The position numbers were made by a program, and so were the translations under genes. From Chitinophagales bacterium (GTDB lineage Bacteria; Bacteroidota; Bacteroidia; Chitinophagales; LD1): a DNA stretch of 64,000 nt. How positions within the stretch are numbered: the stretch's first letter is position 1; every line of letters starts with the position of its first letter. Shown here piece by piece: positions 1 through 64,000 of the stretch. The stretch lies in the NCBI GenBank assembly GCA_046329515.1, contig JAXLUM010000002.1, positions 1,039,113 through 1,103,112 of the forward strand, written 5' to 3'. The notes beneath the pieces were generated by a model. That model had not been told where the DNA came from. It ran no database searches and saw only the letters and a list, made by a program, of their open reading frames with translations.

Positions 1-1
1 G

Positions 2-583
2 ACAGGATACGCCTTTATAATAACTGACGGAGGCTCTGAGGACGCTACCTGTAAAATTGCCAAGCAAGCAGGAATACCGGTGCTTGAAAGACCTGGAATG
101 GGCAAGGGTGCTGGTGTTAAACAGGCTATACAGTATGCACACACTAATAATTTTACCCACTTAGTTACAATTGATTGCGATTTGACCTACCCGGTAGACC
201 GCATACACGACCTTGTTGAGGCCGCAAAAGACAAAGACATGGTAATTGCAGCGCGCAACATGCAAAAAATAAAATGGCTTAATAGGCAGGCTAACTATCT
301 TTTTACCTTTGCCATTAACCTGCTTTATGGAGGCTATTTTCATGACACACAATCCGGTATGCGCATTATTAAATTAGAAGCATTCAATGGCCTGGTGACA
401 GTTGACAACTTTGACATTGAAACGGAGTTAAGCTGCAAAGCACTGGCGCTAAAACTTAAGGTAGGCGAAATACAGGTTGGTTATTATGACAGAATCGGAG
501 AAAGCAAGGTTAGCATTACCGATGCCTTTGTGATTCTCTATCGCATATTCTATTGCCTCTTTACTTCGCCGAAAACGAAATAG
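2..583 (+). CDS. Family 2 glycosyltransferase, polyprenyl-phosphate sugar synthase (Dpm1)-like; 5' end cut by window edge
   Basis: The frame stays open from nt 2 (TGYAFIITDGGSEDAT...), so the DxGSxD-type motif lies upstream of the Met at nt 80. Also has DCDLTYP and a general GT-A/GT2 appearance. Confidence 0.7.
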   Translation, partial: TGYAFIITDGGSEDATCKIAKQAGIPVLERPGMGKGAGVKQAIQYAHTNNFTHLVTIDCDLTYPVDRIHDLVEAAKDKDMVIAARNMQKIKWLNRQANYLFTFAINLLYGGYFHDTQSGMRIIKLEAFNGLVTVDNFDIETELSCKALALKLKVGEIQVGYYDRIGESKVSITDAFVILYRIFYCLFTSPKTK

Positions 584-1226
584 GCAAAAAACCTTGAGGA
601 AGCGCTGTTGATTGCCCACCCAGCAATTCCTGCAAAAAGCGCCCGCACATAGGATGGTGTAATTCATCTTTGGAATAAAAGATTTCGGGCGCCGCAACTT
701 TGCCGGTTCTGCTTATAGCCCTTCGTAGCCGTTCAGAAGATTTAAAAAAAGAATACCTGTCAGATTTTAACAGATGTCGGTCATTCTCCAAGGCCGTAAG
801 TGAGTATCCGAAATTTTCGTCAAAAAAATCCGCCACCGTATTCCCGGGAACGGTGGAAGAAGCTGCTGTTTTAAACTGGAGGTAAACAAAAAATAAATCA
901 GAAACAGTAAGGGCTGCATAAACAGGCACAAAAGACGATTGATATTCCGCAGGGCCCATGAAAATATTTGTTTCAAACGAACGCTCGGACCAATCGATAT
1001 TGGTAAGGTAAACAAGTCCGCACTTGATACCGTTCTGCACAACTAGAAAATATAAATTTTGTTCCGATTGAATTTTTTTAAACCAAGCCATTTGTTGTTC
1101 GGCACTGATGTTTTCGGTGGTAAAAAGCCGGTTATTTACCTGTGGGGAGTTACGCCATTGGCGCACCAATTCAATGTCCCGTTCCGACAAAAGTTGTAAC
1201 TGAAGGCCTAATTGGCGGATATACAT
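561..1226 (-). CDS. GNAT-family N-acetyltransferase (PseH/WecD-like sugar N-acetyltransferase candidate)
   Basis: The N-terminal LSERDIELVRQWRNSPQV motif is typical of PseH-like GNATs. It is the last gene of the long minus-strand operon. Its 3' end overlaps the convergent GT2 by 23 nt. Confidence 0.55.
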   Translation of the reverse strand: MYIRQLGLQLQLLSERDIELVRQWRNSPQVNNRLFTTENISAEQQMAWFKKIQSEQNLYFLVVQNGIKCGLVYLTNIDWSERSFETNIFMGPAEYQSSFVPVYAALTVSDLFFVYLQFKTAASSTVPGNTVADFFDENFGYSLTALENDRHLLKSDRYSFFKSSERLRRAISRTGKVAAPEIFYSKDELHHPMCGRFLQELLGGQSTALPQGFLPISFSAK

Positions 1227-1227
1227 G

Positions 1228-2622
1228 CTATTTGAATTTTACCGAGCCGAACGCCAGCGGTAAGTAAAAACGAACAGTGTTTTTCAAAAAACACAGATTC
1301 TTAAATAATGGCAAGTACCCAACTAAGGTGCGCGGCGAAAAATAAAACTTGAAATAAGCTTTACGGTAAATACGATCCAATTGCGCTCGGCTAATATTGC
1401 CCGGAACATAGACAGGTAACTCCACCTCGCTGCGCATGTATTGTTGCCAAACGTCCGACGAAACTTTACCTTCCTGCACTGCTATTTTAAAAACCTCAAC
1501 ATCCGGCAAAGGAATCATTCGCGTAAAAAGAATGTTGAAGGGCCGCAACTTCATAGCTAGGTTTATAGTCGCCTCCATATCCTGTAAGGTTTCGCCGGGG
1601 TGGCCAAAAATGAAATTGGCCATAGTTTTAATTCCCAACTCGCGGCATAGATCAAACACCTCTTTATAGCGATGATTACTTATTTTTTTGCCCGTTAACG
1701 AGCGTACCTTTTCTGAACCACTCTCCACTCCAAAAGTTATTTTACTGCATCCAGCAGCCTTCATTTGTTTCAGTAATTCCGCATCTACTTTATCGGCACG
1801 CGTTTCGCAGCCCCACTCAAAGTAAAGGCCTTCGGCTTTAATAGCAGCGCACAATTCAAGTATGTGTCGCTTATTAACGGTAAAGGTGAGGTCCATAAAT
1901 TCCACCCATCTTACACCTAAATCTTTTACCAAAAAGCGAAGGCGGGCCATAATGTTTTCGATACTTAAATATCTGTAGTTCATTTGAAAGCCTGAGGCAC
2001 AAAAGTTACACTTATAGGGGCACCCCCTAGTAGTAAATAGCATCATGTAACGACTACTAGTACTGGCAGAGTAATACTTTCCAATGGGTAACAAATCGAA
2101 GGCTGGAATAGGCAGCAAGTTAATGTCACGAATGAAGGCGGGCTCATTTATGATTAGTTTTCCCTTCACATTAATAACTAAACCCTCTAAATCCGAAAGC
2201 ACTTCCTTTCCGGCTTTGATATGTTGGAGCAATCGTGTGAAAGAAAAATCGGCATCACCTCTAAAGCCGTAATCAGCATTTAAATGAGAGACTGCCTTAG
2301 GGTCGGCATTCACATAGTATCCTTCTAAAACAATTTTACTTGATGAAATTTCTTTAATAAATTGTATCAACTTATAAGCGTCAGGCAAGGTGGAAGGGAA
2401 AACGCTTATACAAACCACCGCTGGCCGATGTTGCTGAACCATTCGGGCAATTGTGGCATTATCCGTACCTTCTGCAGCGGGCTCAATAATTTTAACCATT
2501 AAACCTGCTGCGCGGGAAACTGCGGCCCATTCAGCAAGCTTTACATATGGCGAAACGCCCACAAGGTCGCGAGGATTAATAAAAAGGCAGTCTAATTGCT
2601 GCATATCAAAATTCATTAACAA
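1228..2622 (-). CDS. B12-binding (class B) radical SAM enzyme
   Basis: CPYKCNFC (CxxxCxxC 4Fe-4S/SAM motif) preceded by an N-terminal Rossmann-like region of about 150 aa, as in cobalamin-binding domains. An alternative ATG at 2604 would sit 1 nt after the upstream stop. Confidence 0.8.
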   Translation of the reverse strand: MLMNFDMQQLDCLFINPRDLVGVSPYVKLAEWAAVSRAAGLMVKIIEPAAEGTDNATIARMVQQHRPAVVCISVFPSTLPDAYKLIQFIKEISSSKIVLEGYYVNADPKAVSHLNADYGFRGDADFSFTRLLQHIKAGKEVLSDLEGLVINVKGKLIINEPAFIRDINLLPIPAFDLLPIGKYYSASTSSRYMMLFTTRGCPYKCNFCASGFQMNYRYLSIENIMARLRFLVKDLGVRWVEFMDLTFTVNKRHILELCAAIKAEGLYFEWGCETRADKVDAELLKQMKAAGCSKITFGVESGSEKVRSLTGKKISNHRYKEVFDLCRELGIKTMANFIFGHPGETLQDMEATINLAMKLRPFNILFTRMIPLPDVEVFKIAVQEGKVSSDVWQQYMRSEVELPVYVPGNISRAQLDRIYRKAYFKFYFSPRTLVGYLPLFKNLCFLKNTVRFYLPLAFGSVKFK

Positions 2623-3346
2623 TAATACTTCCGTCCAAAAGTGAGCGCATTAAACTCATTGTATCGTGCCCGTACGTTCTATTCATGCGCAAGAACAATT
2701 TAATCAATTTTAAGTTGCTGTATTTACTTTTATGGACTGCTGTCGAGCTAACTTTATAAAAAAGAGGTTCTTTCCCGCAGGCTTTTATCAATTCTATATC
2801 CAAATGTTCGGGAAGATAAAGCCTGTACCTTGTTGCCTGCCATAAACCCGACTTTATCAAACGGAAAGAAGAGCCTGAAGCCGCAAGCCTTCGGCCCGTA
2901 GTTCTTTGAATAAGGCGGTGAACTGCGCGGCTGCCTAATCTTCTCAAAGTCCCGTAGGCGGGCTTTTCGAAGCTGCCATAGGACAAAGAAACATGCTTGC
3001 CTGATTCAAAAAACGGAGCAATGAAAGAAGGTGGGGGGTTAAAATCATCATCTATGGTTAACAGGTATTGGCCCCTTGCCTTTTGCAGACCGACGATAGT
3101 GGCTGCATATTGACCCTTGTTGCCGACGAGATTTAAACACCGGAATGATCCGCCAGAGTTAGCATGCATTTCCGCTAAAAGCGGCCAGGTATTATCAACC
3201 GAGGCGTCATTGACAAGAATGAGTTCTGCCCCTTCGGGGATCGTTTTAAGTGAAGCAATGGCTTCTTTTACCCAATGCTGAATACGGTTACCTGCATTAT
3301 AAACTGGCACCACAACACTTAATACCGGGTTAACATTTAGGCTCAT
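2606..3346 (-). CDS. Family 2 glycosyltransferase
   Basis: VVVPVYNAG ... LVNDASVDNT ... TIDDD motifs. The likely start is the ATG at 3346, which overlaps the upstream TAA by 1 nt (TAATG). Confidence 0.8.
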   Translation of the reverse strand: MSLNVNPVLSVVVPVYNAGNRIQHWVKEAIASLKTIPEGAELILVNDASVDNTWPLLAEMHANSGGSFRCLNLVGNKGQYAATIVGLQKARGQYLLTIDDDFNPPPSFIAPFFESGKHVSLSYGSFEKPAYGTLRRLGSRAVHRLIQRTTGRRLAASGSSFRLIKSGLWQATRYRLYLPEHLDIELIKACGKEPLFYKVSSTAVHKSKYSNLKLIKLFLRMNRTYGHDTMSLMRSLLDGSIIVNEF

Positions 3347-4398
3347 TAAATTTCCAATAGGGGGGTACAACAAAGTTTGTCTACGGGGATAATTGCCGAG
3401 GCAGCCGAAAGCCCTACGCCAAAACCTGCCAAAAGCAGGGTACCCTGTAAATCCGACAGATTTGACCGCAAAGCTGTTATCATGGTTAATGGTATGGATG
3501 CAGAGCTGGTGTTGCCAAAATTAGTAAGCGAGTAGGGAAACTTTTCTTCGGGTATTTTGATTTTTTTACGAAGCGATTCGCAGATAATGCGATTCGCCTG
3601 ATGAAAAACAAAATAGTCTATTGCATCAGTAGGCAAGCTGGCAAAGGTCAAAAGGGACTCTATGTTTTTAACAACACTGCGAAGCGAGAATTCCAAAACC
3701 TTTTGCCCGTTCATATGCGCATGAAGCGAGGTCCTTCTTATTCCTTTTGCCTGACTTTCTTCTTCTAACGAAGATGTTGAGGCAGGCTTACGCGCCCCGC
3801 CCTCCGGTATTATAATAGCATCATAACCATCACCAAATGTTTCAAGGTTAAAGTAAACGCTTCCTGCCGAAGATGAGGCTTCTATTGCTGTGGCAGTACC
3901 AGCATCCCCAATAAGAGGGTAAGTAGATTTGTCGCTATAAGAAACAATGTGCGATGTTTCTCCACAAAGTAACAAGGCCTTTTGCCAACCATACAGTTGA
4001 AGGTATGCCTGAATAGCACTTAAACCATAAACAAAGCCCGAACAACCAAGGTGCAGATCAAATGCTGCACATGAATTCGAAAGCCCTAGCTGTTCTTGTA
4101 TGGCAGCAGCGCCAAAAGGTACAAGATAATCTGGCGTTTGGGTAACAAAAATCAGTAATTCAATTTCTGAAAATGACCAATCCAAATCTTTTACTAGTCT
4201 TTTTGCCGCAATAACACACATATCAGAAGCAGTTAGTCCTAGTGGCGCTTTGCGCAGTGATATTACTCCTACATGCTTTTGGAAATCCTTTCTTTCTGCT
4301 TCTGACGAAAAAGGGTACATAGTTGTATCAAACACTTGGGAAGGTACGGCGGCTGCCGCACCGATAATCTGTATTCCCTTTCCGCGCGCCAAAGGCAT
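3346..4398 (-). CDS. 3-oxoacyl-ACP synthase III (FabH/KASIII-like)
   Basis: Cys-His-Asn triad context: HLGCSGFVYGL, FHQANRII, FGNTSSASIP. TAATG overlap with the ACP gene. Confidence 0.85.
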   Translation of the reverse strand: MPLARGKGIQIIGAAAAVPSQVFDTTMYPFSSEAERKDFQKHVGVISLRKAPLGLTASDMCVIAAKRLVKDLDWSFSEIELLIFVTQTPDYLVPFGAAAIQEQLGLSNSCAAFDLHLGCSGFVYGLSAIQAYLQLYGWQKALLLCGETSHIVSYSDKSTYPLIGDAGTATAIEASSSAGSVYFNLETFGDGYDAIIIPEGGARKPASTSSLEEESQAKGIRRTSLHAHMNGQKVLEFSLRSVVKNIESLLTFASLPTDAIDYFVFHQANRIICESLRKKIKIPEEKFPYSLTNFGNTSSASIPLTMITALRSNLSDLQGTLLLAGFGVGLSAASAIIPVDKLCCTPLLEI

Positions 4399-4634
4399 TA
4401 GTCTGAAATTTTATGGTTAATAAGCGCTGTCAGATCGGCAATGGTTTCAGCCGTTTTCATCTCTTCCGGCGATATAAACACGCCAAACTCAAATTCAATC
4501 ATGGTAGTTACCACTACCGCGTTTATAGAGTTCCAGTTTAGCTTGTCCCGAAACTTTGAATCTGTTCTCAAAGAGTTTTTAGGTAAATCGTCAAACTCTA
4601 GTTCAATTTTTTCTATTAATTGCTCGCTATTCAT
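4398..4634 (-). CDS. Acyl carrier protein
   Basis: 78 aa and acidic, four-helix ACP size. The LNWNSINAV motif sits where the DSL phosphopantetheine serine is expected. Sandwiched between the adenylating enzyme and KASIII. Confidence 0.7.
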   Translation of the reverse strand: MNSEQLIEKIELEFDDLPKNSLRTDSKFRDKLNWNSINAVVVTTMIEFEFGVFISPEEMKTAETIADLTALINHKISD

Positions 4635-4635
4635 A

Positions 4636-6126
4636 TCATTCTTTTATGTCTAATCTTTCAGACTCCTTTAACCGCTTCAATAACTCCTCGCGTTTCATCT
4701 TATAGGAAATGGTAAGCGGTATTGAGTCTCTAAAAGGAAAAATGTAAATGCGCTCTATTTTTTCCGCAGCCTGTAAATTTTTATTACATTTAATTACCCA
4801 AGCTGCGGCCTCCTGTTTTTTAGATTCATCTACATTGTTTAACCATAATAAGGCGCTTAACTTTTGCTCCTCATCGCAACAAACAATAGCGCTATTTACC
4901 TCATTACATTCCATTAGTTTATGTTCAATAAGCTCAGGCAAGATATATAAGCCGTGGGGCCCTTTTAGGATGTTTTTTTTTCTGCCGCATATGGTCAGGT
5001 ACCCTTCAGAGTCTAAAGAAACAATATCGCCTGTTCTAAGATAACCATCTTGTGTGAGTAACTCGGTTGTTGCCGGCTCATTATTTTTATATCCTGTTGT
5101 GTTATTTGGAGCCTTGCATAGCAATTCGCCGTCTGCCTCAATCCGGATGTTTACTTCTTTGGCAACTTGGCCAACAGTACCTGTTTTTTTTGTACCGTAG
5201 TCGTTAAAACTAATTAGGGAAGCTGTTTCTGTTAACCCGTAAACCTCGTATATTATAATTCCCTTTTCCTCAAAGAAAGCACTAGTTGAAGGCGCTAGGG
5301 ATGCACCACCACATATAATAGCCTTTAAAAAACTCGGAAAAATCCCTGTCTCCAAAACCTGGTTCTGAATTTTACGCAATAGAAAGGGTGCCACTGCCAT
5401 GACATCTGGCTTGTAGAAGAGCAGAGATTCCAACTCATTTTGTAAAGGGCTTGGATAACAAATGGTGATACCATTTGCTTTGTAACTGTAATTCAATTTT
5501 CGTTCTCCACTAAAGGAAACGGGCAACAAACTTAGTGCTTTATTGCAATCTTGGAAAAAGCGGGCTTTGGAAAATACGTTAATAGCACTCAGCCAGTTAT
5601 TTCTGCTAAGAATGACACCCTTGGAAACACCCGCGCTACCAGATGTATATATTATTGTTTGTGTGCTTTCCCCTGGTAGTGTCGGCAACCTAAAGCTTTT
5701 CGTTAAAAAAAAAGAAGACTGATATAGGCTATTTAGACCATGTGTACTATGGATAAGAAACATCTCTGACTTAATAGCCGCACTCGTTACTATTTTGCCC
5801 ACTATTCGATAAACGAATTCGTAACCTATAAGAATTAGCTGTGGTTTGTTGTCAGAAATTACTATTCGCATCAAGTCCGCCTCTGCCAGAGGAGGTAAGG
5901 AAACATGCACACTTCCGGACCAATAGCACGCCGCATCAATGATATCCCAATCCGGCCCGTTGGGCAAAATAGTAAGAATGCAGGACACTTTCCTTTCCAT
6001 AAACCCTGCAGCCAAGGCCTGAGCATAAAAACGAAACTCATCGTAATGCATAGACTGTGGTTCTGCGTTACGGAAAAAACGCAGCATAGCACTTTGTCCA
6101 TATTCATTAGCGTAAAGCGTGTTCAT
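4636..6126 (-). CDS. AMP-dependent synthetase/ligase (fatty acyl-AMP or acyl-ACP ligase-like)
   Basis: Adenylation motifs IIYTSGSAGVSKGV, EVYGLTET, LRTGDIV and GRKKNILK. Confidence 0.85.
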   Translation of the reverse strand: MNTLYANEYGQSAMLRFFRNAEPQSMHYDEFRFYAQALAAGFMERKVSCILTILPNGPDWDIIDAACYWSGSVHVSLPPLAEADLMRIVISDNKPQLILIGYEFVYRIVGKIVTSAAIKSEMFLIHSTHGLNSLYQSSFFLTKSFRLPTLPGESTQTIIYTSGSAGVSKGVILSRNNWLSAINVFSKARFFQDCNKALSLLPVSFSGERKLNYSYKANGITICYPSPLQNELESLLFYKPDVMAVAPFLLRKIQNQVLETGIFPSFLKAIICGGASLAPSTSAFFEEKGIIIYEVYGLTETASLISFNDYGTKKTGTVGQVAKEVNIRIEADGELLCKAPNNTTGYKNNEPATTELLTQDGYLRTGDIVSLDSEGYLTICGRKKNILKGPHGLYILPELIEHKLMECNEVNSAIVCCDEEQKLSALLWLNNVDESKKQEAAAWVIKCNKNLQAAEKIERIYIFPFRDSIPLTISYKMKREELLKRLKESERLDIKE

Positions 6127-6128
6127 GT

Positions 6129-7856
6129 TTAATTACTATTTAAGTCAGGATGTCTTTTAATAATATAGTAACTATATGCTTGGTTTCCCCACAAAAATGG
6201 ATTTTTGTAAGAGCGCAGAACACTTTTATTATAAACAGGACAAAAGTTAATGGTGTCATTGTAAAAAAAAACATTCCAGCGGTGTAAAAAGGAAATATTG
6301 TAGGTGTTGTAGATAAATACAACCTGATCTGATTTTTCATTAAGACAATTCAAAATTTTATTTGAGTTAGCAGATCCGCATTTATTGGTCCAGTAATCTA
6401 TGTTGGACTTAAAATGCCTGGATATATAATGAAATGGAAGGACGTATTGATTTTCTTTATTTAGATTTGGAACACAAAATGGGCCTGTGTCTACAAAATA
6501 GGCAGTATATAGGTCAAATAAAATTATTTTATGATTAAAAGAATTTAGCTCCGCTATAAATTTTTGTTTCTGAATCTTGTCTGCCATAAGAAGTTCGCTC
6601 ATCTTTATACAAGCCTTTGCGCGATAAGCGGAGAAACAACATAGGGGAATGACCAATACTACTATATAGATGGACTTCCACTTTTTATTGCTCCAGGCGG
6701 CAAACGTATAAAGATTAAAAACTGTAAGAATAAGTAAATAAGGCCCCAATAAACGATCTTCCATCTTTGCAATTAAAGCAATCAGTAATATTAAAACCCC
6801 AGCTAGTAACCATAAAACTGATAATAATACTGTTTTACGCAAGCCCAACAAAATCGGGCCGAATGCCACAATAAGTACTAGATTTATCATGAAAAGAACA
6901 ATCTCCTTATATAACCAGTTAAAGCATGATTGTCTTCCTTGGTACCTGTCCGCGAATTGAATGAGGTTAAGTGTTTTAAAGTATAGAAACTGTTTGACTT
7001 CAAAATTGTGGGGTTGGGCGTAAAGGTTATGCAGCCAATCTTCTGTTAAAATATCGGCATCAAAATGATTCCAGGTAGTGATGGCTTCAAGCTTCAATTG
7101 TGTAGCAGGATCCTTAATGTCCGAAGAAATTGGCAAAATATAGGCATCTTGTATAAGAGATTCATAAAAAGAGAACTTTCCGAAGTCAATAGTTTCAGAT
7201 GTAGGTAAGGCCCATTTTAACACATTGGACATAAATAGCGGGAGGATTACTACGGGTAATAACCTCTGGATAATAGCCTTTTTGTTTTGGAACCATAACG
7301 CTACCAAAGTAAGAGAGGAAGCTAACAATAGAGTTATGACAGCGATTTCCAGACGGGTTAATAGGCCTAGTAATATACATAAACCTATATAAAGCGCAAA
7401 TGCGGGACCCAGTCTAAACACCATGAGCAAAGTAGCACTGCCAGTGAGCAGACACGCAGCAGTAGTGAAGGTGTTACGCATTATAAACTCCTGCATAAAA
7501 CCACAGAACACCAGAACTCCTGGAACCAGTTGCCACAGGCGCTTTGGTTTTAAAAAAACTAAAAAATTATATGTTACATAAACAAGATTGCAATAGGACA
7601 TTGCTAATAATAAGAAAAGGAAAAAACCATACCAAGATACACCGGGGACTGTCTTATAAAGGCCAATTAGAATAAAAGACAATCCTATAAAATAATCGGG
7701 ATTTAGGACATGTTTAGGCTCGTAGATGCCTGCCATCAAATTAGCCATTAAAGTATCGTCCAGCCACCCAACATACAAACCGGTGCGTAATGAGAAGATA
7801 AGCGAAAACAATATACACCCCCCCAAAAAATAGACGTACCTGAATTTTATTGGCAT
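6129..7856 (-). CDS. Large polytopic membrane protein with C-terminal soluble domain (GT-C-like architecture, function unknown)
   Basis: About 400 aa of repeated hydrophobic helices followed by a Cys/Asn-rich soluble tail of about 170 aa. AT-rich codon usage. Confidence 0.4.
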   Translation of the reverse strand: MPIKFRYVYFLGGCILFSLIFSLRTGLYVGWLDDTLMANLMAGIYEPKHVLNPDYFIGLSFILIGLYKTVPGVSWYGFFLFLLLAMSYCNLVYVTYNFLVFLKPKRLWQLVPGVLVFCGFMQEFIMRNTFTTAACLLTGSATLLMVFRLGPAFALYIGLCILLGLLTRLEIAVITLLLASSLTLVALWFQNKKAIIQRLLPVVILPLFMSNVLKWALPTSETIDFGKFSFYESLIQDAYILPISSDIKDPATQLKLEAITTWNHFDADILTEDWLHNLYAQPHNFEVKQFLYFKTLNLIQFADRYQGRQSCFNWLYKEIVLFMINLVLIVAFGPILLGLRKTVLLSVLWLLAGVLILLIALIAKMEDRLLGPYLLILTVFNLYTFAAWSNKKWKSIYIVVLVIPLCCFSAYRAKACIKMSELLMADKIQKQKFIAELNSFNHKIILFDLYTAYFVDTGPFCVPNLNKENQYVLPFHYISRHFKSNIDYWTNKCGSANSNKILNCLNEKSDQVVFIYNTYNISFLHRWNVFFYNDTINFCPVYNKSVLRSYKNPFLWGNQAYSYYIIKRHPDLNSN

Positions 7857-7875
7857 AAAGCCAAAATAGTAAGGT

Positions 7876-9204
7876 TCATGACAAAATGAAACTAGGCAAG
7901 CTGTGATTTGCCCCTCTCAGAAATCTTTTTAACTCAGCTTGCTGAAGTTTAAAACTAAAGATAACAAGAACAAGGGGATAGATGAAATTGAGAAAATAGA
8001 CAAGCGGATGAATATGGCCGCTCATAGATATGCCATCTCTTGTTTGAAGGATATTGTAAACTATCCAGGGTTGACGGCCAGCCTCCGAAACTACGCCGCC
8101 TATAATAGATACTAATTGGACCAGTATATATGAGCCTATTGATAAGGTAAAAACGCGCCTATAATTACCACGCCTCACCAAAACGCAGGACCACGCCCAA
8201 AGTCCTAGCAATACTACCCAGCCCAATAGCATTGCCCTAAAGCAATAAAACACTACTGCCACATTAGGTTTGTCTTCAGATTTAAAGCTGTTTAGGGGTC
8301 TCAGTGGAGTAAAGCTTGCATTCATTTTCTGTTCAATAAAGGCAGGCAGGTGAATACCCAACGTAATCGTCAATGTTTCATCAGTTGTAGCCATTAGATA
8401 ATAATGAGGAGGTTCCGAAGACGAATAATAACCTTCAATAGCACTGGCCTTGGCAGGCTGGTATTGGGCTATAATATCAAACTGTATATGCCCAAGTATT
8501 GGCTGTAAAAATAAGCAAACGAATATAAGGCCGAGGTATGTTCTGATCAGAGTCGATGCGCCTTGAGCACGCACCTCTTTTTGCCCCACCCTTGCCAGTA
8601 CCGTACAATAAAAAGCAAAACCGGCTATCAGCCCACCTGTATACAGATGAGCAAGTTTGGGAATACAGGAGGCATTTAAAATAAAATTCCTTAGGCTGAC
8701 AATATGAACAGAGAGTCCAGCTGGAGTATTCGTAAATACAGTGCCGGCCGGTGTATGCATCCAAGCGTTTACAATAAGAGTCCATGCGCTAAAGCAAATT
8801 GAGAAAATGAAAAGCACTAACACAATAAATATGCTAAGGCCTAGGGGCAATACTGGTTCGCGTAAGAGAAAGAACAACAAAAAAGCCGTTCCGAAAAAGG
8901 AAACAAGGGCAATACGGCCAAACGGGTGGTTAATTAAGGGCCCCAAAACATGCTCAGCTGCCGACCAGTTTTCGCCCAATTGTAAATCAAGTACGATTCC
9001 GGAGAAGGTTGCAATGCAGAATTGAATAGTGTAAAGTTTTACAAAAAGAGAGAATAAACCATGGTGGCCTTCGCCGGGTCTGCGGCGAGTGAAGATGGCA
9101 AGCACCAATAATCCTATTGCGCTGCCCGGTAACGCAGCAGTTAATGCTTGATGAATGGCGAGGCTGCTTCCGAACAGAGAACGAGCCAAAATCTCCTTAT
9201 CCAC
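7876..9204 (-). CDS. Cytochrome bd ubiquinol oxidase subunit I (CydA)-like protein, orphan (no cydB)
   Basis: GRQPWIVY signature, N-terminal His (LAIHQAL), KLAHLYTGG His context, and the QPAKASAIEGYY Q-loop Lys/Glu motif. 442 aa, so a short Q-loop. Confidence 0.7.
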   Translation of the reverse strand: MDKEILARSLFGSSLAIHQALTAALPGSAIGLLVLAIFTRRRPGEGHHGLFSLFVKLYTIQFCIATFSGIVLDLQLGENWSAAEHVLGPLINHPFGRIALVSFFGTAFLLFFLLREPVLPLGLSIFIVLVLFIFSICFSAWTLIVNAWMHTPAGTVFTNTPAGLSVHIVSLRNFILNASCIPKLAHLYTGGLIAGFAFYCTVLARVGQKEVRAQGASTLIRTYLGLIFVCLFLQPILGHIQFDIIAQYQPAKASAIEGYYSSSEPPHYYLMATTDETLTITLGIHLPAFIEQKMNASFTPLRPLNSFKSEDKPNVAVVFYCFRAMLLGWVVLLGLWAWSCVLVRRGNYRRVFTLSIGSYILVQLVSIIGGVVSEAGRQPWIVYNILQTRDGISMSGHIHPLVYFLNFIYPLVLVIFSFKLQQAELKRFLRGANHSLPSFILS

Positions 9205-9421
9205 TTTGTTTATTGAATCTATCGTAAACTATATATACGGCCACAAAAAAAACCGCGCACAACCCCAGTTTCACTATGCGTATGACACCCTCGTTTTGAT
9301 GCTGTAGTATAAAGCGCAATAGAGAAAAAACAAGTGCCAATAAAACGGTGATGCGTAATACAGCATCCGCCAAATTCCTTTCGGCAACCTCACTAAATTC
9401 CCTCAGTAACTTTTTAAGCAT
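9197..9421 (-). CDS. Small two-helix membrane protein
   Basis: The internal ATG at 9421 lies 1 nt after the upstream stop. Two hydrophobic helices. Its end overlaps the CydA-like start by 8 nt. Confidence 0.4.
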   Translation of the reverse strand: MLKKLLREFSEVAERNLADAVLRITVLLALVFSLLRFILQHQNEGVIRIVKLGLCAVFFVAVYIVYDRFNKQSG

Positions 9422-9422
9422 T

Positions 9423-10427
9423 TCAATTGGGTCCCCGTCCTCCGGTGCTCTTGCGCACACCATCGCTATCTTTTATCAGCTTAGCAGAGGGTATGTAATC
9501 TTGGCCGGAGACAAAAACTACGCCTCCCACCATCAATAATGTCAGCTGAAAAAAGAAGTGCAGCAAGGGTACCTGGAGGGCAGCTTCTGTGTTTAGGTTC
9601 ATAAATTTTAAATAAAGGAAAAACGAAGTTTCCATTAAACCAAGCCCCTCGTAACTTATAGGCAAACTGGCACTTAAATAGAAAAAGGGAATGCCCACGA
9701 GAAACTGCCCGGCATTATAAAAATCGAACCCTAAACCACTCAGGGCCAACAAAATAAACACGGTTAGCAGCCCTCCGAGAAAAGACGAAACAGATGACAC
9801 CAATAAGATGCGGCCATTTGAGCGGGCGGATGTTACTTCCTCTAAAACCACATCGAAAGAGGGGATTAGCTTTTGTAGTGGCCGGCGAAAAACTCTCGCT
9901 AAAAATCTTAAAATGCTCTTGTAAAAAGGCAGCGTAAGCAAAAGGAGAAAAAAGAAAAAAAGATAAGCATATAGCGGATGATAATAGTTGGTTACACCTC
10001 CAAGCAGCAAAAGAAAAAATCCCAAAGCAAGAGCAGCCCCTAACCCTAATGTTGCACCAATACGGTCCAGCAAAAGTCCATTAACTGCAACCGCTGCAGG
10101 AATTTCGTGTTTACGCAAAAACAAAAAACGGAAAAGGTCCTCGGAGCCGGGGATAGGTAAAAACAGCATTAAAAACCATGTTCGGTAAGCCATTATTATG
10201 GCGCTTCGCAGCCGGAGTTTATACCCCTGCAAGCGAGCGCAGTAGTACAATCGCAATCCGAGCAAAATATTTTTAAGATGAAACAGCACGAATGCCAATG
10301 CAATAAGGGAAAACCTTATTTGTATTTGTGCCTGGTTTATTTTGCGCAACTGAAAATGATAAATAAGCCAAAGCACAAGCCCAAACAGCAATAGTTTGAT
10401 AAGTATTGAGGAGCATCGGGCATTCAT
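9423..10427 (-). CDS. Polytopic membrane protein, UPF0104 / LPG-synthase-TM (flippase-like) candidate
   Basis: About 8 TM helices at about 330 aa. Size, topology and a GT2-neighbour context are typical of this family. No diagnostic motif was recognised. Confidence 0.4.
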   Translation of the reverse strand: MNARCSSILIKLLLFGLVLWLIYHFQLRKINQAQIQIRFSLIALAFVLFHLKNILLGLRLYYCARLQGYKLRLRSAIIMAYRTWFLMLFLPIPGSEDLFRFLFLRKHEIPAAVAVNGLLLDRIGATLGLGAALALGFFLLLLGGVTNYYHPLYAYLFFFFLLLLTLPFYKSILRFLARVFRRPLQKLIPSFDVVLEEVTSARSNGRILLVSSVSSFLGGLLTVFILLALSGLGFDFYNAGQFLVGIPFFYLSASLPISYEGLGLMETSFFLYLKFMNLNTEAALQVPLLHFFFQLTLLMVGGVVFVSGQDYIPSAKLIKDSDGVRKSTGGRGPN

Positions 10428-10459
10428 AGTCGTACAATAACCTTTCTTTCTAAGTAGCC

Positions 10460-11536
10460 CTATCTCACCTTATTGTGTATCCTTGGTAAGGTTGCCAGAT
10501 AGGCGTAAATAGATAAAACTTCTTTATCGGTGAGTAAATAAAATGGCTGCATGGGGTCGCGGACCGTTTTGCCATCAGGCTTTATTCCGTTTTTAACCGT
10601 CCGTAAAAATTCCGTTTCCGACCATTTCCCTATTCCGGTTTCCTCATCAAAGGTTATGTTCGATGAATATATTTCTCCATGTTCACTATTTGTATGCTTT
10701 GCGCCGCCTGCAAAAAAGTTGTCCGACCTCTCCGGAAAATCATTGTGGTAGTTGCCTACTAAATCATTGGAGTGACACTCGTAACAGGAAAACTTTCGCG
10801 GTGCCAGGTATCTGCCAAATTCTATTGGATTGTTTGTGTCCGGCGGCAAAATAGCTGCCGTTGCATAAGCGTAAGGCCTTAACAGTGTGCGCGCAAAAAT
10901 TTTAACCACAGGGTTAATAGGCTCAGGGGCCACAGGTTTATTTACTGCCCGCACCAATGAATCATCAGAGCGCAGAAAAGCTATAATTGAACCAAGATCG
11001 TCATTACTAAGGCCGGGATACTTAGGCATATCGTAAACATAATAGCCATCGGGCTTTATGCCTGTGCGTAGAAAAAATGCCAGTTGCCCTGTGGACCACC
11101 GCCCTATTCCTGTTGCGGAATCCGCCGTAATATTAGAGGCAAAATTATCCCCTATACTTCCGGGGTTGGCCACATCTCCGCCAGCCAGGGTATTTGTTTG
11201 TGCATCATAATGGCATTTAATACACATCATGAGAACTATCCGGCGGCCTTCTTTTAGATGTGCCGAATCGTTACTGTAAGTAAACACCGGCGATAAAGCC
11301 TCATATTTTGGCAAAGGCAAAATTGCCAAAACAACTAAAACAAGCAGCAACACTGCCACTAAACCCAAAGCCGAAAAGAGAATGATCCTGAACCGGAATT
11401 TCAAAATGCAATGCGTAATATAGCTGCTAAATAAGTGAATAAAATCAGCAGATCCCTGCCTTTGGGCCGGGCCCCAAAAAATGAATTTTCTGCATGCAAA
11501 ATAGGTTTCATGGCTTTGTGGCGCTGGTGGTTTCAA
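10460..11536 (-). CDS. Membrane-anchored diheme c-type cytochrome
   Basis: Two CxxCH motifs (CIKCH, CYECH) and one N-terminal TM helix (IILFSALGLVAVLLLVLVVLAIL). No in-frame ATG lies upstream of the helix. The track start is a TTG, so the start is uncertain. Confidence 0.75.
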   Translation of the reverse strand: MKPPAPQSHETYFACRKFIFWGPAQRQGSADFIHLFSSYITHCILKFRFRIILFSALGLVAVLLLVLVVLAILPLPKYEALSPVFTYSNDSAHLKEGRRIVLMMCIKCHYDAQTNTLAGGDVANPGSIGDNFASNITADSATGIGRWSTGQLAFFLRTGIKPDGYYVYDMPKYPGLSNDDLGSIIAFLRSDDSLVRAVNKPVAPEPINPVVKIFARTLLRPYAYATAAILPPDTNNPIEFGRYLAPRKFSCYECHSNDLVGNYHNDFPERSDNFFAGGAKHTNSEHGEIYSSNITFDEETGIGKWSETEFLRTVKNGIKPDGKTVRDPMQPFYLLTDKEVLSIYAYLATLPRIHNKVR

Positions 11537-13146
11537 TGCTTATGCATGTTGTCGTGCACATAAGCTGCGGGTTTTATTATGAAACCGGCTCTATGACCTA
11601 CCTGAAAAATGTGGTAGCCGGCACCTTTACCAGTACTCCGCAGATAATACCCAGGGCATTTGGCGCCCATACCGGTTTTTCAGATTTATACATATGGCTT
11701 TATCAGCATTGCCCCGGATGGGAATGGCATGACATATTTATGCTGGGTTTTTCAGTTGCTGGCCTTGCTCTTTTAATAATGGCTCTTTACGCCGCCATCA
11801 GGCACTCGCTTAGTGAGCGTAAGAGCAACACAACAATTTTTGTATGGGCACTAATTGCCAGCGTAGCGTTTTATGCTGATAATTTATTGCAAACGGAGCT
11901 TACCCGCTCCTCTATAACCATTGCATTCAGCGCATTCTTCCTGCTGGTTTTTGAGGCCAGAAAATGGTGGCATTACTTGCTGCTGAATGTTATTCTGGTA
12001 TCGGCAACCCTTATCAGGACAGAAGTTTTTGGGTTTTCAGTTATGCTTATCCTTCCGGCTGTTTTAGCGGGAGCAGGACTAAAACGTTTGGTTTACTGCC
12101 TAACGCCTACGTTGATTTTATATGTGGTTTTCCTGGTAGCAATTAATGCGGGACTAACTGCCGAGGAACGCGCTTACCTCGCCTTCAGGCCCTACCAGTT
12201 TATTTTACTGGATTACGAGATCAAAAAAGAAGTTCCGTTTGAAAGCCCACAGGATTCTATGGCAATTTTACTTGCTAAAAACGGCTTTTGGTGCGATGAA
12301 GGAGTAATCGATGAAAAACTATTCCGAAAGTATTATTTACCACTGGATAAAATCCCCTCCAACTTTTTCAACTATCTTAAAGCAGTTGATTGGAAGCCGC
12401 ACACGCTTATTAAAAAAGCCATGCGTGTAAGTACCCGCTATTATATATTGCTGCTTTTGCCCCTGTTGCTGTTATCACTTCAAACCATAGCTAAAAGCAG
12501 GGGGCCGTGGCTTTCGCTTCCGCTCGTACTCTATTACGCAGTTCTACTGGCAGGGTTATTGGTTTTTATTAAAATTGAAGACAGGGTTCTTTATCCTGCG
12601 CTAATCGCCTTCCTGGTTTTATCGCTACGTATTTGCAGTGCCTGTTTTTTACAACTGTATCTGCTTGTAGCCATAGTGGTGTGCTGTATTATTGCCGGCT
12701 TTGGGTATAAGCAAATGCAGGAAACCCGTGACATTGATGATTATATGCGCAGGCTTGAAAAAACTCTTGAAAAACAGCCGGCAGGCAGCGTGGCGGTGTA
12801 CGATTTAAAAGCTGTTACTGATTACGGACTAAAACTTAGTTTGAAGCGCCAATCGCCTGCTATAAAAAAGGCAAGTATAGACAATGGCTTATTGCATCTG
12901 AACACACAACTGCAAAAGGATAATCTGCAAACTTTTGGCAACGATAAGTGCGCGGACATGATAGCCGGAACCGCCACCGACAGTAGTTTTGTTTGGGTTA
13001 GTTGCGAGGGACGCATGAAACTGATTTTAGCCTATATGCGCATTGTGCATGGACTATCAATGCACTATGTGGTGTTGGACAATTTTGGCGCGGTAAAGAA
13101 TGAGAATGTTTATCCCCGCATTATGCGCTTATATTTGGATAATTAA
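11494..13146 (+). CDS. Large polytopic membrane protein with C-terminal soluble domain (GT-C-like architecture)
   Basis: About 11 hydrophobic helices followed by a soluble tail of about 140 aa. The start is uncertain, with alternatives at 11536, 11542 and 11593. The 11494 start would overlap the divergent cytochrome c ORF. Confidence 0.4.
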   Translation: MQNRFHGFVALVVSMLMHVVVHISCGFYYETGSMTYLKNVVAGTFTSTPQIIPRAFGAHTGFSDLYIWLYQHCPGWEWHDIFMLGFSVAGLALLIMALYAAIRHSLSERKSNTTIFVWALIASVAFYADNLLQTELTRSSITIAFSAFFLLVFEARKWWHYLLLNVILVSATLIRTEVFGFSVMLILPAVLAGAGLKRLVYCLTPTLILYVVFLVAINAGLTAEERAYLAFRPYQFILLDYEIKKEVPFESPQDSMAILLAKNGFWCDEGVIDEKLFRKYYLPLDKIPSNFFNYLKAVDWKPHTLIKKAMRVSTRYYILLLLPLLLLSLQTIAKSRGPWLSLPLVLYYAVLLAGLLVFIKIEDRVLYPALIAFLVLSLRICSACFLQLYLLVAIVVCCIIAGFGYKQMQETRDIDDYMRRLEKTLEKQPAGSVAVYDLKAVTDYGLKLSLKRQSPAIKKASIDNGLLHLNTQLQKDNLQTFGNDKCADMIAGTATDSSFVWVSCEGRMKLILAYMRIVHGLSMHYVVLDNFGAVKNENVYPRIMRLYLDN

Positions 13147-13159
13147 GCACGCGGCACCC

Positions 13160-14818
13160 ATGCGTTTCACTGTACCCGAGAAATATAAGCTGCCGGCACT
13201 TTTTATTGCATTCCTTCTGATTTACGGGAGCTACTTCTGCTATTTTGGTATTCATGGGTTACTTCCCGGTCAAATCGATGTGTGGTATAACCTGGGAGTG
13301 TTACGCGAATATGCCAACCACATCAACCATCTGTTTTTTAATACCCCGGTTGGTATGGCCAATTATCCTGAAGGGCACATTTACCTGAATGGAGAGCCCT
13401 CCTTTTTAAGCGGCATGTTGTTTTGGGTGCTGTCTTTACTAATGAACGACCTGTGGGCTTATCTCGCTATGTGCGCTTTATTCTTTACGCTTAACAGTTT
13501 CTTTCTCTCGTTGTATTTAAGGCGTTTGTTGAATAGCCATTTATCAATAACTTTTATAAGCGGCTTAGCTTTTAGTTTAAGCGCGTTTAACCTGGGCCTG
13601 CTCGATAATTTTGTCTACGGCATTTTCTTCCCTTTTTTCGGGGCTTTGTTGTTACTGGAAAAATGGTGCACCGACAGAAAAACGGCTCAACTGCTGATAG
13701 CAGTGCTATTGCTCAATCTTGAAATCTACTTTTCGGTTTATAATTTTTTTATGGGCTATTTAGTGCTGGCGGTGTGGCTGGTGGTTTATTTCCCTCGCGA
13801 GCGTAAAACATTTGCTGTGCTGGCGCTGTCATTTATTTCGCTGCCGCTTATTTTTCCCTATGTATATCTTTTCATTCTTCATCCAAGTATCCTCCCGGAA
13901 TACCGTGATTTTTTTACCCCCCAAATAATCGCCGGTTTTAGCTTTAAGGGAGCGGACCTTCTGCGCTCTTTTCAAAGCAACCCCATCTATGGTGGCATGG
14001 TAAACGGTGGTGATCGATTACAGAACTACTGGCACATGGGCAACATAGGCCTTGTTTCATTTGCATTTGCTTTAGCAGGCTGGGCACTTGCCGATAAAAA
14101 ATTAAAGTGGTTAACCGGGTCTCTTATAATAACGGGTATGCTGTTTTGTATCGGGCCCTATTGGGGCAGTAGCCAGGTAAAAGCTCCCTTTTATTATTTG
14201 CACCAATGGTTACCCTTGCTGGCAGGCTTTAAAATGATATTCAAGTTTTATTACCTGGTGTTGCTTTGCCTGGTGATATGCCTTACGGTTTTCGTAAACC
14301 GCGTGGTAAAATTGATGCACCATAAATTCAGGGTACCTGTATCGTTGCTATGCGCAATAGTGTTTTTATCAGAGAACCTGCCTCTTAATTTTTCGGAATA
14401 CGTATTACCCTACAGCCAGCTTCAGCTAAATAAAGCGTTAAGAGAAAATGAAAGCGGAAGCATATTGATTTTGCCCTCTTTTGCTCCCGTAAGTAGTAAT
14501 ACCGAGTGTTTTGTTAAAGGCAGAGGCTATGAGTACCGCTATTACTACCTGGCATATCACTCGCACATTAACCTTTTAAATGGTTCTAGTTCCTTTGTGC
14601 CCGCCTCCCGAAAAACTGTAGATAGCCTTCTTTATCAATTACCTATGAATGAATCCCTTTTCATCCTTCGTAAACAATTCGGATTAACGGCAATTGTATT
14701 CGATAAAAGCAGCACCTTAAGTTGCAGCCCCTACTCTCTTGAGGAATTAAAAACCTTGCTTAACACAACCTATGAAGACAGCGCTTTTGCGTTATTTGAT
14801 TTAACGGCTCAACCGTAA
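13160..14818 (+). CDS. Large polytopic membrane protein with C-terminal soluble domain (YfhO/GT-C-like architecture)
   Basis: Many TM helices plus a soluble C-terminus. The ATG at 13160 avoids the 47-nt overlap that the track start at 13100 creates. Confidence 0.4.
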   Translation: MRFTVPEKYKLPALFIAFLLIYGSYFCYFGIHGLLPGQIDVWYNLGVLREYANHINHLFFNTPVGMANYPEGHIYLNGEPSFLSGMLFWVLSLLMNDLWAYLAMCALFFTLNSFFLSLYLRRLLNSHLSITFISGLAFSLSAFNLGLLDNFVYGIFFPFFGALLLLEKWCTDRKTAQLLIAVLLLNLEIYFSVYNFFMGYLVLAVWLVVYFPRERKTFAVLALSFISLPLIFPYVYLFILHPSILPEYRDFFTPQIIAGFSFKGADLLRSFQSNPIYGGMVNGGDRLQNYWHMGNIGLVSFAFALAGWALADKKLKWLTGSLIITGMLFCIGPYWGSSQVKAPFYYLHQWLPLLAGFKMIFKFYYLVLLCLVICLTVFVNRVVKLMHHKFRVPVSLLCAIVFLSENLPLNFSEYVLPYSQLQLNKALRENESGSILILPSFAPVSSNTECFVKGRGYEYRYYYLAYHSHINLLNGSSSFVPASRKTVDSLLYQLPMNESLFILRKQFGLTAIVFDKSSTLSCSPYSLEELKTLLNTTYEDSAFALFDLTAQP

Positions 14819-14865
14819 TTGCTAATTTTACAAAACACAAAAATTACGATACATTCATATCAACT

Positions 14866-16467
14866 ATGAATATCACTTTTGCTGCTATAGGATCTGAGCA
14901 GTTGGCTATCAGCTTGCTTTCCGGTATCGCTAAACGCGAAGGCCATGCAGTAAGCCTCGTGTATACTCCTTCACTTTTTCATGACCGCTGGAACCTGGAA
15001 GTCCCTCTTCTGAATCGCTTTTTTGATGAAACAGACGAGGTAATTCAACAAATAGTTAAGTCTGAGCCTGATGTTCTGGCCTTTTCTGTTCTAACGGCCA
15101 CATATCAATGGGCCTTGCACATTGCCACCGAGGTAAAAAAGAAAAGGCCGCGCGTTAAAACCATTTTCGGTGGAGTGCATATCTCGGCAGTTCCCGACAG
15201 GGTAATAAAAAAAGAAGTAGTGGACTACCTTGTTGTTGGCGAGGGCGAAGAAGCATTTCCGGCAATATTAAGCGCCATACAGAATAAGAGTTTCACCGAT
15301 GCCATAGCCAACACATGGTTTAAAGCCGAGGATGGCCGGATTATTAAAGGCCCCCAAAAAGGGTTTTACCAGGAGCTGGACACCCTGCCGGCCTTTGACA
15401 AGATACTTTGGGAAAATGACATTAAGGTTACGGATAAGTATATGACGATGGCATCGCGCGGCTGCCCGTACCGTTGTTCGTTTTGCTTTAATAATTTTTT
15501 TGCCCGCCTGCCCGAAGAAAAGTCCGGCAAGTATGTTCGGTTCAGAAGCCCCGACCATATGCTGGCGGAGTTAAGTTTTGCCAAAGAAAGATATGGCAAC
15601 ATACGCCTGATAGATTTTCAGGATGATGTTTTTACAGCGGATAAAAAGTGGTTAAAAGAGTTTTTACCACGCTATAAAAATGAAATAGACATACCATTTC
15701 AGTGCCTTACGCACCCTAAATACCTGGATGAAGAAATTGCCGCCCTGCTGAGTGATGCAGGTTGCAAGTGGATACAGATGGGAGTGCAGAGCATGGACGA
15801 AGACTTTAAGAAAAACAACCTGCAACGTTTTGAACGCAGCGACCAGATTGCTGAAGCCTGCCGCATTATGGCTAAGTACGGCATTAAAGCCAAACTGGAC
15901 CATATGTTCGGCCTGCCCGAGGAGCCGGTAAGCGCACAGGAAAAAGCGCTTGCGCTTTATAAGCAGTATGTGCCCGAACGCATACAAACCTTTTGGACCT
16001 GTTACCTGCCCGGCACCGATTTATTGAAAGAAGGTCTGGCTAAAGGAGTAGTTACTCCGGAGGCTGCCGAGCGTTTATATGAGGGTATAGACTTTTTCTT
16101 TTACCGTAACGAAGACAACATCAAAAATCCGGAGCTGGTTAAAACCTACAAGCGTTACGAGTTTATTTTTAAAATATTGCCTATCGTGCCGGGCTTTATT
16201 GGTCAGCGCCTGCGCCCGGAAAATATTAAATGGATCCCTCTGTTTGTTATGGGGCCGGTAGCCTATACCGCCGATGTTATTACGGGCTTTATGTTCGGCA
16301 ATCCGGATTTTGCCACCTACGCACGCCATTATATGCTTCATATCAGGCGGCACATTGCAGGTTGGTTTACCTCTACCAAATCGGACGCTACTAAAAACGT
16401 TCAGAAAAAAGTTAAGCTGCCGGTGTTTATTCCTAAACGCAATATGCAGTTGAATAAAACATTTTAG
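14866..16467 (+). CDS. B12-binding (class B) radical SAM enzyme
   Basis: CPYRCSFC at nt 15463-15486. The N-terminal region (DVLAFSVLTATY ... IFGGVHISA) resembles a cobalamin-binding Rossmann domain. Confidence 0.8.
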   Translation: MNITFAAIGSEQLAISLLSGIAKREGHAVSLVYTPSLFHDRWNLEVPLLNRFFDETDEVIQQIVKSEPDVLAFSVLTATYQWALHIATEVKKKRPRVKTIFGGVHISAVPDRVIKKEVVDYLVVGEGEEAFPAILSAIQNKSFTDAIANTWFKAEDGRIIKGPQKGFYQELDTLPAFDKILWENDIKVTDKYMTMASRGCPYRCSFCFNNFFARLPEEKSGKYVRFRSPDHMLAELSFAKERYGNIRLIDFQDDVFTADKKWLKEFLPRYKNEIDIPFQCLTHPKYLDEEIAALLSDAGCKWIQMGVQSMDEDFKKNNLQRFERSDQIAEACRIMAKYGIKAKLDHMFGLPEEPVSAQEKALALYKQYVPERIQTFWTCYLPGTDLLKEGLAKGVVTPEAAERLYEGIDFFFYRNEDNIKNPELVKTYKRYEFIFKILPIVPGFIGQRLRPENIKWIPLFVMGPVAYTADVITGFMFGNPDFATYARHYMLHIRRHIAGWFTSTKSDATKNVQKKVKLPVFIPKRNMQLNKTF

Positions 16468-17339
16468 GCCTGCCCGAAAAGGCGTAACAGCTTTTGTTTA
16501 AATCCCTCCGGCTCAGGTTCCAGCTGAAGGTCTTTCATGCTTATCTGGCCGAAGGAATAATCCCACTCCTGCACCGGTTGCATATTTACAGGTAACTTAC
16601 CATCGTTGTTTTTCATCAGGTAGTCCAGTTCAATCTGAAAGCCCTGTATTTTTTTCCGGTTTTCATTCCAAAAATAAACCATCATAGGGGCACCTGCCGA
16701 AGTTAACGCACAGGAGGTCGCAATGCGGGGCTCGGTAGAATGATTTTCGCGTGAGCAATGAACTGCCCGGTGGTCATACAACAATGCATCGCCGGCATTC
16801 AGCAACAATTCGGTGCACTCTTTCCAGAAATATTCACGCAAGTCCACGGTTTGATCCGGAATGTTAGGCCCGCGGAAAATATTACGAATGTTGTGGCTGC
16901 CTTTTAAAACCTGCAAAGGTCCGTTTTCCTTAGTAAGCTTAACAAGCGGTATCCATAAATTAAACGAGCGGAATTCGTCTTCGTTTACAATGCCATAATC
17001 AATATGCGGTTGAGAAGCCCCTTTGCCCAAAGGCGGTTTAATTACAAACGAGCCCCCGAAAATCTGGTAGTTAGCGAACACCTCGCTGCAGGGGGGGGTA
17101 TATACCTCTATGATCTTGGCAATCGTGCGCACTTTATAGTCCTCATCGCGGGTATGCCACACCGAATTAATAATATGCTCCGCATGAAACTCGGGCTGAT
17201 TGTTGCGGTTATATTCAAGTAACTCAGCCACGCGTTCAGGCGAAAGAAATTTTTTCAATACCAGATAGCCATCGTCCAGCAACTGTTTTTCCAGTCGCTT
17301 GTCCTTCATTATTGGCGGAAACTGTTTTTTAACCTTCAT
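16464..17339 (-). CDS. PhyH-family Fe(II)/2-oxoglutarate dioxygenase (paralog A)
   Basis: PHIDYG (HxD) ... NGPLQVLKGSH ... AVHCS ... PRIA. N-terminal DDGYLVLKKFL motif. Confidence 0.8.
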   Translation of the reverse strand: MKVKKQFPPIMKDKRLEKQLLDDGYLVLKKFLSPERVAELLEYNRNNQPEFHAEHIINSVWHTRDEDYKVRTIAKIIEVYTPPCSEVFANYQIFGGSFVIKPPLGKGASQPHIDYGIVNEDEFRSFNLWIPLVKLTKENGPLQVLKGSHNIRNIFRGPNIPDQTVDLREYFWKECTELLLNAGDALLYDHRAVHCSRENHSTEPRIATSCALTSAGAPMMVYFWNENRKKIQGFQIELDYLMKNNDGKLPVNMQPVQEWDYSFGQISMKDLQLEPEPEGFKQKLLRLFGQA

Positions 17340-18360
17340 GAACCTTACTTGTCAGTTTTCTAAAATAGCCGGCTACTGATTGCAAAAAGCCCTTGCCGGG
17401 TGTGTAGTGTTGCACAATAGTATTCATACCATCTTTTGACAGCATTTCGGGTAAGTCGTTTTCCGGAAGCCCCACTTCCTTAACAAACTGCATAAACTGT
17501 TCTTCGGTTACTACCAAGGGCGTCAACTCCACTTTTCGCGCAGTTTTACCGGGGGGCCGGCCTACCTTTTCGCTAACAAAATCTTCAAATTCCAAGAACA
17601 CATCATCTGCCATTTCAATCATTTCAAACTCTTTGCCTGTATCTGCAGGATCCTTGTAAGGCATTTCAACCTTGGCTGTGTCTGGAAAAAAGCTGGCTGC
17701 TATTGCAACCCGGTTGCGGGCAGTTGTATTTAAAAGCGAGTTATGAAACACGCGTGAATCAAAAATTAAAAGGTCGCCTGCCTTCAAAAGTAAAGGCTTC
17801 ATATACTTATAAACCAAAGGATAGATGTCGCTAAAAGGTAGCTTATTGTATAGGTTTCGGTATGGCGGTATAAGATAGTGCGACTTTGGCAGCACACACA
17901 TAGGACCGTTTTCTATGTTCAAATTCTCTAAGGGCGACCAAATGCTGATAGGCGAAAACAGATTTTCATCCGTTAATGCCATGTCCTGGTGAATGAATAA
18001 AGCACTTTTGGGGCCGGGCGCCTTTACAATAAAGTTGTAACAACTAACCTTAAAGTTTGTAAGAAATTGTAACAGAAGTGGCTCTATTACCTGCCTTATA
18101 TCCGCATGAATTTTTTTGCGGTATTCCGTATTTGCCGAGTAGATACTCACAAACAAACCACCATCCTGCTGTTCAATTTTATGCGTTTGGGCATAAATTT
18201 TTTTTAAGGCGTTAACACGGTCGGCATCAAAAAAATTTTCGAGAATAACGTATCCATTCTCTTTTAAACCCCTGCGGATGTTTTCATCAGTTAAATGAAT
18301 ATACTCTGCCGGCCGCCAGGCTGTAGAAGCAAAAGGTGCTATAGGAGCCATGTTGCTCAT
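17329..18360 (-). CDS. PhyH-family Fe(II)/2-oxoglutarate dioxygenase (paralog B)
   Basis: FIHQDMAL (HxD), NGPMCVLPKSH, VFHNS, NRVA. Confidence 0.8.
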   Translation of the reverse strand: MSNMAPIAPFASTAWRPAEYIHLTDENIRRGLKENGYVILENFFDADRVNALKKIYAQTHKIEQQDGGLFVSIYSANTEYRKKIHADIRQVIEPLLLQFLTNFKVSCYNFIVKAPGPKSALFIHQDMALTDENLFSPISIWSPLENLNIENGPMCVLPKSHYLIPPYRNLYNKLPFSDIYPLVYKYMKPLLLKAGDLLIFDSRVFHNSLLNTTARNRVAIAASFFPDTAKVEMPYKDPADTGKEFEMIEMADDVFLEFEDFVSEKVGRPPGKTARKVELTPLVVTEEQFMQFVKEVGLPENDLPEMLSKDGMNTIVQHYTPGKGFLQSVAGYFRKLTSKVHEG

Positions 18361-19253
18361 AACGAAAACATTTCTTTTACCCTATTACTGAAGTTCCGCC
18401 ATTGGGAAACTTCAAATAAAGCGGGCAGCATTTCTTCGGTTAATTGCGGATCAGGCTGGGCATGCGTGCCCGCATATTGTGCAAAGGATGGAGGCTGCAT
18501 AAACTCGCTCTTGAAATCATCATACAACATAAAAAAAGACGGAGGCACTTTGTAAGCGTCTACCTTTACCACCTTACCGTTCTCCTTACCGAAATAAAGC
18601 ATAAAATCAGCGTCCTTATGGCTGAGGTTGGTCATAACACAAACGCGGATAGAATTTGTGTTGTTTGGAGGAGAATAATGAGCAAGGGCAGAATCGAAAA
18701 CCAGCGCCTCGCCGGCGCTTACATTTTGAGGTTCCATATATTTACGTATAGCCCGCTGCACGTTATCAAAAGCTGCATTAATGCCAGCTCCGCGAATGTG
18801 ATTTAGTTTAAGATGCGAACCCTTAATTGCATGAATGGTGCCATTCTCAGCGAAACAATCCATTAAAGGCAGCCAAAAAGTATAGGTTCTGAATTGCTTC
18901 TCATCTGTAAAGCTCCAATCCTGGTGCACGTACAGTTCCGATTGCGGCCCCAACCCCTTAATCTGATAGGTAAAGGACGACTGCTGCACATCTTTGAAGT
19001 GTTTCGCAAAGTAAGGCTTCAGCAGTTCGCCTATTTGCGTATTCATTTCATTCCGGAAGTTACTGTCAGGGTTATGGAGGCAGGTATATAAGATATCATA
19101 TGGGATATCCGTTCGCGGGGTAACCAGTTGATGATAACGCCCCAACAACTTTTCAATACCATCCTCATCCAAAAAGCGGAACTTTACAATGCCGTCTTTG
19201 TTCAGCATTTTTTGGTACTGTTCGTTTAGGAGGATATCTCTATTCATTTTCAA
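18357..19253 (-). CDS. PhyH-family Fe(II)/2-oxoglutarate dioxygenase (paralog C)
   Basis: YVHQDWSF, NGTIHAIKGSH, LAHYSPPN. ATGA overlap with paralog B. Confidence 0.8.
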   Translation of the reverse strand: MKMNRDILLNEQYQKMLNKDGIVKFRFLDEDGIEKLLGRYHQLVTPRTDIPYDILYTCLHNPDSNFRNEMNTQIGELLKPYFAKHFKDVQQSSFTYQIKGLGPQSELYVHQDWSFTDEKQFRTYTFWLPLMDCFAENGTIHAIKGSHLKLNHIRGAGINAAFDNVQRAIRKYMEPQNVSAGEALVFDSALAHYSPPNNTNSIRVCVMTNLSHKDADFMLYFGKENGKVVKVDAYKVPPSFFMLYDDFKSEFMQPPSFAQYAGTHAQPDPQLTEEMLPALFEVSQWRNFSNRVKEMFSL

Positions 19254-20100
19254 TCAGCTTACGGTAGGCATCAACAAATTCCACAGGCTCATATTCCTTC
19301 TTAAAGGCATTGTTCACTTTGCGGTTAAGGCTGCCAAAAGCAGGCCGTTGCTCGCGCTCGGCATTAAAATCATTATACAGATACCAAAAGTTTTCAGGCA
19401 CGGAATAAACTTCAATTTCTTCTACCCCGTTTTGTTTATCGAAATACCCAAGTTCAATAGGCGCTTCCTTATTAACTACAGAAACTGCTAACGACATGCG
19501 CGGCATACCCGAGTAGTTTTTACCCGAAAAATGTATGGTGCCGGGATCGAAGGCAAGCGCCTCTCCCTGTTTAACGGGGTACGTGTCCGACATTTCCCGT
19601 ATGTAATCCTGTACTTTACCAAACTGGTAATCCATAGTATGCGTACGGAACCCCCTGAATATGCGCTGGCTGCCTTTAAGGGCACGAATAGCGCCATTAT
19701 GCAGGGTGCTTTCCATCATGGGTATCCAAAAGGTGCAGGCTGCATAACGGCTTTCATCCACCACTGTAAGGTCCTGGTGGATGGTTACCGCAGAATCGTT
19801 ACTTATTCCTTTTATCTGGGCAATAATGGCAAGCACTTTGTAATCTGCGAAAATGTTTTCAAGCTTCGGCTGAATAAGCGGATAGAAGGTGTCGAAAATC
19901 CTTTGACGGTATTTTATATCGCCGCCAAAAATAGAGAAGTAGTAGCCGGGGGCGTTAGGTTCGTTCCAATGCGGGTGTAGCGAAATAAAAAGTTCGCGTA
20001 GGGTATCAATAAAGGCGGCATCGGAAAAAAACACCTTCGCTATACCTTCTTTATCGAAATCTCTTTGTAATTCTGCACTCCTGAATAACGGCGCTCTCAT
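19240..20100 (-). CDS. PhyH-family Fe(II)/2-oxoglutarate dioxygenase (paralog D)
   Basis: TIHQDLTV, NGAIRALKGSQ, TIHFSGKN, PRMS. Confidence 0.75.
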   Translation of the reverse strand: MRAPLFRSAELQRDFDKEGIAKVFFSDAAFIDTLRELFISLHPHWNEPNAPGYYFSIFGGDIKYRQRIFDTFYPLIQPKLENIFADYKVLAIIAQIKGISNDSAVTIHQDLTVVDESRYAACTFWIPMMESTLHNGAIRALKGSQRIFRGFRTHTMDYQFGKVQDYIREMSDTYPVKQGEALAFDPGTIHFSGKNYSGMPRMSLAVSVVNKEAPIELGYFDKQNGVEEIEVYSVPENFWYLYNDFNAEREQRPAFGSLNRKVNNAFKKEYEPVEFVDAYRKLIENE

Positions 20101-20136
20101 AATACAATATTGCAGGCAGCCACTGAAGAAATAAGC

Positions 20137-20907
20137 ATGTTAACCATTACTCCATCTGCTGCTGTAAAGGTAACCAAAAATGATTTGCTGAACGGGCCTG
20201 TAGTAATACGAAGTTTTTTCGGGCCGGATGAAGTGCAGGCCATACTGGAGGTTATTAAAAGCAATTATGATAACGGCGTCAATAATTTCGTGCCTTACCG
20301 TTTTCCGAATATTGACTGGAACCGGCGGGCTGACTTTAGTGCCGAAACGGAAAAATTCAACCACCTGTTTAGCGCAGTATTGTTGCAGCCGTTTCGGGAA
20401 AAACTGAAGAGCCATCTGGCCGACCTTGCCATTGAGCCTGTAGTAAATGACGAAGAATTAGTGTTTAACCAGTTAACGGTGCGTATTCTGCAACCCGGGC
20501 AAATGGACATTAACCAGCATTGCGAAAACCAAACCGTTAGTTATTGTAAAAGGTTTTTCGGTTTGCTTGACAAGCAAATGGAAATTTGGGACCAGCGGAG
20601 CCTGTTACTGATGTTGCAAAAACCCGAAACCGGTGGCGATGTAGTTATTTATAAGCAGAAGTGGACAGGCGAAACGGATGCCGAAGGGCAGCGCGATTAC
20701 CTGATTAATTATGATAAGGAGCACGGGCTACCAAACGATAATGTGTCACAAATCATTAGCCTTAATCCGGGCGACCTATTAACATTTGAGGCCGGTAATA
20801 CCTGGCATAAAGTTTCAGAAGCCTATGGTGCAGTACCGCGCATAACAGTGGGTGGTTTTATGGGGCTTGCTAAAAACAGCGCCGATAAATATTTATACTT
20901 TTCCTGA
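20137..20907 (+). CDS. 2OG-Fe(II) oxygenase superfamily protein (P4H-like fold candidate)
   Basis: NQHCEN (HxE) ... GGDVVIY ... NTWHKVSE ... PRITVGGF spacing resembles the double-stranded beta-helix facial triad plus Arg. The ATG at 20137 is preferred over the TTG at 20110. Confidence 0.5.
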   Translation: MLTITPSAAVKVTKNDLLNGPVVIRSFFGPDEVQAILEVIKSNYDNGVNNFVPYRFPNIDWNRRADFSAETEKFNHLFSAVLLQPFREKLKSHLADLAIEPVVNDEELVFNQLTVRILQPGQMDINQHCENQTVSYCKRFFGLLDKQMEIWDQRSLLLMLQKPETGGDVVIYKQKWTGETDAEGQRDYLINYDKEHGLPNDNVSQIISLNPGDLLTFEAGNTWHKVSEAYGAVPRITVGGFMGLAKNSADKYLYFS

Positions 20908-20912
20908 GGCTG

Positions 20913-22208
20913 TTATTCCACTGAAGTAATGGTCCAGTTAAGGTTGGGCCTGATAACAGCCGGTATAGTTTCTGTATAATGGCTGATAAACTCAAAGTTG
21001 GGGTGCTTACGAAACTCCGGGTTTAAGCCGAGATTGAAAGAGACAATTCGAAAATATTCCGCCACTACTTCCATGGTGTTTTGCAGCACTATTACGTGTA
21101 AAGAATAAACGCCTCGATTAAGCAAATTTGCAGGCACCACCGTAGATAAGCGATAACGCCCCTGGGCAACAGGGCTTTCTATGCCATCTAACCTGAACAA
21201 CAGACAATCGGTAAGCACATTTACCATCGTAGAGTTCTGGATATTGAGTACAAAATCAAGTTTTGCATCGCTGGAAAACTTAGTATAGTCCAACGAAATT
21301 TCTATGGCCTCTTCCAGGTAAATTTCCTCGCCTTTCTTTTTGCCAACAGCTTTCACTTCCACGCCATTCAACTCAAAAATGCCTTCTATTCTGCGGGGAC
21401 TGTTTTGTTTTCTGCCGGCATCGGCATTCTCCTTTTGTTCTTTCGGTGTCCTTGCTTCAGGTTCATCTAAGTGATAGACCTTCCTGTAATATTGTTCCAA
21501 CACATCGGCCACGTTGCCTTCAGCTACAATTGCGCCTTCCTCTATCCATATCACGCGGTCGCAAATAGCTTTTATACCTTCCAGGTTATGGCTTACTAAA
21601 ATTACTCCCCGGCCATCGGAGGAAAGCCTTCGTATGGCCTCCGAACTTTTCAAACTAAACTCTGCATCCCCAACCGAAAAAATTTCATCCAGCAGCAAAA
21701 TGTCTGTGCGCAAAACAGACATCGTAGAAAAGGCTAGGCGCGTATACATGCCACTGCTGTAATATTTCACCGGCACATCTATAAAATCCGCAATGCCACT
21801 GAATGAAACAATTTCATCCATGCAGCTTTGCGCATCCGGCTTAGCGATGCCCAATATCTGTGCCGTTAAAAAAACATTATCACGGCCGGTTAAGTCAGGG
21901 CTAAAGCCAGCGCCGATTTCCAGCAAGCTGCCCAGGGTACCCGTAATAGAAATTTTACCCTCGGATGGTTTGCTTACTCCGCTAATCATTTTCAGCAAGG
22001 TTGATTTACCCGCACCGTTGCTGCCGATTATTCCCAGCACCTCTCCCTTTTTAAGGGAGAAGCTTACATCCTTTACAGCCAGAAACTTACCCTTACCGGC
22101 CACTGCCACAGCAGCAGGGTTAACCGGCTCTGTATCCAGGTGGTACCACTTGGATACATGCTCAAGCTGTAAAACAGTTTGGCCGCTTTTATTTTTAAAG
22201 CTTTCCAT
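20913..22208 (-). CDS. wzt: Polysaccharide ABC exporter ATP-binding protein (Wzt/TagH-like) with C-terminal extension
   Basis: Walker A GSNGAGKST, signature YSSGMYTRLAF, Walker B ILLLDE. A non-NBD C-terminal domain of about 170 aa follows. The ATG at 22208 (MESFKNK) is preferred and overlaps the methyltransferase stop by 14 nt. Confidence 0.85.
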   Translation of the reverse strand: MESFKNKSGQTVLQLEHVSKWYHLDTEPVNPAAVAVAGKGKFLAVKDVSFSLKKGEVLGIIGSNGAGKSTLLKMISGVSKPSEGKISITGTLGSLLEIGAGFSPDLTGRDNVFLTAQILGIAKPDAQSCMDEIVSFSGIADFIDVPVKYYSSGMYTRLAFSTMSVLRTDILLLDEIFSVGDAEFSLKSSEAIRRLSSDGRGVILVSHNLEGIKAICDRVIWIEEGAIVAEGNVADVLEQYYRKVYHLDEPEARTPKEQKENADAGRKQNSPRRIEGIFELNGVEVKAVGKKKGEEIYLEEAIEISLDYTKFSSDAKLDFVLNIQNSTMVNVLTDCLLFRLDGIESPVAQGRYRLSTVVPANLLNRGVYSLHVIVLQNTMEVVAEYFRIVSFNLGLNPEFRKHPNFEFISHYTETIPAVIRPNLNWTITSVE

Positions 22209-23139
22209 AGTCCAGTTCCTGTTGCTGCTTTTTGTGTACCTGCATCCAATAAAGGTTTTGCAGAAAATATTTATCGGTACCGTATAGCAAATCGTAAACG
22301 GGCTTGTAGCATTTAATTTCAAAAAAGTCTACCGGAAAAATATACTCCTCCCAATTCTCAATTTTGGCAATGCCTGTAAGCTCCTGAAAATCGTTACTGA
22401 CGGTAAGGTTCTCAAACTCCTCCAGTTTCAGGTCAATGGTTTTTACAAACATAATGGCAAAACCCTGTACCCGCAGGGCATTTAAAACAGTGTTTAACTC
22501 TGCAACATTGTAACGGTAAGCCTCATTAATCCGGCCTATTTCATAATCAATCTTTGCCTGATGCTCGGGGTAAAAAGCCAGCTTGCGGAAAAGGTCCTTT
22601 ATATAAAGTGTGCCACCGGGTTTTAGCACTTCCCATACCGATTGTATGGCCTTTGCATGATCATGTGAGTGGCCAAAAGATTCGAGAAAATATACTACAT
22701 CAAACACCTCTTTGCCAAAATGTGAAGGCAGTTCATGGTAGTCCTGCTTACTTACTTTTACTTTATCGGCTATCCGCGCCGATTCAATTTTTTTGTTCGC
22801 TGCATTGCACTGTACTTCGGAAACGGTTACTCCTTCAACCTGCACTCCATACTTCGTTGCAAAATATATAGCCGGACCCGCAACCCCACAGCCGGCGTCA
22901 CAAACTTTCATGCCTTCAGCAAGCCCCATACTCACGGCTTCGTAATCCAACAGTTTGGTTACATCAGTGGTACGGTATGCCTGAATTATTTCACCATACA
23001 CCTGCACAAACTTATCGTTGTAGGTATCATAAAACTTGCCCACCTGTTGGGGCTTTACAGTTTGCGATACAGCAGCTACCTGTTCTTCTGCTGAAGAGGG
23101 GTGCAAAAAAAACTTGCGGATGAGCGACAACAAACCCAT
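22195..23139 (-). CDS. Class I SAM-dependent methyltransferase
   Basis: Motif I VCDAGCGVAGPAIYFA and post-I/II spacing. N-terminal amphipathic segment MGLLSLIRKFFL. Confidence 0.8.
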   Translation of the reverse strand: MGLLSLIRKFFLHPSSAEEQVAAVSQTVKPQQVGKFYDTYNDKFVQVYGEIIQAYRTTDVTKLLDYEAVSMGLAEGMKVCDAGCGVAGPAIYFATKYGVQVEGVTVSEVQCNAANKKIESARIADKVKVSKQDYHELPSHFGKEVFDVVYFLESFGHSHDHAKAIQSVWEVLKPGGTLYIKDLFRKLAFYPEHQAKIDYEIGRINEAYRYNVAELNTVLNALRVQGFAIMFVKTIDLKLEEFENLTVSNDFQELTGIAKIENWEEYIFPVDFFEIKCYKPVYDLLYGTDKYFLQNLYWMQVHKKQQQELDYGKL

Positions 23140-23148
23140 GGCGGCAAA

Positions 23149-24060
23149 TTACAGACCTATTTTTTCAATCCATCTTTTCAGCAAAGATTTTTGCGGTTGC
23201 GGCTCTGCAAGCTTAATAACCGGCGGTTTATTGGCGTTTTGCTGTTGTTGGTATAGGGTTTCAAATTGCTGCTGGTTTAAAGGCTCGCCTAAGGGGCCAA
23301 TATCGCGGAACTTTTTTAAGCCTTGCGGGCCTTTCAATATGTCATGCTTAAAGAAAAAGTCCACACTGTTTTCATACTCCTCTATTATACCGTTAGTCAA
23401 GTAATAGTAACGCATCTCCGCCTTCTCGGGTATAATACCAAACACAACCGCCAAGCGCGGCTCTTCGGTTTCGTTAACTGCTGAGGCATGTAGCAGGCGA
23501 TGGTCGTATATCAGAGCCTCACCGGCCTTCATGGCCACGGTAGTGTGATAGTTCCAGGTATGGGCGTTTACTTTATAAAAAGGATCGGGAACATTTACGC
23601 CCCTGTAACTTTTAAGCAGTTTGTGGCTTTGCGGCAGCACTGCCAGTGCACCGTTTTTTTCATTGGTATCCACCAGCGGTACCCATATATTAAAGGAGCG
23701 GTAATAATCTTCGTCAACAATATTCCAGTCCTGGTGAGGATAAAGCACTCCTCTTTTGCCTTTATACTTTACGATATACGAACCACCAAGGGGGCGGCAG
23801 TTTAAAAACGTTTGCGACAAGGCCCGGCCAAAGGTTTTTAATATGATGTCATTCAGTTTTTTTTTAAAGTCGTAATTATCGGAATGGGCCGTAGCATACA
23901 GGCCTTCCTTGTTCTGAGGATGGTTTTCGTAGAAAATATCCACCAGCGTTTTTACTTCCTCCGTGTTAAGAAATGGGACAACTACATAACCCTGTTGTTC
24001 CAAAAACTTGTCCTGCTCAATGTTCTGCAATAATTGCATAGGCTTATATGCCAACGGCAT
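23149..24060 (-). CDS. PhyH-family Fe(II)/2-oxoglutarate dioxygenase (paralog E)
   Basis: YPHQDWNI, NGALAVLPQSH, LLHASAVN, PRLA. Confidence 0.8.
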   Translation of the reverse strand: MPLAYKPMQLLQNIEQDKFLEQQGYVVVPFLNTEEVKTLVDIFYENHPQNKEGLYATAHSDNYDFKKKLNDIILKTFGRALSQTFLNCRPLGGSYIVKYKGKRGVLYPHQDWNIVDEDYYRSFNIWVPLVDTNEKNGALAVLPQSHKLLKSYRGVNVPDPFYKVNAHTWNYHTTVAMKAGEALIYDHRLLHASAVNETEEPRLAVVFGIIPEKAEMRYYYLTNGIIEEYENSVDFFFKHDILKGPQGLKKFRDIGPLGEPLNQQQFETLYQQQQNANKPPVIKLAEPQPQKSLLKRWIEKIGL

Positions 24061-25864
24061 CTAAAATTTTTCTGAACAAAGATTTTTTCTCCGGGGTCAA
24101 CGTCTTCTCCGGCTTTGGCTTAGGAGTTTCGGCTTTAGGCACGGGCTTCAGGTAACCTGCTTTCTGTTTCATTTGTTCAACTAAGCCCCCCAACTCCTCT
24201 TTAGTATAAACGGGCGCGGTATATGTTTTAGTACCTATTGAGGTTCCCATCTTAGGGCGCGCATAAATATCCTGCATAAAATTCTCGAAGCTGATAAGGA
24301 AGTTATCTTCCATTTTTATCATCTCCACTTCATTCTGCATTTCAGGCGTTTTGTAATGAAACACCATAGGCGGCTCTACGCTCATAATACCGCTGGTAAT
24401 AGCAATGCGTATTTTATCGGTTTTGTTGGGCGGCGAGTAATGCACCAGGCTTTGATTAAGCACCACCGCTTCTCCGGCTTTTACATTCATTGGCACGCAA
24501 TGGCCAATCATTAACTGCTCGTTTCCTTCAAAAAACATGGGCAGGGTGGGGCAGCGTATGGCTTTTACAATACCATACTGCGAACCCGGCAATACATACA
24601 GCGTTCCGTTTTGCTCGTCTGTATCAACGAGAGGCACCCATATATTAAGCGCTACATATTTATCCTCGTCCACAATAGTCCAATCCTGATGCACCGGCAA
24701 CTCTGAATACGCATCCGGTTGTTTGAACAGAAAGGCAGACCCGAAAGCGCGATAGTTTTGAAACATTTCTTCAAAATGCCCTTTGAATATTCCGGTGATA
24801 CTATCGCTGCAGGATTTTTTGTATTTGTAATCAGAAGAGTAACTGCTGGATTGAAAGCCGGCAGCTGAAAGGCCCGGATGTTTTTCCCAAAATAGTTTTG
24901 TCAGTTCTTCAATCTCCTGCGGTGTAAGGAACGGCACTTTTACAAAGCCCTGTTTATCGAACAAGTCCTGCAAGGCGGCGTCTTTAAAAAGTGCTTTAGG
25001 GTTTTCAATTTTTTTTGGCGGGGGACCGTACAGCTGCACTAACCATGCAGGGGTCAGCTTGGGGAAGTTATAATCCACCAGCCCTAGACTTTTGCCGATT
25101 TTGGGCCTGTCAAAAATATTCTCGCCAAACTGCTGAAAGTCCGTCATAAAGGAGTCGTCCTCTTCAAACACTTCCACTTTATTACCGAAATCCCTGTTCC
25201 AATAGCAAATGCGGAACTCCGAATCTTTATGCGTGAAATAGATATTAGTAACAATGCGAACGCCGCCCGAGAGGTTCGGCGGTGAATAATGGATAATACT
25301 CTGGTCAAAAATTACCGCCTGGCCCGCCTTTAGGTACAGCGGCTGCATGTAATCCAGTATTTCCTGTTGCACATCGTCGTACAAAGCAGGTATAGTGCTG
25401 CCTCTATAGGTAGGCGTAATACGGTGCGAGCCCGGTATTAAATACAATACGCCGTTAGTGTCGGTAAGGTCAATCAAAGGGCACCAGATATTAATGCCGG
25501 TAAAGCGCGTTTCATCCACCAACGTCATATCCTGATGGGTTTGCATGATAGAATCCTCGCCGGGCGACTTTACGATAAATGCGCCGAACATTAATTTGGT
25601 ATCTATCAGTTGCGTACTTAACCATGGGTCGGCAATGCGCTTTATCTCGTCATTAACGGTTTCGCGATAATGCTTATCCGAAGAAAAAGTGCTGGGGAAA
25701 AATCCTTTTTCATCTTTTGGATGCAGCCGGTGGTAAAGCTCATTTAGTTCCTTTACCTGTGCAGCATTATAAAAATCAACCACCACATAACCGTTTTTTT
25801 CAAACTGCTGCTGCATGGCCTCGTCGGCAAACACCCTTTTCATTTTATCAGGGAAAGAAAACAT
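24044..25864 (-). CDS. Tandem di-domain PhyH-family dioxygenase (paralog F1-F2)
   Basis: Two complete sets: QTHQDMTL/IIHYSPPN and PVHQDWTI/LVHYSPPN. Each follows its own (Q/D)KxGYVVV N-terminal motif. Confidence 0.8.
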   Translation of the reverse strand: MFSFPDKMKRVFADEAMQQQFEKNGYVVVDFYNAAQVKELNELYHRLHPKDEKGFFPSTFSSDKHYRETVNDEIKRIADPWLSTQLIDTKLMFGAFIVKSPGEDSIMQTHQDMTLVDETRFTGINIWCPLIDLTDTNGVLYLIPGSHRITPTYRGSTIPALYDDVQQEILDYMQPLYLKAGQAVIFDQSIIHYSPPNLSGGVRIVTNIYFTHKDSEFRICYWNRDFGNKVEVFEEDDSFMTDFQQFGENIFDRPKIGKSLGLVDYNFPKLTPAWLVQLYGPPPKKIENPKALFKDAALQDLFDKQGFVKVPFLTPQEIEELTKLFWEKHPGLSAAGFQSSSYSSDYKYKKSCSDSITGIFKGHFEEMFQNYRAFGSAFLFKQPDAYSELPVHQDWTIVDEDKYVALNIWVPLVDTDEQNGTLYVLPGSQYGIVKAIRCPTLPMFFEGNEQLMIGHCVPMNVKAGEAVVLNQSLVHYSPPNKTDKIRIAITSGIMSVEPPMVFHYKTPEMQNEVEMIKMEDNFLISFENFMQDIYARPKMGTSIGTKTYTAPVYTKEELGGLVEQMKQKAGYLKPVPKAETPKPKPEKTLTPEKKSLFRKILDAVGI

Positions 25865-25873
25865 AGCTGCGGG

Positions 25874-27838
25874 TTATGGATTATCAGAGGTTACGCGGTG
25901 TTTTATTTCGCGCAGTATATTAAGCGGAGTATACTTCTGAAAAAAGCTGCGGCCGTCTACGGTCGGGCCTTGTTGCACAACAGGGTCCTGTTGCACCAAC
26001 ACCTGTTCTTCAGGCTCCTCCAACATTGGTCGTTCGGCAGGCTGTTCTTCCACAACAGTAACCTCTTCCTGTATTATCTCGGGCGTGGGTTCCTGTTTTT
26101 GCGAACCGTCCATATTGTAATTAAAGAGCTTCGCCAAATGCTCGCACATTTCAATATTAAAGGTATTGCCGGCTTCCTTAATTTTTGCCAGCAGTTCGTC
26201 AGCGCTTATATACTGCACGCGGTTGTCAACCACCTCTAAAAGGTTTAAATCTTCCGGCAGTTTACCGCTGTTATACATTTCGGATAGGCGAGCGTTGTTG
26301 TAATGCGTAAAAAAGAAATCGTCTACTTCGTATTTGTTCAGCTTCTTACAATCGCTGCCGGGCACCAAATAATAATGCCGCAACGGCGCATCCTTCTGGG
26401 TAACCCCAAACCCCACGGCTAAGCGTACGCCGTCTGAAACATTAGGAGGCGAAGCGTGCACCGTACGGTTATCGAACACCAATGCTTGCCCCGGCTTCAT
26501 GGGTATTAGTTTCAGGTAAGGGAAAATAGAAAACACATGCGTATCGAGCGGGGTTTTAAACTGGGGCGCCGGTGAACAGCGGTGGTGATTGAAAAATTTA
26601 TGAGAGCCTACAATCACGCCCATTTCGCCGTTATACATATCGGTATCAACCAGTGCAGTCCAAATGGTGGCTGAGTTATAACCTTCATCTTCCTCGGTAA
26701 AACTCCAATCCTGGTGTGGCGGAACCACGCCAATGGGGTTCTTTTCTTTTACCACATAACTGCTGGTAAAAATTTTATAATCCGTGAAATACTTATCTGC
26801 CGGGCCGCTGATTACTGTTTTGATTTTATCCATTACTCCCATTACAAAATCGGGCTTCCTGTTATCCAGGCTAACGTGAAACCCATAATCGGGTATATGG
26901 TCGTTGTTTAGCGTATTGTAATAATCCTTCAGCTCTTTTACTTCCATTTCGTTCAGCATATCCAGCAAAACATAACCGTCGCGCTCGTATTGCTGTTGTA
27001 GTGCCGAGTCTTTAAATAAAGGCTTCATAATTTCACTTTTATATCGTTGCAAAAACAGGTTGAAGTGTTGTGCGCTTAAAGAGGTAAAGTCTTCCTTTAG
27101 TTTACGCGCAGGTTGTACAAAGGTAGGGCGTTCGCCATGGTTATCGTACTTCAGAAAAAAATCATCTTCCACTTCGTAACAATCAACATCTCCGGCTTCA
27201 TCTAAATGATAAAAAAAGAGTTGCGCCTGCTGCGGCACTAAGCCATAGGTAACTGCAATACGGTTATTGGCGGTACTGTTAAGATGCGAGGCGTGAACAA
27301 GCGCCTGATTAAACACAAATGCTTCGCCGGATTTCATCCGGAGGGTTTTCATTTGCTTCCGTATGTGCGGTTCAATATCCTTGATAACAACCGGCAAAGA
27401 AGGAGCGCGCAGGATAGGCGTTAAACGATGGCTGCCATCCAGCACCATTAGCGCTCCTTTATTTTCATCCACATCCTGTAAGGGCACCCAAATAGTGCAC
27501 GAGACGAATCGAGATTCGTCAACAATTGTCCAGTCCTGATGCACAGGCATAAAACCGCCCTGTCCACCGGGTTTGGTTAAAAAACTGGCTCCTAAAAATT
27601 TATGCGGCGTCAATAGCTTTCCGGCTTCAGGTGCAAACACCTGCTTTACCTCATTAAAAAGCTGTTGTTTTAAGGCAATGTCTTTAAAAAAAGTGGTGGA
27701 ATGAAAATATGGCGATTGGCTCTCGAAACCCGCGTATACGGCACGCAGCTTCTCTACCTCCTCTTCGGAAAGAAGCGGAACAATAACATAACCACGCGAA
27801 GCTAATTGCAGGTTAAGGGCCTCGTCCTTAAAAATCAT
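25874..27838 (-). CDS. Tandem di-domain PhyH-family dioxygenase (paralog G1-G2) with acidic Pro/Gln-rich tail
   Basis: PVHQDWTI/LVHASHLN and PPHQDWSF/TVHASPPN. C-terminal low-complexity segment EPTPEIIQEEVTVVEEQPAERPMLEEPEEQ. Confidence 0.8.
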   Translation of the reverse strand: MIFKDEALNLQLASRGYVIVPLLSEEEVEKLRAVYAGFESQSPYFHSTTFFKDIALKQQLFNEVKQVFAPEAGKLLTPHKFLGASFLTKPGGQGGFMPVHQDWTIVDESRFVSCTIWVPLQDVDENKGALMVLDGSHRLTPILRAPSLPVVIKDIEPHIRKQMKTLRMKSGEAFVFNQALVHASHLNSTANNRIAVTYGLVPQQAQLFFYHLDEAGDVDCYEVEDDFFLKYDNHGERPTFVQPARKLKEDFTSLSAQHFNLFLQRYKSEIMKPLFKDSALQQQYERDGYVLLDMLNEMEVKELKDYYNTLNNDHIPDYGFHVSLDNRKPDFVMGVMDKIKTVISGPADKYFTDYKIFTSSYVVKEKNPIGVVPPHQDWSFTEEDEGYNSATIWTALVDTDMYNGEMGVIVGSHKFFNHHRCSPAPQFKTPLDTHVFSIFPYLKLIPMKPGQALVFDNRTVHASPPNVSDGVRLAVGFGVTQKDAPLRHYYLVPGSDCKKLNKYEVDDFFFTHYNNARLSEMYNSGKLPEDLNLLEVVDNRVQYISADELLAKIKEAGNTFNIEMCEHLAKLFNYNMDGSQKQEPTPEIIQEEVTVVEEQPAERPMLEEPEEQVLVQQDPVVQQGPTVDGRSFFQKYTPLNILREIKHRVTSDNP

Positions 27839-27849
27839 ACACCCTTATT

Positions 27850-28767
27850 TTATGCAGAAATTAAACCAAGTATCCTTTTCAAAAAACCTTTCTCTTCATC
27901 AAACCTCGGCGCTTTTAATCCGGCTTCAAATTGCTGCACTGTAAGCGGATGCTGCTGATAAGGAATAGTGTTGACAGTTTTAGTGCCCACAGCCTTCATC
28001 CAGGGATTAAACTGCATGTAAAATTCGTGATCTACCTCCCACACTTTTATTTCAGTAGGCTGAGACGGATCTAAGTGATAGTGCACGGAAGGCACCTCGC
28101 CAGGAATTAAAATCAACTGTATAGCCAAGCGTAAATCCGGGGTGCGATTGGGACGGGTGTAGTGCACGATACTGTCATCCAGTATTACTGCGTTGCCCGC
28201 TTTGGTATCAATAGGCACCATATATTTACCAATCAACTCCTGCTTAATGTTATCCAACTCCCAGGGTATCATGGGCCCACGGAACTCGCCAAAACGCTTA
28301 TGACTGCCGGGTATTACTTCCAGTGTGCCGTTCTCGCGAGTGCTGTTTACCAAGGGGCACCAAATTGAAACGGAAGTATAGCGGCGCTCCTCCACAAAGG
28401 CCCAGTTCTGGTGTATGGGAACTTCGCCGGCATCGGTCTTTTTGCGGATGTAGTTTGCGATGATAGGTTTATAGTCGGCAAGGTAGTGTTTAACCTGTTC
28501 GGCAAACTCCTCCGTAATGATATCGAATACCTTCTTCTTGTATTCTGGGTTCTTATCAATAAACGTAAAGTCGTAAGTAATATCCGGCACATCCAGCGAG
28601 CTGATATCTTCCGGCTTTATCTGGCCACCGCTTTCGGGTAATGTTTCGAAGAACATTTTTTGCAGGCGCTGCACTTTATCAGCAACGATAAACGGCACCT
28701 GCACATAACCGTCTTTATCAAATTTTTTCTGGAGTTCAGCGGAGTTAAAAACCTTTCTCATACACAC
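27850..28767 (-). CDS. PhyH-family dioxygenase-like protein with H-x-N in place of H-x-D (paralog H)
   Basis: PIHQNWAF: the codons at 28405-28413 read CAC CAG AAC on the minus strand. NGTLEVIPGSH, IVHYTRPN and LRLA are retained. Confidence 0.7.
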   Translation of the reverse strand: MCMRKVFNSAELQKKFDKDGYVQVPFIVADKVQRLQKMFFETLPESGGQIKPEDISSLDVPDITYDFTFIDKNPEYKKKVFDIITEEFAEQVKHYLADYKPIIANYIRKKTDAGEVPIHQNWAFVEERRYTSVSIWCPLVNSTRENGTLEVIPGSHKRFGEFRGPMIPWELDNIKQELIGKYMVPIDTKAGNAVILDDSIVHYTRPNRTPDLRLAIQLILIPGEVPSVHYHLDPSQPTEIKVWEVDHEFYMQFNPWMKAVGTKTVNTIPYQQHPLTVQQFEAGLKAPRFDEEKGFLKRILGLISA

Positions 28768-28772
28768 ACATT

Positions 28773-29591
28773 TTAAATGTAATCGGCAATCTCATCTTCA
28801 ACTCTTCTAAAATACCACAAACCCGCGACAAACAAAAACAGCACAGGCAGCGCCGAGTAGAGATATTGAAGCGAGGGGCCCTGCCCGCCCACCAGCGCAA
28901 ACCTATAACCTTCTACCACAAATGCCAAGGGGTTGAAATACATAACATATGCAAGATTTGGAGGCAAAACGGTGCTTGGATAAAAAACAGGGGTTAACCA
29001 GATGGCAAAGTTGATGATGTAGGGAACAAAATGCTGAAAATCGCGGTAGCGGTAAGTAAGTGCGCTTATCCAGATACCTGCCGTTAATCCGCACAAAATA
29101 TGAAGCGCTAAAAACATGGGGAAATAAAAAATACTGATGCCGGGGTGCAAACGATAAAAGAACATAGCGCCTACAATAAGCACAAAGGAAAGCAGGAAGT
29201 CAACCCCTGCGGACAACACCTTGGCTAAAGGCAGAATGAGCTTAGGGAAGTATATTTTTTTCAGGATACTTTGCGATTCGATTAGGGAGTTACCGGCGCC
29301 AAAAGCCAGGTTGGTAAAGTAAGTCCAGCCAATCATGCCGGTTAAAGCGAAAATAGGATAGGGCAACGGGCGGGTATCTACACTAATAAGCCTGCCGAAA
29401 AAGAAAGTGAATATGATAACGGAAGGAAGGGGTTGCAGCAATAACCAGAACACGCCAAACAGGGTTTGGGCATATTTTATTTTGAGGTCGCGTTTTGCAA
29501 AGGTGATTACCAGATTTTTATAGCGAAAAACCTTCCTGAAATACTCTCGCGCGCCATCTCTTTCTTTGGTTATTACATGCGTATTTTCCAA
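28773..29591 (-). CDS. wzm: ABC-2 type polysaccharide exporter permease (Wzm-like)
   Basis: 272 aa with six TM helices. N-terminal RDLKIKYAQTLFGVFW motif typical of ABC-2/Wzm permeases. Confidence 0.8.
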   Translation of the reverse strand: MENTHVITKERDGAREYFRKVFRYKNLVITFAKRDLKIKYAQTLFGVFWLLLQPLPSVIIFTFFFGRLISVDTRPLPYPIFALTGMIGWTYFTNLAFGAGNSLIESQSILKKIYFPKLILPLAKVLSAGVDFLLSFVLIVGAMFFYRLHPGISIFYFPMFLALHILCGLTAGIWISALTYRYRDFQHFVPYIINFAIWLTPVFYPSTVLPPNLAYVMYFNPLAFVVEGYRFALVGGQGPSLQYLYSALPVLFLFVAGLWYFRRVEDEIADYI

Positions 29592-29686
29592 TACAGGAGA
29601 TTTACGGGCTAAGTTAAAAAAAACACCTCTAATAGGCGCCTTTTGTTTATACTCGCTTAACCTTTGCGGACGGTAAGCTACAGGGT

Positions 29687-30859
29687 ATGAAAGTTACAGA
29701 ATTAACCGATGTTATGATACCTCACCATATCCCGACCTTTACGGGACGAGAGTTTGATGTACTGAAAGAAGAATCGAAGAACGACCCCTCTTTTTTTGCA
29801 GCCAAAAAATTCGAGAAAAAATGTGCCGCCTTTTTTGCCGAGCAGTTTAAGGGCAGTAAGTTGTTATTTACAAGCAGCTGCGCACGTGCGCTCGAGCTTT
29901 CGGTAATGCTGGCGGGCATTAAACCGGGCGATGAAGTAATAATGCCCTCCTACACTTTTGTGGCCAGTGCCAACGCGGTAGCGCAATTTGGCGGGGTGCC
30001 GGTTTTTATAGATATGCGCCCGGACACGCTGAATATTAACGAAGAACTGATAGAGGCGGCTATAACCCCGCGCACCAAAGCCATTATGCCGGTGCATTAT
30101 GGCGGAGTAGGCTGCGAGATGGATGCTATTGTGCAGATAGCAGAAAAACACGGTCTGTACATAATTGAAGATGCTGCGCACGGCATACAGGCCGCATACA
30201 AAAACCGGCCACTTGGCAGTATTGGCCATTTGAACTGTTTGAGTTTTGACAGTATGAAAAATATTTCGTGCGGCGAGGGAGGACTGCTGATAATTACCCG
30301 GCCAGAGTTATTTGCACGGGCCGAAATTTGCTACGACCAGGGTACCGATCGCTTCCAATTTAATCGTGGAGAGGTTCCTTTCTTTCAATGGGTGGACGTT
30401 GGCAGCAATTTTAAAATGCACGATTACAATGCCGGCATACTTTGGGCGCAACTACAGGAAGCGGAGCGTATAACCCAAAAAAGGCTGGACGACTGGAATT
30501 ACTACTACCTGGCCCTTTTGCCTTTAAATAAGGAAGGGGAATTTGAGCTGCCTAGGGTGCCAGCACAATGCCAGCACAATGCGCACATCTTTTTTGTGCG
30601 GTTGCGTGATGAGAATGCTCGTAATCAACTGTTAAATTATTTGCGTGAAAGAAAAATATTTGCCACGCACCACTATTTACCTTTGCACCGTAGTGTTTAT
30701 GGCAAAATTGTCGGCCGCTTTAATGGCGAAGACCGCTACACTACTTCCGAAAGTTTACGTTTACTGCGCCTGCCATTATATTATGACATTGACCGTGCTG
30801 CGCAAAAACGAGTGATAGAAACTATTGCAGAATTTTGGGACAATAAACTGGCGAACTAA
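29687..30859 (+). CDS. DegT/DnrJ/EryC1-family sugar aminotransferase (WecE-like dTDP-4-keto-6-deoxyhexose 4-aminotransferase)
   Basis: PLP-lysine context LSFDSMKNISCGEGG. The MPSYTFVASANA and IIEDAAHG motifs resemble WecE. Confidence 0.8.
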   Translation: MKVTELTDVMIPHHIPTFTGREFDVLKEESKNDPSFFAAKKFEKKCAAFFAEQFKGSKLLFTSSCARALELSVMLAGIKPGDEVIMPSYTFVASANAVAQFGGVPVFIDMRPDTLNINEELIEAAITPRTKAIMPVHYGGVGCEMDAIVQIAEKHGLYIIEDAAHGIQAAYKNRPLGSIGHLNCLSFDSMKNISCGEGGLLIITRPELFARAEICYDQGTDRFQFNRGEVPFFQWVDVGSNFKMHDYNAGILWAQLQEAERITQKRLDDWNYYYLALLPLNKEGEFELPRVPAQCQHNAHIFFVRLRDENARNQLLNYLRERKIFATHHYLPLHRSVYGKIVGRFNGEDRYTTSESLRLLRLPLYYDIDRAAQKRVIETIAEFWDNKLAN

Positions 30860-32489
30860 ATTGAACCACTTGAGCGAATTCCTTTTCGACTTCGTCTAAC
30901 AGTTGTTGTTTTTCTTTTGTGCTGACATATAACCTTTCGGCAATAATATCCGCCAATCTTGGTAGATGATTTATGGTCTCATTGCGGCTAAAGAATATTT
31001 TGCTAGTACGGCGTATAGCAAAATCCGTCAGACGTGTGGTCATCTCATTCTCTATGGAGTATCCCAATTCTGCACCTAATAGATTCTCAATGGAAGACGA
31101 AGAGTTAGTAGGTAGCCTTTCTAAAATAAAACTAGTATTACACCCATAGCGGTAAAACCACTGCGAAACGATATTAGCAGATATGCCTGCTTGTTCTGCC
31201 TGCTTTAAAATTTGCTGACGTGTATAGTTGAAGTCTTCCTCGCTCTTAAACTCACCGCCACTAAGTCGGTAATGTTTTGTAAAGGAAGGGACATGCTTCT
31301 TTCCCAGTTTTTTTTCAGCAAGGTCAACAATTTTTTCAGCCATCAGGCGGTAGCCGGTAAGCTTACCACCCGCAATAGATATTAAACCTGAAGTGGAAAT
31401 CATTATTTCATCTTTACGCGAAAGCTCAGAGGCCGATTTGCCGTCTTCGTGAATTAAAGGGCGTAAACCTGCCCAACTTGATTGAATGTCGGCTAACTTA
31501 AGCTTAGCCTCGGGGAACATGTGGTTAGCTGCTTTCAACAGGTAGTCAGCATCAGCCTTAGTGCAGTTAGGGTTGTCGATAGTTTCATTATAAACAGTAT
31601 CGGTAGTGCCTACATAGGTTATGTTATCGCGCGGTATAGCGAATATCATTCGGCCATCGCCCACATCAAAATAAGCCGCCTGTTTAAGTGGTAAGCGTTC
31701 ATAAGGAAAAACCAGGTGCACGCCTTTAGTTAGCTGCAGGCGTTTGCCTTTAAGCGAGTTGTCTTCCTTGCGCAATAAATCAACCCAGGGGCCGCAGGCA
31801 TTTACAATTACTTTGGCTCTAATTTCAAATTCATTACCGGTGTTGTGGTCCTTTACAATAGCGGCTGTAATCTTACCCGCACTGTCGTACACAAATTTTT
31901 GTGACTCGGCATAGTTGAGCAATAATGCGCCATTGGCAAATGCACTTTTTGCCAGTTCAATAACAAGGCGCGAATCATCAGTACGATATTCAAAATACAA
32001 ACCGCCGCCCAGCAGGCCGCTGGTGTTTAGTAAGGGTTCGGCCTTATAGGTTTCGTGGCGGTCAAGCATTTTACGCCTTTCTTCTGCCTTAACACCGGCT
32101 AAAAGGTCGTAAACCAATAAGCCTACGGAAGTAGGTAATTTACCTAATGAGCCGCCCTCGACAATGGGCAGCAACATTTTTTCGGGTATAACCACGTGGC
32201 GCGCATTGCGGTGTACTACCGCCCGTTCGCTACCAACATCGCGCACCAGTTTAAACTCCATTTGCTTAAGGTAACGCAGGCCACCGTGTATTAATTTGGT
32301 AGAGCGCGAGCTGGTGCCGGAAGCAAAATCATTCTTTTCAATTAAGGCTACTTTCATGCCGCGCAGGGCAGCATCCAGCGCAATGCCACAACCGGTAATG
32401 CCACCGCCAATAACCAACAGGTCAAACTGTTGCGATGACATTTCCTGTATAAACTGCTCTCTGTAAAGGTTTGAAAAACTACGGGCCAC
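30822..32489 (-). CDS. glpD: FAD-dependent glycerol-3-phosphate dehydrogenase
   Basis: DLLVIGGGITGCGIALDAALRG dinucleotide fold, SSRSTKLIHGGLRYL motif, and length about 555 aa with a GlpD-type C-terminal domain. Confidence 0.85.
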   Translation of the reverse strand: MARSFSNLYREQFIQEMSSQQFDLLVIGGGITGCGIALDAALRGMKVALIEKNDFASGTSSRSTKLIHGGLRYLKQMEFKLVRDVGSERAVVHRNARHVVIPEKMLLPIVEGGSLGKLPTSVGLLVYDLLAGVKAEERRKMLDRHETYKAEPLLNTSGLLGGGLYFEYRTDDSRLVIELAKSAFANGALLLNYAESQKFVYDSAGKITAAIVKDHNTGNEFEIRAKVIVNACGPWVDLLRKEDNSLKGKRLQLTKGVHLVFPYERLPLKQAAYFDVGDGRMIFAIPRDNITYVGTTDTVYNETIDNPNCTKADADYLLKAANHMFPEAKLKLADIQSSWAGLRPLIHEDGKSASELSRKDEIMISTSGLISIAGGKLTGYRLMAEKIVDLAEKKLGKKHVPSFTKHYRLSGGEFKSEEDFNYTRQQILKQAEQAGISANIVSQWFYRYGCNTSFILERLPTNSSSSIENLLGAELGYSIENEMTTRLTDFAIRRTSKIFFSRNETINHLPRLADIIAERLYVSTKEKQQLLDEVEKEFAQVVQFSSPVYCPKILQ

Positions 32490-33154
32490 TACTTGCTATC
32501 CTCTTTTGGCGAGGATTTATCTCCTTTCTTCTTTTTTAATGTAAACAGCGGTATGCCAGCTGTTTTAATTTTTTCATAATCATCAGCCACTATGCGCAGG
32601 CGCTCGAAGCCGTTGCGCTTAAACAGTGAACCGGCAGTTATAGCGTCTAAAGCGGTGCTGCCGTAAACATAATAACTGTTGGTTGTTTCAAGGTTAGGCA
32701 GGGTAAGGGCAAGGTCGGCCAAGGGAATGTTTTCGGCATCCTCTAAACGTTCTTCTGCAAATTCTTCAGCGCTGCGTGTATCTATTAAATAAAACTCGTC
32801 AAACTGGTAGTCCATCTTTAGCTCGTCTGCCTCAATAAAAATCAGCATATCAATGGCATTGCCTGCTGCCTGCCATGCCTGAACGCCGCCCTGCAAATAC
32901 CCTTTTACATTAGCAAGGTTGGCGGCCCGAACAGCCTTTTGCAGTGCTGCCAGTTGGTTGTCATCTGCGATTAAAAGCAGTTGGTCGTCATCTTCAGTAA
33001 CATCAGCTAAACGAGCGGGGAATGATTCGTTAAAAAAAACAGCAAGCGAGCCGGGTATTTGCCCCAGCGAAAGCTCCTCTGCGCTACGTACATCAACTAT
33101 GGTATGGCCGGAATCAGCCAGTTTTTTAAACTCTTCTACTTCAAATGCCTGCAT
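32489..33154 (-). CDS. Tandem rhodanese-homology domain protein, cysteine-free (catalytically inactive type)
   Basis: Two IVDVRSAEE / LIDTRSAEEF rhodanese openings. The whole 221-aa translation contains no Cys. The positions where the active-site loop is expected, as far as I can place them by eye, read IADDN and VYGST. Confidence 0.65.
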   Translation of the reverse strand: MQAFEVEEFKKLADSGHTIVDVRSAEELSLGQIPGSLAVFFNESFPARLADVTEDDDQLLLIADDNQLAALQKAVRAANLANVKGYLQGGVQAWQAAGNAIDMLIFIEADELKMDYQFDEFYLIDTRSAEEFAEERLEDAENIPLADLALTLPNLETTNSYYVYGSTALDAITAGSLFKRNGFERLRIVADDYEKIKTAGIPLFTLKKKKGDKSSPKEDSK

Positions 33155-33189
33155 TGCCCGTATTTGGGCGCGAAATTACCGTAAGCTTA

Positions 33190-33498
33190 TCAGCTAGCCA
33201 AAAACTCGTTAACCGATTTTTCGATTGTGGCTAAAAGAATGTAGTTAACAGAATAGAAAATGAACTTTCCCTTACGTTCGGTTACCACCAGGCCGGCATC
33301 GCGCAAGATTTTAAGGTGCTGAGAGGTAACAGATTGCTCCAGCTTTAAGGTATTGTAAATTTTGTTGACGTTGGTGCCCGGGTTATGGGCAATAAACTCT
33401 ATCAACTGCATCCTGAGGGGATGAGCCACTGCTCTTAGTATTGAAACCGCTAGAGCCAAGTCCTTTTCGCTGAATAACTCTGATGCCGCGGACAGCAT
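33190..33498 (-). CDS. ArsR/SmtB-family transcriptional regulator
   Basis: 102 aa winged helix: LRAVAHPLRMQLIEFI ... SQHLKILRDAGLV. Confidence 0.8.
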   Translation of the reverse strand: MLSAASELFSEKDLALAVSILRAVAHPLRMQLIEFIAHNPGTNVNKIYNTLKLEQSVTSQHLKILRDAGLVVTERKGKFIFYSVNYILLATIEKSVNEFLAS

Positions 33499-33515
33499 TG
33501 ATAGGGGTATTAATT

Positions 33516-33569
33516 ATACTGTAAAGGTAATTCTTAAATCGCTAATTGTCAAGGTGAAGATACTGTAAA
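33516..33569. promoter_or_regulatory. Candidate operator: 10-bp direct repeat ATACTGTAAA x2 upstream of the arsR-like gene
   Basis: Exact copies at 33516-33525 and 33560-33569, in the AT-rich divergent intergenic region. A role is not demonstrated. Confidence 0.2.
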
Positions 33570-33797
33570 TTTTTGTTGTTTGTATGTAATAGTCAATCAA
33601 TTATCTTATTTAAATTCATTTAATATGTTATTATATTGTATGTTACAACATCTACTGTGTAAACGTTGTTTTGAGATATACAGAAATGCCGTAAAAAGCT
33701 ACAAAATCTACGTTTTTGAACCTTCTTTTTTAACGCGCCATTTTTTCGTTGGCGGTAAACTTTTAAATACATTAGGACAAGAAAAATTGAACCCTGC

Positions 33798-35060
33798 ATG
33801 AAAAAACATGTACTTACCGCAAGCTTTTTACTTTTTATAAGCGCAGCATTACTGGCCCAATGCCCCAATGGGCGGTACTACAACAAAATTTTTGGCGTTA
33901 CTACACACAGCAATGTGCAGTTTGGCAATGCCATGAAGTTTGACAGCACCTACCAAGACCTGTTTATGAATATTTACGAACCTGATGCCGATAACTTTGC
34001 GCACAGGCCCTTGATTATACTTGCCTTTGGCGGAAGCTTTACCGCAGGCATTAAAGAAAGCCCGGATATTGTGAACCTGTGTAATGAATTTACACGACGT
34101 GGTTATGTGTGTTCTTCTATTGATTACCGGTTGGGTTTTGAAGATGGCAACGATAGCGACACCAATCAGTTCCGCGCATTAATGCGTGGCGTGCAGGATA
34201 TGAAAGCTGCTGTGCGATTTTTCTATAAAGATGCTCTAACATCGAATACTTATCGCATTGATACCAGCCAGATATTTATTGGCGGCGTTTCAGCCGGTGC
34301 GTTTATAGGGTTGAACTATGCTTACGGCAAAATTGACACCTTCTCCATTATTCCACCGGTGTGGGCTTTCCCTACCGTTTTAGCCCTGGGCGGGCCCGAA
34401 GGTAACAGCGGCAACCCCGGTTACGGCACCAAAGTAAAAGGCGTAATTGATTTGTGCGGGGCGTTGGCTGATAGCGTTTGGATAATGCCGAACGACCCTA
34501 TACTTGTTGGGGTACACGGTTATGCTGATAGTTTGGTGCGCTGTCAGTTTGATAGCGCGTATGCTGCACAAGCAGTAGAGTCGCGCTTGTTTGGTACCTG
34601 CGATATAGAAACAAGAGCAACGAACGTTGGTTTGCCACACTCGCTTTACTTTTTTGAAGGTATGGGCCACGTTCCTTTTATACTGCCCACTGATCCATTA
34701 CATAATCCGTTGCCTTACATGGATACTACGGTATGGACCATCCGCGATTTTTTAGCGCCGAACACAGTGTGCGATAGCACCCAGTTTATTTCGGGCTTTG
34801 AGCCGGTGGAGGAAGGTGTGGCTGTTTCGGTTTTTCCTAACCCAAGTAGCGAGGGCATATTCGTTTCTTCCTCGCAAAGCAATGCGGTAATAGCGCGGGT
34901 GTTAAGTGTGGAAGGCAAGTTGTTAATGGAAGAAACCATTGCGCCTGACGAAACTATTTACATCAGCAAAAACCGTTTAAGTGAAGGCGTTTACCTTTTG
35001 CAGTTAACCGACAGGGTTCACCCGGAAAAGAAAAAGGTGGAGCGTTTGGTGTTTCAGTAA
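33798..35060 (+). CDS. Secreted alpha/beta-hydrolase (esterase/lipase-like) with T9SS C-terminal sorting domain
   Basis: Signal peptide, nucleophile elbow GGVSAGA, MGHVPF His region, and C-terminal VFPNPSSEGIFV ... GVYLLQL type A CTD. Confidence 0.7.
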   Translation: MKKHVLTASFLLFISAALLAQCPNGRYYNKIFGVTTHSNVQFGNAMKFDSTYQDLFMNIYEPDADNFAHRPLIILAFGGSFTAGIKESPDIVNLCNEFTRRGYVCSSIDYRLGFEDGNDSDTNQFRALMRGVQDMKAAVRFFYKDALTSNTYRIDTSQIFIGGVSAGAFIGLNYAYGKIDTFSIIPPVWAFPTVLALGGPEGNSGNPGYGTKVKGVIDLCGALADSVWIMPNDPILVGVHGYADSLVRCQFDSAYAAQAVESRLFGTCDIETRATNVGLPHSLYFFEGMGHVPFILPTDPLHNPLPYMDTTVWTIRDFLAPNTVCDSTQFISGFEPVEEGVAVSVFPNPSSEGIFVSSSQSNAVIARVLSVEGKLLMEETIAPDETIYISKNRLSEGVYLLQLTDRVHPEKKKVERLVFQ

Positions 35061-35230
35061 CTGCCGCCCCTATGGGGCTTACTCTACCTTTGTAAGCTTG
35101 TAACTACCAAACTAACGTCCCTACGGGACTATCCCCGGCATGACTTTTAAAACGGCCTCGTAGAGGCCCCGGTTTGGTAGGTTTTAGTTAGCAATGAAAA
35201 TAGAATCCCGTAGGGATGATACGCTATGAA
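35061..35230. repeat. Cluster of four REP-like mini-hairpins plus a 9-bp outer inverted repeat between convergent genes
   Basis: GCCCC-TAT-GGGGC (35066-78), GTCCC-TAC-GGGAC (35117-29), GGCCTC-GTA-GAGGCC (35154-68), ATCCC-GTA-GGGAT (35205-17). CTACCAAAC (35104-12) pairs with GTTTGGTAG (35172-80). Confidence 0.6.
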
Positions 35231-36337
35231 TTACTCTTTCAAAAAGCGGGAAGTTGAAAAAGGGGCACCATTTTGTAAAACGGTAAAGCTATACACACCC
35301 GCAGGCCAGGTAGCGACATTTAACTGTTGTGCGCCAATAACTCTATCTCTATAAACAAGCTGCCCTAGGGCATTATAAACCTGAAGAAGCAAATGTTCAC
35401 CTGCCGCGCTGCTGCATTTAAGTAGTACCACGTCCTTTGCGGGGTTGGGGTAAATGGAGAAGGACGGATGGTTTTGCACGGAAGGCTTAATGCCGGTTGC
35501 GGTATCTAACACTGTTATGTTCAGAGTGTCGTAGCTCCACTTATAACCGGCGCAGTCGGGCACACTATCGCGCATGGCTATAAGGTATGTAATACTGCTA
35601 TCAGGGCAAAGCAGGGTGTTCCATTGTCCGTTGGCGAAGCTTGCCCCCGTGTTGGTATTTATCCAATACAGGCTATCGTAAGTGGTGATGTTGGTTTGAG
35701 CCTGGGCATATATGCACTCTCCCAAGTTAAGGGTGGTATCACTATTAGTTATGTGTGCTTCGTTAGCATTCACTAAATAAATAGGGGAGAGGGCGTCAAC
35801 GGCGATGTCTACAAAGGGGATGGAATCGTATTGCGGCCAAAGAATAAACCAGGAATAATTCTGATTAGGTGTAAAGGTTATTGTTTCATGCTTCCAAACG
35901 GTGTCTAACAATTCACTTTGCCAAAGTAATTGGTGACGATCACAACTGTCGCTCCCACCATATATTTGCAAATAGCCAAATGCTTCTGAATTAGCAGAAT
36001 CGGACCAACAAGTTGCATCGTGAAGTTGAAATAGATAAGTATGGCCATTTTTTAATGGACATTGTAAATATTGAGCCAAACTCCCTACGTCCAAAGGAGG
36101 TTGATTTTCCAAAAAAACATAAGCTATTCCATCCACCGGATTTGCTGGTTTCTTATCTGCCAAAACAGTTACTGATGAATCAAGCACTCCACATAATGTT
36201 TCACAATAAGTCCATTCATTTGGATAGCAATATCCAAGACAAGGCGTACCCTCCATAGAAGGATTCTGCAATTGAATTTGCGCCCGGCTGTTTATGGCAA
36301 ATGCAGTAAACAGTAAAAAGCAAAGTAAGGAGCGCAT
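35231..36337 (-). CDS. Secreted protein of unknown function with T9SS C-terminal sorting domain
   Basis: Signal peptide MRSLLCFLLFTAFAINSRAQ. C-terminal IYPNPAKDVVLL ... GVYSFTV CTD. Confidence 0.6.
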   Translation of the reverse strand: MRSLLCFLLFTAFAINSRAQIQLQNPSMEGTPCLGYCYPNEWTYCETLCGVLDSSVTVLADKKPANPVDGIAYVFLENQPPLDVGSLAQYLQCPLKNGHTYLFQLHDATCWSDSANSEAFGYLQIYGGSDSCDRHQLLWQSELLDTVWKHETITFTPNQNYSWFILWPQYDSIPFVDIAVDALSPIYLVNANEAHITNSDTTLNLGECIYAQAQTNITTYDSLYWINTNTGASFANGQWNTLLCPDSSITYLIAMRDSVPDCAGYKWSYDTLNITVLDTATGIKPSVQNHPSFSIYPNPAKDVVLLKCSSAAGEHLLLQVYNALGQLVYRDRVIGAQQLNVATWPAGVYSFTVLQNGAPFSTSRFLKE

Positions 36338-36423
36338 AGGGTAAAATTAAACCTTCCGGGCTTGTTGCTTGTTATTGTTTTCGGCATTTGTTTCTGTTAT
36401 ACATTCGCGCTCAAAATTTGGTT

Positions 36424-37497
36424 ATGAGTCCGCAGGCAAGAAAAGCAGTTGGTGCATGGTTATTTATCGGCTGCGTGATGGTGTTTTTTCAGGTAGTGTT
36501 AGGCGGCATAACGCGCTTAACGGAGTCGGGCCTTTCTATTACCGAATGGAAACCTTTATACGGCACCATACCCCCACTTAATGAACAGCAATGGACGGAA
36601 GAGTTCAGCCTGTATAAGCAAAAGGTGCAGTATCAAATTATTAATGAGGGCATGACGCTGCAGGAATTCAAATGGATTTTCTTTTGGGAATATTTCCATC
36701 GCTTGTGGGCGCGCTTAATGGGGGTGGTGTTCGCCATAGGCTTCATATATTTTCTGCTGAAAAAATATTTTGATAAAGAACTGGTGTGGCCGCTGGTTGG
36801 TTTGTTCTTTTTAGGTGGTATACAGGGTTTTGTAGGTTGGATAATGGTGCGCGGCGGTTTAGATTCTATGTTTGTTCCGCCCCTGCGTTTAACCACGCAC
36901 TTAATACTGGCTTTTATTCTGCTGTGCTATTTAATTTGGATAACGCTAAAGGTATATAGAAGTGGTTCACGGTTCACTGTAATCAGTTCGCAGTTAGTTG
37001 GCCTTAAGTTCTTTTCTGTTGGCCTTGTTGTATTGGTGTTTCTGCAATTGTTTTTCGGCGGGCTGCTATCAGGTATGAAAGCCGGTTTAGCTTACCCTAC
37101 CTGGCCTGATATGAATGGTCAGTTTGTACCCTCTGCTTTGTTTAGCGAGCAACCTACGTTTGCCGGCTTTGTAAAATATGTACCGCAGGATTACTGGGGC
37201 CGCACCTTAATACAATTCGTACACCGCATGACGGCCTACACGCTAATAGTAGTAATTGCTATTTTCTGGTGGAAGAGCCGCAACATAACAACGGATAGCT
37301 TTTTCAAAAAGGGTTTAACAGCTCTGCCGATACTGGTTTTAGCGCAGGCTATACTGGGCATTATTACCGTGTTGAATTGCGTAGGCAAAATACCTGTTGG
37401 CCTTGGGGTGTTGCACCAGGCAGGTGGCATGCTGTTGTTAGCAAATACAGTTTTTATAACTTTCCATCTTTATAACGCAGAGCTTAAACGCGAATGA
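36424..37497 (+). CDS. ctaA: Heme A synthase (COX15/CtaA family)
   Basis: GGITRLTESGLSITEWKP motif. Conserved His-containing helices (FHRLWARLMG, VHRMTAY, LHQAGG). Confidence 0.85.
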   Translation: MSPQARKAVGAWLFIGCVMVFFQVVLGGITRLTESGLSITEWKPLYGTIPPLNEQQWTEEFSLYKQKVQYQIINEGMTLQEFKWIFFWEYFHRLWARLMGVVFAIGFIYFLLKKYFDKELVWPLVGLFFLGGIQGFVGWIMVRGGLDSMFVPPLRLTTHLILAFILLCYLIWITLKVYRSGSRFTVISSQLVGLKFFSVGLVVLVFLQLFFGGLLSGMKAGLAYPTWPDMNGQFVPSALFSEQPTFAGFVKYVPQDYWGRTLIQFVHRMTAYTLIVVIAIFWWKSRNITTDSFFKKGLTALPILVLAQAILGIITVLNCVGKIPVGLGVLHQAGGMLLLANTVFITFHLYNAELKRE

Positions 37498-38774
37498 CGG
37501 AAAAGAAAGGTGGCTGGCTGGCCTACGGAATTATTGTTGTTGCAGCCCTCGGTTACTTCGTAGATATCTACGACCTCATCCTTTTTAATGTAGTAAAGAA
37601 AGAAAGCCTTGAAGCCATAATGAGCGGGGCTACTGAAGAGGCGCGTAACAGCACGGCCCTGTTTCTCTTTAATATGCAAATGACCGGCATGCTGCTGGGC
37701 GGCATAATCTGGGGTATATGGGGAGATAAGAAAGGAAGGCTATCTGTTTTGTTTGGCTCTATCCTTTTATACAGCGCGGCCAACGTGGCTAATGCCTTTG
37801 TGCACGATATAAATACCTACGCTGTTATACGCCTTATTGCGGGCATTGGCCTGGCGGGCGAGTTAGGTGCAGGCATTACGCTTATAACCGAAACCATGGA
37901 TAAGCATAAACGCGGTTACGGCACCATGATAGTGGTAACCTTTGGCGCGTTGGGGGCCGTAGTGGCAGCTATGGTAAATGCCAAGGGCGCGGTTATTACG
38001 CAATGGCTTTCGGGCGTGTTGAATACGCAACTGGCCAACTGGCAAGTGGCTTATATTATTGGTGGTGTAATGGGCTTGCTGTTGTTACTGCTGCGGGTTG
38101 GCACTATTGAAAGCGGCATGTTTAAGAGTATACAACATACCGAAGTGCAGCGCGGCAACATATTGATGCTGTTTAACAGTAAGGAGCGATTTATAAAATA
38201 CTTGTATTGCATTTTTGTTGGCGTGCCCGTTTGGTTTTTAATAGGGCTCATTATTGCCAATTCGCAAAGTACCTGGGCGACTGAGTTAAAGGTGCAGGGC
38301 AAGGTAATTAACGGCGATGCCCTGATGTATGCCTACCTTGGGCTAAGTGCAGGCGATTTGGTTTGCGGCGTGTTAAGCCAGGTTTTAAAAAGCAGGCGCA
38401 AGGTGGTGTTGCTTTACATTTGTAGCAGCGGTTTATTACTGACCTACTATTTGTTTTTTGCACGGAATATTTCGTTGGATAGTTTTTACCTGCTTTGCTT
38501 TTTAATTGGCGCGGGCACCGGCTACTGGGCCATATTCGTAACTATTGCTGCCGAGCAGTTCGGCACCAATATACGCTCAACAGTAACTACTACTGTTCCC
38601 AACTTTGTTAGAGGAAGCGTGCCTATAATTACGTTGCTGTTTACACAATTAAAGCCCGTAACCGGCAATGTGGTGAGCGCTTACATAACCGGACTTATTT
38701 GCCTGGGCTTAGCCTTATGGGCAATATGGCAAATGCCCGAAAGCTTCTCAAAAGATTTAGACTACGCGGAGTAG
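37494..38774 (+). CDS. MFS transporter
   Basis: 12 TM helices and a GDKKGRL loop 2-3 motif. ATGA overlap with ctaA. Confidence 0.75.
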   Translation: MTEKKGGWLAYGIIVVAALGYFVDIYDLILFNVVKKESLEAIMSGATEEARNSTALFLFNMQMTGMLLGGIIWGIWGDKKGRLSVLFGSILLYSAANVANAFVHDINTYAVIRLIAGIGLAGELGAGITLITETMDKHKRGYGTMIVVTFGALGAVVAAMVNAKGAVITQWLSGVLNTQLANWQVAYIIGGVMGLLLLLLRVGTIESGMFKSIQHTEVQRGNILMLFNSKERFIKYLYCIFVGVPVWFLIGLIIANSQSTWATELKVQGKVINGDALMYAYLGLSAGDLVCGVLSQVLKSRRKVVLLYICSSGLLLTYYLFFARNISLDSFYLLCFLIGAGTGYWAIFVTIAAEQFGTNIRSTVTTTVPNFVRGSVPIITLLFTQLKPVTGNVVSAYITGLICLGLALWAIWQMPESFSKDLDYAE

Positions 38775-38782
38775 TTTTTTAA

Positions 38783-38987
38783 CCACATAGAAACAAAGAA
38801 ACATAGGTGGGTATAAAACTATGTATTGTATATGTATTACCGGCACTACTATACTGCAGGTATGCTAAGCGCACATTTATAATAAGGGATGCGAGTGTAA
38901 TTACAACTATATAGCAACAAAGAAACATAGGTAGCTATAAAGACCGGTGTTGAAAGCTTTAAGCTATGTACCTACGGTTCTATGTGG
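38783..38987. repeat. Intergenic repeat element of about 205 bp (10-bp terminal inverted repeat, 17-bp internal direct repeat)
   Basis: CCACATAGAA (38783-92) pairs with TTCTATGTGG (38978-87). AACAAAGAAACATAGGT occurs at 38792-38808 and 38916-38932. Confidence 0.45.
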
Positions 38988-38994
38988 TGGTGAT

Positions 38995-40074
38995 TTATAA
39001 AAACGGCGTTTTTACTACAGTTGCTTTAATGGGTTGGTTGCGGATATCAATGTAAATCTCGCTGCCGATAGCTGAGAATTCTGTTTTTATATAACCTAAG
39101 CCAATAGCTTTACCTAAGGACGGCGATTGCGTGCCTGAAGTTACTTCGCCTATTTCATTGCCTGCGGCATCTTTAATTTTAAAATGCTGACGTGGTATTT
39201 TACCCTTCTCGCCAATTTCAAAACCTACCAGTTTTTTCTTCGGGCCTTCGTCCTTAATTTTTTTGTGGTAGTCGCTCATGGTAAAGCTCTTGGTAAACTT
39301 GGTTATCCAGCCAAGGCCAGCTTCAATAGGCGAAGTGTTGTCATCAATATCATGGCCGTATAAACAGAAGGCTTTTTCTAGGCGCAATGTATCGCGGCAG
39401 CCGAGTCCGGCAGGCACAATGTCAAATTCTTTACCGGCTTCAAACACGGCATCCCACAATTTACGGGCATCGCCGTTCATTACATACAACTCAAAACCGC
39501 CGGCACCGGTGTAGCCGGTGTTCGATATAATTACATTTTGTATGCCGGCCATTTCGCCCACAGTAAAGGCGTAGTATGGTATAGCATCTAAATTAACGCC
39601 TGTAAGTTTTTGCAGCGTTTTAATGGCGTTAGGGCCCTGCACAGCCAGCAACGAAAAATCATTGCTCATATCTACCAACTCAGCACCAAAGCTATTGTGG
39701 TCTTTAATCCAGTTCCAGTCTTTTTCAATATTGCCGGCGTTTACTACTAAGTAATATTCATCGGCCTTAAAGCGGTAAACCAGCAAATCATCTACAATAC
39801 CGCCTTGGTCGTTAGGCATGCAGCTGTACTGCACTTTGCCATCTGTAAGTTTAGCGGCGTCGTTAGTGGTTATTGCTTGTATAAGGTCTAAGGCCTTTTC
39901 GCCCTTTACACGAAACTCGCCCATATGGCTTACATCAAACACGCCAACGCTGTTGCGCACGGCTTTGTGTTCTTCATTAATGCTGCTGTAAACAATAGGC
40001 ATATTAAAGCCGGCAAACTCGGCCATTTTAGCGCCAAGGGAAATGTGTAACTGGGTTAAGGCGGTTTCTTTCAT
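38995..40074 (-). CDS. gcvT: Glycine cleavage system aminomethyltransferase (T protein)
   Basis: [21 protein letters not shown] ... [12 protein letters not shown] ... [11 protein letters not shown] motifs. Confidence 0.9.
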
Positions 40075-40186
40075 GAATACAGTATAAAGTAGTTAGTAGT
40101 AAGTATATAGATTTAAGGAAGGCGAATGTAATGAGAAAAGGGAATTATGGTTATTGGCGCTTTAGTTATGTATTTATATTCACCCC

Positions 40187-41122
40187 ATGAAGTTTAAAGA
40201 ACCCATTGCGGTTAAGCAGATAGCAGAATGGACCGGCTGCGAGATAATTGGTGATGCCACCACTTTTGTAGAGGGCCTAAATGAGATACACAATGTACAG
40301 GCCGGTGATATAACTTTTGTTGACCACGAAAAGTACTATGACTTTACTTTAAAGAGCGCAGCCAGTTTTATCATCATCAACAAAAAGGTGGAAGCTCCTG
40401 CGGGTAAAACATTACTGTTTACGGAAAATCCTTTTGCGGCTTACAATCATTTGGCAGAAAAATTCAGGCCTTACTTATGGCAGGAGAAACCTATTGCCGC
40501 CAGCGCCGAAATTGCAGCAGGTTGCACCATTTACCCCAGTGTGTTTATAGGCGAAAAGGTAAAAATGGGCAAAGGTTGTATTATACACCCCAACGTTACT
40601 ATTTACGCTTATACCGAAATTGGCGAGAACGTAATTATACATGCCAACAGCACTATAGGGGCTGATGCATTTTACTACAAGCGGCATAAAACGCACTACG
40701 AAAAAATGCATAGTGCAGGGAAGGTGGTTCTGTGCGACAATGTTGAAATTGGCGCAGGCACCACTATTGATGCTGGCGTTTCAGAGGATACCATTATTGG
40801 CAAGGGCACTAAAATTGACGACCAGGTGCATATTGGTCATGATGTAAAAGTGGGAGAGAATTGCATTATAGCAGGGCAGGTAGGCATAGCCGGTAATACC
40901 AAAATAGGCAATCGCGTTACCTTATACGGTAAGGCGGCAATAAATAAAAACATTGAAATTGGAGACGATGCAGTGATAATGGCTACTACGGCAGTACCTA
41001 ATAATCTGGAAGGCGGTAAAACATACCTTGGCATACCGGCGGTAGAAGCAAGAGTGTTTGCGCGCCAGGCGGCTATTATTAAAAAGCTGCCTGAATTGTG
41101 GGAGAAACTGAAGAAATTGTAA
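40187..41122 (+). CDS. lpxD: UDP-3-O-acylglucosamine N-acyltransferase
   Basis: N-terminal LpxD domain ([12 protein letters not shown]...) followed by left-handed beta-helix hexapeptide repeats. Confidence 0.8.
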
Positions 41123-41125
41123 AGC

Positions 41126-41752
41126 ATGGCAACAAAAAAGAAAGCAGCTGCAAAAGCGGTGGTTAAAGAAAAATATGCGGGCCCTAAAGACGGTAAGGTG
41201 CGCTGCGGCTGGTGTTTAAGTGACCCTATTTATGTGGAGTACCACGACAAGGAATGGGGTACCCCGGTGCATGACGATAAAATGCTGTTTGAGTTTTTGG
41301 TGCTGGAAAGTTTTCAGGCAGGGTTAAGCTGGCTGACGATTTTAAAAAAGCGCGAAAACTTCCGCAAGGCCTTTGCCAACTTTGATGTAAAGAAAGTGGC
41401 GAAGTTTGACCAAAAGAAATTCGACAGCCTGATGAACGATGCAGGTATAGTGCGCAATCGCCTGAAAATTGAAGCCGCCATAAACAATGCACAACGCTTT
41501 ATGGAAGTGCAGAAGGAGTTTGGCAGCTTTGATAAATACGTATGGAGCTTTGTGGGCGGCAAACCACTGGCAAACAAACTAAAAACCCTACGCGATATTC
41601 AACCCCGTACGGAAATAAGCGATGCCATGAGCAAGGATATGGGCAAGCGTGGCTTTAAATTTCGCGGCAGCACTATTTGTTATGCCTTTATGCAGGCTGT
41701 AGGTATGGTAGACGACCACCTGGAAGATTGCTGGAGAAGGAAGAAGAAATAA
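41126..41752 (+). CDS. tag: DNA-3-methyladenine glycosylase I
   Basis: RCGWC ... YHDKEWGTPVHDD ... FEFLVLESFQAGLSW motifs. Confidence 0.9.
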   Translation: MATKKKAAAKAVVKEKYAGPKDGKVRCGWCLSDPIYVEYHDKEWGTPVHDDKMLFEFLVLESFQAGLSWLTILKKRENFRKAFANFDVKKVAKFDQKKFDSLMNDAGIVRNRLKIEAAINNAQRFMEVQKEFGSFDKYVWSFVGGKPLANKLKTLRDIQPRTEISDAMSKDMGKRGFKFRGSTICYAFMQAVGMVDDHLEDCWRRKKK

Positions 41753-41813
41753 TGCCGAAGCACTAAACCCTAAACTTCGTAACGTTTGTTATTTGGTGTT
41801 TGATTCTTGGGGT

Positions 41814-42401
41814 TTAGAAAATATACGGCACCAGCATTTTCACTTTTTTCTTGTACTCGCTGTAATCACTACCGAATATCTTTTCCAGTTTACGCTCTTC
41901 AAGCAAAGCGCCTATGTAGGTGTACAGATACAAAAACCCAACGCTAAGCAGGTTAATAGCGGTAGGCCAAAGCAAAAACAAGCCCAACACAAACGTAAAC
42001 GTGCCAAAGTACAGCGGGTGCCGTACATATTTATAGAGACCATCCGTGCGTAGGGTTTCCACCTGCTTATTTGGTTGCGGGTTTAAATAACTCCACCCTA
42101 AAAACTCTCCCATATCGAACTTTGCCATGGAGGCCGCCATTAGGCCAAAGCCCACAACAGCTATTAGGGCGGCAGCTACAGTACTGATGGTAGAGGTGGC
42201 AAATAACAGCGCTTCAGCCGGTTGGGTAAGCAGCAGCCAGCTTATTACCCCCAGTAAACTCACAAACAGCATATTATAGGCTATACGGTAAAAACCAAAA
42301 GCCTTACCCAGCTTCCCCTGAAACCATGCCTTTACCTTTAAATCTGCTAACAGGCTGTGCAACAGGCCAAAAACTACCCACAATACCGTTATCCCTATCA
42401 T
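41814..42401 (-). CDS. Membrane methyltransferase family protein (ICMT/PEMT-like)
   Basis: Five TM helices and a GLYKYVRHPLYFG motif. Confidence 0.6.
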   Translation of the reverse strand: MIGITVLWVVFGLLHSLLADLKVKAWFQGKLGKAFGFYRIAYNMLFVSLLGVISWLLLTQPAEALLFATSTISTVAAALIAVVGFGLMAASMAKFDMGEFLGWSYLNPQPNKQVETLRTDGLYKYVRHPLYFGTFTFVLGLFLLWPTAINLLSVGFLYLYTYIGALLEERKLEKIFGSDYSEYKKKVKMLVPYIF

Positions 42402-42483
42402 TCCGCCAAAGGTAGTGCATCATTTTAAAATCAGCCATTTATAAGTTAAAACCGGCTTAATTAGGGGTTCTGCCTTCTTATTT

Positions 42484-42491
42484 TATATTTG
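42484..42491 (+). promoter_or_regulatory. Candidate Bacteroidota -7 promoter box (TATATTTG, fits TAnnTTTG) upstream of hppA
   Basis: Exact match to TAnnTTTG 36 nt upstream of the ATG at 42527. No clear -33 TTTG was seen. Confidence 0.3.
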
Positions 42492-42526
42492 CGCTCCGTT
42501 TTTAAAAACAGTATATAATAAAGAAC

Positions 42527-44818
42527 ATGGAGAATTTAATTTACATCCTTCCACTATTCGGTGTTATAGCCCTGGTTTACATGGCTATTCTTTCCAGCTG
42601 GGTATCTAAGCAAGATGCCGGTGATGACAAAATGAAAGGTATTGCAGGCAACATAGCCGATGGCGCTATGGCTTTCTTAAAAGCCGAGTACCGCATATTG
42701 GCCATTTACGTGGTATTGGCAGGCATTGGCCTGGGCGTTCTGTCTCAGGTGCCTAAAGTGGCGGTTCACTCCAGCTTACTAATAGTAGTTGCTTTTGTTA
42801 TCGGTTGCTTCTTCTCTGCACTGGCAGGTTTCCTGGGTATGCGCATAGCTACCAAGGCAAACGTTCGTACTACACAAGCGGCTAAAACATCTTTAGCGAA
42901 AGCGTTGAAAGTTTCTTTCGGTGGTGGCACTGTAATGGGTTTAGGCGTTGCCGGTTTAGCGGTGTTAGGCTTAAGCAGCTTGTTTGTGTTTTTCTTCTTC
43001 CAGTTTATGGGTGGCAACTTTAGCAGCGGTGGCGGTTACGAAGGCATGACCAAAGTGCTTGAAGTACTGGCCGGTTTCTCATTAGGTGCTGAATCAATTG
43101 CATTGTTTGCGCGTGTAGGCGGTGGTATATATACCAAGGCTGCTGACGTAGGTGCGGACCTTGTAGGTAAAGTAGAAGCAGGTATACCTGAAGATGACCC
43201 TCGTAACCCGGCTACTATTGCCGATAACGTGGGCGATAACGTAGGCGACGTTGCCGGTATGGGTGCTGACCTTTTCGGTTCATACGTAGCAACCGTTCTG
43301 GCTTCAATGGTGTTAGGCAACTACATCATTCGTGATAACGGCGGCAGCATTGCTGACAACTTTGGCGGCATTGGCCCTATTCTTTTACCTATTGCCATTG
43401 CAGGTGTAGGTATCGTTTGCTCTATCATCGGTAGTTTCTTCGTAAGCGTTGGCGAAAATGCAAAGGCTGACACTAACACTGTGCAGAGCGCCCTTAACCG
43501 TGGCAACAACTTCTCTATGCTATTGGCTTTAGCTGCATCATTCGGTTTAATAAAACTGATGTTGCCTGAAACCATTTCTATGAGCGCTTTCAATGCAGGC
43601 GAATTCACCACTATTACCACCAGCAGCTTAAATGTGTTTTTTGCGGTATGTATCGGTATGGTGGTTGGTTACCTTATCTCCATGATAACTGAATTCTACA
43701 CCGGCCTTGGCGGCAAACCTGTTTTAGGCATTGTGCAGAAATCTGCCACTGGTGCAGCTACTAACATCATCGCCGGTTTAGGTACAGGTATGTTGTCAAC
43801 CGCTCTTCCTGTTATCATCTTCGCTGCAGCTATTTGGGGTGCATATGCACTGGCCGGTTTCTACGGTGTAGGTATTGCCGCTTCGGCTATGATGGCTACT
43901 ACGGCTATGCAGTTGGCTATTGATGCCTTCGGCCCTATTGCCGATAACGCAGGTGGTATTGCTGAAATGAGCGAGCTGCCTAAAGAGGTTCGCGAAAAAA
44001 CCGACGTGTTGGATTCAGTAGGTAACACTACTGCTGCCGTAGGTAAAGGTTTTGCAATTGCTTCTGCTGCTTTAACTGCATTGGCTCTGTTTGCCGCTTA
44101 CGTAACACTAACAGGTATCCACGGCATCAACATTTTCGACGCTAAAGTATTAGCAGCATTATTTATAGGTGGTATGATACCGGTGGTATTCAGCGCCCTT
44201 GCTATGAACAGCGTGGGTAGAGCAGCCATGGATATGGTGAATGAAGTTCGCCGCCAGTTCCGCGAAATACCGGGCATTTTAGAAGGCACCGGCAAGCCGG
44301 AGTATGGCAAGTGCGTAGAGATTTCTACCAAAGCCGCCCTGCGCGAAATGTTATTGCCCGGTGTTATTACCATTGTTACCCCGGTAATTATTGGTATTGG
44401 CATGGGTGCTGAAGCCCTTGGTGCATATATGGCCGGTGTAACCGTTAGTGGTGTGTTGTGGGCTATATTCCAAAACAACGCCGGTGGCGCATGGGACAAT
44501 GCCAAGAAGAGCTTTGAAAAAGGTGTTGAGATTGAAGTGAACGGCAAAAAAGAAATCTTCTACAAAAAGAGCGAACCGCACAAAGCTGCTGTAGTAGGCG
44601 ATACTGTGGGCGACCCTTTCAAAGATACTTCAGGCCCATCTATGAACATCTTAATCAAGTTGTCATCACTGGTAGGTTTAACCATTGCCCCGCTAATTGC
44701 GGTGCATACTGCTGAACCTGCTTCAATGAACAACAACAAAGAAGAAAAGCGTATTGAAGTTAAGCAGGAGCCCGTTAAGCCACAGGCTAACGTTGCTAAC
44801 TATACTGACCACATCTAA
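42527..44818 (+). CDS. hppA: Membrane-bound ion-translocating pyrophosphatase (K+-dependent type by GNTTAA motif)
   Basis: About 16 TM helices with [22 protein letters not shown] and [14 protein letters not shown] motifs. Confidence 0.9.
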
Positions 44819-44837
44819 TCACTATAAACTGTAACAG

Positions 44838-44866
44838 AAAAGGCCTCCCATGGGGGCCTTTTTTAT
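44838..44866 (+). terminator. Rho-independent terminator after hppA
   Basis: GGCCTCC-CAT-GGGGGCC stem-loop flanked by an A-run and a T-run. Confidence 0.7.
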
Positions 44867-44972
44867 TTGCCTTTTAACAATTAAAGGGTTTACACAAGTT
44901 GACACTTTTAAAATGTCAACTTTACTAAAATATTGATTATCAACACTTTAATTTTTTGAAAGTTGACACGCC

Positions 44973-45503
44973 CTAAAATTTAACCATCGGCAGCGGGTTC
45001 AGCGGATGCTGCAAACTGTTCTTCAAAATTCTGCCGAAAATAACGCGGTGGAAGCCTTTACCGGGCAAGGCCGCATTCAGCTCTTTCAGGTAAGCGCCCT
45101 TTACCCCAAAGCGAAAAACGTTGAACGATAAATCAATCAGGTCTGCCTTGCGGAAGGCCTCTGTTAACCCATCGGCCGTAAAGCGGCTAAGCTTATGATG
45201 GTTGTCAATAATAGCGGCAATGCGTTCTGCCTGGGTGCCTAATCCCTTTTCAACGGCGTAAGCCCTGGCCAAGGCAATGCTGGGCGGCAGGTAATCAAAG
45301 GTGTTGGCAGCCCAAATGCCTATATCATGAAAAGCCGCTGCCACAGCCAGCGCCGCCTCTTCGGCTCCGCTAACCGGGCACAACTGCAGGCTTAAATTAA
45401 ACACCCGGTAAACATGGTTGCGGTAGGCCTCGTAATACGGGCCAAGCGCCTGCCGGTGCCGGGCCAGTATATCCTCAATATAGGCGTTGTTGTGGTAAAG
45501 CAC
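44973..45503 (-). CDS. HD-domain metal-dependent phosphohydrolase
   Basis: AAAFHDIG (HD motif) and a downstream DNHH motif. Confidence 0.6.
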   Translation of the reverse strand: MLYHNNAYIEDILARHRQALGPYYEAYRNHVYRVFNLSLQLCPVSGAEEAALAVAAAFHDIGIWAANTFDYLPPSIALARAYAVEKGLGTQAERIAAIIDNHHKLSRFTADGLTEAFRKADLIDLSFNVFRFGVKGAYLKELNAALPGKGFHRVIFGRILKNSLQHPLNPLPMVKF

Positions 45504-45730
45504 GCCGCCAAGGTAAACAACTATAAGGGGCCTGTGGCACGATATACATCAGCCGGCGGCAAGCAGCCGCTAATTTTTCCCGCCCCCTTTTTTGTAAAAA
45601 ACCGGAAAGAATTTACATTTGCCGTCCCTCACGCAAGGATGCAACACCAAACAACAGGTGGGCATAACCGGTAAGAGCAAAAAAGGATGTTTTCCGGCTT
45701 AGTTGCCTGAAACAATAAGGCGGAAAACAT

Positions 45731-45804
45731 TCCTCGATAGCTCAGTTGGTTAGAGCACAAGACTGTTAATCTTGGGGTCCCTGGTTCGAGCCCAGGTCGG
45801 GGAG
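45731..45804 (+). tRNA. tRNA-Asn (anticodon GTT)
   Basis: Cloverleaf: acceptor TCCTCGA/TCGGGGA, D-arm AGCTCAGTTGGTTAGAGC, anticodon loop CTGTTAA, T-arm CCTGGTTCGAGCCCAGG. CCA is not encoded. Confidence 0.9.
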
Positions 45805-45807
45805 CTG

Positions 45808-45835
45808 AAGGCGATACGCAAGTATCGCCTTTTTG
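45808..45835 (+). terminator. Rho-independent terminator after tRNA-Asn
   Basis: AAGGCGATAC-GCAA-GTATCGCCTT stem-loop followed by TTT. Confidence 0.7.
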
Positions 45836-46063
45836 CGTTTATGCCTGGGTGAGAAGAGTCCCGAAATGGGTGGAGACCTCTTTGTTTTACAGCGCTTTAC
45901 GGTTCTCGACGCCTCATTCTGCGTAATTTGTATGCAGGATTTTTCTGCACTATCTGATCCCGTTGTTGAAATAGCTTAAGTATTAAATAAATATTAAAAT
46001 TTTTAAAAATTGAATATTTCTGATATAAATTTCACTTGAAACCAGTTTAAACAGATTGAAATA

Positions 46064-47056
46064 ATGAGAAACATTCTTTACTATCCATACATCAACATAC
46101 CCCGCACCGAATGGGCATTACGCACTCTGCTGTATTATGATAATATTGGCGCAATAGTCCCGCAAGAATACTTCTATAATCAAGAAGAACATTATGAACC
46201 CTTTATGCTTGAACTGGTTCGTAACCGACTTGTCACGCCAATTAATCCGATCGAGATATTGGAAAATCCTTGGCAAGTCACAAGACCTTTTATCCAAATG
46301 ATTGAAAGCAACGCCGAAAGGTTGAGACAATATCGGTCTGGTTTCCAACGTAGTAACAAGTGGGACGTTCATGGCGATAAATTTGCAGGCGCCAAAATTC
46401 ATGCTGATAAATTTGATGAAAATGTTTTTTACGGATTAATAGAATTAGGACTAGCGGAAAGAGGGTCTGGGGGTTGGTATACTGTTGAGAAAAGAACAGC
46501 AAGTAATTTAATGAAATTCCTTGCAAGCGTCATTAGTATTAAAACCAACAGGCTTCCTACTACAGACTACGTAAGGCCGTTTTACAATCGTTCCTCTTTT
46601 CATAGTCCGAACTATAAAAGAGAAACAATTCTTACACATCTTATTCCTTTTCCAGAAGATATAGACCTGAACAAGCTTACGCGATTTAAAGAGCAACATT
46701 CAAATCTTCTATCAGCCTTTCAAACAAGAATCGAGTTAATTGCGCTTGACCCAAATATAATTGAGGGCACACCGTTGTTTCAACAACATCTATTGGAATT
46801 AACCCAAAGGAAAGAAGAGCTTGTAGCTAAAATGAATGAAAGTAGATTCAGTCGAATTTTGTTTGGCACGGTTTGCGGATTGATTGGAGCTGGTGTTGGT
46901 GTCGCAATCACTACAACACCAGCTGCCTTTATTGCTGCTTTGCCGGGTTTCGCAAATGCTGTGTATTCAGCACTACAAATCGAACGAGCAGAGGCTGTTT
47001 TTGATCAAAGTGGATTAAAGTATCTAGCCTTGGCAGATAAAAGATTGAGGCGATGA
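46064..47056 (+). CDS. Hypothetical protein with C-terminal glycine-zipper-like hydrophobic segment
   Basis: ORF in an AT-rich islet. N-terminus is ILYYPYINIPRTEW. The C-terminal ILFGTVCGLIGAGVGVAITTTPAAFIAALPGF is hydrophobic and rich in small residues. I recognised no family. Confidence 0.5.
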   Translation: MRNILYYPYINIPRTEWALRTLLYYDNIGAIVPQEYFYNQEEHYEPFMLELVRNRLVTPINPIEILENPWQVTRPFIQMIESNAERLRQYRSGFQRSNKWDVHGDKFAGAKIHADKFDENVFYGLIELGLAERGSGGWYTVEKRTASNLMKFLASVISIKTNRLPTTDYVRPFYNRSSFHSPNYKRETILTHLIPFPEDIDLNKLTRFKEQHSNLLSAFQTRIELIALDPNIIEGTPLFQQHLLELTQRKEELVAKMNESRFSRILFGTVCGLIGAGVGVAITTTPAAFIAALPGFANAVYSALQIERAEAVFDQSGLKYLALADKRLRR

Positions 47057-47264
47057 AATTGTAAGTTATTACTTTTGTTTATTCGAAGTGTTCCGTGAAG
47101 CACCCTTTATCCGGAGGGGCGCCAAAAGAGGCCATTAGATAGCAACTTTTGAGTTGTTCGATTTAAACAATCTCTGAGAAACTTATTAAGTGTGTAAAGT
47201 AGTAAGAACTGGTATCTAAATCTATTTTACCGAAAAATATACAACATAAAAACAATATTTATAA

Positions 47265-48740
47265 ATGAATGCATTAGCCTTAATTGTTGGGAACGCCGAA
47301 TATGCACTAGCAAAAAACAAGCTAATCAATGCGGTCAATGATGCGGAAGATTTTGGTAAAAAATTACTGAGTCTTGGATTTATTGTAAAAACGGTGACTA
47401 ATACGACCGTGGAGGAATTTGATAGAGCGATTCATGATTTTGGTGAAGAGCTAAAAAAATTTGACGTTGGCCTATTCTACTTTTCGGGTCATGGCCTGCA
47501 AATTGATGGCAAAAATTTCTTAACAGCAATAAACTCAAACTTTACTGATGCCATCTCTGCAAAACACACATCTATACCGTTGGACGAGATTATTGATTAC
47601 ATGCAAAAGGCAAATCCGATTATTAAAATAATCATTCTTGACGCCTGTAGGGACAACCCCTTGCCTAATCAATATAGAAGCACGCAAATACAGGGATTGG
47701 CTCCAATTCACGCACCGAAGGGCACTATTATTGCCTTCTCAACTTCTCCTGGTGAAAAAGCACTTGATTACGGGTCTGGAAGAAATAGTATTTACACTGG
47801 ATCTTTGCTTAATCACATTGACGACACAAATATACCAATTGAAGATTTTTTTAAACGCGTTAGAACGTCTGTTTTTGCTATGTCGAATGGCAAGCAAACA
47901 AGTTGGGAGCACACTTCACTAATTGGAGATTTTTACTTTAACTCAGGTCAGCTTATACACTCTATAGATTTACCTTATAGCCATGAATATGTAGCAGATC
48001 AAAAGTTTCAATCATCTGGTAGTGATATACATACCGTTATTCAGAATTTAAAATCGCATAACTATTATGAGCAAAAAGCCGGCATAGAAAAATTGAAAAA
48101 TATTGATCCTAATAACGTAGATGATAATTCGTTGTTTTTACTCGGCCGAAACATTCTTCAATCAGCTATCGGAGGGGAGTTTTCGGCAAATGCTATTATC
48201 AAACGATTAGATACTTGGCTACAGCGTTACTCTATCGGGGGAGTTAATCATGTTTTAAATGGGATTCTTTACGAAATCTATTTTAACTCCAAAGGACAGT
48301 TTCGGCAATCAGATTTTAAAAGTCAATTAATTGATGAAATTTTTAAACTTCAAACCGATAATAGGTATACGTCTTCCTTTGCCTTTATCCAAAAGCAATT
48401 AGAACCATTTAAGGATTTACTTTTCTATATACCGTCTAATCCTCCAACAGCATTACCAATTGAAGTAACCTTTGAGTGTTTGGAAATAGTAGATTGGGAG
48501 GATGAAAAGCAGACTATTCATCAATTGAGATCTATAAAATATAAGGGAAACGATTTGATTAAAACAGAAGGTGATGATAGGTTAGGAAATATTACCTTAG
48601 ACATGAAGGAGTTTGAAGATAAAATTTGTAATGCATTAATTGTTCCTAATAATATGTTACGGTTAACAATAAATGCCGACCTCAAAGACATTAAAACGAT
48701 ATCATTGCCTTGGAGGCTAAAGTTGTCAAGGCAAAAGTAG
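47265..48740 (+). CDS. Caspase-family (peptidase C14) protease with unknown C-terminal domain of about 250 aa
   Basis: Catalytic dyad contexts FYFSGHG (His76, nt 47490-92) and IIILDACRDNP (Cys128, nt 47646-48). Confidence 0.8.
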   Translation: MNALALIVGNAEYALAKNKLINAVNDAEDFGKKLLSLGFIVKTVTNTTVEEFDRAIHDFGEELKKFDVGLFYFSGHGLQIDGKNFLTAINSNFTDAISAKHTSIPLDEIIDYMQKANPIIKIIILDACRDNPLPNQYRSTQIQGLAPIHAPKGTIIAFSTSPGEKALDYGSGRNSIYTGSLLNHIDDTNIPIEDFFKRVRTSVFAMSNGKQTSWEHTSLIGDFYFNSGQLIHSIDLPYSHEYVADQKFQSSGSDIHTVIQNLKSHNYYEQKAGIEKLKNIDPNNVDDNSLFLLGRNILQSAIGGEFSANAIIKRLDTWLQRYSIGGVNHVLNGILYEIYFNSKGQFRQSDFKSQLIDEIFKLQTDNRYTSSFAFIQKQLEPFKDLLFYIPSNPPTALPIEVTFECLEIVDWEDEKQTIHQLRSIKYKGNDLIKTEGDDRLGNITLDMKEFEDKICNALIVPNNMLRLTINADLKDIKTISLPWRLKLSRQK

Positions 48741-48907
48741 TAACCTCCTTGGCGCGCGCCTCCGCTCGTGCCCAATAATAATTTTCCACTCCTCACACCG
48801 CTCCTCTGCGGAAAACCTGCCACAGAGTTCTTCCTTCTTTAACAATGCGATAACATAATCTATAAGGTTCGCTTTTTGCTGCCTGCCATTGTGGTAAACT
48901 ATGAGTT

Positions 48908-49588
48908 ATGGCAGCAGATAAAATGTTAACAGATACGAAGAAGAGAAGAAAATACAGCAGAAATAAATTTCTGCGCTTCTTTCCCAAAGGCTATGCAGAT
49001 AACAAATACCTGCAATGGGAAAGAAACTACAAATGGAATGCGCACATGCTGTGGGAAGAACAACTGAATGGAGATACCTATAAAGAGTTGTTACAAAAGC
49101 ACCGCTACAGCGAAATTTGCAAACGCGCGGTTAATATAGAATCCAAAACAAACCTGCTTTTCTCTTTCGAAAAAATGGCCCTTCGCGATGCCGTAAAAAC
49201 ACCGGCAGCGGCAAAGGCATTCGCCATTGGCTTATACAACTACATATACGGCCAGGATGACTTTAAAACGCGCTTCGAAAACTTTGTTGAAGTAATAGCG
49301 CACCTGCCGCGCAAGCAAACGCGCGTGCTAACCTGGCCACTGCTTACCGTGTTTGGCTTTATCGCCAACCCTAAAGAGAATATCTTCCTTAAACCAAAGG
49401 TTACGCAATTAGCTGCGCGCAACTTTGGCTACGATTTTCATTACACCTCTAAACCCAACTGGGACACCTACAAAAGCCTGCTGGACTTTGCTAAAGAAGC
49501 AAAGAAGGAAACAAAGGACTTAAAGCCCAAGGATATGATGGACCTGCAATCCTTCATTTGGGTGTTGGGCTCCGATGAGTATTTGTAG
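48908..49588 (+). CDS. Hypothetical protein
   Basis: 226-aa ORF with host-like GC content. No motif recognised. Confidence 0.4.
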   Translation: MAADKMLTDTKKRRKYSRNKFLRFFPKGYADNKYLQWERNYKWNAHMLWEEQLNGDTYKELLQKHRYSEICKRAVNIESKTNLLFSFEKMALRDAVKTPAAAKAFAIGLYNYIYGQDDFKTRFENFVEVIAHLPRKQTRVLTWPLLTVFGFIANPKENIFLKPKVTQLAARNFGYDFHYTSKPNWDTYKSLLDFAKEAKKETKDLKPKDMMDLQSFIWVLGSDEYL

Positions 49589-49691
49589 GGCCTAATTTCT
49601 TTCGGTTAAACGGATTGCCACTCGCTTTGTGATTAGTTCCAATGCCCCTACAAATAAATCCCTTTTCGTACATTTGGTAAAACTGCCATAC

Positions 49692-50159
49692 ATGAGGGCT
49701 CTTCCACTTTTAATAGCAAGCTTGCTGATTATTTTAAGCGGTTGTCAAACGCACGCTGCTAACAATAGCGTGGCCGATGCTTATACCCGCGCCATTACCG
49801 ACTTTATAAAGGCGGCCAATGAAAAAAACAAGACGGCTTTCGATACCCTCTACATTATAAAGCGCCATAACGGCCAGCCCGATGATTTCCCTGATATTGA
49901 ATTGCCCCAAACAATTGCCAATACCCACATAGTGCTGCTTGGTGCTGCACAGGCAGAGAAGGAAGCCAAAGAATTTAAAACCCGCGTTTACATTAACCTT
50001 ATGGGCTGGGTAGAGAAGGAAACAGCGGAATTCATTTTCGTGGTGTTCTCTAACGGCTTCGCCCACCAGTACGACTATAACATTAACTATACGGTTAATG
50101 TTTCCTCAAAGCAACTGGAGCTTAGTAAGCTGGAGTTCAAAGGTCCGCCTTTTCATTAA
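49692..50159 (+). CDS. Hypothetical lipoprotein
   Basis: MRALPLLIASLLIILSGC lipobox from the ATG at 49692. The track start at 49629 is a GTG. Confidence 0.5.
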   Translation: MRALPLLIASLLIILSGCQTHAANNSVADAYTRAITDFIKAANEKNKTAFDTLYIIKRHNGQPDDFPDIELPQTIANTHIVLLGAAQAEKEAKEFKTRVYINLMGWVEKETAEFIFVVFSNGFAHQYDYNINYTVNVSSKQLELSKLEFKGPPFH

Positions 50160-50198
50160 AGGCTATCTTATATGCTCGCTATGGTGTAAGTTTGTTCC

Positions 50199-51917
50199 AT
50201 GCGCAGCTTGTTTTTCTTTCTTTTCATCCTAACACTTTCAGCCTGCCGTCATCAGAACGATGCACAACAAGATGAGCATAAACCTGTGCGGGCAATTACT
50301 TCTTATTTCGATACAAAGTTCTTTCTATATCAATTACCCGACACATTTTATAACGGCAAAAAAACGGAGCAAACCTTTAACGGTTTAACTGATTCCATTC
50401 TATGGAATAATGCAGTGAAAATTAAGTTAGAGCCGCTGGGCCACCCTGCTAAGCTGCATCTGCAATACACGCACATTTATAGTAACAACTGTGTTTACAC
50501 TAAAGATAGTAAATGGAAATACGCTGAAATTTGTTTCCCTAATAGTTGTTTAACAAAGGATACCCTATATGCTTTGGCGCATGTAACTAACAACGCTAAT
50601 ACCGCACAAAATTTTACCCTCCGCCTGTTCTATCAAAACACTTCGTATTGGTATTCTACGGCTGATACTGCAGTTAACCCGCAGAAACAACTGGATAACT
50701 TCTACGGCTGCTCACGGGTTTATGAAGTGAAGCTCAACCCCGGCGAAAACAAAATCATTAAGCTGCCTTACAGTATTGGCCTAGACCCTAAGCACGAAAA
50801 CGAAGCCGAACCCTATAAAGTACCTGCCCGCGCCGGCAATTACGAATTTGCTTTACTGTGCGACCGGCGGAAAGGCAATTCCCTGCTTGCTGACGATTTG
50901 AACCTTAAAGAGGTAAATCCTTTTGCTGTAATGAAACTAGATGAGGGAGAGTTAACTGGCCGGTTGGCTTATGTTGGTCCGCAGCATTTCAAGTTTGTTG
51001 TTCACGAGGAATTTTTTGACGGCACAAACGATTTACAATTGGAGCATGTTTATCTTACTAAAAACGATGTTCAGAAAAAGCTTTGCGATACCTGCACCGG
51101 CTGGCACAGAAAAATAATTGATGAAGATTGGGTGGCCGATGATTTCTTTAACGGACGCATTCATAAAAGCGGCTTTGTACTAACTGACTATGGAAACCGC
51201 AGCAGCAATGTACATATTGATTCTGCCGGGGTAACGCTTACCGTGCCTGCCAGTACGGAAGAGCATTATCAAAAAACCTGGGGCGAAATGGTGTTCGGCC
51301 CGTCTTTTAAATACGGCCATGTAACCGTACGCGCAAAGTTTGCTGATATGTTTAACCGCAAAGGCGTATCAAACGGCTTAATTCATAACCTGTGGTTATA
51401 TGAAACTGACCCTCCTGAAAAACCAACAGGCCCCTATAAGCATCTAACCAATCCAAACGGTCAGCAGCCTTTTGAAATTGATATGGAGTTTTGGCCCGCC
51501 AACAATACAGAAGGAATATGGGACGATCAGTTTTATATTAACTGCTCTATAATAGATTACATGCGCGATGAAAATGTGATTATGAAACCGGGCATGCGTA
51601 AAATAATTGATGGGGAGGATATAGACCGTGTAAATAATCCTTGGCAACTACTCATTATTCCGCATCAATACCCGCGCAGTTTCTTTAGTAACTTTCACAC
51701 CTACGAAATTTTTTGGACACCGGAACAGGTAGAATATTTTGTAGATGGCAAAAGGCTTTCGCACATCTCTAAGGAGTGGGCAAAAATTCCTGATAGCAAT
51801 ATGTTTTTGTGGATTGGCACGCCAATTTACCAGGAGGGCAACTACTATACGGTTTCTTACCTGCCTTTCTTCGATACACCGAAGTATAGCTATATAGATT
51901 ACATTAAAATAGAATAA
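50199..51917 (+). CDS. Lipoprotein with C-terminal glycoside hydrolase family 16 domain
   Basis: LTLSAC lipobox. GH16 catalytic motif EIDMEF (ExDxE) within a beta-jelly-roll-like C-terminal half. The N-terminal 350 aa are unassigned. Confidence 0.65.
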   Translation: MRSLFFFLFILTLSACRHQNDAQQDEHKPVRAITSYFDTKFFLYQLPDTFYNGKKTEQTFNGLTDSILWNNAVKIKLEPLGHPAKLHLQYTHIYSNNCVYTKDSKWKYAEICFPNSCLTKDTLYALAHVTNNANTAQNFTLRLFYQNTSYWYSTADTAVNPQKQLDNFYGCSRVYEVKLNPGENKIIKLPYSIGLDPKHENEAEPYKVPARAGNYEFALLCDRRKGNSLLADDLNLKEVNPFAVMKLDEGELTGRLAYVGPQHFKFVVHEEFFDGTNDLQLEHVYLTKNDVQKKLCDTCTGWHRKIIDEDWVADDFFNGRIHKSGFVLTDYGNRSSNVHIDSAGVTLTVPASTEEHYQKTWGEMVFGPSFKYGHVTVRAKFADMFNRKGVSNGLIHNLWLYETDPPEKPTGPYKHLTNPNGQQPFEIDMEFWPANNTEGIWDDQFYINCSIIDYMRDENVIMKPGMRKIIDGEDIDRVNNPWQLLIIPHQYPRSFFSNFHTYEIFWTPEQVEYFVDGKRLSHISKEWAKIPDSNMFLWIGTPIYQEGNYYTVSYLPFFDTPKYSYIDYIKIE

Positions 51918-52023
51918 TGTTCGGGCAATTTTATTTTAACGGAACGTGAACGCCCTGGTTTTGCTTGGGGTAATTAATTAGCGTATCTTTAATAAGTATC
52001 ACGGGCTGGTATCCATATAGGCT

Positions 52024-52584
52024 ATGTTGCGCACTGCTTTACTTCTGCTTTTTTTAATTAAGGCTTGCCTTTTAACCGCGCAAACATCAATTGATACGGC
52101 AGCCATTAAACAACAGTTAGCCATTATCCGCGACCGCGACCAGAAAACACGCACCGGCCGCGATTCTGTTGCTTTCAGAGATTACATAGATAGCACTAAC
52201 CTTGTGCAAATAGAGGAATTGATAAGTAGGTATGGTTGGCTGAATAGAAGTTTTGTGGGCCCTGAAGGTAACATCACCTGCTTCATGGTCATTCAGCATT
52301 CTGATAGCGCTACACAGGAAAAATATTTCCCCTTGTTGTTGCAATCGGTTCAACAGGGCGAATCCAGCCCCTCCAATCTGGCCTTGCTTACTGATAGAAT
52401 TTTGCTGCATCAGGGTAAAAAGCAAATGTTCGGCTCGCAGGTGGTTCCCGATAAAAACGGTAACAATGTGTTTTACCCTATAGATGACGAGAAGAATGTA
52501 AACACACGCCGCGCCAATTTTGGTATGCAGCCCATTGAAGATTATGCTAAACTGTTTGGCATTAATTATATACCGCCCGAATAG
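52024..52584 (+). CDS. Hypothetical secreted protein
   Basis: Signal peptide MLRTALLLLFLIKACLLTAQ. No motif recognised. Confidence 0.4.
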   Translation: MLRTALLLLFLIKACLLTAQTSIDTAAIKQQLAIIRDRDQKTRTGRDSVAFRDYIDSTNLVQIEELISRYGWLNRSFVGPEGNITCFMVIQHSDSATQEKYFPLLLQSVQQGESSPSNLALLTDRILLHQGKKQMFGSQVVPDKNGNNVFYPIDDEKNVNTRRANFGMQPIEDYAKLFGINYIPPE

Positions 52585-52616
52585 CGGCATTTGGCCTGTA
52601 TTACTATCTTGCCTTT

Positions 52617-53207
52617 ATGAAGAAAGGACGCTTAGAGGCTTTTAGTGATGGAGTGATAGCTATCATTATTACTATTATGGTGTTGGAAATAAAAGTGCCG
52701 CATGGTACCGAATTTTCTGACCTCTTCGGTTTAGTACCCATATTTCTTAGCTATGTACTTAGCTTTATTTACCTGGGTATTTACTGGAATAATCACCACC
52801 ACATGATGCATACCGTTAACCGTGTTACCGGCGATGTACTATGGGCTAACCTGCATCTGTTGTTCTGGCTATCGCTGGTGCCTTTTGCTACGGGCTGGGT
52901 TGGCGAAAACCATTTTGCCGCTGCACCTATGGCCTTGTACGGTGTAGTCTTACTAATGTCTGCTATGGCCTACTACATTTTGCAACTGCGCATAATTAAA
53001 AACGATGGAGGACCTCAGTCCATTTTAGCAAAAGCCATTGGTTCCGATTTAAAGGGCAAGGGCTCTCTGGTAATTTATATAGCAGCCATTACTGCCTGTT
53101 GGTTTAGTGTTTGGATAGCAGGGGCGCTGTATATCCTGGTAGCATTTATTTGGCTTATACCCGACAAACGCATTGAGCGTATTGCCGATGAACTGGAAAA
53201 AGAGTAA
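52617..53207 (+). CDS. TMEM175-family potassium channel (DUF1211)
   Basis: RLEAFSDGVIAIIITIMVLE signature helix and six TM helices. Confidence 0.75.
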   Translation: MKKGRLEAFSDGVIAIIITIMVLEIKVPHGTEFSDLFGLVPIFLSYVLSFIYLGIYWNNHHHMMHTVNRVTGDVLWANLHLLFWLSLVPFATGWVGENHFAAAPMALYGVVLLMSAMAYYILQLRIIKNDGGPQSILAKAIGSDLKGKGSLVIYIAAITACWFSVWIAGALYILVAFIWLIPDKRIERIADELEKE

Positions 53208-53228
53208 AGGAACATTACCTTTGAGATA

Positions 53229-54326
53229 GTGAAATTCTCTGTCGCCTTTTTCATTGCCCTCTCCCTCTTGTTTTTCACCTCCTGCAAAACCACATCCGTT
53301 GGTTATAGGTTACTGCATTACGGCGATTCAGATATTAATGATTTTAAGCGCTTCCCCGCACACTCACTAACAGCATCCACCAAACCGCAGGCGATTAAAA
53401 CGGATACCGGTGTTTTTACTTATAACAAGGCAGAGTTGCATAATTTCCTTGGCAAGAAAAACACACTTGCCTTTTTAGTAATGCAAGGCAACACCATAGT
53501 ACACGAAGACTATTTCGATGGATATACTTCTAAAGATTTAATACAGGCCTTCTCTGTTACAAAATCTGTTACCAATCTGCTTACCGGCTGCGCCATTGAC
53601 GATAAGCTGATTAGCAGTGAAAACGATTTTGTAGTAAAATATATACCGGAACTTAAGGGCCGAGGTTTTGATAGTATACCAATTTTGCAATTACTACAAA
53701 TGACGGCCCCGCTTAAATACATAGAGAACGGAAACCCCTTTGGCCGCCATGCGCGTTTTTATTACACAGCCCACATTGAAGATGAAGTGTTAAAGTTAAA
53801 AGCCCGCCCTAATGGCAAAAGGAAATTTGTTTACCGTTCCGGCGACTTGCAACTTCTGGGACTCATTTTAAAACGGGCACTAAACGGCAAGTCGTTAAGC
53901 CAATACTTGCAGGAAAAAGTTCGGGAGCCACTTGGAATGGAAAGCCCCGCATTGTGGACAGCTGATAATGATTCAACAGGACTTGAAAAAACGTTTTGCT
54001 GCCTTGCCACAACCGTGCGCGACTTAGCCAAAATAGGCAGGCTTTACCTTAATAATGGCCAGTGGAACGGCAAACAAATTGTTTCAGAAAACTGGATAAG
54101 GAAAACCCTGCAGCCTTTGCAGAATAAAAATGCAGACATGGTATACAACTACAACTGGTGGTTGTATCCTAAACGCAATGCCTTTGTGGCTATAGGTAAA
54201 GATGGCCAATTCATTTATGTGCGCCCCGATAAGGACCTTGTAATTGTGCGGATGGGCAAAAACATAGGTCACATTAACCGCTATAAGTGGTTTGATTTGT
54301 TTGACAATATCGCTTCTAAATTTTAG
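53229..54326 (+). CDS. Serine hydrolase (beta-lactamase/PBP4-like family), lipoprotein
   Basis: SxxK motif FSVTKSV, a YRSG region, and an FFTSC lipobox. GTG start. Confidence 0.65.
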   Translation: MKFSVAFFIALSLLFFTSCKTTSVGYRLLHYGDSDINDFKRFPAHSLTASTKPQAIKTDTGVFTYNKAELHNFLGKKNTLAFLVMQGNTIVHEDYFDGYTSKDLIQAFSVTKSVTNLLTGCAIDDKLISSENDFVVKYIPELKGRGFDSIPILQLLQMTAPLKYIENGNPFGRHARFYYTAHIEDEVLKLKARPNGKRKFVYRSGDLQLLGLILKRALNGKSLSQYLQEKVREPLGMESPALWTADNDSTGLEKTFCCLATTVRDLAKIGRLYLNNGQWNGKQIVSENWIRKTLQPLQNKNADMVYNYNWWLYPKRNAFVAIGKDGQFIYVRPDKDLVIVRMGKNIGHINRYKWFDLFDNIASKF

Positions 54327-54328
54327 CA

Positions 54329-54700
54329 ATGACACCTGAAGAGTTCATTGAACGATACAAAACGGCATTAGCTACGCAACAATGGCAGCAAGTAGCGCCT
54401 TTAATATGTAGTGATGCCTGTGTCACATTTTCTACCGGGGCAGTTCATAAAGGCATAGCCGCTATTGAGCAGGCTTACAGGCATAATTTCTCTGTCATAA
54501 AAAATGAGGAGTATAAAGTTTCAGATGTTGAATGGCTGCATAAGGAAGTTGATATTGCTGTATACGTTTTCCTGTTTGAGTGGAAGGGCTTAATTGGCGG
54601 CAAGCCTGCTTCAGGCGCCGGAAGGGGAACTTGTGTTATAAGAAAAGAAGCCGATGGATGGAAGTTATTGGCAGAGCATTTAGGGCCGGCCCAAAATTAA
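54329..54700 (+). CDS. NTF2-like (SnoaL/DUF4440) protein
   Basis: 123 aa with the GRGTCVIRKEADGWKLLAEHL C-terminal beta-sheet pattern typical of this family. Confidence 0.5.
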   Translation: MTPEEFIERYKTALATQQWQQVAPLICSDACVTFSTGAVHKGIAAIEQAYRHNFSVIKNEEYKVSDVEWLHKEVDIAVYVFLFEWKGLIGGKPASGAGRGTCVIRKEADGWKLLAEHLGPAQN

Positions 54701-54715
54701 GTTCATCTTTATACT

Positions 54716-55249
54716 ATGCTGCCAACACTTACTACTGAACACCTTATTCTTCGCCCTCTTCATGAAAGCGATGACGCACTATTGTTTGAATTGCGCGGTA
54801 ATCCCGTAATGTCAGAATATATTAACCGTAAGGTGTACGAAAGCATAGAAGAAGTTCGCACATGGCGAGAGCGAATAATGGTAAGTATTAACGGTGAAAC
54901 GGTTTACTACTGGGCTATTACCCTGAAAGATAAAGATGCTTTAATTGGTACGGCCCTTGTGTTTAATATTTCACAAGAGAATCAGCGCGCTGAAATCGGA
55001 TACGAAATGCTGCCTCCTTTTCAGGGTAAAGGCCTAACAGCTGAAGCGGTAAAGGCTGTTGCAGATTTTTGTTTTAATACACTTAACCTCCATTCGCTTG
55101 AAGCTGTAGTAGTTCCTGAAAACGTTGCCTCCATTAAACTGTTGGAGCGAAATGGTTTTGTGCGTGAAGGCCTTTTTAAGGAAAAAGAATTTTGCAAGGG
55201 CAAATTCTGCGACCTTGCCTACTATTCCAAACTCAATCCACAACACTAA
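54716..55249 (+). CDS. GNAT-family N-acetyltransferase (RimJ/RimL-like)
   Basis: LILRPLHESD opening and the acetyl-CoA motif QGKGLTAEAVKAV. Confidence 0.75.
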   Translation: MLPTLTTEHLILRPLHESDDALLFELRGNPVMSEYINRKVYESIEEVRTWRERIMVSINGETVYYWAITLKDKDALIGTALVFNISQENQRAEIGYEMLPPFQGKGLTAEAVKAVADFCFNTLNLHSLEAVVVPENVASIKLLERNGFVREGLFKEKEFCKGKFCDLAYYSKLNPQH

Positions 55250-55252
55250 TGG

Positions 55253-55801
55253 CTACGATTGCCTGGGCGATATCAGCCTGCGGTTTCCGCCTTTGCGGTT
55301 AACCAGGTTTTTCATGCGTTGCTGTTCCTGCTGGTAAGCTATCTGTTGGTTATGCTGAAAGGTTTTTTCCACCTGCTTACTTGCTTCTTTACTTATCTCA
55401 TGTTGTTCTCCTTTAGCAGGTATTAAGTGCTGGTCCTGGTGGGCATCTAACTTAGTTAATAGCTCCTCGCCCTTAGGCCCCCTTTTCAGTAATGGCAATC
55501 GTTTTACTTTTTTCTTAACTGCCTGCACCGCTTTTTTAACGGGTTTTTCCAAAGCCTTTGTTTTTGAGGCAATGGCCTTTTTAACCGGTTCTGCTAATTT
55601 TTTAGCTTTTGATACCACCACCTTTTTTACAGCAGCGCCCTTGGCTTTTATCGGGCTGTTGCTTTTAGTAATAACTTTTCCCTTCTGTTGTTTAGTAGCC
55701 GCTTTACCTACCGGCTTGCCCTTGGCACCCGTGCTTTTGGCAACGGCTTTTTTGGCGGGTTGCTTTGCAGCAGCTTTCTTGCTCTTCTTAAATAGTGCCA
55801 T
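55253..55801 (-). CDS. Lys/Ala-rich histone H1-like protein
   Basis: From the ATG at 55801: MALFKKSKKAAAKQPAKKAVAK... with repeated (A/P)KKA and PVKKA units and a Gln-rich C-terminus. Confidence 0.6.
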   Translation of the reverse strand: MALFKKSKKAAAKQPAKKAVAKSTGAKGKPVGKAATKQQKGKVITKSNSPIKAKGAAVKKVVVSKAKKLAEPVKKAIASKTKALEKPVKKAVQAVKKKVKRLPLLKRGPKGEELLTKLDAHQDQHLIPAKGEQHEISKEASKQVEKTFQHNQQIAYQQEQQRMKNLVNRKGGNRRLISPRQS

Positions 55802-55911
55802 ATACAATTCTTTATTATAGAAACGTTGCAGTCGGCCACTTAGTATTATTAACCAAAAACAGCAAGGCCGCACTTTGCAGGCGGCCTTGCGTAATTTAAA
55901 CCTTGCTTTAT

Positions 55912-58900
55912 TTATGGATTTACAAACACTCTGTCCAATCCTACCCAGTCCTTATGCTCATTGGTATAATATAGGTAGGCCGATGAGGCGGGTGCATCAT
56001 ACTCACCGGCAATTTCTGCTTTCAGGTCAAAGTTTATTTGCTTTTCCTCACCGGGGGCAAGGTCGCGATAGTAACAGGCTACGTTGTTGCCTATTATCTC
56101 GTAGAAGTCAATTACTCCTTTTTCCTGCATTTCTTTCAACTGCCATGGCTGTGCACTAAACCCTGCAGGCAACCCTATTATTGCCATGGTCATTGGCTGG
56201 CCCTCGTTGGTTTTGTTTTTAAGGGTGGCACTCAATCTTAAAGTTTCACCAACACGTACTTGCTTAGCTCCCAATTTAGTAGTAAGGCTAACAGCGCATT
56301 GCTTACTGCTTTCAGGCAAAGTGGTATTGTAGCTTACATTCATACTATAAGGCAAGGCGTTTTTACAGCCTTTAAAGCGAACTTCAATTTGTTGCTTGCC
56401 TTGTGCCAGGTATTTTTCCAGCCCTGCTATCTCCACATTGTTGCGTTCGCCTTTGGCAAAATCTTTTGTTGCCACCACTACGCCGTTTATTAGTACCTCA
56501 ATAGTACCGGCTTCGTCGGTTTTTTTGCTGAACTCAGCATACTTGCTTAAAGCTTTAAGGGCAAGTATGGTGCTTTGTGTACTGCCAAACATGCCATAGC
56601 CTGAACGTTGGCCCACTAAAAACTTTATAGCGCCGGTTAAGGTATTCATGTCTGTTTCGTTGCTCTTCATCATAGCAAGTACCACTAAGCTTGTGGTTTC
56701 AATCTTTAAAGCATCTCCGGTGCTGCGCGTAATGCTGTGCCTTTTACCGGTCCAAAAACCTGCTTCCTGTCTGCCGTTGGTTAGTATATCCAGTAGTTCC
56801 TCACCGCGTTGTTTGTCGTTAATGTTAAACATGGTGTTAGCCATTAATGCAAGCATATATGGGTCGTTGCTTTTCTTAGCTTCTTTATAAGCTGCATTAA
56901 TTTCCTTTTCAATTAAACTGCCTTTGCCGGCTTCGCTCATGGCATATACTATATAGCAGTTAGTTATATCGGCATCTGCAGCGCCAAAACTATCCAGCGC
57001 ACGTGGGTTCTTTTTAAAGCCGCCATTACCATCTCGCTTTTCCAATAACAGCTTAACAGTGCGCTCAATCATTTTATCATCCACTTGCGCATACACTTTC
57101 TTCATGTCCACAAACTCCATCAGCCCGTAGGCGCTTAGTGCCTCATGCGCAGGTGCTGCGCCAAACCATTCATAACCGTTCTCCTTGGTTTCAAACGCTA
57201 CAAGCTTGTTATAACCACTCGCCAGTAACTGCTTTGCCTTTGCTTCAATTGCAGGGTCACTTGTTTTGGTGTTTTGCAGGTACGAAAGCGCCATTATGTT
57301 CGGATAGTTAGAAGAAGAGGTTTGCTCAAAACATCCGTAAGGCTCGCGCAGTATAGCGTCAATACCGCTCATTAAATCGCTCATTACATTAGGGTAGGCG
57401 GTAAATGTTGCTTTTAAGGAACCGGGCACCACGTTTGTTGTACTTATTACAAACTGCTTATCCAAATCCTGGCCGCTTAAACTTACGTTGGCGGGAAAGC
57501 CTTTTGCCACAACGCTCACTTCGCGATTAAAAGCATCATTGTAGCGTGCGCTTTCAAATTTTATCTCCAAGCGGCCTGTGCCAATTTCACTGCTTGCAGT
57601 GGCTTGCAGGTAAATCAATTTCGAATCTTTCGCCGGTATTACTATATCCTTGGTTTTTAAGTCCACCAACAATTGCTTTGGCGACACCACTATCATTTTA
57701 CCGTTTATCTCTTCATCAGTAGTGTTTTTCAAAAACACCGGTATCATCATTTTATCACCTGCTACCACTTCAACCGGCAATTTCACATCCATGCTAAATG
57801 GCAGTTCGGTGGAGAAGGTCTGCTCAGCGTGGCCAATAGAGCCATCATCACCAAAACCCTCAATGGTTGATTTAAAGGTGGAGATTAAATCATTCGTAAC
57901 AAATTCTACTTTGGCCCTGCCCCAACGGTCCGTTTCAATATTGCCGTTCCAATAAACGGTGCTGGCAAAGTCATTGCGTACAGTATCAGTAGCCTGGTAT
58001 TTCTTCTTTGGAAATTCTTTAGCGCGGTAAAACACAATCTGGTTGCCGGCCTCTGCATCTTTATCTGCTTTTAGCAAACCGGCCAACCGTATATCGCCAA
58101 TCTTACTTTCATCCGTAACTACTCCCGTTGCGTTTGGGTCGTTCTGCTGGTCAATTGGCTTGTCAATTACATCAGGTGGGGCAGGTAATTTTTCCAGGTC
58201 CTTTATTTCTCCTTGTGCCTGTAGTCCGTTTTCATTGCGGTCTACCTCTCCATTTTTGGCGCCCTTAAATTTTTTCTGTTCTACTTTGTTATTGGCAACG
58301 GTACGTCGCTCTTCTGCCATTCCACCTGCGGCCACCTCAACCGCGCCCATAGGGGCCATCATTACATCATCAGCCATAAACATTTCTTCCCGCACATTCT
58401 TATACCGGCCATCATATAAATAGTAGTAATTGTCCTTACCATAGGCTACAACTGTTTGCAGTTGCGTATCAAAACCGTTAGCGTCAATCTCCAACTGGTT
58501 ATCCTTGGTTATATCAAAGCGGCTCAACAAAAACTTTCCATCCTTGTCGGTCCATGCTGTTTTGTTGGTGTTTTTAAATTTCAATAAGGCGCCTGATACA
58601 GGCTTACCGGTATAGGCATCCAGTACCGTTCCTCCAAGGGTAGCCTTCTCCGCCATATATTTTACGGCAGGTAAATCCTGGTTCTGAATTTGTTTCCAGG
58701 TGTAATGGCGCCAACCGCTGGTCATTAGTAAATAGTCAAGTGCTTGCGTGGCTTTTTCTTCTTTACTGTTAAAGTAGAAGTTTGCTTCCTCTACTTTCTC
58801 TTTTAAATCTGGTTCTAACAATATCTTAGAAAGAATGTTGCCTTGCTTATCATCAGCAAAGGTTAGTTGGTTGTCATCAACCACACTCATTGAAAAATTT

Positions 58901-60324
58901 CCGGGAATAGGCAATCCATTCTGGTCGGTAACCGCAATGGTCATGTTAACCTTCTCACGTGGCTGATACTGTTTTTTATCTGTGGTAACAGAAATTTTCA
59001 GTTGCTTGTTATTGCTTACAAAAGCCAAACGCTCGCAACGGGCAATCCCTTTACTGTCAAATAAAGTTAGCTGCGAAACGCCAATAGGAAAATCTTTGGT
59101 GCTAAGCGAAAGCAGGTTGTTTCCTTTCTGCGCCTTAAACGATTTGGCGAAATAAATTTTACCGCGCGTTTGTGCTACTAACGATAACTCTTCTTGCTGC
59201 CAGCTATTTACTTTTAGTTGAATGTTGCCTGCGCTGTTTTCCTTTACACCTAAGGTATAACCTACAGTAAGCGCCTCTGGTAATTCAAATTCATCCAGTA
59301 TGCCAACCGGCTTTGTTATGCGCACCTTATATTTTTCACCACTGGCAGGTGTAAGGTTAAAGGAACCCATTCCGAAATGATAGCTGCTTAAATCAGTTAC
59401 AAACTGGCCCTTACTGTTTACTACTATACCTTCTATATCTGCAGGCTTGTCAAATTCGTTAGTGGCTCTAAAGGCAACTTTTCCTTCAATACTACTTACC
59501 ATGTCGCCGCCCTCAGGAAAGAACTCTACCTTAATTTTATTCAGCACAATGGGCACTGAGCGCGAAATGCTCTCCGTGCTGCCTTCAAAATCTATCATGG
59601 CGTTTACAAGGCCATCAATAGTGTTAAGGTCTTTGGGCAGAACAAATTTCAACTGCGCCTTGCCTTCCGCATCGGTAGTTATTGATTTTACTTCCAGCTC
59701 TTTACCCGCCAGCATTGAGGAGAACTTCACTTTAGTATTTGCCAATGGCTGGTTGGCGTTGGTGTTTAATTCCAGTTTGGCAACCACCTCATCGCCTTTG
59801 CCATAAACCTTTTTCTCAAAATCAAGTTTCATTTTAAGGCGGGGCATTACCACGCTTTGCACAGTAATCTCTTTTTCAAACAATAGCGCACTGTCGGCAT
59901 TTTGCTGCCATTGGGTGTAGGCTTTTATTTTATAAATGCCGCCTACCATGCCGCTTAAATCAAAATCGCCCTGGGCGGCTCCGTTTTTAGCCACCAGCTT
60001 ATAGTGTTTGGCGGTAGTGCCTTTAGGCGTAATAAATTCTACGTGTAGTATGTCTGAGTTTTCAGATGGTTTCAGGGTTTGTTCATCGCGCACGTAGGCG
60101 GTAAACCAAATAGTTTCGCCGGGGCTGTAAAGTGTTTTGTCGGTTTGCAGGTAAAGCCGGTCCTGTTTGGCTTGTTCGTTAAAGGATGTAAATTTTTTTC
60201 GCAGGCTTGTTACAAATTCTGATTCATAAACTTCTACAAAGTAATTGGTGGTTATAGCGGCCACCACCATTCCTACGGCAAGCAGGGCAAATGCCGTAAG
60301 GCTAAGCTTTTGATATTTTCTCAT
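55912..60324 (-). CDS. Alpha-2-macroglobulin family protein with thioester motif
   Basis: GCFEQ (CxEQ thioester) at nt 57322-57336. MG-domain-like repeats, a CarboxypepD_reg-like insert (GTVLDAYTGKPVSGALLKF) and an N-terminal anchor helix. The ATG at 60324 is preferred. Confidence 0.8.
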   Translation of the reverse strand: MRKYQKLSLTAFALLAVGMVVAAITTNYFVEVYESEFVTSLRKKFTSFNEQAKQDRLYLQTDKTLYSPGETIWFTAYVRDEQTLKPSENSDILHVEFITPKGTTAKHYKLVAKNGAAQGDFDLSGMVGGIYKIKAYTQWQQNADSALLFEKEITVQSVVMPRLKMKLDFEKKVYGKGDEVVAKLELNTNANQPLANTKVKFSSMLAGKELEVKSITTDAEGKAQLKFVLPKDLNTIDGLVNAMIDFEGSTESISRSVPIVLNKIKVEFFPEGGDMVSSIEGKVAFRATNEFDKPADIEGIVVNSKGQFVTDLSSYHFGMGSFNLTPASGEKYKVRITKPVGILDEFELPEALTVGYTLGVKENSAGNIQLKVNSWQQEELSLVAQTRGKIYFAKSFKAQKGNNLLSLSTKDFPIGVSQLTLFDSKGIARCERLAFVSNNKQLKISVTTDKKQYQPREKVNMTIAVTDQNGLPIPGNFSMSVVDDNQLTFADDKQGNILSKILLEPDLKEKVEEANFYFNSKEEKATQALDYLLMTSGWRHYTWKQIQNQDLPAVKYMAEKATLGGTVLDAYTGKPVSGALLKFKNTNKTAWTDKDGKFLLSRFDITKDNQLEIDANGFDTQLQTVVAYGKDNYYYLYDGRYKNVREEMFMADDVMMAPMGAVEVAAGGMAEERRTVANNKVEQKKFKGAKNGEVDRNENGLQAQGEIKDLEKLPAPPDVIDKPIDQQNDPNATGVVTDESKIGDIRLAGLLKADKDAEAGNQIVFYRAKEFPKKKYQATDTVRNDFASTVYWNGNIETDRWGRAKVEFVTNDLISTFKSTIEGFGDDGSIGHAEQTFSTELPFSMDVKLPVEVVAGDKMMIPVFLKNTTDEEINGKMIVVSPKQLLVDLKTKDIVIPAKDSKLIYLQATASSEIGTGRLEIKFESARYNDAFNREVSVVAKGFPANVSLSGQDLDKQFVISTTNVVPGSLKATFTAYPNVMSDLMSGIDAILREPYGCFEQTSSSNYPNIMALSYLQNTKTSDPAIEAKAKQLLASGYNKLVAFETKENGYEWFGAAPAHEALSAYGLMEFVDMKKVYAQVDDKMIERTVKLLLEKRDGNGGFKKNPRALDSFGAADADITNCYIVYAMSEAGKGSLIEKEINAAYKEAKKSNDPYMLALMANTMFNINDKQRGEELLDILTNGRQEAGFWTGKRHSITRSTGDALKIETTSLVVLAMMKSNETDMNTLTGAIKFLVGQRSGYGMFGSTQSTILALKALSKYAEFSKKTDEAGTIEVLINGVVVATKDFAKGERNNVEIAGLEKYLAQGKQQIEVRFKGCKNALPYSMNVSYNTTLPESSKQCAVSLTTKLGAKQVRVGETLRLSATLKNKTNEGQPMTMAIIGLPAGFSAQPWQLKEMQEKGVIDFYEIIGNNVACYYRDLAPGEEKQINFDLKAEIAGEYDAPASSAYLYYTNEHKDWVGLDRVFVNP

Positions 60325-60543
60325 TGCATTCGGGTTTGTGGGAAAAGGATGGAAAGGGCAACCAAATTCCACAAAACCCGTTTGCATTATTATTAGAAGA
60401 TGCCTTTGCTGCTATGAGAATGTACCGGTGGAAACACCGGTTTTTAGCCCGGTTGACCTATTTACTAAACTTATGATTATCAACTGTTAAAACTCATTCG
60501 GCCGGGGCTTGGTCAAATGCTATTAAATACCAAACTTTAGGCG

Positions 60544-61137
60544 TTGGCAAAAGAAACCTTCACCGGCATTTCAGACGAGGAGTTGGTACACCGTTACCGT
60601 AACTCCTTTGATACCGCTTACATAGGTGAGCTGTATCAGCGTTATACCCACCTCGTGTTCGGTGTTTGCATGAAATATTTCAAAAATGAAATGGAAAGCG
60701 AAGATGCTACCATGCAGATTTTTGAAAAATTAATTACTGATTTAAAAAAGCATCATATAACCGCTTTTAAGCCCTGGTTACATACAGTAGTCAAAAACCA
60801 CTGTATGATGCACTTCCGCAAAGAAAGCAGCGAGAGTAAAAAGAAGACCGAACTGAAGTTTGAGAAGGGTGAGGTTGTGGAAAATCCGGAAGTCAATCAT
60901 CTACAGGAAGCTGAAGACAAGGAATTCATTTTGCAGTATTTGAAAGAGGGCATTGATGAATTGAAAGATGAACAGCGAACATGTATAGAGTTGTTTTACC
61001 TTAAAGACTGCAGTTATGCGGAAATAACCAACATAACGGGTTTTTCAATAAATGAGGTAAAGAGCTATATACAGAACGGAAAACGAAATTTGAAAAATTA
61101 TATAACCGCCAGAAATGAGCAACTTAAAAAAGAGTGA
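60544..61137 (+). CDS. ECF-type RNA polymerase sigma-70 factor
   Basis: Region 2 (FKPWLHTVVKNHCMMHFRK) and region 4 HTH (CSYAEITNITGFSINEVKSYIQNGKRNLK). TTG start in the track. Confidence 0.75.
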   Translation: MAKETFTGISDEELVHRYRNSFDTAYIGELYQRYTHLVFGVCMKYFKNEMESEDATMQIFEKLITDLKKHHITAFKPWLHTVVKNHCMMHFRKESSESKKKTELKFEKGEVVENPEVNHLQEAEDKEFILQYLKEGIDELKDEQRTCIELFYLKDCSYAEITNITGFSINEVKSYIQNGKRNLKNYITARNEQLKKE

Positions 61138-62383
61138 CGATTTTCTGAAGGACGGGGTAATAAGCGAAGAGGCAATGATTGCCTACCTCAACAACACCCT
61201 AAGTTCTGATGAAAAACAGCAGTTTGAAAAATTGCTGGCGGAGGACCCTTTTGCCCAGGATGCACTGGAGGGTTTGCAGGCAGCACAAAATAAAGCTGCC
61301 GTTACAGCATCTATTGCTAATGTGCGTAACAAAGTGCGCGAACGTAGCGGCGCCCGCGAGCGTAAGCTGGTAAAATTACACTGGACCAACTATGCGTGGG
61401 CCGCTGCTGTATTTGGTTTACTTATAGGCATTGGCTTTTTAATGGTAAACTACGTAGGTAAGAATAACACCACCGGTATTGCACAAAACAAAACTGCTGA
61501 ACAAAGCGAAACATCAAAACCTATTTTTGAAGAAAAGGCTGCGGAAACACAAATTCAACCGCAGGGGGGTGTTACAACAACCGATTCAACTATTGTAAAC
61601 ATGGCACCCGGCACTTATACAGTAACGGTACAGGATGCTAACGGTTCTACAAGTTATCCTTTGCAGCAAAAAATGGAGAGCAAGAAAGAAGGCGACAATG
61701 CAAATACCAAGAGCCTTGCTGCCAACAAACAAACTGCCTTTGCGCCTGACACTACAAGATATATGTACAACTCGGGCCGCACTATGAACTCTACCATTAC
61801 GGCCAATGGTACCGGTGGAGCAGCGCCAGCTGCAGCCAATACCTATAACTGGACCACCGATAAAAGTGTGGCCCAGGATGATGCTCCCAAGGCCGATGAA
61901 GTAGTGGTTACAGGCAGTAAGATGGAAAAAGATGCTGGGCTTAAAAAGAATTTTAAAGCAAAGGTTCCGGTAGCTAATGAAGAGCAGAGTAAAATGCGTG
62001 AGGCTAATACAGAAACCTTAGCCGAACGAAAAGAAGGCGAAAGCACCATTGACGATGCCATGAAAAGCTTTAACAGTGGCGACTACAAAAAATCGTCTGA
62101 CCAGTTTGATGCTGTATTAAAGCAACAACCTGAAAATCCTGATGCACTTTACTTCGGAGGCATAAGCGATTACATTAATGGCAAAAGCAATAAGAGCGAA
62201 AAGAATTTTGATAAACTGCTGAAAGACGGCAAGCGCTACATTGATGGCAGCAAATGGTATAAAGCCAATATACTTTTAAAGAAAGGTAAAACAGAAGAAG
62301 CCAAAAAGTTACTTCAGGAGTTAGCCAACACTAATGGCTCTTACAAGGAACGTGCCCTTAAGAAAATGGAGGAGGTGAAGTAA
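61115..62383 (+). CDS. Anti-sigma-like single-pass membrane protein with C-terminal TPR-like region
   Basis: Overlaps the sigma gene by 23 nt. One TM helix (YAWAAAVFGLLIGIGFLMVNYV). The C-terminus has TPR-like helices. Confidence 0.5.
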   Translation: MSNLKKSDDFLKDGVISEEAMIAYLNNTLSSDEKQQFEKLLAEDPFAQDALEGLQAAQNKAAVTASIANVRNKVRERSGARERKLVKLHWTNYAWAAAVFGLLIGIGFLMVNYVGKNNTTGIAQNKTAEQSETSKPIFEEKAAETQIQPQGGVTTTDSTIVNMAPGTYTVTVQDANGSTSYPLQQKMESKKEGDNANTKSLAANKQTAFAPDTTRYMYNSGRTMNSTITANGTGGAAPAAANTYNWTTDKSVAQDDAPKADEVVVTGSKMEKDAGLKKNFKAKVPVANEEQSKMREANTETLAERKEGESTIDDAMKSFNSGDYKKSSDQFDAVLKQQPENPDALYFGGISDYINGKSNKSEKNFDKLLKDGKRYIDGSKWYKANILLKKGKTEEAKKLLQELANTNGSYKERALKKMEEVK

Positions 62384-62388
62384 ACTAC

Positions 62389-62824
62389 ACCCCTAAATCC
62401 CCTAAAGGGGACTTGAATACAATGGGCAAGGATAGCATGTTTTATGGGGCTGATGTCATTCTCTTTGAAAAGGCCAAGCACTTGCGTAACAACATGACAC
62501 CGTCAGAAAAACTGTTATGGCAAAGGTTATCCAACAATCAATTATCAGTAAGATTTAAACCGCAACACCCGCTTTTTCAATATATAGTAGACTTTTATTG
62601 CCATCCCGCCAAACTTGTAATTGAAGTTGATGGTGATGTCCACTTTAACGAAGCTCAACAGCAAGAAGATGTAAAGACGACGGAGGAAATAGAAGCCTTA
62701 GGTCTCTTGCTTATTCGCTTTACTAACAAGGAAGTTTTTGCAGATTTGGATAGTGTAATTAAACAAATTAAGTCTGTAGTAGGTACAAGACTTTCTCAAA
62801 GTCCCCTTTAGGGGATTTAGGGGT
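62389..62824. mobile_element. DUF559 gene bracketed by a perfect 26-bp inverted repeat (candidate selfish or insertion module)
   Basis: ACCCCTAAATCCCCTAAAGGGGACTT at 62389-62414 is the exact reverse complement of 62799-62824. Confidence 0.45.
62422..62811 (+). CDS. DUF559 (Vsr/restriction-endonuclease-like fold) domain protein
   Basis: MTPSEKLLWQRL ... FKPQHPLFQYIVDFYCHPAKLVIEVDGDVH ... LIRFTN pattern is typical of DUF559. Confidence 0.75.
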   Translation: MGKDSMFYGADVILFEKAKHLRNNMTPSEKLLWQRLSNNQLSVRFKPQHPLFQYIVDFYCHPAKLVIEVDGDVHFNEAQQQEDVKTTEEIEALGLLLIRFTNKEVFADLDSVIKQIKSVVGTRLSQSPL

Positions 62825-63950
62825 TTAATTTCAGCCTCGTCCAGTAGATGTAGGTTTTTCCCAGCTGCCCGCTTATCCAGTTTTTCTTCCTGCCTTTAAT
62901 ATCGCTGCTATAATTCATTAGCAGATAAGTGTTGTCATCTATCTTACTTATACCTGCATAAGAGCAATCACCCGTACTCGGAAAATCAGCCACCACTGAA
63001 AGGGTAAGCGAGTCTTTATCCAACTTATATAAGGCAGTAGTTTTTTTAGTAAAGGAGTAACGCAACAGGTTTCTGAACTTTCCTTGCTTCTCACTTTTGC
63101 GGCGCTTTACTTTATCCATTTCACCGTCTGCGTTTTTCCGGGCCACCACATAAACTTCGTCCTTATGTAAAAACATCAAGGCGCTGTCGTACTTATATTT
63201 TGTGCGTTTGTAATTCCATTGTTGCATTGCGCCTTTCTTAGCCTTGCATACCAGCGCTCCTGTTCCTTCCAAGCGAACCGTGGAGTACATATCGCCTTTG
63301 CTGTCAAAAATAAACTCACCTTCTTCTGCGCTCAGTACATCTATTTGCGGCTCTTTTGAAACAGCCTGCCAGTTAAAACCTGTTGTGCTGCTGAACAATC
63401 GCAAATCGCTGTGGTGGCTTTTCTTATATAAACCACGCCCGTAATAGGCTGATAGATACAGGGTGTCGTTCAATACCCGCATTCGCCAGGGCACATAACC
63501 ATCAAGGTTTACGCTTTTGGGCGTACTCCAGTTCTTATTGCCCGCGCTTTGGCATAATAAAACCAACTTCGGTTCAAACTTAAACATATGCGTTCCGCCC
63601 GTAAAAAATATCAGGCTAAGCGTATCATGATATACCACAAAACGCGGCTCGCGTAAATCGCAGCCATAACTAAGTTCGGTTTCATACGTCCAATTCTCCA
63701 GGTCCGCCGAACTTACAATGTACAATACTGTTTTCTTTGAGGCAAAATGCGTGGGTGCCGTGCGAAAGGCTAAATAATACCGGTCTTTATAGCGCGCTAT
63801 ATCAAGGTTGTTATTGCTATGCTGTATTTTGCATTCGTGTGGTAGCTTACCGCTGGTTGTAAGGTTCTTCCACTCATCGTATTTTACTTCCTGTGAAAAA
63901 AGGGGAGAAGAAATTAAAAGCAGGATGAGAACCTTAAAGCAGCGGAGCAT
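62817..63950 (-). CDS. Hypothetical secreted protein (possible beta-propeller with degenerate Asp-box-like motifs)
   Basis: Signal peptide MLRCFKVLILLLISSPLFSQ. SADLENWT and STTGFNW weakly resemble Asp-boxes. Confidence 0.3.
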   Translation of the reverse strand: MLRCFKVLILLLISSPLFSQEVKYDEWKNLTTSGKLPHECKIQHSNNNLDIARYKDRYYLAFRTAPTHFASKKTVLYIVSSADLENWTYETELSYGCDLREPRFVVYHDTLSLIFFTGGTHMFKFEPKLVLLCQSAGNKNWSTPKSVNLDGYVPWRMRVLNDTLYLSAYYGRGLYKKSHHSDLRLFSSTTGFNWQAVSKEPQIDVLSAEEGEFIFDSKGDMYSTVRLEGTGALVCKAKKGAMQQWNYKRTKYKYDSALMFLHKDEVYVVARKNADGEMDKVKRRKSEKQGKFRNLLRYSFTKKTTALYKLDKDSLTLSVVADFPSTGDCSYAGISKIDDNTYLLMNYSSDIKGRKKNWISGQLGKTYIYWTRLKLNP

Positions 63951-64000
63951 GGGAATAAAATTTTATGCGGGTATAATCGTAATATGAATGTAATGGCAGA

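Follow-up and report, generated by a model that had tools for sequence, protein, structure and literature searches.

A putative surface-glycan export locus with a conserved PhyH oxygenase core in an uncultured Chitinophagales bacterium

What is produced by a locus in which conventional polysaccharide-export genes are combined with a large number of oxygenase genes? The question is raised by a metagenome-assembled genome (MAG) of an uncultured freshwater bacterium of the Chitinophagales (Bacteroidota), in which such a locus occupies positions 1-30859 of the 64,000-nucleotide stretch analysed here (the window). The initial annotation described it as a glycan or glycolipid export locus whose enzyme set matches no recognised characterised pathway. 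The gene set and the Chitinophagales origin bear out glycan-type export in a member of the Bacteroidota, and topical full-text literature searching found no characterised counterpart. The block coordinates given earlier match the ORF coordinates computed here, and the minus-strand operon at 561-11536, previously credited with 12 genes, contains 11 on recounting. Within the blocks, junctions are tight: neighbouring genes overlap by up to 47 bases or are separated by up to 47 bases. The right boundary lies at ~30.9 kb, beyond which unrelated genes follow (GlpD-like, rhodanese, T9SS cargo, CtaA, and others). On the left, the locus continues past the window as had been proposed: Logan contig L001, which has an identical GNAT gene, extends over the edge and carries a GT2 gene in full (222 aa), a DegT aminotransferase gene (362 aa), and a divergent unknown gene. 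This GT2 is truncated in the window (1-583, plus strand; Pfam Glycos_transf_2). A second DegT/WecE-type sugar aminotransferase is encoded inside the window (29687-30859, plus strand; Pfam DegT_DnrJ_EryC1, 1.6e-85), which brings these enzymes to two.

A relative is encoded in 165 stretches of the GTDB species genome set (185,579 species genomes). The best 80 of these 165 loci all belong to Bacteroidota MAGs, and the carriers are almost all uncultured bacteria. Co-occurrence was counted in 82 related loci, and neighbouring genes were scanned within 10 kb of the PhyH array. In this locus, interchangeable accessory modules surround a core that is strongly conserved and consists of wzm, six PhyH domains, a methyltransferase, and wzt. 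The usual order of the core is wzm-Ph-PPg-PPf-P_e-MT-wzt, which in the window runs on the minus strand from 28773-29591 back to 20913-22322. The earlier view of one locus is right in that most modules recur together in other genomes, but the region is not one uniformly conserved unit. Neither a published cluster with this gene set nor a lack of co-conservation among the blocks was found.

The transporter consists of the ABC-2 permease Wzm (28773-29591, minus strand; Pfam ABC2_membrane), whose family is present in 50 of the 82 loci, usually immediately upstream of Ph, and the ABC ATPase Wzt (20913-22322, minus strand; Pfam ABC_tran). The best PDB matches of Wzt are A. aeolicus Wzt (5.6e-50), TarH/TagH, and M. 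tuberculosis RfbE. Its C-terminal extension of ~150 aa is shared by 32 of 32 related Wzt proteins, at 22% identity compared with 43% for the NBD. Pfam Wzt_C does not match the Wzt of the window and weakly matches the relative in contig L091. The true start of Wzt is probably downstream of that of the longest ORF, likely at 22208, and relatives have 432 aa; the 128-base overlap with the methyltransferase gene was rejected as an artefact of an upstream TTG start. The SAM-dependent methyltransferase (22195-23139, minus strand), which Pfam bears out, is RebM-like. Its best PDB match is 3bus (1.5e-21), named only 'Methyltransferase' in the PDB table and taken by us to be RebM, followed by MitM and D-glucose O-methyltransferase, while CFA synthases score much lower in the PDB comparison. 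It is found in 41 of the 82 loci with a median identity of 59%, and several of its orthologs begin with a hydrophobic or amphipathic helix. In related loci Wzm directly precedes the PhyH array and MT-Wzt follows it; in some, wzm or wzt is missing within 10 kb of the array.

The six core PhyH domains are ancient paralogs with 19-33% identity to one another, and they form single-copy, colinear orthogroups in nearly all scanned loci. The first paralog in the conserved order, Ph (27850-28767, minus strand; Pfam PhyH), has His-Gln-Asn in place of His-x-Asp, and the Asn is present in 62 of 62 alignable orthologs (HQN or HEN). The motif H-x-D...H...R is kept in nine of the ten PhyH domains of the window, the tenth being H-x-N...H...R. 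The double-PhyH protein PPg (25874-27838, minus strand; two Pfam PhyH matches) has a conserved C-terminal motif, RSFFQKYTPLNILREIK, and its orthogroups PPg_C and PPg_N occur in 70 and, at a strict threshold, 22 of the 82 loci. PPf (24044-25864, minus strand), also with two Pfam PhyH domains, is represented in all 82 loci by its PPf_N orthogroup and in 77 by PPf_C. Its AF2 model (pLDDT 91) has a pair of jelly-roll domains, with residues 574-594 as a disordered linker and 596-603 as a terminal helix, and has MysH, EvdO2, SnoN, and SnoK as the best Foldseek matches. P_e (23149-24060, minus strand), the last paralog in the order, has an orthogroup in 50 of the 82 loci. L086, a metagenome contig that was retrieved separately and has a protein labelled Xanthomonadales by NCBI, also carries this core with its HQN paralog.

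By sequence and fold, the PhyH proteins are nearest to a group that includes the sugar-tailoring enzymes SnoN, SnoK, EvdO2, and HygX; the likeness to these enzymes is weak (8e-6 by sequence, TM ~0.55) and no better than that to MysH, SyrB2, or AndA. The PhyH proteins end in a disordered linker and then a short, basic amphipathic helix that is conserved. The hydrophobic-moment signal of these tails is non-specific, as the C-termini of DegT and Wzm score similarly.

The accessory modules begin on the left with a PseH-like GNAT N-acyltransferase (561-1226, minus strand; Pfam Acetyltransf_3), which scores 1.2e-15 against NCBIfam PseH, under the family cut-off, and whose family is present in 15 of the 82 loci. 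The class-B radical SAM enzyme 1 (1228-2622, minus strand; CPYKCNFC motif) has no NCBIfam equivalog, its matches to HpnJ, PhpK, and AprD4 all being sub-threshold. Enzyme 2 (14866-16467, plus strand; CPYRCSFC motif) has a 74% identical ortholog that adjoins a mem550 relative in contig L090. Both had been listed in the initial annotation; Pfam finds B12-binding (1.5e-20 in enzyme 2) and Radical_SAM domains in the two proteins, with a CxxxCxxC motif in each. A small GT2 resembling polyprenyl-phosphate sugar transferases (2606-3373, minus strand) is closest in the PDB to ArnC (1.4e-15) and GtrB/sll0501, and its family occurs in 24 of the 82 loci. The proposed KASIII-ACP-adenylase cassette is likewise evident from Pfam: a FabH-like KASIII (3346-4398, minus strand; ACP_syn_III, ACP_syn_III_C), an acyl carrier protein (4398-4634, minus strand; PP-binding, 25 bits, cut-off 20.8), and an AMP-binding adenylase/ligase (4636-6126, minus strand; AMP-binding, 1.8e-37). 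ACP-KAS-GT2-GNAT is a recurrent module (15 of 82 loci), and none of the 82 has an adenylase homolog in the 10 kb next to its PhyH array. The DegT family of 29687-30859 is found in 19. Pfam thus bears out all the conventional parts that had been listed (Wzm, Wzt, two GT2, a DegT/WecE-type aminotransferase, and GNAT). Accessory genes in related loci are overwhelmingly of the glycan type, including GT2, GT4, GT8, GT87, DegT, sugar epimerases, UbiA with DprE1/DprE2-like genes, sulfotransferase, SGNH, and YdjC.

Four accessory PhyH genes, P_a to P_d, lie at 16464-20100 on the minus strand (16464-17339, 17329-18360, 18357-19253, and 19240-20100; Pfam PhyH). All have H-x-D...H...R intact, each has an ortholog in only one of the 82 loci, and all recur on L089, a contig of a close relative outside the 82-locus set. 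Together with mem572 and the adenylase, they are essentially lineage-specific. A WelO5-family Fe/2OG enzyme (20110-20907, plus strand; Pfam WelO5, 1.3e-31) and the ten PhyH domains make up the 11 Fe/2OG domains of the initial annotation. It has a hydroxylase-type His-Cys-Glu, with Glu aligned to Gly166 of WelO5, whereas the motif reads H-C-G or H-C-A in 11 of 15 relatives, and most relatives have the halogenase-type His-Cys-Gly.

Similar combinations are annotated in Xanthomonas, where Wzm/Wzt LPS cassettes carry PhyH-family, flippase-like, UbiA, and FAD-binding genes. The window shares PhyH together with Wzm/Wzt, a likeness at the level of annotation, and the 'flippase-like domain' genes of those cassettes recall its LPG_synthase_TM protein. 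This bears on whether the locus is a secondary-metabolite cluster, in which a DrrAB-like ABC-2 pump would export a small glycosylated or acylated product such as an aminoglycoside-like compound or a glycolipid antibiotic. The B12-radical SAM, PhyH, WelO5-like, KASIII-ACP-adenylase, and methyltransferase genes are typical of natural-product tailoring, and every one of the closest PhyH relatives with a solved structure is a natural-product enzyme. However, the window has no scaffold-forming enzyme (PKS, NRPS, cyclitol synthase, or RiPP precursor), Wzt is nearest to O-antigen and teichoic-acid exporters, the hypervariable flanks look like serotype loci, and the Xanthomonas homologs fall in an LPS cassette, which makes a secondary metabolite very improbable.

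Three large membrane proteins match nothing in Pfam, NCBIfam, or the PDB, which leaves their earlier label 'GT-C-like' unconfirmed, and the mem550/mem575 family has no detectable link to GT-C. mem575 (6129-7856, minus strand; ~9 TM) has a G+C of 0.36 compared with 0.43 for the locus. mem550 (11494-13146, plus strand) has ~10 TM and a C-terminal domain, with one word-index homolog. In hhalign, mem575 is linked to family f23 of the related loci with a probability of 98.1%, and mem550 to f23 with 98.9% and to f27 with 94.5%. Their family is tiny, with 71 representatives among 1.84 billion, and mem550 relatives have Wzm, Wzt, PhyH, B12-rSAM, MT, and UbiA as neighbours. mem572 (13100-14818, plus strand) is an orphan, unrelated to mem550/mem575 by hhalign, with a counterpart only in L089.

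A membrane haem module, as previously proposed, is encoded on the minus strand. The CydA-like protein (7876-9204; Pfam Cyt_bd_oxida_I, 3.6e-58) has a nearest relative with 27-28% identity among 5.8 billion proteins. Aligned to E. coli CydA, it retains counterparts of H186, M393, and E445 and lacks those of E99 and E107; the counterpart of H19 lies outside the alignment and was identified from the N-terminal sequence. Because E99 and E107 are missing and there is no CydB partner, it is not a standard bd oxidase. It is preceded by an 88-aa protein with two TM by crude prediction (9197-9463), the LPG_synthase_TM 'flippase-like' protein (9423-10427; Pfam PF03706, 3.2e-20), and a dihaem cytochrome c (10460-11536; two CxxCH motifs, Pfam Cytochrome_CBB3). 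The cytochrome gene probably starts downstream of 11536, either at ~11335 or upstream of that position, and relatives have 291 aa. In the PDB, the protein is nearest to the cytochrome c subunits of membrane-bound dehydrogenases for glucose, alcohol, and fructose.

These genes, and perhaps the left operon, could serve ordinary respiration or lipid metabolism and lie beside a glycan locus in a mosaic of unrelated neighbours. In all 82 loci, the 10 kb next to the PhyH array lack homologs of the CydA-like protein, cytochrome c, LPG_synthase_TM, and adenylase, the closest relatives of the orphan CydA-like protein reach no more than 28% identity, and distant cytochrome c relatives in metagenomes have no linkage to PhyH or Wzt. 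On the other hand, the haem genes at 7876-11536 are embedded in an operon with tight junctions (41-base overlap to 32-base gap), and the module recurs, though in only two other contigs, L092 and L089. L092 has LPG_synthase_TM (27% identical), cytochrome c (55%), a 68-aa protein in the position of the 88-aa protein, the CydA-like protein (23%), and a ~555-aa membrane protein in the order of the window, next to a mem550 relative (25%), Wzt, and PhyH genes. With this recurrence in so distant a contig and the non-standard CydA-like protein, a mosaic seems quite unlikely.

The window and many related loci lack both an initiating phosphoglycosyltransferase and a polymerising glycosyltransferase, so that gene content alone does not demonstrate a polymer and both a polysaccharide and a lipid-linked mono- or oligosaccharide are compatible with it. 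The locus may instead be a lipid-linked sugar-donor pathway, comparable to the Arn, Gtr, and decaprenyl-phosphate-arabinose systems. An ArnC-like GT2 (UbiA in relatives) would make a polyprenyl-phosphate monosaccharide, which PhyH, radical SAM, and methyltransferase would tailor on the membrane; Wzm/Wzt would be its flippase, and in the periplasm the membrane proteins would transfer the sugar, now decorated, to LPS, protein, or another glycan. The only glycosyltransferases of the window are two small ArnC/GtrB/DPM1-like GT2, many related loci have a single GT2 of this kind, or else UbiA with or without GT4, DprE1/DprE2-like genes adjoin mem550-family genes in L005 and L017, and the window has the LPG_synthase_TM gene. 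Against these points, the extension in related Wzt proteins is typical of polymer-recognising Wzt, one of them weakly matches Wzt_C, and the backbone genes may lie elsewhere in the genome. Moreover, the lipid-linked monosaccharide flippases known to us are small GtrA or ArnE/F proteins and not ABC-2 transporters. A donor pathway is thus possible, if rather unlikely.

With a probability of about one half, we favour a modular locus for a surface glycan exported by an ABC transporter (O-antigen, capsule, or teichoic-acid type), in which a lipid-linked glycan would be tailored oxidatively on the membrane side. The glycan reading is based on the glycan-type nearest relatives of Wzt, GT2, methyltransferase, and GNAT, the mostly glycan-type accessory genes of related loci, and the Xanthomonas LPS cassettes with PhyH. 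Membrane-side action is suggested by the basic amphipathic helix of the PhyH proteins and the helical N-termini of several methyltransferase orthologs. From these genes we infer the substrate, the membrane association, the order of steps, and all of their chemistry. The DegT aminotransferases would make an amino-deoxy sugar nucleotide, to be N-acylated by the PseH-like GNAT with an acyl group from the adenylase, ACP, and KASIII, and the ArnC/GtrB-like GT2 would load sugar onto polyprenyl phosphate. At the cytoplasmic membrane face, the PhyH enzymes may then act oxidatively at different C-H positions of the sugar or the N-acyl substituent, by hydroxylation or possibly by SnoN/EvdO-like epimerisation or cyclisation. 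The two radical SAM enzymes would also act on the lipid-linked glycan, probably by C-methylation, and the RebM-like methyltransferase would O-methylate it and may cap the chain. After export by Wzm/Wzt, the mem550/mem575 family, mem572, the LPG_synthase_TM protein, and the cytochrome c/CydA-like pair would act on the periplasmic side. A C-methylated, hydroxylated, and acylated glycoconjugate is a reasonable expectation for the product. The missing Wzt_C match, the weak PhyH similarity, the non-specific tails, and the arrays without wzm or wzt weigh against the favoured reading.

The PhyH array might also oxidise a membrane lipid or isoprenoid carrier instead of a sugar, with the ABC-2 transporter flipping a polyhydroxylated, methoxylated lipid. 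The core is kept whatever sugar genes surround it, its PhyH proteins have amphipathic tails, UbiA is found in 21 loci, and L086 has a polyprenyl synthase and a phytoene-desaturase-like amino oxidase. Relatives carry accessory lipid-type oxygenases (FA_desaturase, FA_hydroxylase, and Asp_Arg_Hydrox, which we take to be LpxO-like). Nevertheless, sugar enzymes dominate the accessory gene pool, the Xanthomonas counterparts lie within an O-antigen cassette, and the nearest solved relatives of the methyltransferase use sugars or small molecules and not lipids, so this explanation is unlikely. What is new here is the recurrence of six ancient PhyH paralogs as single-copy orthogroups in one fixed order. 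They stay constant while the sugar-synthesis genes around them change between loci, which fits a target common to all loci; this could possibly be a lipid moiety instead of a sugar.

The window is part of a 1.23-Mb contig from a Chitinophagales metagenome-assembled genome (NCBI proteins MFN82875xx), and its locus at 1-30859 consists of closely packed gene blocks on both strands. The minus-strand block at 561-11536 encodes a GNAT protein, a class-B radical SAM enzyme, a GT2 glycosyltransferase, KASIII, ACP, an AMP-binding adenylase, a 575-aa membrane protein, a CydA-like protein, an 88-aa protein with two transmembrane segments, an LPG_synthase_TM protein, and a dihaem cytochrome c. These are eleven genes, one fewer than the twelve that the initial annotation had counted. 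The plus-strand block at 11494-16467 encodes membrane proteins of 550 and 572 aa and a second class-B radical SAM enzyme. Four PhyH genes assigned by Pfam follow on the minus strand (16464-20100), then a WelO5-family gene on the plus strand (20110-20907; Pfam WelO5, 1.3e-31). The minus-strand export and core block at 20913-29591 comprises Wzt, a methyltransferase, a PhyH protein, two double-PhyH proteins, another PhyH protein, and Wzm, and is flanked by a divergent, Pfam-assigned DegT aminotransferase gene on the plus strand (29687-30859). Gene junctions within the blocks range from a 47-base overlap to a 47-base gap. Promoter and terminator scans returned counts no different from those of shuffled sequence, and such an uninformative result is expected for Bacteroidota.

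The ORF map and Pfam scans reproduce the inventory of the initial annotation almost exactly, and the Pfam annotation of the ORFs that it had proposed as a check confirmed the gene set. Its 11 Fe/2OG domains resolve into ten PhyH domains and one WelO5-like domain. Its KASIII-ACP-adenylase cassette was recovered as three adjacent minus-strand genes at 3346-6126 with matches to ACP_syn_III, ACP_syn_III_C, PP-binding, and AMP-binding. Both of its class-B radical SAM enzymes carry the B12-binding (PF02310) and Radical_SAM (PF04055) domains with the CxxxCxxC motif, as CPYKCNFC and CPYRCSFC. Neither reaches an NCBIfam equivalog threshold; HpnJ, PhpK, KedN5, and AprD4 lie far below their cut-offs. The supposed continuation past the left edge is borne out by a Logan contig with an identical GNAT protein, which also carries a complete GT2 (222 aa) and a second DegT protein (362 aa).

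The genes to the right of the locus are unrelated and include GlpD-like, rhodanese, T9SS cargo, CtaA, MFS, GcvT, and H+-PPase genes. Two proteins encoded just right of the locus, at 33798-36337, have a type IX secretion C-terminal sorting domain (Por_Secre_tail), and one of them also has a BD-FAE esterase domain. Farther right, a low-G+C stretch (0.375 at 46-48 kb) comes after a tRNA-Asn gene (45731-45805) and encodes a caspase-domain (Peptidase_C14) protein at 47265-48740; the region 45731-48740 may be an integrated island or hold a defence gene. A 1491-aa alpha-2-macroglobulin-like protein with MG2, A2M, and TED domains is encoded at 55912-60387.

The central feature of the locus is a conserved array of PhyH proteins. 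A search with a double-PhyH protein returned about 230 uncharacterised relatives, and a scan of 185,579 genomes, one per species, found 165 stretches encoding one. The best 80 of these 165 loci all belong to metagenome-assembled genomes of Bacteroidota (Chitinophagales, Flavobacteriales, Saprospiraceae, and Crocinitomicaceae), with no isolate among them, and their isolate names indicate mostly lakes and activated sludge. Thermomonas carbonis was the only cultured organism named among the carriers. All ORFs of 82 loci were clustered, and their PhyH proteins were divided into 526 aligned domains. The ten PhyH domains of the window are old paralogs with a mutual identity of just 19-33%, and six of them fall into single-copy orthogroups. 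These are Ph (27850-28767), found in 63 of the 82 loci; the two halves of the double protein PPg (25874-27838), with 22 loci for the N-terminal domain under a strict threshold and 70 for the C-terminal one; the two halves of the double protein PPf (24044-25864), with 82 and 77 loci, respectively; and P_e (23149-24060), with 50 loci. The order Ph, PPg, PPf, P_e is fixed across almost all loci, with Wzm typically directly upstream and methyltransferase-Wzt downstream.

The number of PhyH domains within 10 kb has a median of 6 per locus and a maximum of 14. The additional domains, including those of the four accessory genes at 16464-20100, show no orthology between lineages, which is the pattern expected of serotype-like diversification. 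Orthologs of the core also occur on a metagenome contig whose query protein is assigned to Xanthomonadales (L086). This contig encodes Ph (13742-14638; 57% identical), PPg_C, PPf_N, PPf_C, and P_e next to Wzt, methyltransferase, GT2, GT4, GT87, a polyprenyl synthase, radical SAM enzymes, and a WelO5-like gene.

A 1.3-Mb JGI contig (L088) carries a very compact version of the system. At 10001-12766 it encodes a 921-aa protein fusing three PhyH domains. Four further PhyH domains, Wzm, and Wzt accompany this protein, an LPS heptosyltransferase (GT9) is the neighbour, and neither the methyltransferase nor another glycosyltransferase is present. None of the PhyH domains of L088 belongs to the six core orthogroups (at most 31% identity). 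Further oxygenases (Asp_Arg_Hydrox, Cupin_8/JmjC, FA_desaturase, and FA_hydroxylase) lie beside the array in the loci L005, L064, L072, L054/L060, and L092. The related loci are unusually rich in O2-dependent enzymes, yet they also encode radical SAM enzymes, a class sensitive to O2.

The PhyH proteins are putative Fe(II)/2-oxoglutarate oxygenases, as judged from their facial triad, 2-oxoglutarate-binding arginine, and predicted double-stranded beta-helix fold. The His-x-Asp...His triad is present in nine of the ten window domains. All ten have the arginine that binds the C5 carboxylate of 2-oxoglutarate, as do essentially all of the 526 aligned domains. The AF2 model of the 606-aa PPf protein has a pLDDT of 91, and its top Foldseek matches are exclusively PhyH-type oxygenases. 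The nearest solved relatives of the PhyH proteins by sequence are SnoN, PHYHD1, MysH, EvdO2, and SnoK, and the nearest to the PPf model by fold are MysH, EvdO2, SnoN, SnoK, SyrB2, TlxIJ, AndA, and HygX. Several of these tailor sugars, and the scores do not discriminate among them. The exception to the triad is Ph, which has His-Gln-Asn, also kept in the Xanthomonadales-assigned copy. Asparagine replaces the aspartate in all 62 alignable Ph orthologs as His-(Gln/Glu)-Asn, and the second histidine and the 2-oxoglutarate-binding arginine are retained. We know of no characterised precedent for a His-x-Asn PhyH protein; Ph may serve as a scaffold subunit or catalyse an altered reaction.

In its alignment to WelO5, the WelO5-like protein shows His-Cys-Glu at the position of His-Val-Gly in the halogenase. 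The glutamate at the Gly166 position suggests a hydroxylase-type enzyme, and the ortholog in the close relative L089 also has His-Cys-Glu. On the other hand, 11 of 15 WelO5 family members of the related loci, and the copy on L086, have His-Cys-Gly or His-Cys-Ala followed by Asn-x-Phe, which is the WelO5 halogenase signature. Judging by this motif, the sister loci may yield halogenated surface products. WelO5-like genes were seen in L007, L017, L028, L029, L031, L032, L051, L052, L074, L080, L084, and L086. For the window itself a halogenase reading of the oxygenases was rejected, since its PhyH triads have a carboxylate or asparagine and its WelO5-like protein has glutamate. The carrier-protein-independent halogenases WelO5 and AmbO5 share their Pfam family with the window copy, and its sister-locus relatives keep H-x-G-N-x-F; the window copy differs from them in Glu at Gly166, its glycan-locus context, and a substrate that is not an indole alkaloid.

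The initial annotation treated the whole region as a single coupled locus, and this view stands for the core and most modules, which recur together. Across the 82 loci, the families found with the array are Wzm (50 loci), methyltransferase (41), Wzt (32), GT2 (24), UbiA (21), DegT (19), B12-radical SAM (18), GNAT (15), KASIII (15), WelO5-like (12), and ACP (8). A module of sulfotransferase or epimerase, ACP, KASIII, GT2, and GNAT recurs directly upstream of wzm. BLAST and jackhmmer found no counterpart of the left and central membrane and haem genes of the window in the 82 loci. The close relative L089 is fully syntenic with the window over the 12 genes that it covers, from LPG_synthase_TM and cytochrome c to Wzt and methyltransferase. 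Moreover, L092, reached through a relative of the 550-aa membrane protein, encodes LPG_synthase_TM, a 55%-identical cytochrome c, a small transmembrane protein, a CydA-like protein, and a 554-aa membrane protein in nearly the order of the window. The recurring core and these links of the membrane and haem genes characterise the locus as a conserved core plus recurrent accessory modules. The single-locus view is weakened only for the adenylase, the 572-aa membrane protein, and the four accessory PhyH genes, which look lineage-specific.

The three large membrane proteins (6129-7856, 11494-13146, and 13100-14818) had been labelled GT-C-like. Sequence searches gave no support for this label: none has a Pfam or NCBIfam match, and a 46-sequence profile of the 550-aa protein family matched nothing in the PDB and no Pfam family. 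An AF2 membrane-protein model from a three-sequence alignment was unusable (pLDDT 39). In relatives, a neighbourhood of DprE1/DprE2-like genes, GT2, and a weak PMT_2 protein gives no more than a hint of a GT-C relation. The 550- and 575-aa proteins are remote homologs (hhalign 94-99%) of two families of about 560 aa, f23 and f27, which occur in about ten PhyH loci. An exhaustive HMMER search of 1.84 billion representatives found 71 relatives of the 550-aa protein. The three contigs that could be read place these relatives beside combinations of Wzm, Wzt, PhyH, methyltransferase, UbiA, GT2, and an ortholog of the second radical SAM enzyme (74% identical). The gene of the 575-aa protein has a G+C content of 0.36, versus 0.43-0.45 for the remaining locus; low G+C is often seen in horizontally exchanged membrane genes of glycan loci.

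In the haem module, alignments of the CydA-like protein to 6rko_A and 7ose_A show counterparts of E. coli H186, M393, and E445, and an equivalent of H19 was taken from the N-terminal sequence beyond the aligned stretch. The positions of the proton-channel and haem d glutamates E99 and E107 are non-acidic. CydA variants that lack quinol-site or proton-channel residues and use other electron donors have been described. Like the cytochrome bd members without proton-channel glutamates, the window protein retains the b558/b595 ligand equivalents; unlike them, it has no CydB, no fused haem c domain, and a place inside a glycan operon. It fits no described CydA class by checkable criteria. Its identity to any other CydA is at most 28%, and reverse synteny through a CydA-like search reached relatives no closer than this. 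The locus contains no CydB-like ORF. The dihaem cytochrome c resembles the cytochrome subunits of the membrane-bound periplasmic glucose, alcohol, and fructose dehydrogenases, and a dehydrogenase catalytic subunit is absent from the locus. A metagenome scan with the cytochrome c alignment retrieved only generic, distantly related cytochromes that showed no linkage to PhyH or Wzt, and the informative match for the module was L092.

Sequence comparisons indicate that the window probably holds a surface-glycan locus whose export depends on an ABC transporter. This assignment draws on the accessory gene pool, on the nearest relatives of Wzt, GT2, methyltransferase, and GNAT, and on a precedent in Xanthomonas. 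Wzm (28773-29591) matches Pfam ABC2_membrane at 1.2e-15. The best PDB matches of Wzt are Aquifex aeolicus Wzt (5.6e-50), TarH, TagH, and M. tuberculosis RfbE. All 32 related Wzt proteins have a C-terminal extension of about 150 aa; Pfam Wzt_C had no match in the window and a weak one in the related locus L091. A C-terminal carbohydrate-binding domain is found only in the terminus-recognising subclass of Wzt. The methyltransferase is closest in the PDB to 3bus (presumably RebM), MitM, and D-glucose O-methyltransferase, and the GNAT protein is closest, below the NCBIfam threshold, to PseH.

Known ABC-dependent O-antigen systems include E. coli O8/O9a, whose wzm-wzt-wbdD locus has a terminal methyltransferase and a Wzt with a carbohydrate-binding domain, and Vibrio cholerae O1, whose rfb locus has perosamine synthase, ACP, acyl ligase, and Wzm/Wzt. 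The window shares with them Wzm, Wzt with a C-terminal extension, the methyltransferase between these, DegT, and an ACP/ligase route to an N-acyl group. In contrast to both, it has no polymerising glycosyltransferase or WecA-type initiator, and its Wzt extension is only a putative carbohydrate-binding domain. We know of no oxygenase array in systems of this type. The precedent in Xanthomonas is given by the etfA-metB LPS cassettes (BXO8 and Xoc types; X. citri XAC3591-wzm), which are annotated with wzm, wzt, one or more PhyH-family proteins, a flippase-like domain protein, UbiA, FAD-binding/SDR genes, and a methyltransferase. Compared by annotation, these cassettes have one or two PhyH genes versus 10 or 11 in the window; orthology to the six core paralogs was assessed on the Xanthomonadales side on L086 only. 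Topical full-text literature searches (PhyH/Wzm/Wzt, 2OG/O-antigen, and WelO5/polysaccharide) gave annotation-level mentions and no characterised system or cluster of this kind, in agreement with the initial claim that the enzyme set matches no characterised pathway.

The glycosyltransferases leave room for a serious alternative on the model of the Arn, Gtr, and decaprenyl-phosphate-arabinose systems. In this reading the product would be a tailored polyprenyl-phosphate sugar donor, which is flipped across the membrane before its transfer on the periplasmic side. The region 1-30859 encodes two small ArnC/DPM1-like GT2 proteins and no initiating phosphoglycosyltransferase or chain-extending glycosyltransferase, and it is for this reason that the sugar-donor explanation stays serious; such genes can also sit elsewhere in a genome. 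The GT2 at 2606-3373 is closest in the PDB to the polyprenyl-phosphate sugar transferases ArnC and GtrB. The flippase-like protein, the large polytopic membrane proteins, and the UbiA and DprE1/DprE2-like genes of relatives are further likenesses. Unlike those systems, the window has no GtrA or ArnE/F and no detectable GT-C signature in its membrane proteins, and neither its ABC-2 exporter nor its oxygenases have a counterpart in them. A RiPP or PKS/NRPS product was ruled out, as the window contains no scaffold gene.

The proposal that we put forward for the array, at a probability of about one in four, is that the six colinear PhyH paralogs, including the invariant His-x-Asn member, form a membrane-tethered machine that oxidises C-H bonds at multiple sites of a polyprenyl-linked glycan, or of the lipid attached to it, right before ABC export. 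HxG WelO5-type enzymes would add halogenation in sister loci, and in the lineage of the window a dedicated mini electron chain of cytochrome c and the CydA-like protein would be coupled to the machine. Tailoring at the cytoplasmic membrane surface, on a lipid-linked intermediate ahead of export, is suggested by the PhyH proteins, which lack signal peptides and have at their C-terminus, behind a disordered linker, a conserved amphipathic helix that is short and basic. The N-terminal hydrophobic or amphipathic helix of several methyltransferase orthologs suggests the same placement. The hydrophobic moment of the PhyH tails is above that of internal segments but is not specific relative to other protein families, and alongside the linker-plus-helix model it lends weak support to membrane tails. 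The target may be a sugar C-H bond, an N-acyl substituent from the proposed KASIII/ACP route, or the lipid. SnoN/SnoK (nogalamycin), EvdO2/HygX (orthosomycins and hygromycin B), and KanJ act on carbohydrate C-H bonds, and the window PhyH proteins share their fold and facial triad and have them among their best sequence and structure matches. However, the identity is 14-20% with a TM of about 0.55, which is no better than for MysH, SyrB2, and AndA. Enzymes of the SnoN/EvdO2 type are soluble single proteins acting on small molecules, whereas the window has a tandem array beside a glycan exporter.

The component families and the kind of export system are known. The novelty lies in the six-paralog array, in its His-x-Asn member, in its coupling to wzm/wzt, in the 71-member membrane family, and in the haem module. 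Fe/2OG enzymes are well established as oxidants of C-H bonds in small natural products, whereas on bacterial envelope glycolipids they are known only from isolated cases, KdoO on the Kdo of LPS and LpxO on lipid A. If the proposal is true, the array would be the first system in which Fe/2OG enzymes tailor bacterial surface glycans at the lipid-linked stage, and abundant freshwater Bacteroidota would carry heavily oxidised, and in relatives halogenated, cell-surface polymers. The six-oxygenase cassette between wzm and wzt, spread over roughly 160 genome loci with halogenase-type enzymes in relatives, hints at an entire, so far unseen class of surface-glycan chemistry, overlooked probably because its carriers are uncultured. 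The His-x-Asn PhyH proteins, the membrane protein family, and the orphan CydA-like protein add new enzyme families. Serotype-like diversity, which matters for interactions with phages and grazers, would have a new source in the variable accessory oxygenases.

Follow-up and report, generated by a model that had tools for sequence, protein, structure and literature searches.

A rare ligase, carrier protein and KASIII cassette of uncultured Bacteroidota coupled to a GT2 and a radical SAM enzyme, with a proposed role in amino-sugar acylation

Analysis of a 64,000-nucleotide stretch of DNA from a Chitinophagales bacterium (the window) supports a dedicated unit of adenylate-forming ligase, acyl carrier protein (ACP) and KASIII-type condensing enzyme, which encodes at most one local condensation and is coupled to a GT2 glycosyltransferase and a radical SAM enzyme. 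As an account with about even chances of being right, we propose a rare Bacteroidota pathway, with six coupled genes as its core, in which a custom acyl group is placed on a 4-amino-4,6-dideoxyhexose and the sugar is presented on a lipid carrier. The features discussed are the following:

1..583, plus strand: 3' part of a second polyprenyl-phosphate-type GT2 (222 aa in full), AglJ model 114 bits
561..1226, minus strand: PseH-like GNAT N-acyltransferase, 221 aa, Acetyltransf_3 29 bits
1228..2604, minus strand: rSAM1, radical SAM enzyme of class-B architecture, 458 aa, CPYKCNFC, marker of the rare family
2606..3346, minus strand: GT2 of ArnC/GtrB type, 246 aa, Glycos_transf_2 69.5 bits
3346..4398, minus strand: KASIII-type condensing enzyme, 350 aa, Pfam ACP_syn_III_C 84.5 bits and ACP_syn_III 50.5 bits
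4398..4634, minus strand: dedicated ACP, 78 aa, PP-binding 25 bits against a cut-off of 20.8
4636..6126, minus strand: adenylate-forming ligase, 496 aa, Pfam AMP-binding 129.5 bits
6129..7856, minus strand: polytopic membrane protein, 575 aa, about 7 TM helices and a C-terminal soluble domain
7876..9204, minus strand: cytochrome bd subunit-I-like protein, 442 aa, 8 TM helices, Cyt_bd_oxida_I 197.6 bits
9423..10427, minus strand: LPG_synthase_TM family membrane protein, 334 aa, PF03706 73.3 bits
10460..11536, minus strand: membrane-anchored dihaem cytochrome c (CIKCH, CYECH), start codon uncertain
11494..14818, plus strand: two polytopic membrane proteins of no known family, 550 and 572 aa
14866..16467, plus strand: rSAM2, B12-domain radical SAM protein, 533 aa, B12-binding 73.6 bits, Radical_SAM 77.9 bits, CPYRCSFC
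16464..29591, minus strand: ten PhyH-type Fe/2OG oxygenase domains, a CMAS-like methyltransferase and a Wzm/Wzt-like ABC exporter
20110..20907, plus strand: WelO5-like oxygenase
29687..30859, plus strand: WecE-class dTDP-4-amino-4,6-dideoxyhexose transaminase, passing two NCBIfam cut-offs

The genes for ligase, ACP, KASIII, GT2, rSAM1 and GNAT form a six-gene minus-strand operon with junctions of −1 to +2 nt. As read from the sequence, 2 nt separate the TAA of the 575-aa membrane protein from the ATG of the ligase and 1 nt separates the ligase TGA from the ATG of the ACP; TAATG overlaps join ACP to KASIII and KASIII to GT2, and 1 nt each lies between the GT2 TGA and the ATG of rSAM1 and between the rSAM1 TAG and the ATG of the GNAT. 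The true start of the GT2 is the ATG at 3346 (2606-3346, 246 aa) and that of rSAM1 the ATG at 2604 (1228-2604, 458 aa), the latter being the same as the NCBI call P0121. Since each operon gene has orthologues at 28-60% identity in the same neighbourhood of other loci, the genes are real. An earlier, sequence-only reading had described a translationally coupled ligase/ACP/FabH-like string with TAATG at 4398 and 3346, and positions, strand and overlaps are confirmed; the junctions also bear out that the GT2 and the class-B radical SAM gene come after the cassette, and the GNAT gene (561-1226) had been missed. The ORFs scanned (1 to 31 kb) include no KR, DH, ER or second KS, as that reading had stated. 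It was also right that neither a cobalamin riboswitch nor a transporter is nearby: the sole Rfam match in the window at the gathering threshold was a tRNA, and B12 transporter families were absent from every ORF scanned. A cobalamin synthesis gene was likewise not found in the window.

The gene set recurs. Homologues of ligase and KASIII lie within 10 kb of an rSAM1 orthologue in nine of ten further loci, and homologues of ligase, KASIII and GNAT are missing from all 78 control loci, which surround more distant radical SAM relatives, so the link between cassette, GT2 and radical SAM enzyme is functional and not accidental. Ligase homologues are 28-44% identical (9/10 loci), and the GNAT was present in nine of the ten as a tblastn match or a Pfam-annotated GNAT gene, the one in L011 being counted from blastp and its gene-table position. 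The carrier protein was recovered by tblastn in five of the ten, and the other four cassette-bearing loci hold a small ORF between ligase and KASIII; L012 has an rSAM1 orthologue with no cassette within 10 kb. Gene order varies among the loci, and the GT2 followed directly by rSAM1 is seen in the window, L009, L011 and L095. The rSAM1 family comprises about 47 clusters at 45-56% identity, all of them Bacteroidota or metagenome sequences, and the orthologue-bearing records are metagenome-assembled genomes or metagenome contigs. The set is a real, rare unit of uncultured Bacteroidota, present in about ten other genomes and without any earlier study.

Its companions include sugar-nucleotide genes (RmlA/RmlB-like in L001, FdtA in L011, PglF-like and PIG-L in L014), Wzy_C, GT4, large polytopic proteins and a Wzm/Wzt-type exporter. 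The gene combination at 16464..29591 also adjoins the cassette in L009 and L095. In line with the association with glycan genes on which the sequence-only reading depended, the cassette was never found away from them in the loci viewed.

The ligase has its best NCBIfam match in a long-chain fatty-acid ligase subfamily (137.6 bits against a cut-off of 476), with MenE and malonyl-CoA synthase models scoring little below, and its best PDB match is MenE (E 1.7e-19). In the ACP, Ser36 lies within a WNS motif, and the serine motif is kept in 9 carrier proteins from related loci. The KASIII matches 4efi in the PDB (E 6e-56), with PqsD and BioZ also among the matches. With two FabH models the protein stays under the cut-off (207 versus 249 and 174 versus 292), and a housekeeping FabH was rejected on these scores. 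The intact Cys-His-Asn triad, together with the lack of a local reductive enzyme or second KS, agrees with the earlier claim that at most one condensation is encoded locally. Most likely, a short unusual acyl group is built on the operon's own carrier protein. PqsA/PqsD and BioZ resemble the unit in combining a ligase or CoA donor with a KASIII for one condensation and no reductive cycle; they differ in serving quinolone or biotin synthesis with CoA or the housekeeping ACP, and in having no sugar link.

It is unlikely that the KASIII acts as an acyltransferase without condensation, passing the ligase-loaded acid from the ACP directly to the sugar and leaving ordinary N-acetylation elsewhere to the GNAT. 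The scores below the FabH cut-offs would fit such a role, as would the lack of conservation at the ACP-docking arginines of E. coli FabH (R36, R249) and the position of the KASIII gene, which always adjoins a glycosyltransferase gene in the loci viewed. KASIII-like acyltransferases are known from natural-product pathways (CerJ, ChlB6, DpsC), but in known variants of this kind the Asn or Cys is replaced, whereas the full triad including the decarboxylation Asn is kept in 9/9 homologues here. Moreover, the wider KASIII family, which retains the KASIII-GT2 pair with a GT2 carrying two C-terminal TM helices as in GtrB/ArnC, includes one variant with a ketoreductase directly after the KASIII; this sister arrangement would make no sense unless a beta-keto product were formed.

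The sequence-only reading had an unusual acyl group primed on a dedicated carrier and then transferred or modified. The dedicated unit stands, as it recurs; overlooked were the GNAT, the aminotransferase of WecE class and the resemblance of the GT2 to ArnC. The GT2 carries a DDD motif and has ArnC as its best NCBIfam match (69.8 bits, far under the cut-off of 529); its PDB matches are ArnC (9hwj, E 1.3e-15), GtrB (1.3e-10) and DPMS (5e-6). Unlike ArnC and GtrB it has no transmembrane helices (hydropathy maximum 1.03). The GNAT reaches 57.9 bits on the PseH model (cut-off 93.1) and matches PseH 4xpk (E 3e-6). PseH acetylates a 4-amino-4,6-dideoxy sugar, and we propose a sugar amine as the acyl acceptor of the GNAT, although its donor could be plain acetyl-CoA, which counts against the proposed pathway. 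The acceptor amine would come from the transaminase at 29687..30859, which passes both NCBIfam models (479.2 bits against a cut-off of 375 and 475.6 against 434.85). The gene of the second GT2, which also scores 100.5 bits on a dolichyl-P hexose transferase model, begins 85 nt ahead of the window start, and a second DegT gene (DesI model 216 bits, under the cut-off) lies just beyond it, outside the window; here the same genome, as L093, adds 1866 nt to the window. Taken together, GNAT, WecE-class aminotransferase and ArnC-like GT2 suggest that the acyl group ends up on an amino sugar carried by polyprenyl phosphate. With an ArnC/GtrB-like GT2 and a WecE-class aminotransferase in the cluster, these genes would probably yield an N-acyl-4-amino-4,6-dideoxyhexose on polyprenyl phosphate.

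Two known systems come close. The O-polysaccharide locus of Flavobacterium psychrophilum, which encodes a dedicated ACP, two KS, one KR and an acyltransferase, is predicted from gene content to place 3,5-dihydroxyhexanoyl on UDP-Qui2NAc4N (PMC6519341). This locus, whose wfpC-wfpG genes form a type-II-FAS-like cassette, shares with the present cluster a Bacteroidota glycan setting, an own ACP with ketoacyl synthase, and an N-acyltransferase with a 4-aminotransferase for a 4-amino-4,6-dideoxy sugar. The operon described here differs in its single KASIII, the lack of a ketoreductase, the extra adenylating ligase, a GNAT in place of a PglD-type acyltransferase, and a cassette tied to an ArnC-like GT2, radical SAM enzymes and Fe/2OG oxygenases. 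Three-component extracytoplasmic glycosylation is an established route, and the Arn (ArnB, ArnA, ArnC, ArnT) and GtrB/flippase/GT-C systems (PMC11127046) resemble the present set in the DegT-type 4-aminotransferase, amino-sugar N-acylation, predicted polyprenyl-phosphate transfer by a GT2 nearest ArnC, and large polytopic membrane proteins with a C-terminal soluble domain nearby. In contrast to Arn, where the acyl comes from formyl-tetrahydrofolate, an ACP cassette is proposed as the source here; the GT2 lacks the two TM helices, GtrA, MATE or ArnE/F flippases are absent, and the membrane proteins are only candidate GT-C enzymes.

The earlier call of two B12-radical SAM enzymes stands for the motifs, which are both present, but for rSAM1 cobalamin dependence is not secure, as its marginal B12-binding domain scores little above the cut-off (34.6 versus 32.1 bits). 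C-methylation or C-C bond chemistry, which had been taken as implied, is just one option for rSAM1, because of this domain and because AprD4 is its closest solved relative by sequence (E 4e-25, 21% identical) and its best fold match (TM 0.74/0.75; AF2 model with pLDDT 89.6). AprD4 is not known to require cobalamin. Since distant relatives of rSAM1 often lie beside sugar aminotransferase genes (a DegT gene within 0.4-8 kb in 18 of 78), sugar chemistry, either deoxygenation or rearrangement, is as likely as C-methylation; in Azospirillum the gene of such a relative is flanked by epimerase and NTP-transferase genes. AprD4 (PDB 6fd2), a radical SAM 1,2-diol dehydratase of apramycin biosynthesis, has the same size as rSAM1 and acts on an amino sugar, but rSAM1 reaches only 106.8 bits on the AprD4 model (cut-off 500) and no AprD3-like reductase partner was identified. 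The second protein had been called a paralog of the first, a description that does not hold: rSAM2 is 24% identical to rSAM1 over 391 aa and the two belong to separate families. That of rSAM2 is large and diffuse (2275 representatives at E<=1e-30), and rSAM2 is 28% identical to a 499-aa radical SAM protein adjoining rSAM1 in other loci. Neither protein approaches the HemN, BchE or HpnJ cut-offs, which keeps both clear of the housekeeping families (HemN or BchE type) that the sequence-only reading had set against its own interpretation.

Within the same sugar pathway, both radical SAM proteins might instead be cobalamin C-methyltransferases acting on the ACP-bound acyl chain, as the earlier reading had it, but we consider this improbable. 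Both have class-B architecture, with solid B12-binding in rSAM2, 2-3 different class-B enzymes occur per cluster, and the fold neighbours include the methylases TsrM, MgmA, CysS and TokK, the last two of which have crystal structures with pantetheinylated substrates; viosamine and Qui3N are known to carry N-acyl groups that are hydroxylated and C-methylated (PMC10609480). Against this stand the marginal B12 domain of rSAM1 and its proximity to AprD4, its coupling to the GT2 and not to the ACP, distant relatives in NDP-sugar operons with no ACP, and the absence of cobalamin riboswitch, transporter and synthesis genes from the window.

We also doubt that the cluster makes a free glycolipid or aminocyclitol lipid and not a surface-polysaccharide decoration, with the GT2 (as HpnI) glycosylating a lipid acceptor, rSAM1 (as HpnJ) contracting or rearranging the sugar ring and the LPG_synthase_TM protein corresponding to HpnL. 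The hopanoid side-chain genes hpnI/J/L are a GT2, a class-B-type radical SAM and an LPG_synthase_TM gene, the same trio as here, HpnJ is the top NCBIfam model for both rSAM1 (137 bits) and rSAM2 (117.6 bits), lipid-type hydroxylases (LpxO family, FA_hydroxylase, PhyH) accompany the set, and a long-chain fatty-acid ligase model fits the ligase best. Both scores, however, come to roughly one quarter of the 577.6 bits set as cut-off for HpnJ, the GT2 fits ArnC best and gives no match to the HpnI model, and an acyl cassette and amino-sugar nucleotide genes are found in place of hopanoid or other obvious lipid-acceptor genes, alongside the polysaccharide-type companions (Wzm/Wzt-type exporter, Wzy_C, GT4, several large polytopic proteins). 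A fatty-acylated, hydroxylated ribosomal peptide, lipidated by the GNAT and tailored by radical SAM and Fe/2OG enzymes, is very improbable: ApyD, a RiPP enzyme, ranks second among the NCBIfam models for rSAM1 (132.4 bits, far under the cut-off of 750), and proteins of the Asp/Asn beta-hydroxylase family occur along with an ABC exporter, but neither a precursor peptide nor a protease or RiPP recognition protein was observed and the conserved companions are sugar-nucleotide genes, polyprenyl-P-type GT2s and the Wzm/Wzt-type exporter.

The 6129..7856 membrane protein, a candidate GT-C transferase, is nearly an orphan with no Pfam or NCBIfam match; it is a distant paralogue of the 11494-13146 product (21% identity, E 4e-6), and its AF2 model has a pLDDT of 36. 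The two proteins at 11494..14818 have homologues in L001, L009 and L095; for the large membrane proteins as GT-C, there was no Pfam match and a profile search of PDB sequences was empty. The LPG_synthase_TM protein, also found in L011 and L012, is a candidate flippase or GT2 partner. Recurring companions outside the proposed pathway are peroxidases and the cytochrome bd-like protein with the dihaem cytochrome c; the former cytochrome has no CydB partner and sits within the operon in L014 and L096, and homologues of the latter (36-55% identity) occur in L010, L012, L014 and L096. Fe/2OG oxygenases are many, and recurrent companions of the gene set.

In the proposed amino-sugar pathway, the WecE-class transaminase, whose family membership is shown by curated cut-offs, would supply an NDP-4-amino-4,6-dideoxyhexose, and the ligase would load a carboxylic acid, an unusual primer or malonate, on the dedicated ACP. 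A single decarboxylative Claisen condensation by the KASIII would yield a beta-ketoacyl-ACP, as the intact triad and the lack of local reductive enzymes suggest, and the PseH-like GNAT would transfer the acyl group to the sugar 4-amine. The ArnC-like GT2 would then move the N-acyl sugar to polyprenyl phosphate, and rSAM1, translationally coupled to the GT2, may use radical chemistry to remodel the sugar, which it could deoxygenate or rearrange in the manner of AprD4 or HpnJ or, should it bind cobalamin, C-methylate. After flipping of the lipid-linked donor, possibly via the LPG_synthase_TM protein, the large polytopic proteins would attach the sugar extracytoplasmically to a glycan that the Wzm/Wzt-like transporter exports. 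Hydroxyl and methyl groups may be contributed by the Fe/2OG oxygenases (PhyH here, LpxO-family elsewhere), the methyltransferase and further radical SAM enzymes.

Six genes on the minus strand, running from position 6126 down to 561, form the core operon: a cassette of ligase, carrier protein and ketosynthase, followed by a glycosyltransferase, a radical SAM protein and a GNAT.

Genes of the core operon, from position 6126 downwards
4636-6126, minus strand: AMP-binding ligase
4398-4634, minus strand: carrier protein (ACP), 78 aa, phosphopantetheine serine at position 36
3346-4398, minus strand: ketosynthase KASIII
2606-3346, minus strand: glycosyltransferase GT2, starting at the ATG at 3346
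1228-2604, minus strand: radical SAM protein with an N-terminal B12-type domain (rSAM1, 458 aa), starting at the ATG at 2604
561-1226, minus strand: GNAT

The junctions were read directly from the sequence and consist of two TAATG overlaps and otherwise of gaps of 1 or 2 nt, confirming both overlaps and the gene positions of the sequence-only reading, in whose list the GNAT was absent. The true starts of GT2 and rSAM1 lie downstream of the longest-ORF starts; that of rSAM1 is the NCBI call and is consistent with its orthologues. A membrane protein of 575 aa lies upstream and ends 2 nt ahead of the ligase start. As also claimed earlier, neither KR, DH, ER nor a second KS is present among the ORFs scanned (1-31 kb of the window), no cobalamin riboswitch occurs in the window, and none of the window ORFs scanned matched a B12 transporter family.

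Ten additional loci carrying an rSAM1 orthologue (L001, L009-L014 and L095-L097) were searched with the window proteins. Homologues of ligase and KASIII lie within 10 kb of rSAM1 in nine of the ten, the exception being L012. A GNAT is likewise present in nine loci, in the case of L011 based on blastp at a looser threshold and the position in the gene table. The carrier protein gave a tblastn match in five loci, and the other four cassette-bearing loci contain a small ORF between ligase and KASIII. According to gene-table annotation a GT2 is found in all ten (about 9 kb off rSAM1 in L012), while tblastn with the window GT2 matched in five. Gene order is shuffled between loci; GT2 followed by rSAM1 is an adjacent pair in the window, L009, L011 and L095. 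The controls were 78 loci, 1.24 Mb of sequence, surrounding more distant relatives of the radical SAM protein at 23-33% identity; homologues of the ligase, ACP, KASIII, GNAT, cassette GT2 or cytochrome c were absent from all of them. The glycan companions of the cassette comprise RmlA/RmlB-like genes, DegT and GT2s in L001, FdtA, two DegT genes and a carbamoyltransferase in L011, a PglF-like dehydratase, DegT and PIG-L in L014, GT4 and UbiA in L013, and Wzy_C in L012. Three loci of Chitinophagales type (L096 5749-6411, L014 8510-9172 and L010 12895-13557) share a conserved 220-aa protein without family match, encoded between the genes of rSAM1 and the ligase; it is missing from the window.

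rSAM1 and the second radical SAM protein of the window (rSAM2, 14866-16467, 533 aa) both carry CxxxCxxC in the radical SAM core (CPYKCNFC and CPYRCSFC; Radical_SAM 99.6 and 77.9 bits, respectively). They had been presented as paralogs and as two B12-radical SAM enzymes. Close paralogy was rejected, the two proteins being 24% identical. The B12 assignment stands as far as the motifs and the presence of B12-type domains in both are concerned, but the N-terminal B12-binding domain is solid in rSAM2 (73.6 bits) and only marginal in rSAM1 (34.6 against a cut-off of 32.1). Neither protein reached the curated cut-offs for HemN, BchE, HpnJ, HpnR, PhpK or AprD4: the scores and NCBIfam cut-offs for rSAM1 were 137/577.6 (HpnJ), 126.2/481 (BchE), 106.8/500 (AprD4), 71.2/650 (HpnR) and 26.4/325 (HemN), and rSAM2 scored similarly or lower on the named families. 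Both checks that could have refuted the sequence-only reading were thus negative: the two proteins score under the HemN and BchE cut-offs, and glycan genes always lie alongside the cassette in the examined loci. The sequence-only reading, that an unusual acyl unit is primed on a dedicated carrier and then transferred or modified, is supported in part, its gene observation being confirmed.

An AF2 model of rSAM1 (pLDDT 89.6) aligns with class-B structures along its full length, with AprD4 as the best fold match (TM 0.74/0.75), followed by TsrM, MgmA, OxsB, CysS and TokK. AprD4 has the same N-terminal domain, yet is not known to hold cobalamin, and dehydrates an amino sugar diol; rSAM1 may therefore work with or without cobalamin. 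The rSAM1 family consists of about 47 clusters at 45-56% identity; beyond these, identity drops to 38% for the next match and to no more than 34% for most others. When 185,579 species-representative genomes were scanned with a pattern, two of the 80 best matches listed were orthologues. All family records that name a source are MAGs from Bacteroidota (Chitinophagales, Flavobacteriales), the remainder are metagenome sequences, and no cultured organism was among the carriers found. The window's own KASIII and rSAM1 are 100% identical to NCBI proteins of a Chitinophagales MAG. As a radical SAM family, that of rSAM1 is small, has sharp limits and includes no characterised member. The rSAM2 family is large and diffuse (2275 representatives at E<=1e-30, identity declining smoothly from 52%). 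rSAM2 shares only 28% identity with the 499-aa radical SAM protein adjoining rSAM1 in L009, L012 and L013, and L011 and L012 encode radical SAM proteins of yet a third family (about 440 aa). Besides CxxxCxxC, four extra cysteines of rSAM1 (C252, C266, C286 and C320) are invariant across 23 family members and might constitute a second metal site.

KASIII has a thiolase fold and passes the Pfam cut-offs for ACP_syn_III (50.5 bits) and ACP_syn_III_C (84.5 bits); the closest PDB structure is a Burkholderia KASIII (4efi, E 6e-56). The cysteine of LGCSGF, the histidine of FHQAN and the asparagine of FGNTSS align with C112, H244 and N274 of E. coli FabH, and the Cys-His-Asn triad is kept in nine of nine KASIII sequences compared (that of the window and eight homologues from related loci). 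A role as housekeeping FabH was ruled out because KASIII reached neither of the NCBIfam FabH cut-offs (PRK09352, 207.2 bits versus 249; TIGR00747, 174.3 versus 292.1). Synthesis of olefins or beta-lactones of the OleA/OleC type was dropped given the presence of an ACP and the absence of OleB and OleD, and so was a DarB of flexirubin or dialkylresorcinol synthesis, for which scores were only 28-32 bits and neither DarA nor KS, KR or DH genes were present. In a wider and much larger Bacteroidota KASIII family (48-50% identity), for which two arrangements provided the context, the KASIII-GT2 pair is retained as ACP-like/KASIII/GT2/GNAT and ACP/KASIII/ketoreductase/GT2. The ligase gave no decisive match, every family model being far under its cut-off and the NCBIfam scores lying near one another (long-chain ligase 137.6, MenE about 117 and malonyl-CoA synthase 111.8 bits). 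For the GNAT, the best solved relative is PseH, an enzyme acetylating a 4-amino-4,6-dideoxy sugar, though the PseH model TIGR03585 was not reached (57.9 bits versus a cut-off of 93.1).

The GT2 has a GT-A domain with a DDD (DxD) motif at residue 99, and its closest structures are ArnC (PDB 9hwj, E 1.3e-15, residues 9-222), then GtrB and DPMS. ArnC is also the top NCBIfam model, whose cut-off was not reached (69.8 bits versus 529). In contrast to ArnC, GtrB and DPMS with their C-terminal transmembrane (TM) helices, the 246-aa GT2 has no TM helix (hydropathy maximum 1.03), whereas the GT2s adjoining KASIII in two loci of the wider family (L004 and L006) have two C-terminal TM helices, as in GtrB and ArnC. 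A DegT protein at 29687-30859 passes both cut-offs for WecE-type dTDP-4-amino-4,6-dideoxyhexose transaminases (479.2/375 and 475.6/434.85 bits). To the left, another 1.9 kb of sequence could be read from a 5.6-kb contig belonging to this genome, and the cluster was followed to a second DegT gene. The GT2 truncated at 1-583 has 222 aa in full and resembles AglJ and dolichyl-phosphate hexose transferases, and the DegT beyond it reaches 216 bits with the DesI model, under the cut-off. No flippase of the GtrA, MATE or ArnE/F-type families was found; an LPG_synthase_TM protein is present and may act as flippase.

The operon and its surroundings further encode large membrane proteins and a dense group of oxygenases.

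Membrane proteins and oxygenases of the window
6129-7856: polytopic membrane protein (575 aa) with C-terminal soluble domain
11494-13146: polytopic membrane protein (550-575 aa) with C-terminal soluble domain
13100-14818: polytopic membrane protein (550-575 aa) with C-terminal soluble domain
16464-28767: ten PhyH-type Fe/2OG oxygenase domains in six single-domain and two double-domain proteins
20110-20907: WelO5-like protein alongside the PhyH genes, residues H-C-E

None of the three polytopic proteins gave a Pfam, NCBIfam or PDB-profile match; we consider them candidate GT-C transferases. The first two are distant paralogues of one another, and the 575-aa protein is a near-orphan with a single match (36% identity) in a database of 5.8 billion proteins, its AF2 model from three sequences being unusable (pLDDT 36). 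Tightly spaced, the PhyH genes surround those of a Wzm/Wzt-like ABC exporter and of a CMAS-like methyltransferase. The PhyH proteins are 22-30% identical among themselves and keep HxD...H, except for that at 27850-28767 (H-Q-N). The WelO5-like protein has H-C-E instead of HxG and is therefore hydroxylase-like rather than a halogenase. The combination of oxygenase, exporter and methyltransferase also adjoins the cassette in L009, there with a PhyH-methyltransferase fusion, and in L095. Outside the cluster, the window encodes a caspase-domain peptidase (491 aa, 47265-48740), a bacterial alpha-2-macroglobulin (1491 aa, 55912-60387) and, elsewhere, type IX secretion sorting domains.

Within the glycan operon a cytochrome bd subunit-I-like protein (7876-9204, eight TM helices, no CydB) is accompanied by a membrane-anchored dihaem cytochrome c (10460-11536). 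The pair is found in three loci (window, L014 11411-13559 and L096 9921-12053), and the cytochrome c without its cytochrome bd-like partner in L010 and L012. We know of no role for such a pair in glycan synthesis. CydA-like proteins which lack the quinol site and have other electron donors as partners have been described (bioRxiv 10.1101/2021.01.16.426971). Glutathione-peroxidase genes lie near rSAM1 in four loci (L013 6616-7863, L009 11416-11943, L095 11412-11942 and L097 5462-6703), fused to an ArnC-like GT2 in L013 and followed in L097 by a gene whose product faintly matches CMD of the AhpD family, which points to peroxide handling inside the pathway. Our guess is that the redox companions protect the radical SAM enzymes from oxygen or serve as an electron sink.

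Judged by their families, the parts most likely work along Arn-like lines, the acyl group being custom-made. From the family assignments and the conservation established here we infer the chemical steps, all of them putative. The WecE-class enzyme would provide an NDP-4-amino-4,6-dideoxyhexose, the ligase would charge the ACP with an unusual primer or malonate, and KASIII would form a single beta-ketoacyl-ACP, from which the GNAT would transfer the acyl group to the sugar amine. The ArnC-like GT2 would then load the N-acyl sugar onto polyprenyl phosphate and rSAM1, coupled to GT2, would remodel the sugar. Finally, the large polytopic proteins may use this donor outside the cytoplasm, on a polymer that leaves the cell through the Wzm/Wzt-like transporter.

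A RiPP cluster was rejected, as neither a precursor peptide nor a protease was seen and the conserved companions are sugar genes. We favour the sugar as substrate of rSAM1 for three reasons. Its best relatives are AprD4 and HpnJ, enzymes acting on amino sugars. A DegT gene lies 0.4-8 kb from the radical SAM gene, mostly on the same strand, in 18 of the 78 distant rSAM1 relatives (23-31% identity, many phyla; control loci L015-L092, e.g. L081 7731-12185). The order in Azospirillum doebereinerae (DegT, epimerase, radical SAM, NTP transferase and E1 alpha/beta subunits) looks like an NDP-sugar branching operon. For the acyl chain we favour tailoring by oxygenases, given the companion LpxO-family proteins (Asp_Arg_Hydrox) in six loci and FA_hydroxylase in L001, the PhyH enzymes found instead in the window, and the L009 fusion.

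The literature search returned nothing on this gene combination. To our knowledge, the odd N-acyl groups of bacterial surface polysaccharides have no biochemically demonstrated route of synthesis. They are common on 3- and 4-amino-6-deoxy sugars, e.g. 3,5-dihydroxyhexanoyl or tri-methylated hydroxy-pyroglutamoyl, and hydroxylated, C-methylated N-acyl groups are chemically known on viosamine and Qui3N (PMC10609480). The nearest precedent of the cassette is the ACP/KS/KR/acyltransferase set predicted in the O-polysaccharide locus of Flavobacterium psychrophilum and proposed, from the genes only, to make 3,5-dihydroxyhexanoyl (PMC6519341), and the lipid-carrier part of the operon resembles ArnC/ArnT and three-component systems (PMC11127046). 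New is that four elements occur in fixed association: what is predicted to be a ligase-primed single-condensation cassette, an ArnC-like GT2 devoid of TM helices, a radical SAM family with no characterised member, and oxygenases.

The operon would represent a compact gene set for odd N-acyl chemistry, with a ligase and a carrier, a single condensation, transfer by the GNAT, loading onto a lipid, and tailoring by radical and oxygenase enzymes. The rSAM1 family is newly delimited, and its closest relatives are all amino-sugar enzymes. No current model accounts for respiratory-type haem proteins and peroxidases inside a glycan operon. A speculative and, taken as a whole, rather unlikely proposal is a self-contained, previously undescribed Bacteroidota pathway acting on a lipid-linked N-(beta-ketoacyl)-4-amino-6-deoxyhexose. 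A radical SAM enzyme resembling AprD4 and HpnJ, together with as many as eleven Fe/2OG oxygenases, would turn this precursor into a branched surface sugar with heavy oxidation. The operon would also supply a cytochrome bd-like oxidase, a dihaem cytochrome c and thiol peroxidases, which would shield oxygen-sensitive radical chemistry in an aerobe or drain electrons from a step of periplasmic oxidation. If true, respiratory-type proteins would be newly coupled to glycan tailoring.

Follow-up and report, generated by a model that had tools for sequence, protein, structure and literature searches.

What is a subunit of cytochrome bd doing in a gene cluster for cell-envelope glycans? Cytochrome bd is viewed as an oxygen reductase of the respiratory chain and as a target for drugs. 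The window that was analyzed, a 64,000-nucleotide stretch of a Chitinophagales genome, encodes a homologue of cytochrome bd subunit I in the company of a small membrane protein, a flippase-like protein and a dihaem cytochrome c. The features concerned are as follows.

561..7856 (-): downstream array of a 575-aa GT-C-like protein, FAAL, ACP, KASIII, ArnC-like GT2, B12 radical SAM and PseH-like GNAT (Pfam, NCBIfam)
7876..9204 (-): CydA-like protein (cytochrome bd subunit I homologue), 442 aa, GTG start (PF01654)
9197..9421 (-): small two-helix membrane protein, 74 aa (sequence reading; orthologues in clade loci)
9423..10427 (-): UPF0104/LPG_synthase_TM membrane protein, 334 aa, flippase-like (PF03706)
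10460..11404 (-): dihaem cytochrome c, N-terminally anchored, His/Met ligation (PF13442 and PF00034)
11494..30859 (no strand assigned): remainder of the cluster, with two GT-C-like proteins, B12 radical SAM, ten PhyH domains, a WelO5-like protein, Wzt/Wzm, a CMAS-type methyltransferase and a DegT aminotransferase (Pfam)

The CydA-like protein is a diverged cytochrome bd subunit I

The 442-aa ORF is a full-length but diverged homologue of cytochrome bd subunit I, as an earlier note on this DNA had recognized. Residues 6-418 match profile positions 1-408 of 418 in PF01654 (E 3.6e-58; 197.6 bits against a curated cut-off of 26.2), and the identity to canonical CydA is at most 30%. The AF2 model (pLDDT 90.6, pTM 0.91) exhibits the nine-helix CydA fold and superimposes on 7nkz_A and 5doq_A in Foldseek with a TM of 0.83-0.85 (TMq 0.85 and 0.84, respectively).

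The hallmark motifs that had been listed for this ORF, namely an N-terminal His, a second His, the Q-loop QPAKxxAIE and GRQPW, all align with E. coli CydA. His18 corresponds to E. coli His19, and His186 is also kept. The Q-loop sequence QPAKASAIE provides the equivalents of Lys252 and Glu257, FRAM provides that of Met393, and SEAGRQPW provides those of Glu445 and Arg448. In the ten members of the clade described below, Lys252 is found in eight and Met393 in nine, and Glu257, His186, Glu445 and Arg448 are found in all. The His19-equivalent column is invariant in alignments A2 and A4 and in 10/10 clade members, and the other two axial ligands, His19 and Glu445, are both invariant throughout the clade. 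The axial haem ligands are therefore retained in the alignment, and the quinol-oxidation half of the protein, consisting of Q-loop residues Lys252/Glu257 and haem b558 ligands His186/Met393, is intact to judge by these residues. The Q-loop is short. Trp441 is lost from the window protein, and no CxxCH motif occurs in it or in five other clade proteins that were checked.

The earlier note had named Glu99 together with His19, His186 and Met393 for comparison with E. coli CydA. The latter three are kept, but Glu99 is lost along with the rest of the CydA proton channel (Glu99 to Ile, Glu107 to Thr, Ser108 to Ala, His126 to Ser and Ser140 to Phe). The channel is gone in every clade member, none of the ten retaining Glu99 or Glu107, whereas 274 canonical CydA sequences retain Glu99 in 96%, Glu107 in 93%, Ser140 in 91% and His126 in 80% of cases. 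The window protein carries the clade motif N92-H-P-F-G-R97-I-A, which recurs as [NHG]-[HY]-P-x-G-R-[IST]-A in nine of the ten members, the exception being locus L138; an Arg at the R97 position is seen in 0 of 270 canonical sequences. The clade-specific His93 and Arg97 lie one helical turn apart, in place of the Glu99 region.

CydB is absent from the window and from the clade loci

As the earlier note had stated, no CydB-like ORF exists in the window. None of the large ORFs in the window was assigned to CydB by Pfam, and an HMM of CydB, built from 59 canonical loci and run against all six-frame ORFs, returned only noise. The same HMM finds CydB in 115 other loci but has no match in the window or the clade loci, and hhalign comparison of the neighboring membrane proteins with CydB gave probabilities of at most 1% (0.3% for the small protein, which is unrelated to CydB, and 0.1% for the UPF0104 protein). 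For the source genome, the CydB search covers the 64 kb of the window. A second CydA paralogue is likewise missing, given that the canonical and clade CydA HMMs, with filters off, match one ORF per locus.

This absence is not a general feature of the family. Among the loci compared, 96 of 113 canonical CydA ORFs have an adjacent CydB, and the 17 without a nearby CydB match are mostly located at contig ends or in actinobacteria. In contrast, none of the ten contigs that carry a clade member (eight distinct clade proteins in all) has a cydB in conserved synteny, so that the pairing with a canonical cydB that would have spoken against the earlier note is not seen. The loss of the channel coincides with the loss of CydB: 11 ORFs have neither, and only two have CydB but lack the channel.

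The neighbors are a small two-helix protein, a flippase-like protein and a dihaem cytochrome c

The CydA-like gene is translationally coupled to the 74-aa two-helix ORF, as had been proposed, because the TAA of the small ORF overlaps the cydA-like GTG by 8 nt; the small ORF, however, is located upstream, not downstream. Its ATG at 9421 follows the UPF0104 stop codon (TGA, 9425-9423) by 1 nt, and an orthologous ORF of ~62-80 aa precedes the CydA-like gene in every locus in which the upstream region is present. The UPF0104 protein matches PF03706 over profile positions 1-300 of 302 (E 3.2e-20; 73.3 bits, cut-off 33.4) and has no NCBIfam equivalog. Its gene was found in all eight loci compared, adjoining the cytochrome c gene, the CydA-like gene or both.

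The cytochrome c ORF extends mechanically to 11536, the start adopted previously, but the start-site reading makes TTG 11404 the most likely start, which yields a protein of 314 aa that begins with MKFRFR and a TM helix. The membrane-anchored cytochrome with two CxxCH motifs reported for the cluster is otherwise borne out: the invariants of the family are C61/C64/H65/M126 and C207/C210/H211/M285, that is, two CxxCH motifs plus Met126 and Met285. Since the His/Met ligands are invariant, the protein is probably an electron carrier rather than a catalyst. Its sole relatives in sequence and fold are the trihaem subunits of Gluconobacter ADH, FDH, ALDH and GDH (phmmer E 4.6e-15 to 2.8e-13; Foldseek E 7.7e-14 to 6e-11, TMq 0.56-0.66). 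Only haem domains 1-2 are aligned (8gy2_B residues 38-266), and the third haem domain has no counterpart. The trihaem subunits pass electrons from periplasmic dehydrogenases to quinone (PMC9171043).

Which enzyme exchanges electrons with this cytochrome? The genes called in the window cluster and in 12 related loci include no PQQ, FAD or Moco catalytic subunit, and a periplasmic redox enzyme as a partner was not found in any locus. The SGNH hydrolases that adjoin the cytochrome c gene were rejected as redox partners because they are not redox enzymes. An FA_hydroxylase was also rejected, given that its His boxes face the cytoplasm and its gene is absent from the window.

A small Bacteroidota clade resides in a conserved glycolipid cluster as an optional cassette

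By its sequence, the CydA-like protein belongs to a small, discrete clade of Bacteroidota, whose members (n=10) share only 27-40% identity with the window protein. Membership was scored as the clade-HMM score minus the canonical-HMM score, which ranges from +243 to +437 for loci L081-L087 and L092/L093 and is -27 or lower at every other locus then compared. L138, which was added after that comparison, is a divergent clade member with a score of +13.

The surrounding cluster is a conserved cell-envelope glycolipid or glycoconjugate cluster of Bacteroidota. All eleven genes from the cytochrome c to the GNAT run in the same direction, separated by -28 to +32 nt, consistent with the operon shared with the GT2, KASIII and radical SAM genes that the earlier note had described. 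Within this run, the genes of the downstream array are spaced by -28 to +19 nt and have orthologues in related loci, as do the DegT, WelO5-like, Wzt and radical SAM genes. The 575-aa GT-C-like membrane protein is a paralogue of the 550-aa protein at 11494-13146 (21% identity over ~420 aa), and the GT2 has ArnC-like as its best NCBIfam match, below the cut-off. Both O2-sensitive radical SAM enzymes and enzymes that require O2 are encoded in the clusters.

The co-conservation with glycan genes that the earlier note had predicted is observed: the CydA-like gene travels with those of the cytochrome c, the small ORF, UPF0104, FAAL, ACP, KASIII, GNAT, DegT and GT2. The four-gene unit of small ORF, CydA-like, UPF0104 and cytochrome c genes occurs in the ten clade-carrying contigs in three gene orders, and the UPF0104 and cytochrome c genes adjoin the CydA-like gene wherever the contig allows. 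However, three sister clusters keep UPF0104 and cytochrome c without the small ORF and the CydA-like gene. The pair is thus an optional cassette, and the CydA-like protein is an accessory component rather than part of the pathway core. L138 and L139 are syntenic except for the presence or absence of the cassette, as would be expected if another component of the cell can take over the role of the module.

A candidate menaquinol:cytochrome c adaptor

What function would a cytochrome bd subunit I retain in such a setting? We tentatively propose, with a probability of roughly 0.45, that the small ORF product and the CydA-like protein constitute a non-electrogenic menaquinol:cytochrome c adaptor, a CydB-less derivative of cytochrome bd. 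It looks like reuse as a biosynthetic electron link because CydB and the proton channel are lost, the quinol site and haem ligands are kept, and the gene recurs beside a cytochrome c in a glycolipid cluster. Together with its small two-helix partner, the CydA-like protein would no longer act as a proton-motive oxygen reductase but would wire the membrane-anchored dihaem cytochrome c to the menaquinone pool. Menaquinol would be oxidized at the Q-loop, and the electrons would travel via haem b558, and perhaps the two remaining haems as well, to the periplasmic cytochrome c. The cytochrome would in turn serve a redox step in the periplasm or outer leaflet on a flipped lipid-linked sugar or the finished glycoconjugate. 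In cassette-less clusters, the general respiratory chain would presumably reduce or oxidize the cytochrome c. The quinone-reactive function of the trihaem subunits may here have passed to the CydA-like protein. Menaquinone is presumed to be the host quinone, as for Bacteroidota in general; its potential of ~ -74 mV and the His/Met ligation of the c-type haems would make electron transfer from menaquinol to cytochrome c downhill. The adjacency of the genes suggests that the CydA-like protein may bind the cytochrome c directly. The quinol-linked periplasmic electron module of the earlier note, serving the pathway, is thus a function that we infer from anatomy and co-occurrence; no periplasmic redox enzyme that would use the cytochrome c was found.

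The strict conservation of His19 and Glu445 counts against the adaptor, since a need for haem b558 only would leave it unexplained, and it favors a putatively working di-haem site. Such a site would suit a non-electrogenic terminal oxidase that delivers electrons from quinol, cytochrome c or both through His19/Glu445 to O2 with periplasmic protons, either to dispose of electrons from periplasmic glycoconjugate oxidation or to lower local O2 for the radical SAM enzymes. The bd superfamily is defined by a di-haem O2 site, the OR-C family has been proposed to take electrons from haem c (10.1101/2021.01.16.426971), the proteins most closely related to the cytochrome c receive their electrons when sugars or alcohols are oxidized in the periplasm (PMC9171043), and the co-occurrence of O2-sensitive and O2-dependent enzymes would provide a motive. 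However, neither of the two routes that bring protons to the O2 site survives, since the CydA channel is lost and CydB, which in E. coli also carries the O2 channel, is missing altogether, and the scheme of Murali et al. makes subfamilies without Glu99/Glu107 non-catalytic 'b' partners (10.1101/2021.01.16.426971). The clusters also lack a dehydrogenase subunit to feed the cytochrome c. We consider an oxidase rather unlikely, and the earlier view that a respiratory oxidase is the less likely role gains support from the loss of the proton channel and CydB.

The bd scaffold could instead have become a membrane-embedded haem enzyme with a lipid-linked glycan intermediate as its substrate. Solved structures place His19 and haem d at the interface of subunits I and II (10.1101/2021.01.16.426971), so that without CydB the pocket would open to the bilayer; His93 and Arg97 would bind phosphate or peroxide, and electrons from quinol and cytochrome c would drive oxygenase- or peroxidase-type chemistry on a polyprenyl-phosphate sugar from the flippase-like UPF0104 protein. 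The near-universal His/Arg motif of the clade, foreign to canonical sequences in its Arg, and the tight translational coupling to the UPF0104 gene agree with this proposal. Nevertheless, it is purely inferential, the motif is missing from L138, and the three loci in which the cluster functions with no cassette speak against a tailoring step that is essential, so that we regard the proposal as improbable. An ordinary subunit I whose CydB is encoded elsewhere, with an incidental location in the cluster, is conceivable insofar as 64 kb of the genome was examined, CydB evolves fast and can be hard to detect, and 17 canonical CydA ORFs also lack a nearby match. Ten contigs without CydB, always with the small ORF and, wherever the contig allows, with UPF0104 and cytochrome c, together with a channel loss that affects all members and coincides with that of CydB, make this very improbable. 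We give equally little credence to the view that the protein is a relic in decay or serves solely as a structural, redox-inactive component of the membrane. High divergence from canonical CydA, the loss of Trp441 and the dispensability of the cassette in some clusters would be expected of a relic, but the frames remain open, AF2 models the protein with high confidence, conservation extends to the small partner ORF, and haem ligands and Q-site residues are largely kept at 27-40% identity to the window protein.

Implications

The unusual aspect of this system is that the quinol half of cytochrome bd has been kept, the proton channel and CydB have been discarded, a small subunit and a cytochrome c have been acquired, and the home is a biosynthetic cluster. 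If electrons do flow from menaquinol to the periplasmic cytochrome c, the adaptor would represent a new kind of quinol:cytochrome c oxidoreductase beside bc1 and ACIII, and periplasmic tailoring steps of glycolipids or LPS could draw on the respiratory chain. The nearest known precedent is mycobacterial DprE1, from which electrons pass to menaquinone. If the haem enzyme were true instead, it would be the first non-respiratory, biosynthetic function in the cytochrome bd superfamily. The locus may also offer a function-oriented handle on a proton-channel-less qOR1 branch that earlier phylogenomics set aside.

Comparison with known systems

Canonical CydAB(X) of the qOR1 type (E. coli bd-I and bd-II; 6rko, 7ose) shares with the CydA-like protein the subunit I fold (TM 0.73-0.85) and His19, His186, Met393, Glu445, Lys252, Glu257 and Arg448. 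In the nearest canonical relatives, the two Glu are spaced by 7 residues, as is typical of qOR1. The CydA-like protein differs in lacking CydB and the proton channel and in its short Q-loop, and it has a two-helix partner instead of the single-helix CydX or CydH. Moreover, canonical CydAB(X) is encoded in a respiratory operon, whereas the CydA-like gene resides in a biosynthetic cluster with a dedicated cytochrome c neighbor. Murali, Gennis and Hemp (2021) described a long branch within qOR1 that is missing the proton channel, and they filtered it out, giving no context, partner or function (10.1101/2021.01.16.426971). Both that branch and the present clade combine a kept quinol site, an absent proton channel and qOR1 affinity, and, compared by description, the clade may be identical with that lineage or akin to it.

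Other members of the superfamily are more distant. The OR-C family, CydA homologues with a fused haem c, likewise associates a bd-type scaffold with a c-type haem, an arrangement interpreted as coupling the scaffold to cytochrome c. However, OR-C lacks the quinol site, has CxxCH inside the CydA homologue and a second CydA paralogue, and mostly keeps Glu99/Glu107, whereas the CydA-like protein has the quinol site, no CxxCH and no paralogue, and its cytochrome c is a separate protein. OR-N proteins have no quinol site and 10-14 helices, in contrast to the quinol site and the nine-helix fold of the present model. CydAA' (qOR4a/4b) of Archaea is also a bd enzyme without CydB, but its subunit II is a second CydA paralogue and its subunit I retains the channel glutamates, neither of which applies here.

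The haem domains 1-2 of the trihaem subunits of acetic acid bacteria (ADH subunit II, FdhC; 8gy2_B, 7w2j_C, 8jej_C) match the cytochrome c of the cluster. Like the trihaem subunits (PMC9171043), this cytochrome is a membrane-bound protein of the periplasm with a link, here a proposed one, to the quinone pool. The trihaem subunits contain three haems and a C-terminal hydrophobic region, whereas the cytochrome c of the cluster contains two haems and an N-terminal TM anchor. Among the three-component systems for undecaprenyl-phosphate-sugar modification, the Arn pathway, Gtr and FlmF2/NaxD/FlmK of Francisella were compared. Like them, the cluster has a DegT aminotransferase, an ArnC-like GT2, a flippase-like protein and GT-C-like proteins, with a YdjC deacetylase in sister loci. 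None of these systems includes a cytochrome c or a bd-type protein, and the cluster further adds FAAL/ACP/KASIII, B12 radical SAM enzymes and up to 11 2OG-oxygenase domains.

A CydA-like protein with a quinol site but no proton channel

The 442-residue CydA-like protein is a member of the cytochrome bd superfamily that keeps the quinol site but has neither CydB nor the proton channel; it is associated with a cytochrome c and encoded in a biosynthetic cluster. It matches PF01654 end to end (Pfam, E 3.6e-58), and its AlphaFold2 model, based on 42 sequences, has a pLDDT of 90.6 and TM scores of 0.83-0.85 to solved CydA chains. No CxxCH motif occurs within the protein, and no second CydA paralogue was found.

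Residues were counted in 274 canonical CydA sequences and 10 members of the clade of relatives described below, with E. coli CydA from NC_000913.3 as the alignment reference and the source of residue numbering.

Residue conservation in canonical CydA and in the clade
Residue; canonical; clade
Glu99; 96%; 0/10
Glu107; 93%; 0/10
Ser140; 91%; 0/10
His126; 80%; 0/10
His19; 97%; 10/10
His186; 100%; 10/10
Glu257; 96%; 10/10
Glu445; 96%; 10/10
Arg448; 99%; 10/10
Met393; 99%; 9/10
Lys252; 99%; 8/10

In the CydA-like protein, the entire proton channel is replaced: Ile stands in place of Glu99, Thr of Glu107, Ala of Ser108, Ser of His126 and Phe of Ser140. His19, His186, Glu257, Glu445 and Arg448 stand as the invariant positions of the alignment, with Lys252 and Met393 nearly so. 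Of the four residues proposed earlier as a haem check, His19, His186 and Met393 (the last in 9/10) are retained but Glu99 is lost throughout the clade. The Glu99 region is replaced by the motif [NHG]-[HY]-P-x-G-R-[IST]-A in 9/10 clade members, and its arginine falls at E. coli position 98, where no canonical sequence has Arg. At a separate site, Trp441 is kept in 267/274 canonical CydA and 9/10 tabulated clade proteins; the corresponding residue 370 of the window protein reads as Val or as Gly according to how it is aligned, and the fragment P0124, to which the protein is most closely related, has Gly there.

A clade of CydB-less relatives

Neither a word-indexed search of proteins nor a scan of the genomes of GTDB species reached beyond canonical CydA (23-31% identity). 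An exhaustive HMMER search of 1.84 billion representatives recovered nine closer relatives, of which six are full-length (29-36% identity, E 1e-42 to 1e-69) and three are fragments (100%, 65% and 54% identity); below these, scores fall to canonical CydA at about 1e-31. Clade membership was assigned by the clade-HMM score minus the canonical-HMM score. This difference is +243 to +437 for the contigs L081-L087 and L092/L093 and at most -27 for all other loci then fetched; the more divergent member in L138, a locus added later, scores +13. The ten contigs with a clade protein encode eight distinct proteins; their sources are metagenomes and MAGs of Flavobacteriales and Bacteroidota, and the metagenome scan contributed only two further clade loci.

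A neighbour-joining tree groups the clade with four more channel-less proteins (P0132, P0154, P0166 and P0191), adjoining a sister group that keeps Glu99 and lacks Glu107 (P0199, P0190, P0172, P0200 and others). The four channel-less homologues are 413-416 residues long and have motifs rich in His and Lys, such as HLGHKSA, where Glu99 and Glu107 would be. In the nearest canonical sequences, the two glutamates are separated by 7 residues, which is the qOR1 signature. Murali, Gennis and Hemp described a long qOR1 branch "missing the proton channel", which they filtered out (10.1101/2021.01.16.426971); the clade may be the same lineage. Our literature searches found the module undescribed and no function or context given for that branch.

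The full-length window protein is absent from a 5.8-billion-protein collection in which the cytochrome c of the same MAG is present; the only part of it in that collection is a 172-residue C-terminal fragment (P0121, 100% identity). The gene has probably been miscalled or left unannotated in the public record.

Organization of the gene cluster

Eleven genes follow one another head to tail on the minus strand between window positions 11404 and 561, spaced by -28 to +32 nt, which bears out the placement of the CydA-like gene in one operon with the GT2, KASIII and radical SAM genes.

Genes of the array, in order of transcription
1 (-), membrane-anchored dihaem cytochrome c
2 (-), UPF0104/LPG_synthase_TM protein
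3, 9197-9421 (-), 74-aa two-helix protein
4, 7876-9204 (-), CydA-like protein, 442 aa
5, 6129-7856 (-), polytopic protein, 575 aa
6-8 (-), fatty-acyl-AMP ligase (FAAL), ACP, KASIII
9-11 (-), ArnC-like GT2, B12-binding radical SAM enzyme, PseH-like GNAT

The TGA stop of the UPF0104 gene (9425-9423) is followed one base later by the ATG of the small ORF (9421), whose last 8 nt overlap the CydA-like gene at its GTG start, consistent with the translational coupling noted earlier.

The opposite strand and the next 19 kb encode two more GT-C-like proteins, a second B12 radical SAM enzyme, ten PhyH (Fe/2OG oxygenase) domains, a WelO5-like protein, Wzt/Wzm, a methyltransferase and a DegT aminotransferase. 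The PhyH domains are distributed over eight adjacent genes beside the single WelO5-like gene (16464-20100 and 23149-28767, minus strand; 20110-20907, plus strand); two of the eight encode proteins with a pair of domains each, 606 and 654 residues long. All ten carry HQD (HxD) and the WelO5-like protein carries HCE (HxE); because of these motifs, they are predicted to be hydroxylases rather than halogenases, and a halogenation theme, raised by the WelO5 match and by a VCPO-like gene in L085, was rejected. As predicted hydroxylases, they would leave the product very heavily hydroxylated.

Three polytopic proteins of 550-575 residues have no Pfam, NCBIfam or PDB match:
6129-7856 (-)
11494-13146 (+)
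13100-14818 (+)
The first two are distant paralogues (21% identity), and similar proteins in related loci give weak PMT_2 or GT_STM0557_N matches. Judged by these likenesses, all three are probably GT-C glycosyltransferases.

Outside the cluster, the window encodes:
33798-36337, two proteins with type IX secretion C-terminal domains
36388-37497 (+), haem A synthase CtaA, a sign that the host has an aa3-type oxidase
47265-48740 (+), caspase-domain protein
55912-60387 (-), alpha-2-macroglobulin, 1491 aa

Absence of CydB

A CydB HMM built from 59 canonical loci detects CydB in 115 of the other fetched loci and finds none in the window or in any clade locus. The conserved synteny with cydB that the earlier note had named as grounds for refutation is thus not seen. 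Glutamate loss and CydB loss coincide across all fetched loci.

Glutamates and CydB in all fetched loci
Both Glu present: CydB adjacent 96; no CydB seen 17
Glu lost: CydB adjacent 2 (both archaeal); no CydB seen 11

Could a neighbouring gene encode a disguised CydB? In profile-profile comparison with CydB, none of the membrane proteins compared (UPF0104, the small protein and the three large ones) exceeds 1% probability. The small ORFs are the top, non-significant CydB-HMM matches in five loci, but these matches cover different, non-overlapping parts of the profile (hhalign 0.3%) and are hydrophobic noise rather than a CydB remnant. The 575-residue protein, which occupies the "cydB position" (6129-7856), shows no CydB signal, is a paralogue of the divergent 550-residue protein, has no PDB relative and is not kept beside the CydA-like gene in other loci. 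The UPF0104 protein matches PF03706 robustly (hhalign against CydB 0.1%), and its single invariant His, without a ligand pair, also excludes it as a haem protein.

An optional cassette on a conserved core

The overlapping small ORF is found in every clade locus where the upstream region is present, and UPF0104 and cytochrome c in every clade locus whose contig is long enough, in three gene orders. Clade neighbourhoods share with the window FAAL, ACP, KASIII, GNAT, DegT, GT2, GT-C-like proteins, B12 radical SAM, PhyH or Asp/Arg hydroxylases, a WelO5-like protein and Wzt; UbiA, YdjC and FA_hydroxylase are additional in some. In the Flavobacteriales MAG locus L085/L086, a PAP2/VCPO_2nd gene (8319-9671; vanadium chloroperoxidase-like or acid phosphatase-like) lies directly upstream of the small ORF.

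A search from cytochrome c homologues instead of CydA reached sister clusters (L089, L091 and L139) in which cytochrome c directly follows UPF0104 and no CydA-like gene occurs within 10 kb. The loci L138 (8549-12411) and L139 (7818-9756) are syntenic, sharing UPF0104, cytochrome c, GT-C-like, FA_hydroxylase, a 318-residue protein and YdjC, except for the small ORF and CydA-like gene, present only in L138. Therefore, UPF0104 and cytochrome c form the constant core, and the small-ORF/CydA-like pair is an add-on that behaves as a gain/loss cassette. The expected co-conservation with glycan genes holds: the cluster recurs around clade genes. It also exists without them.

The dihaem cytochrome c

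The cytochrome c ORF as listed (10460-11536, minus strand) has 358 residues from TTG 11536 and overlaps the divergent gene at 11494. Starting at TTG 11404 gives 314 residues (homologues, 300-320) beginning MKFRFR before a TM helix, and leaves an 89-bp divergent intergenic region; this is most likely the true start. An identical protein annotated in a Chitinophagales MAG (P0323, 284 residues) has its TM anchor cut off. Across loci, the cytochrome c is 39-57% identical, compared with 28-40% for the CydA-like protein; distant family members (about 39%) also occur alone in unrelated contexts. Neither the two CxxCH motifs nor the pair of Met ligands varies among 36 family members, so the protein is expected to be an electron carrier, not a catalyst.

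Among solved structures, its relatives by sequence (E about 1e-14) and by fold (Foldseek E 1e-11 to 1e-14) are confined to trihaem cytochrome subunits from the Gluconobacter dehydrogenases for alcohol, fructose, aldehyde and glucose; these subunits reduce ubiquinone (PMC9171043). Unlike them, the cluster cytochrome spans just haem domains 1-2 and is anchored through its N terminus.

No periplasmic enzyme served by the cytochrome was identified among the cluster candidates, which is one of two weaknesses of the role proposed below. An SGNH/GDSL-like protein of 345-395 residues directly follows cytochrome c in five related loci and has no homologue in the window:
L081, 6602-7309
L082, 12333-13520
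L089, 10975-12009
L091, 10912-12024
L093, 12203-13327
SGNH hydrolases are not redox enzymes and were rejected as partners. FA_hydroxylase, whose His boxes lie in Lys/Arg-rich and hence cytoplasmic loops, has no window homologue and was likewise rejected, and the 2OG oxygenases lack signal peptides and need no external reductant.

Proposed role of the module

The anatomy of the CydA-like protein speaks against a respiratory oxidase, since it has lost both routes for protons and the subunit with the O2 channel, and favours a device still able to react with quinol; the earlier note had likewise thought an oxidase less likely. We tentatively propose, as the likeliest role and at a probability of about 0.45, that the module is a non-electrogenic menaquinol:cytochrome c adaptor. 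It would tie the cluster's periplasmic cytochrome to the quinone pool, a job that the general respiratory chain would do in cassette-free clusters. Because menaquinone has a low potential and the c haems have His/Met ligands, electrons would flow from quinol to cytochrome c.

The main weakness of the adaptor proposal is the strict conservation of His19 and Glu445, which suggests that the di-haem site still matters. This conservation would suit an oxidase that lacks the proton channel and takes its electrons from cytochrome c or quinol, but the same losses that set the protein apart from respiratory oxidases make such an enzyme less likely. It would also suit a catalytic role on a lipid-linked substrate, in which the haem pocket, now exposed, and the newly acquired His and Arg would take part; this we regard as quite improbable.

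The earlier note had found the CydA-like protein, with no cydB, beside a cytochrome c in a glycan cluster, and this observation is confirmed. Its reading of the pair as a quinol-linked periplasmic electron module serving the pathway survives all three refutation tests, though as a functional proposal only, and the CydA-like gene proves accessory to the pathway, not part of its core. As for the pathway itself, the aminotransferase, N-acyltransferase, ArnC-like GT2, flippase-like protein and GT-C transferases are like those of undecaprenyl-phosphate-sugar modification systems, and, as far as the named families indicate, the logic of the cluster appears to resemble that of these systems.
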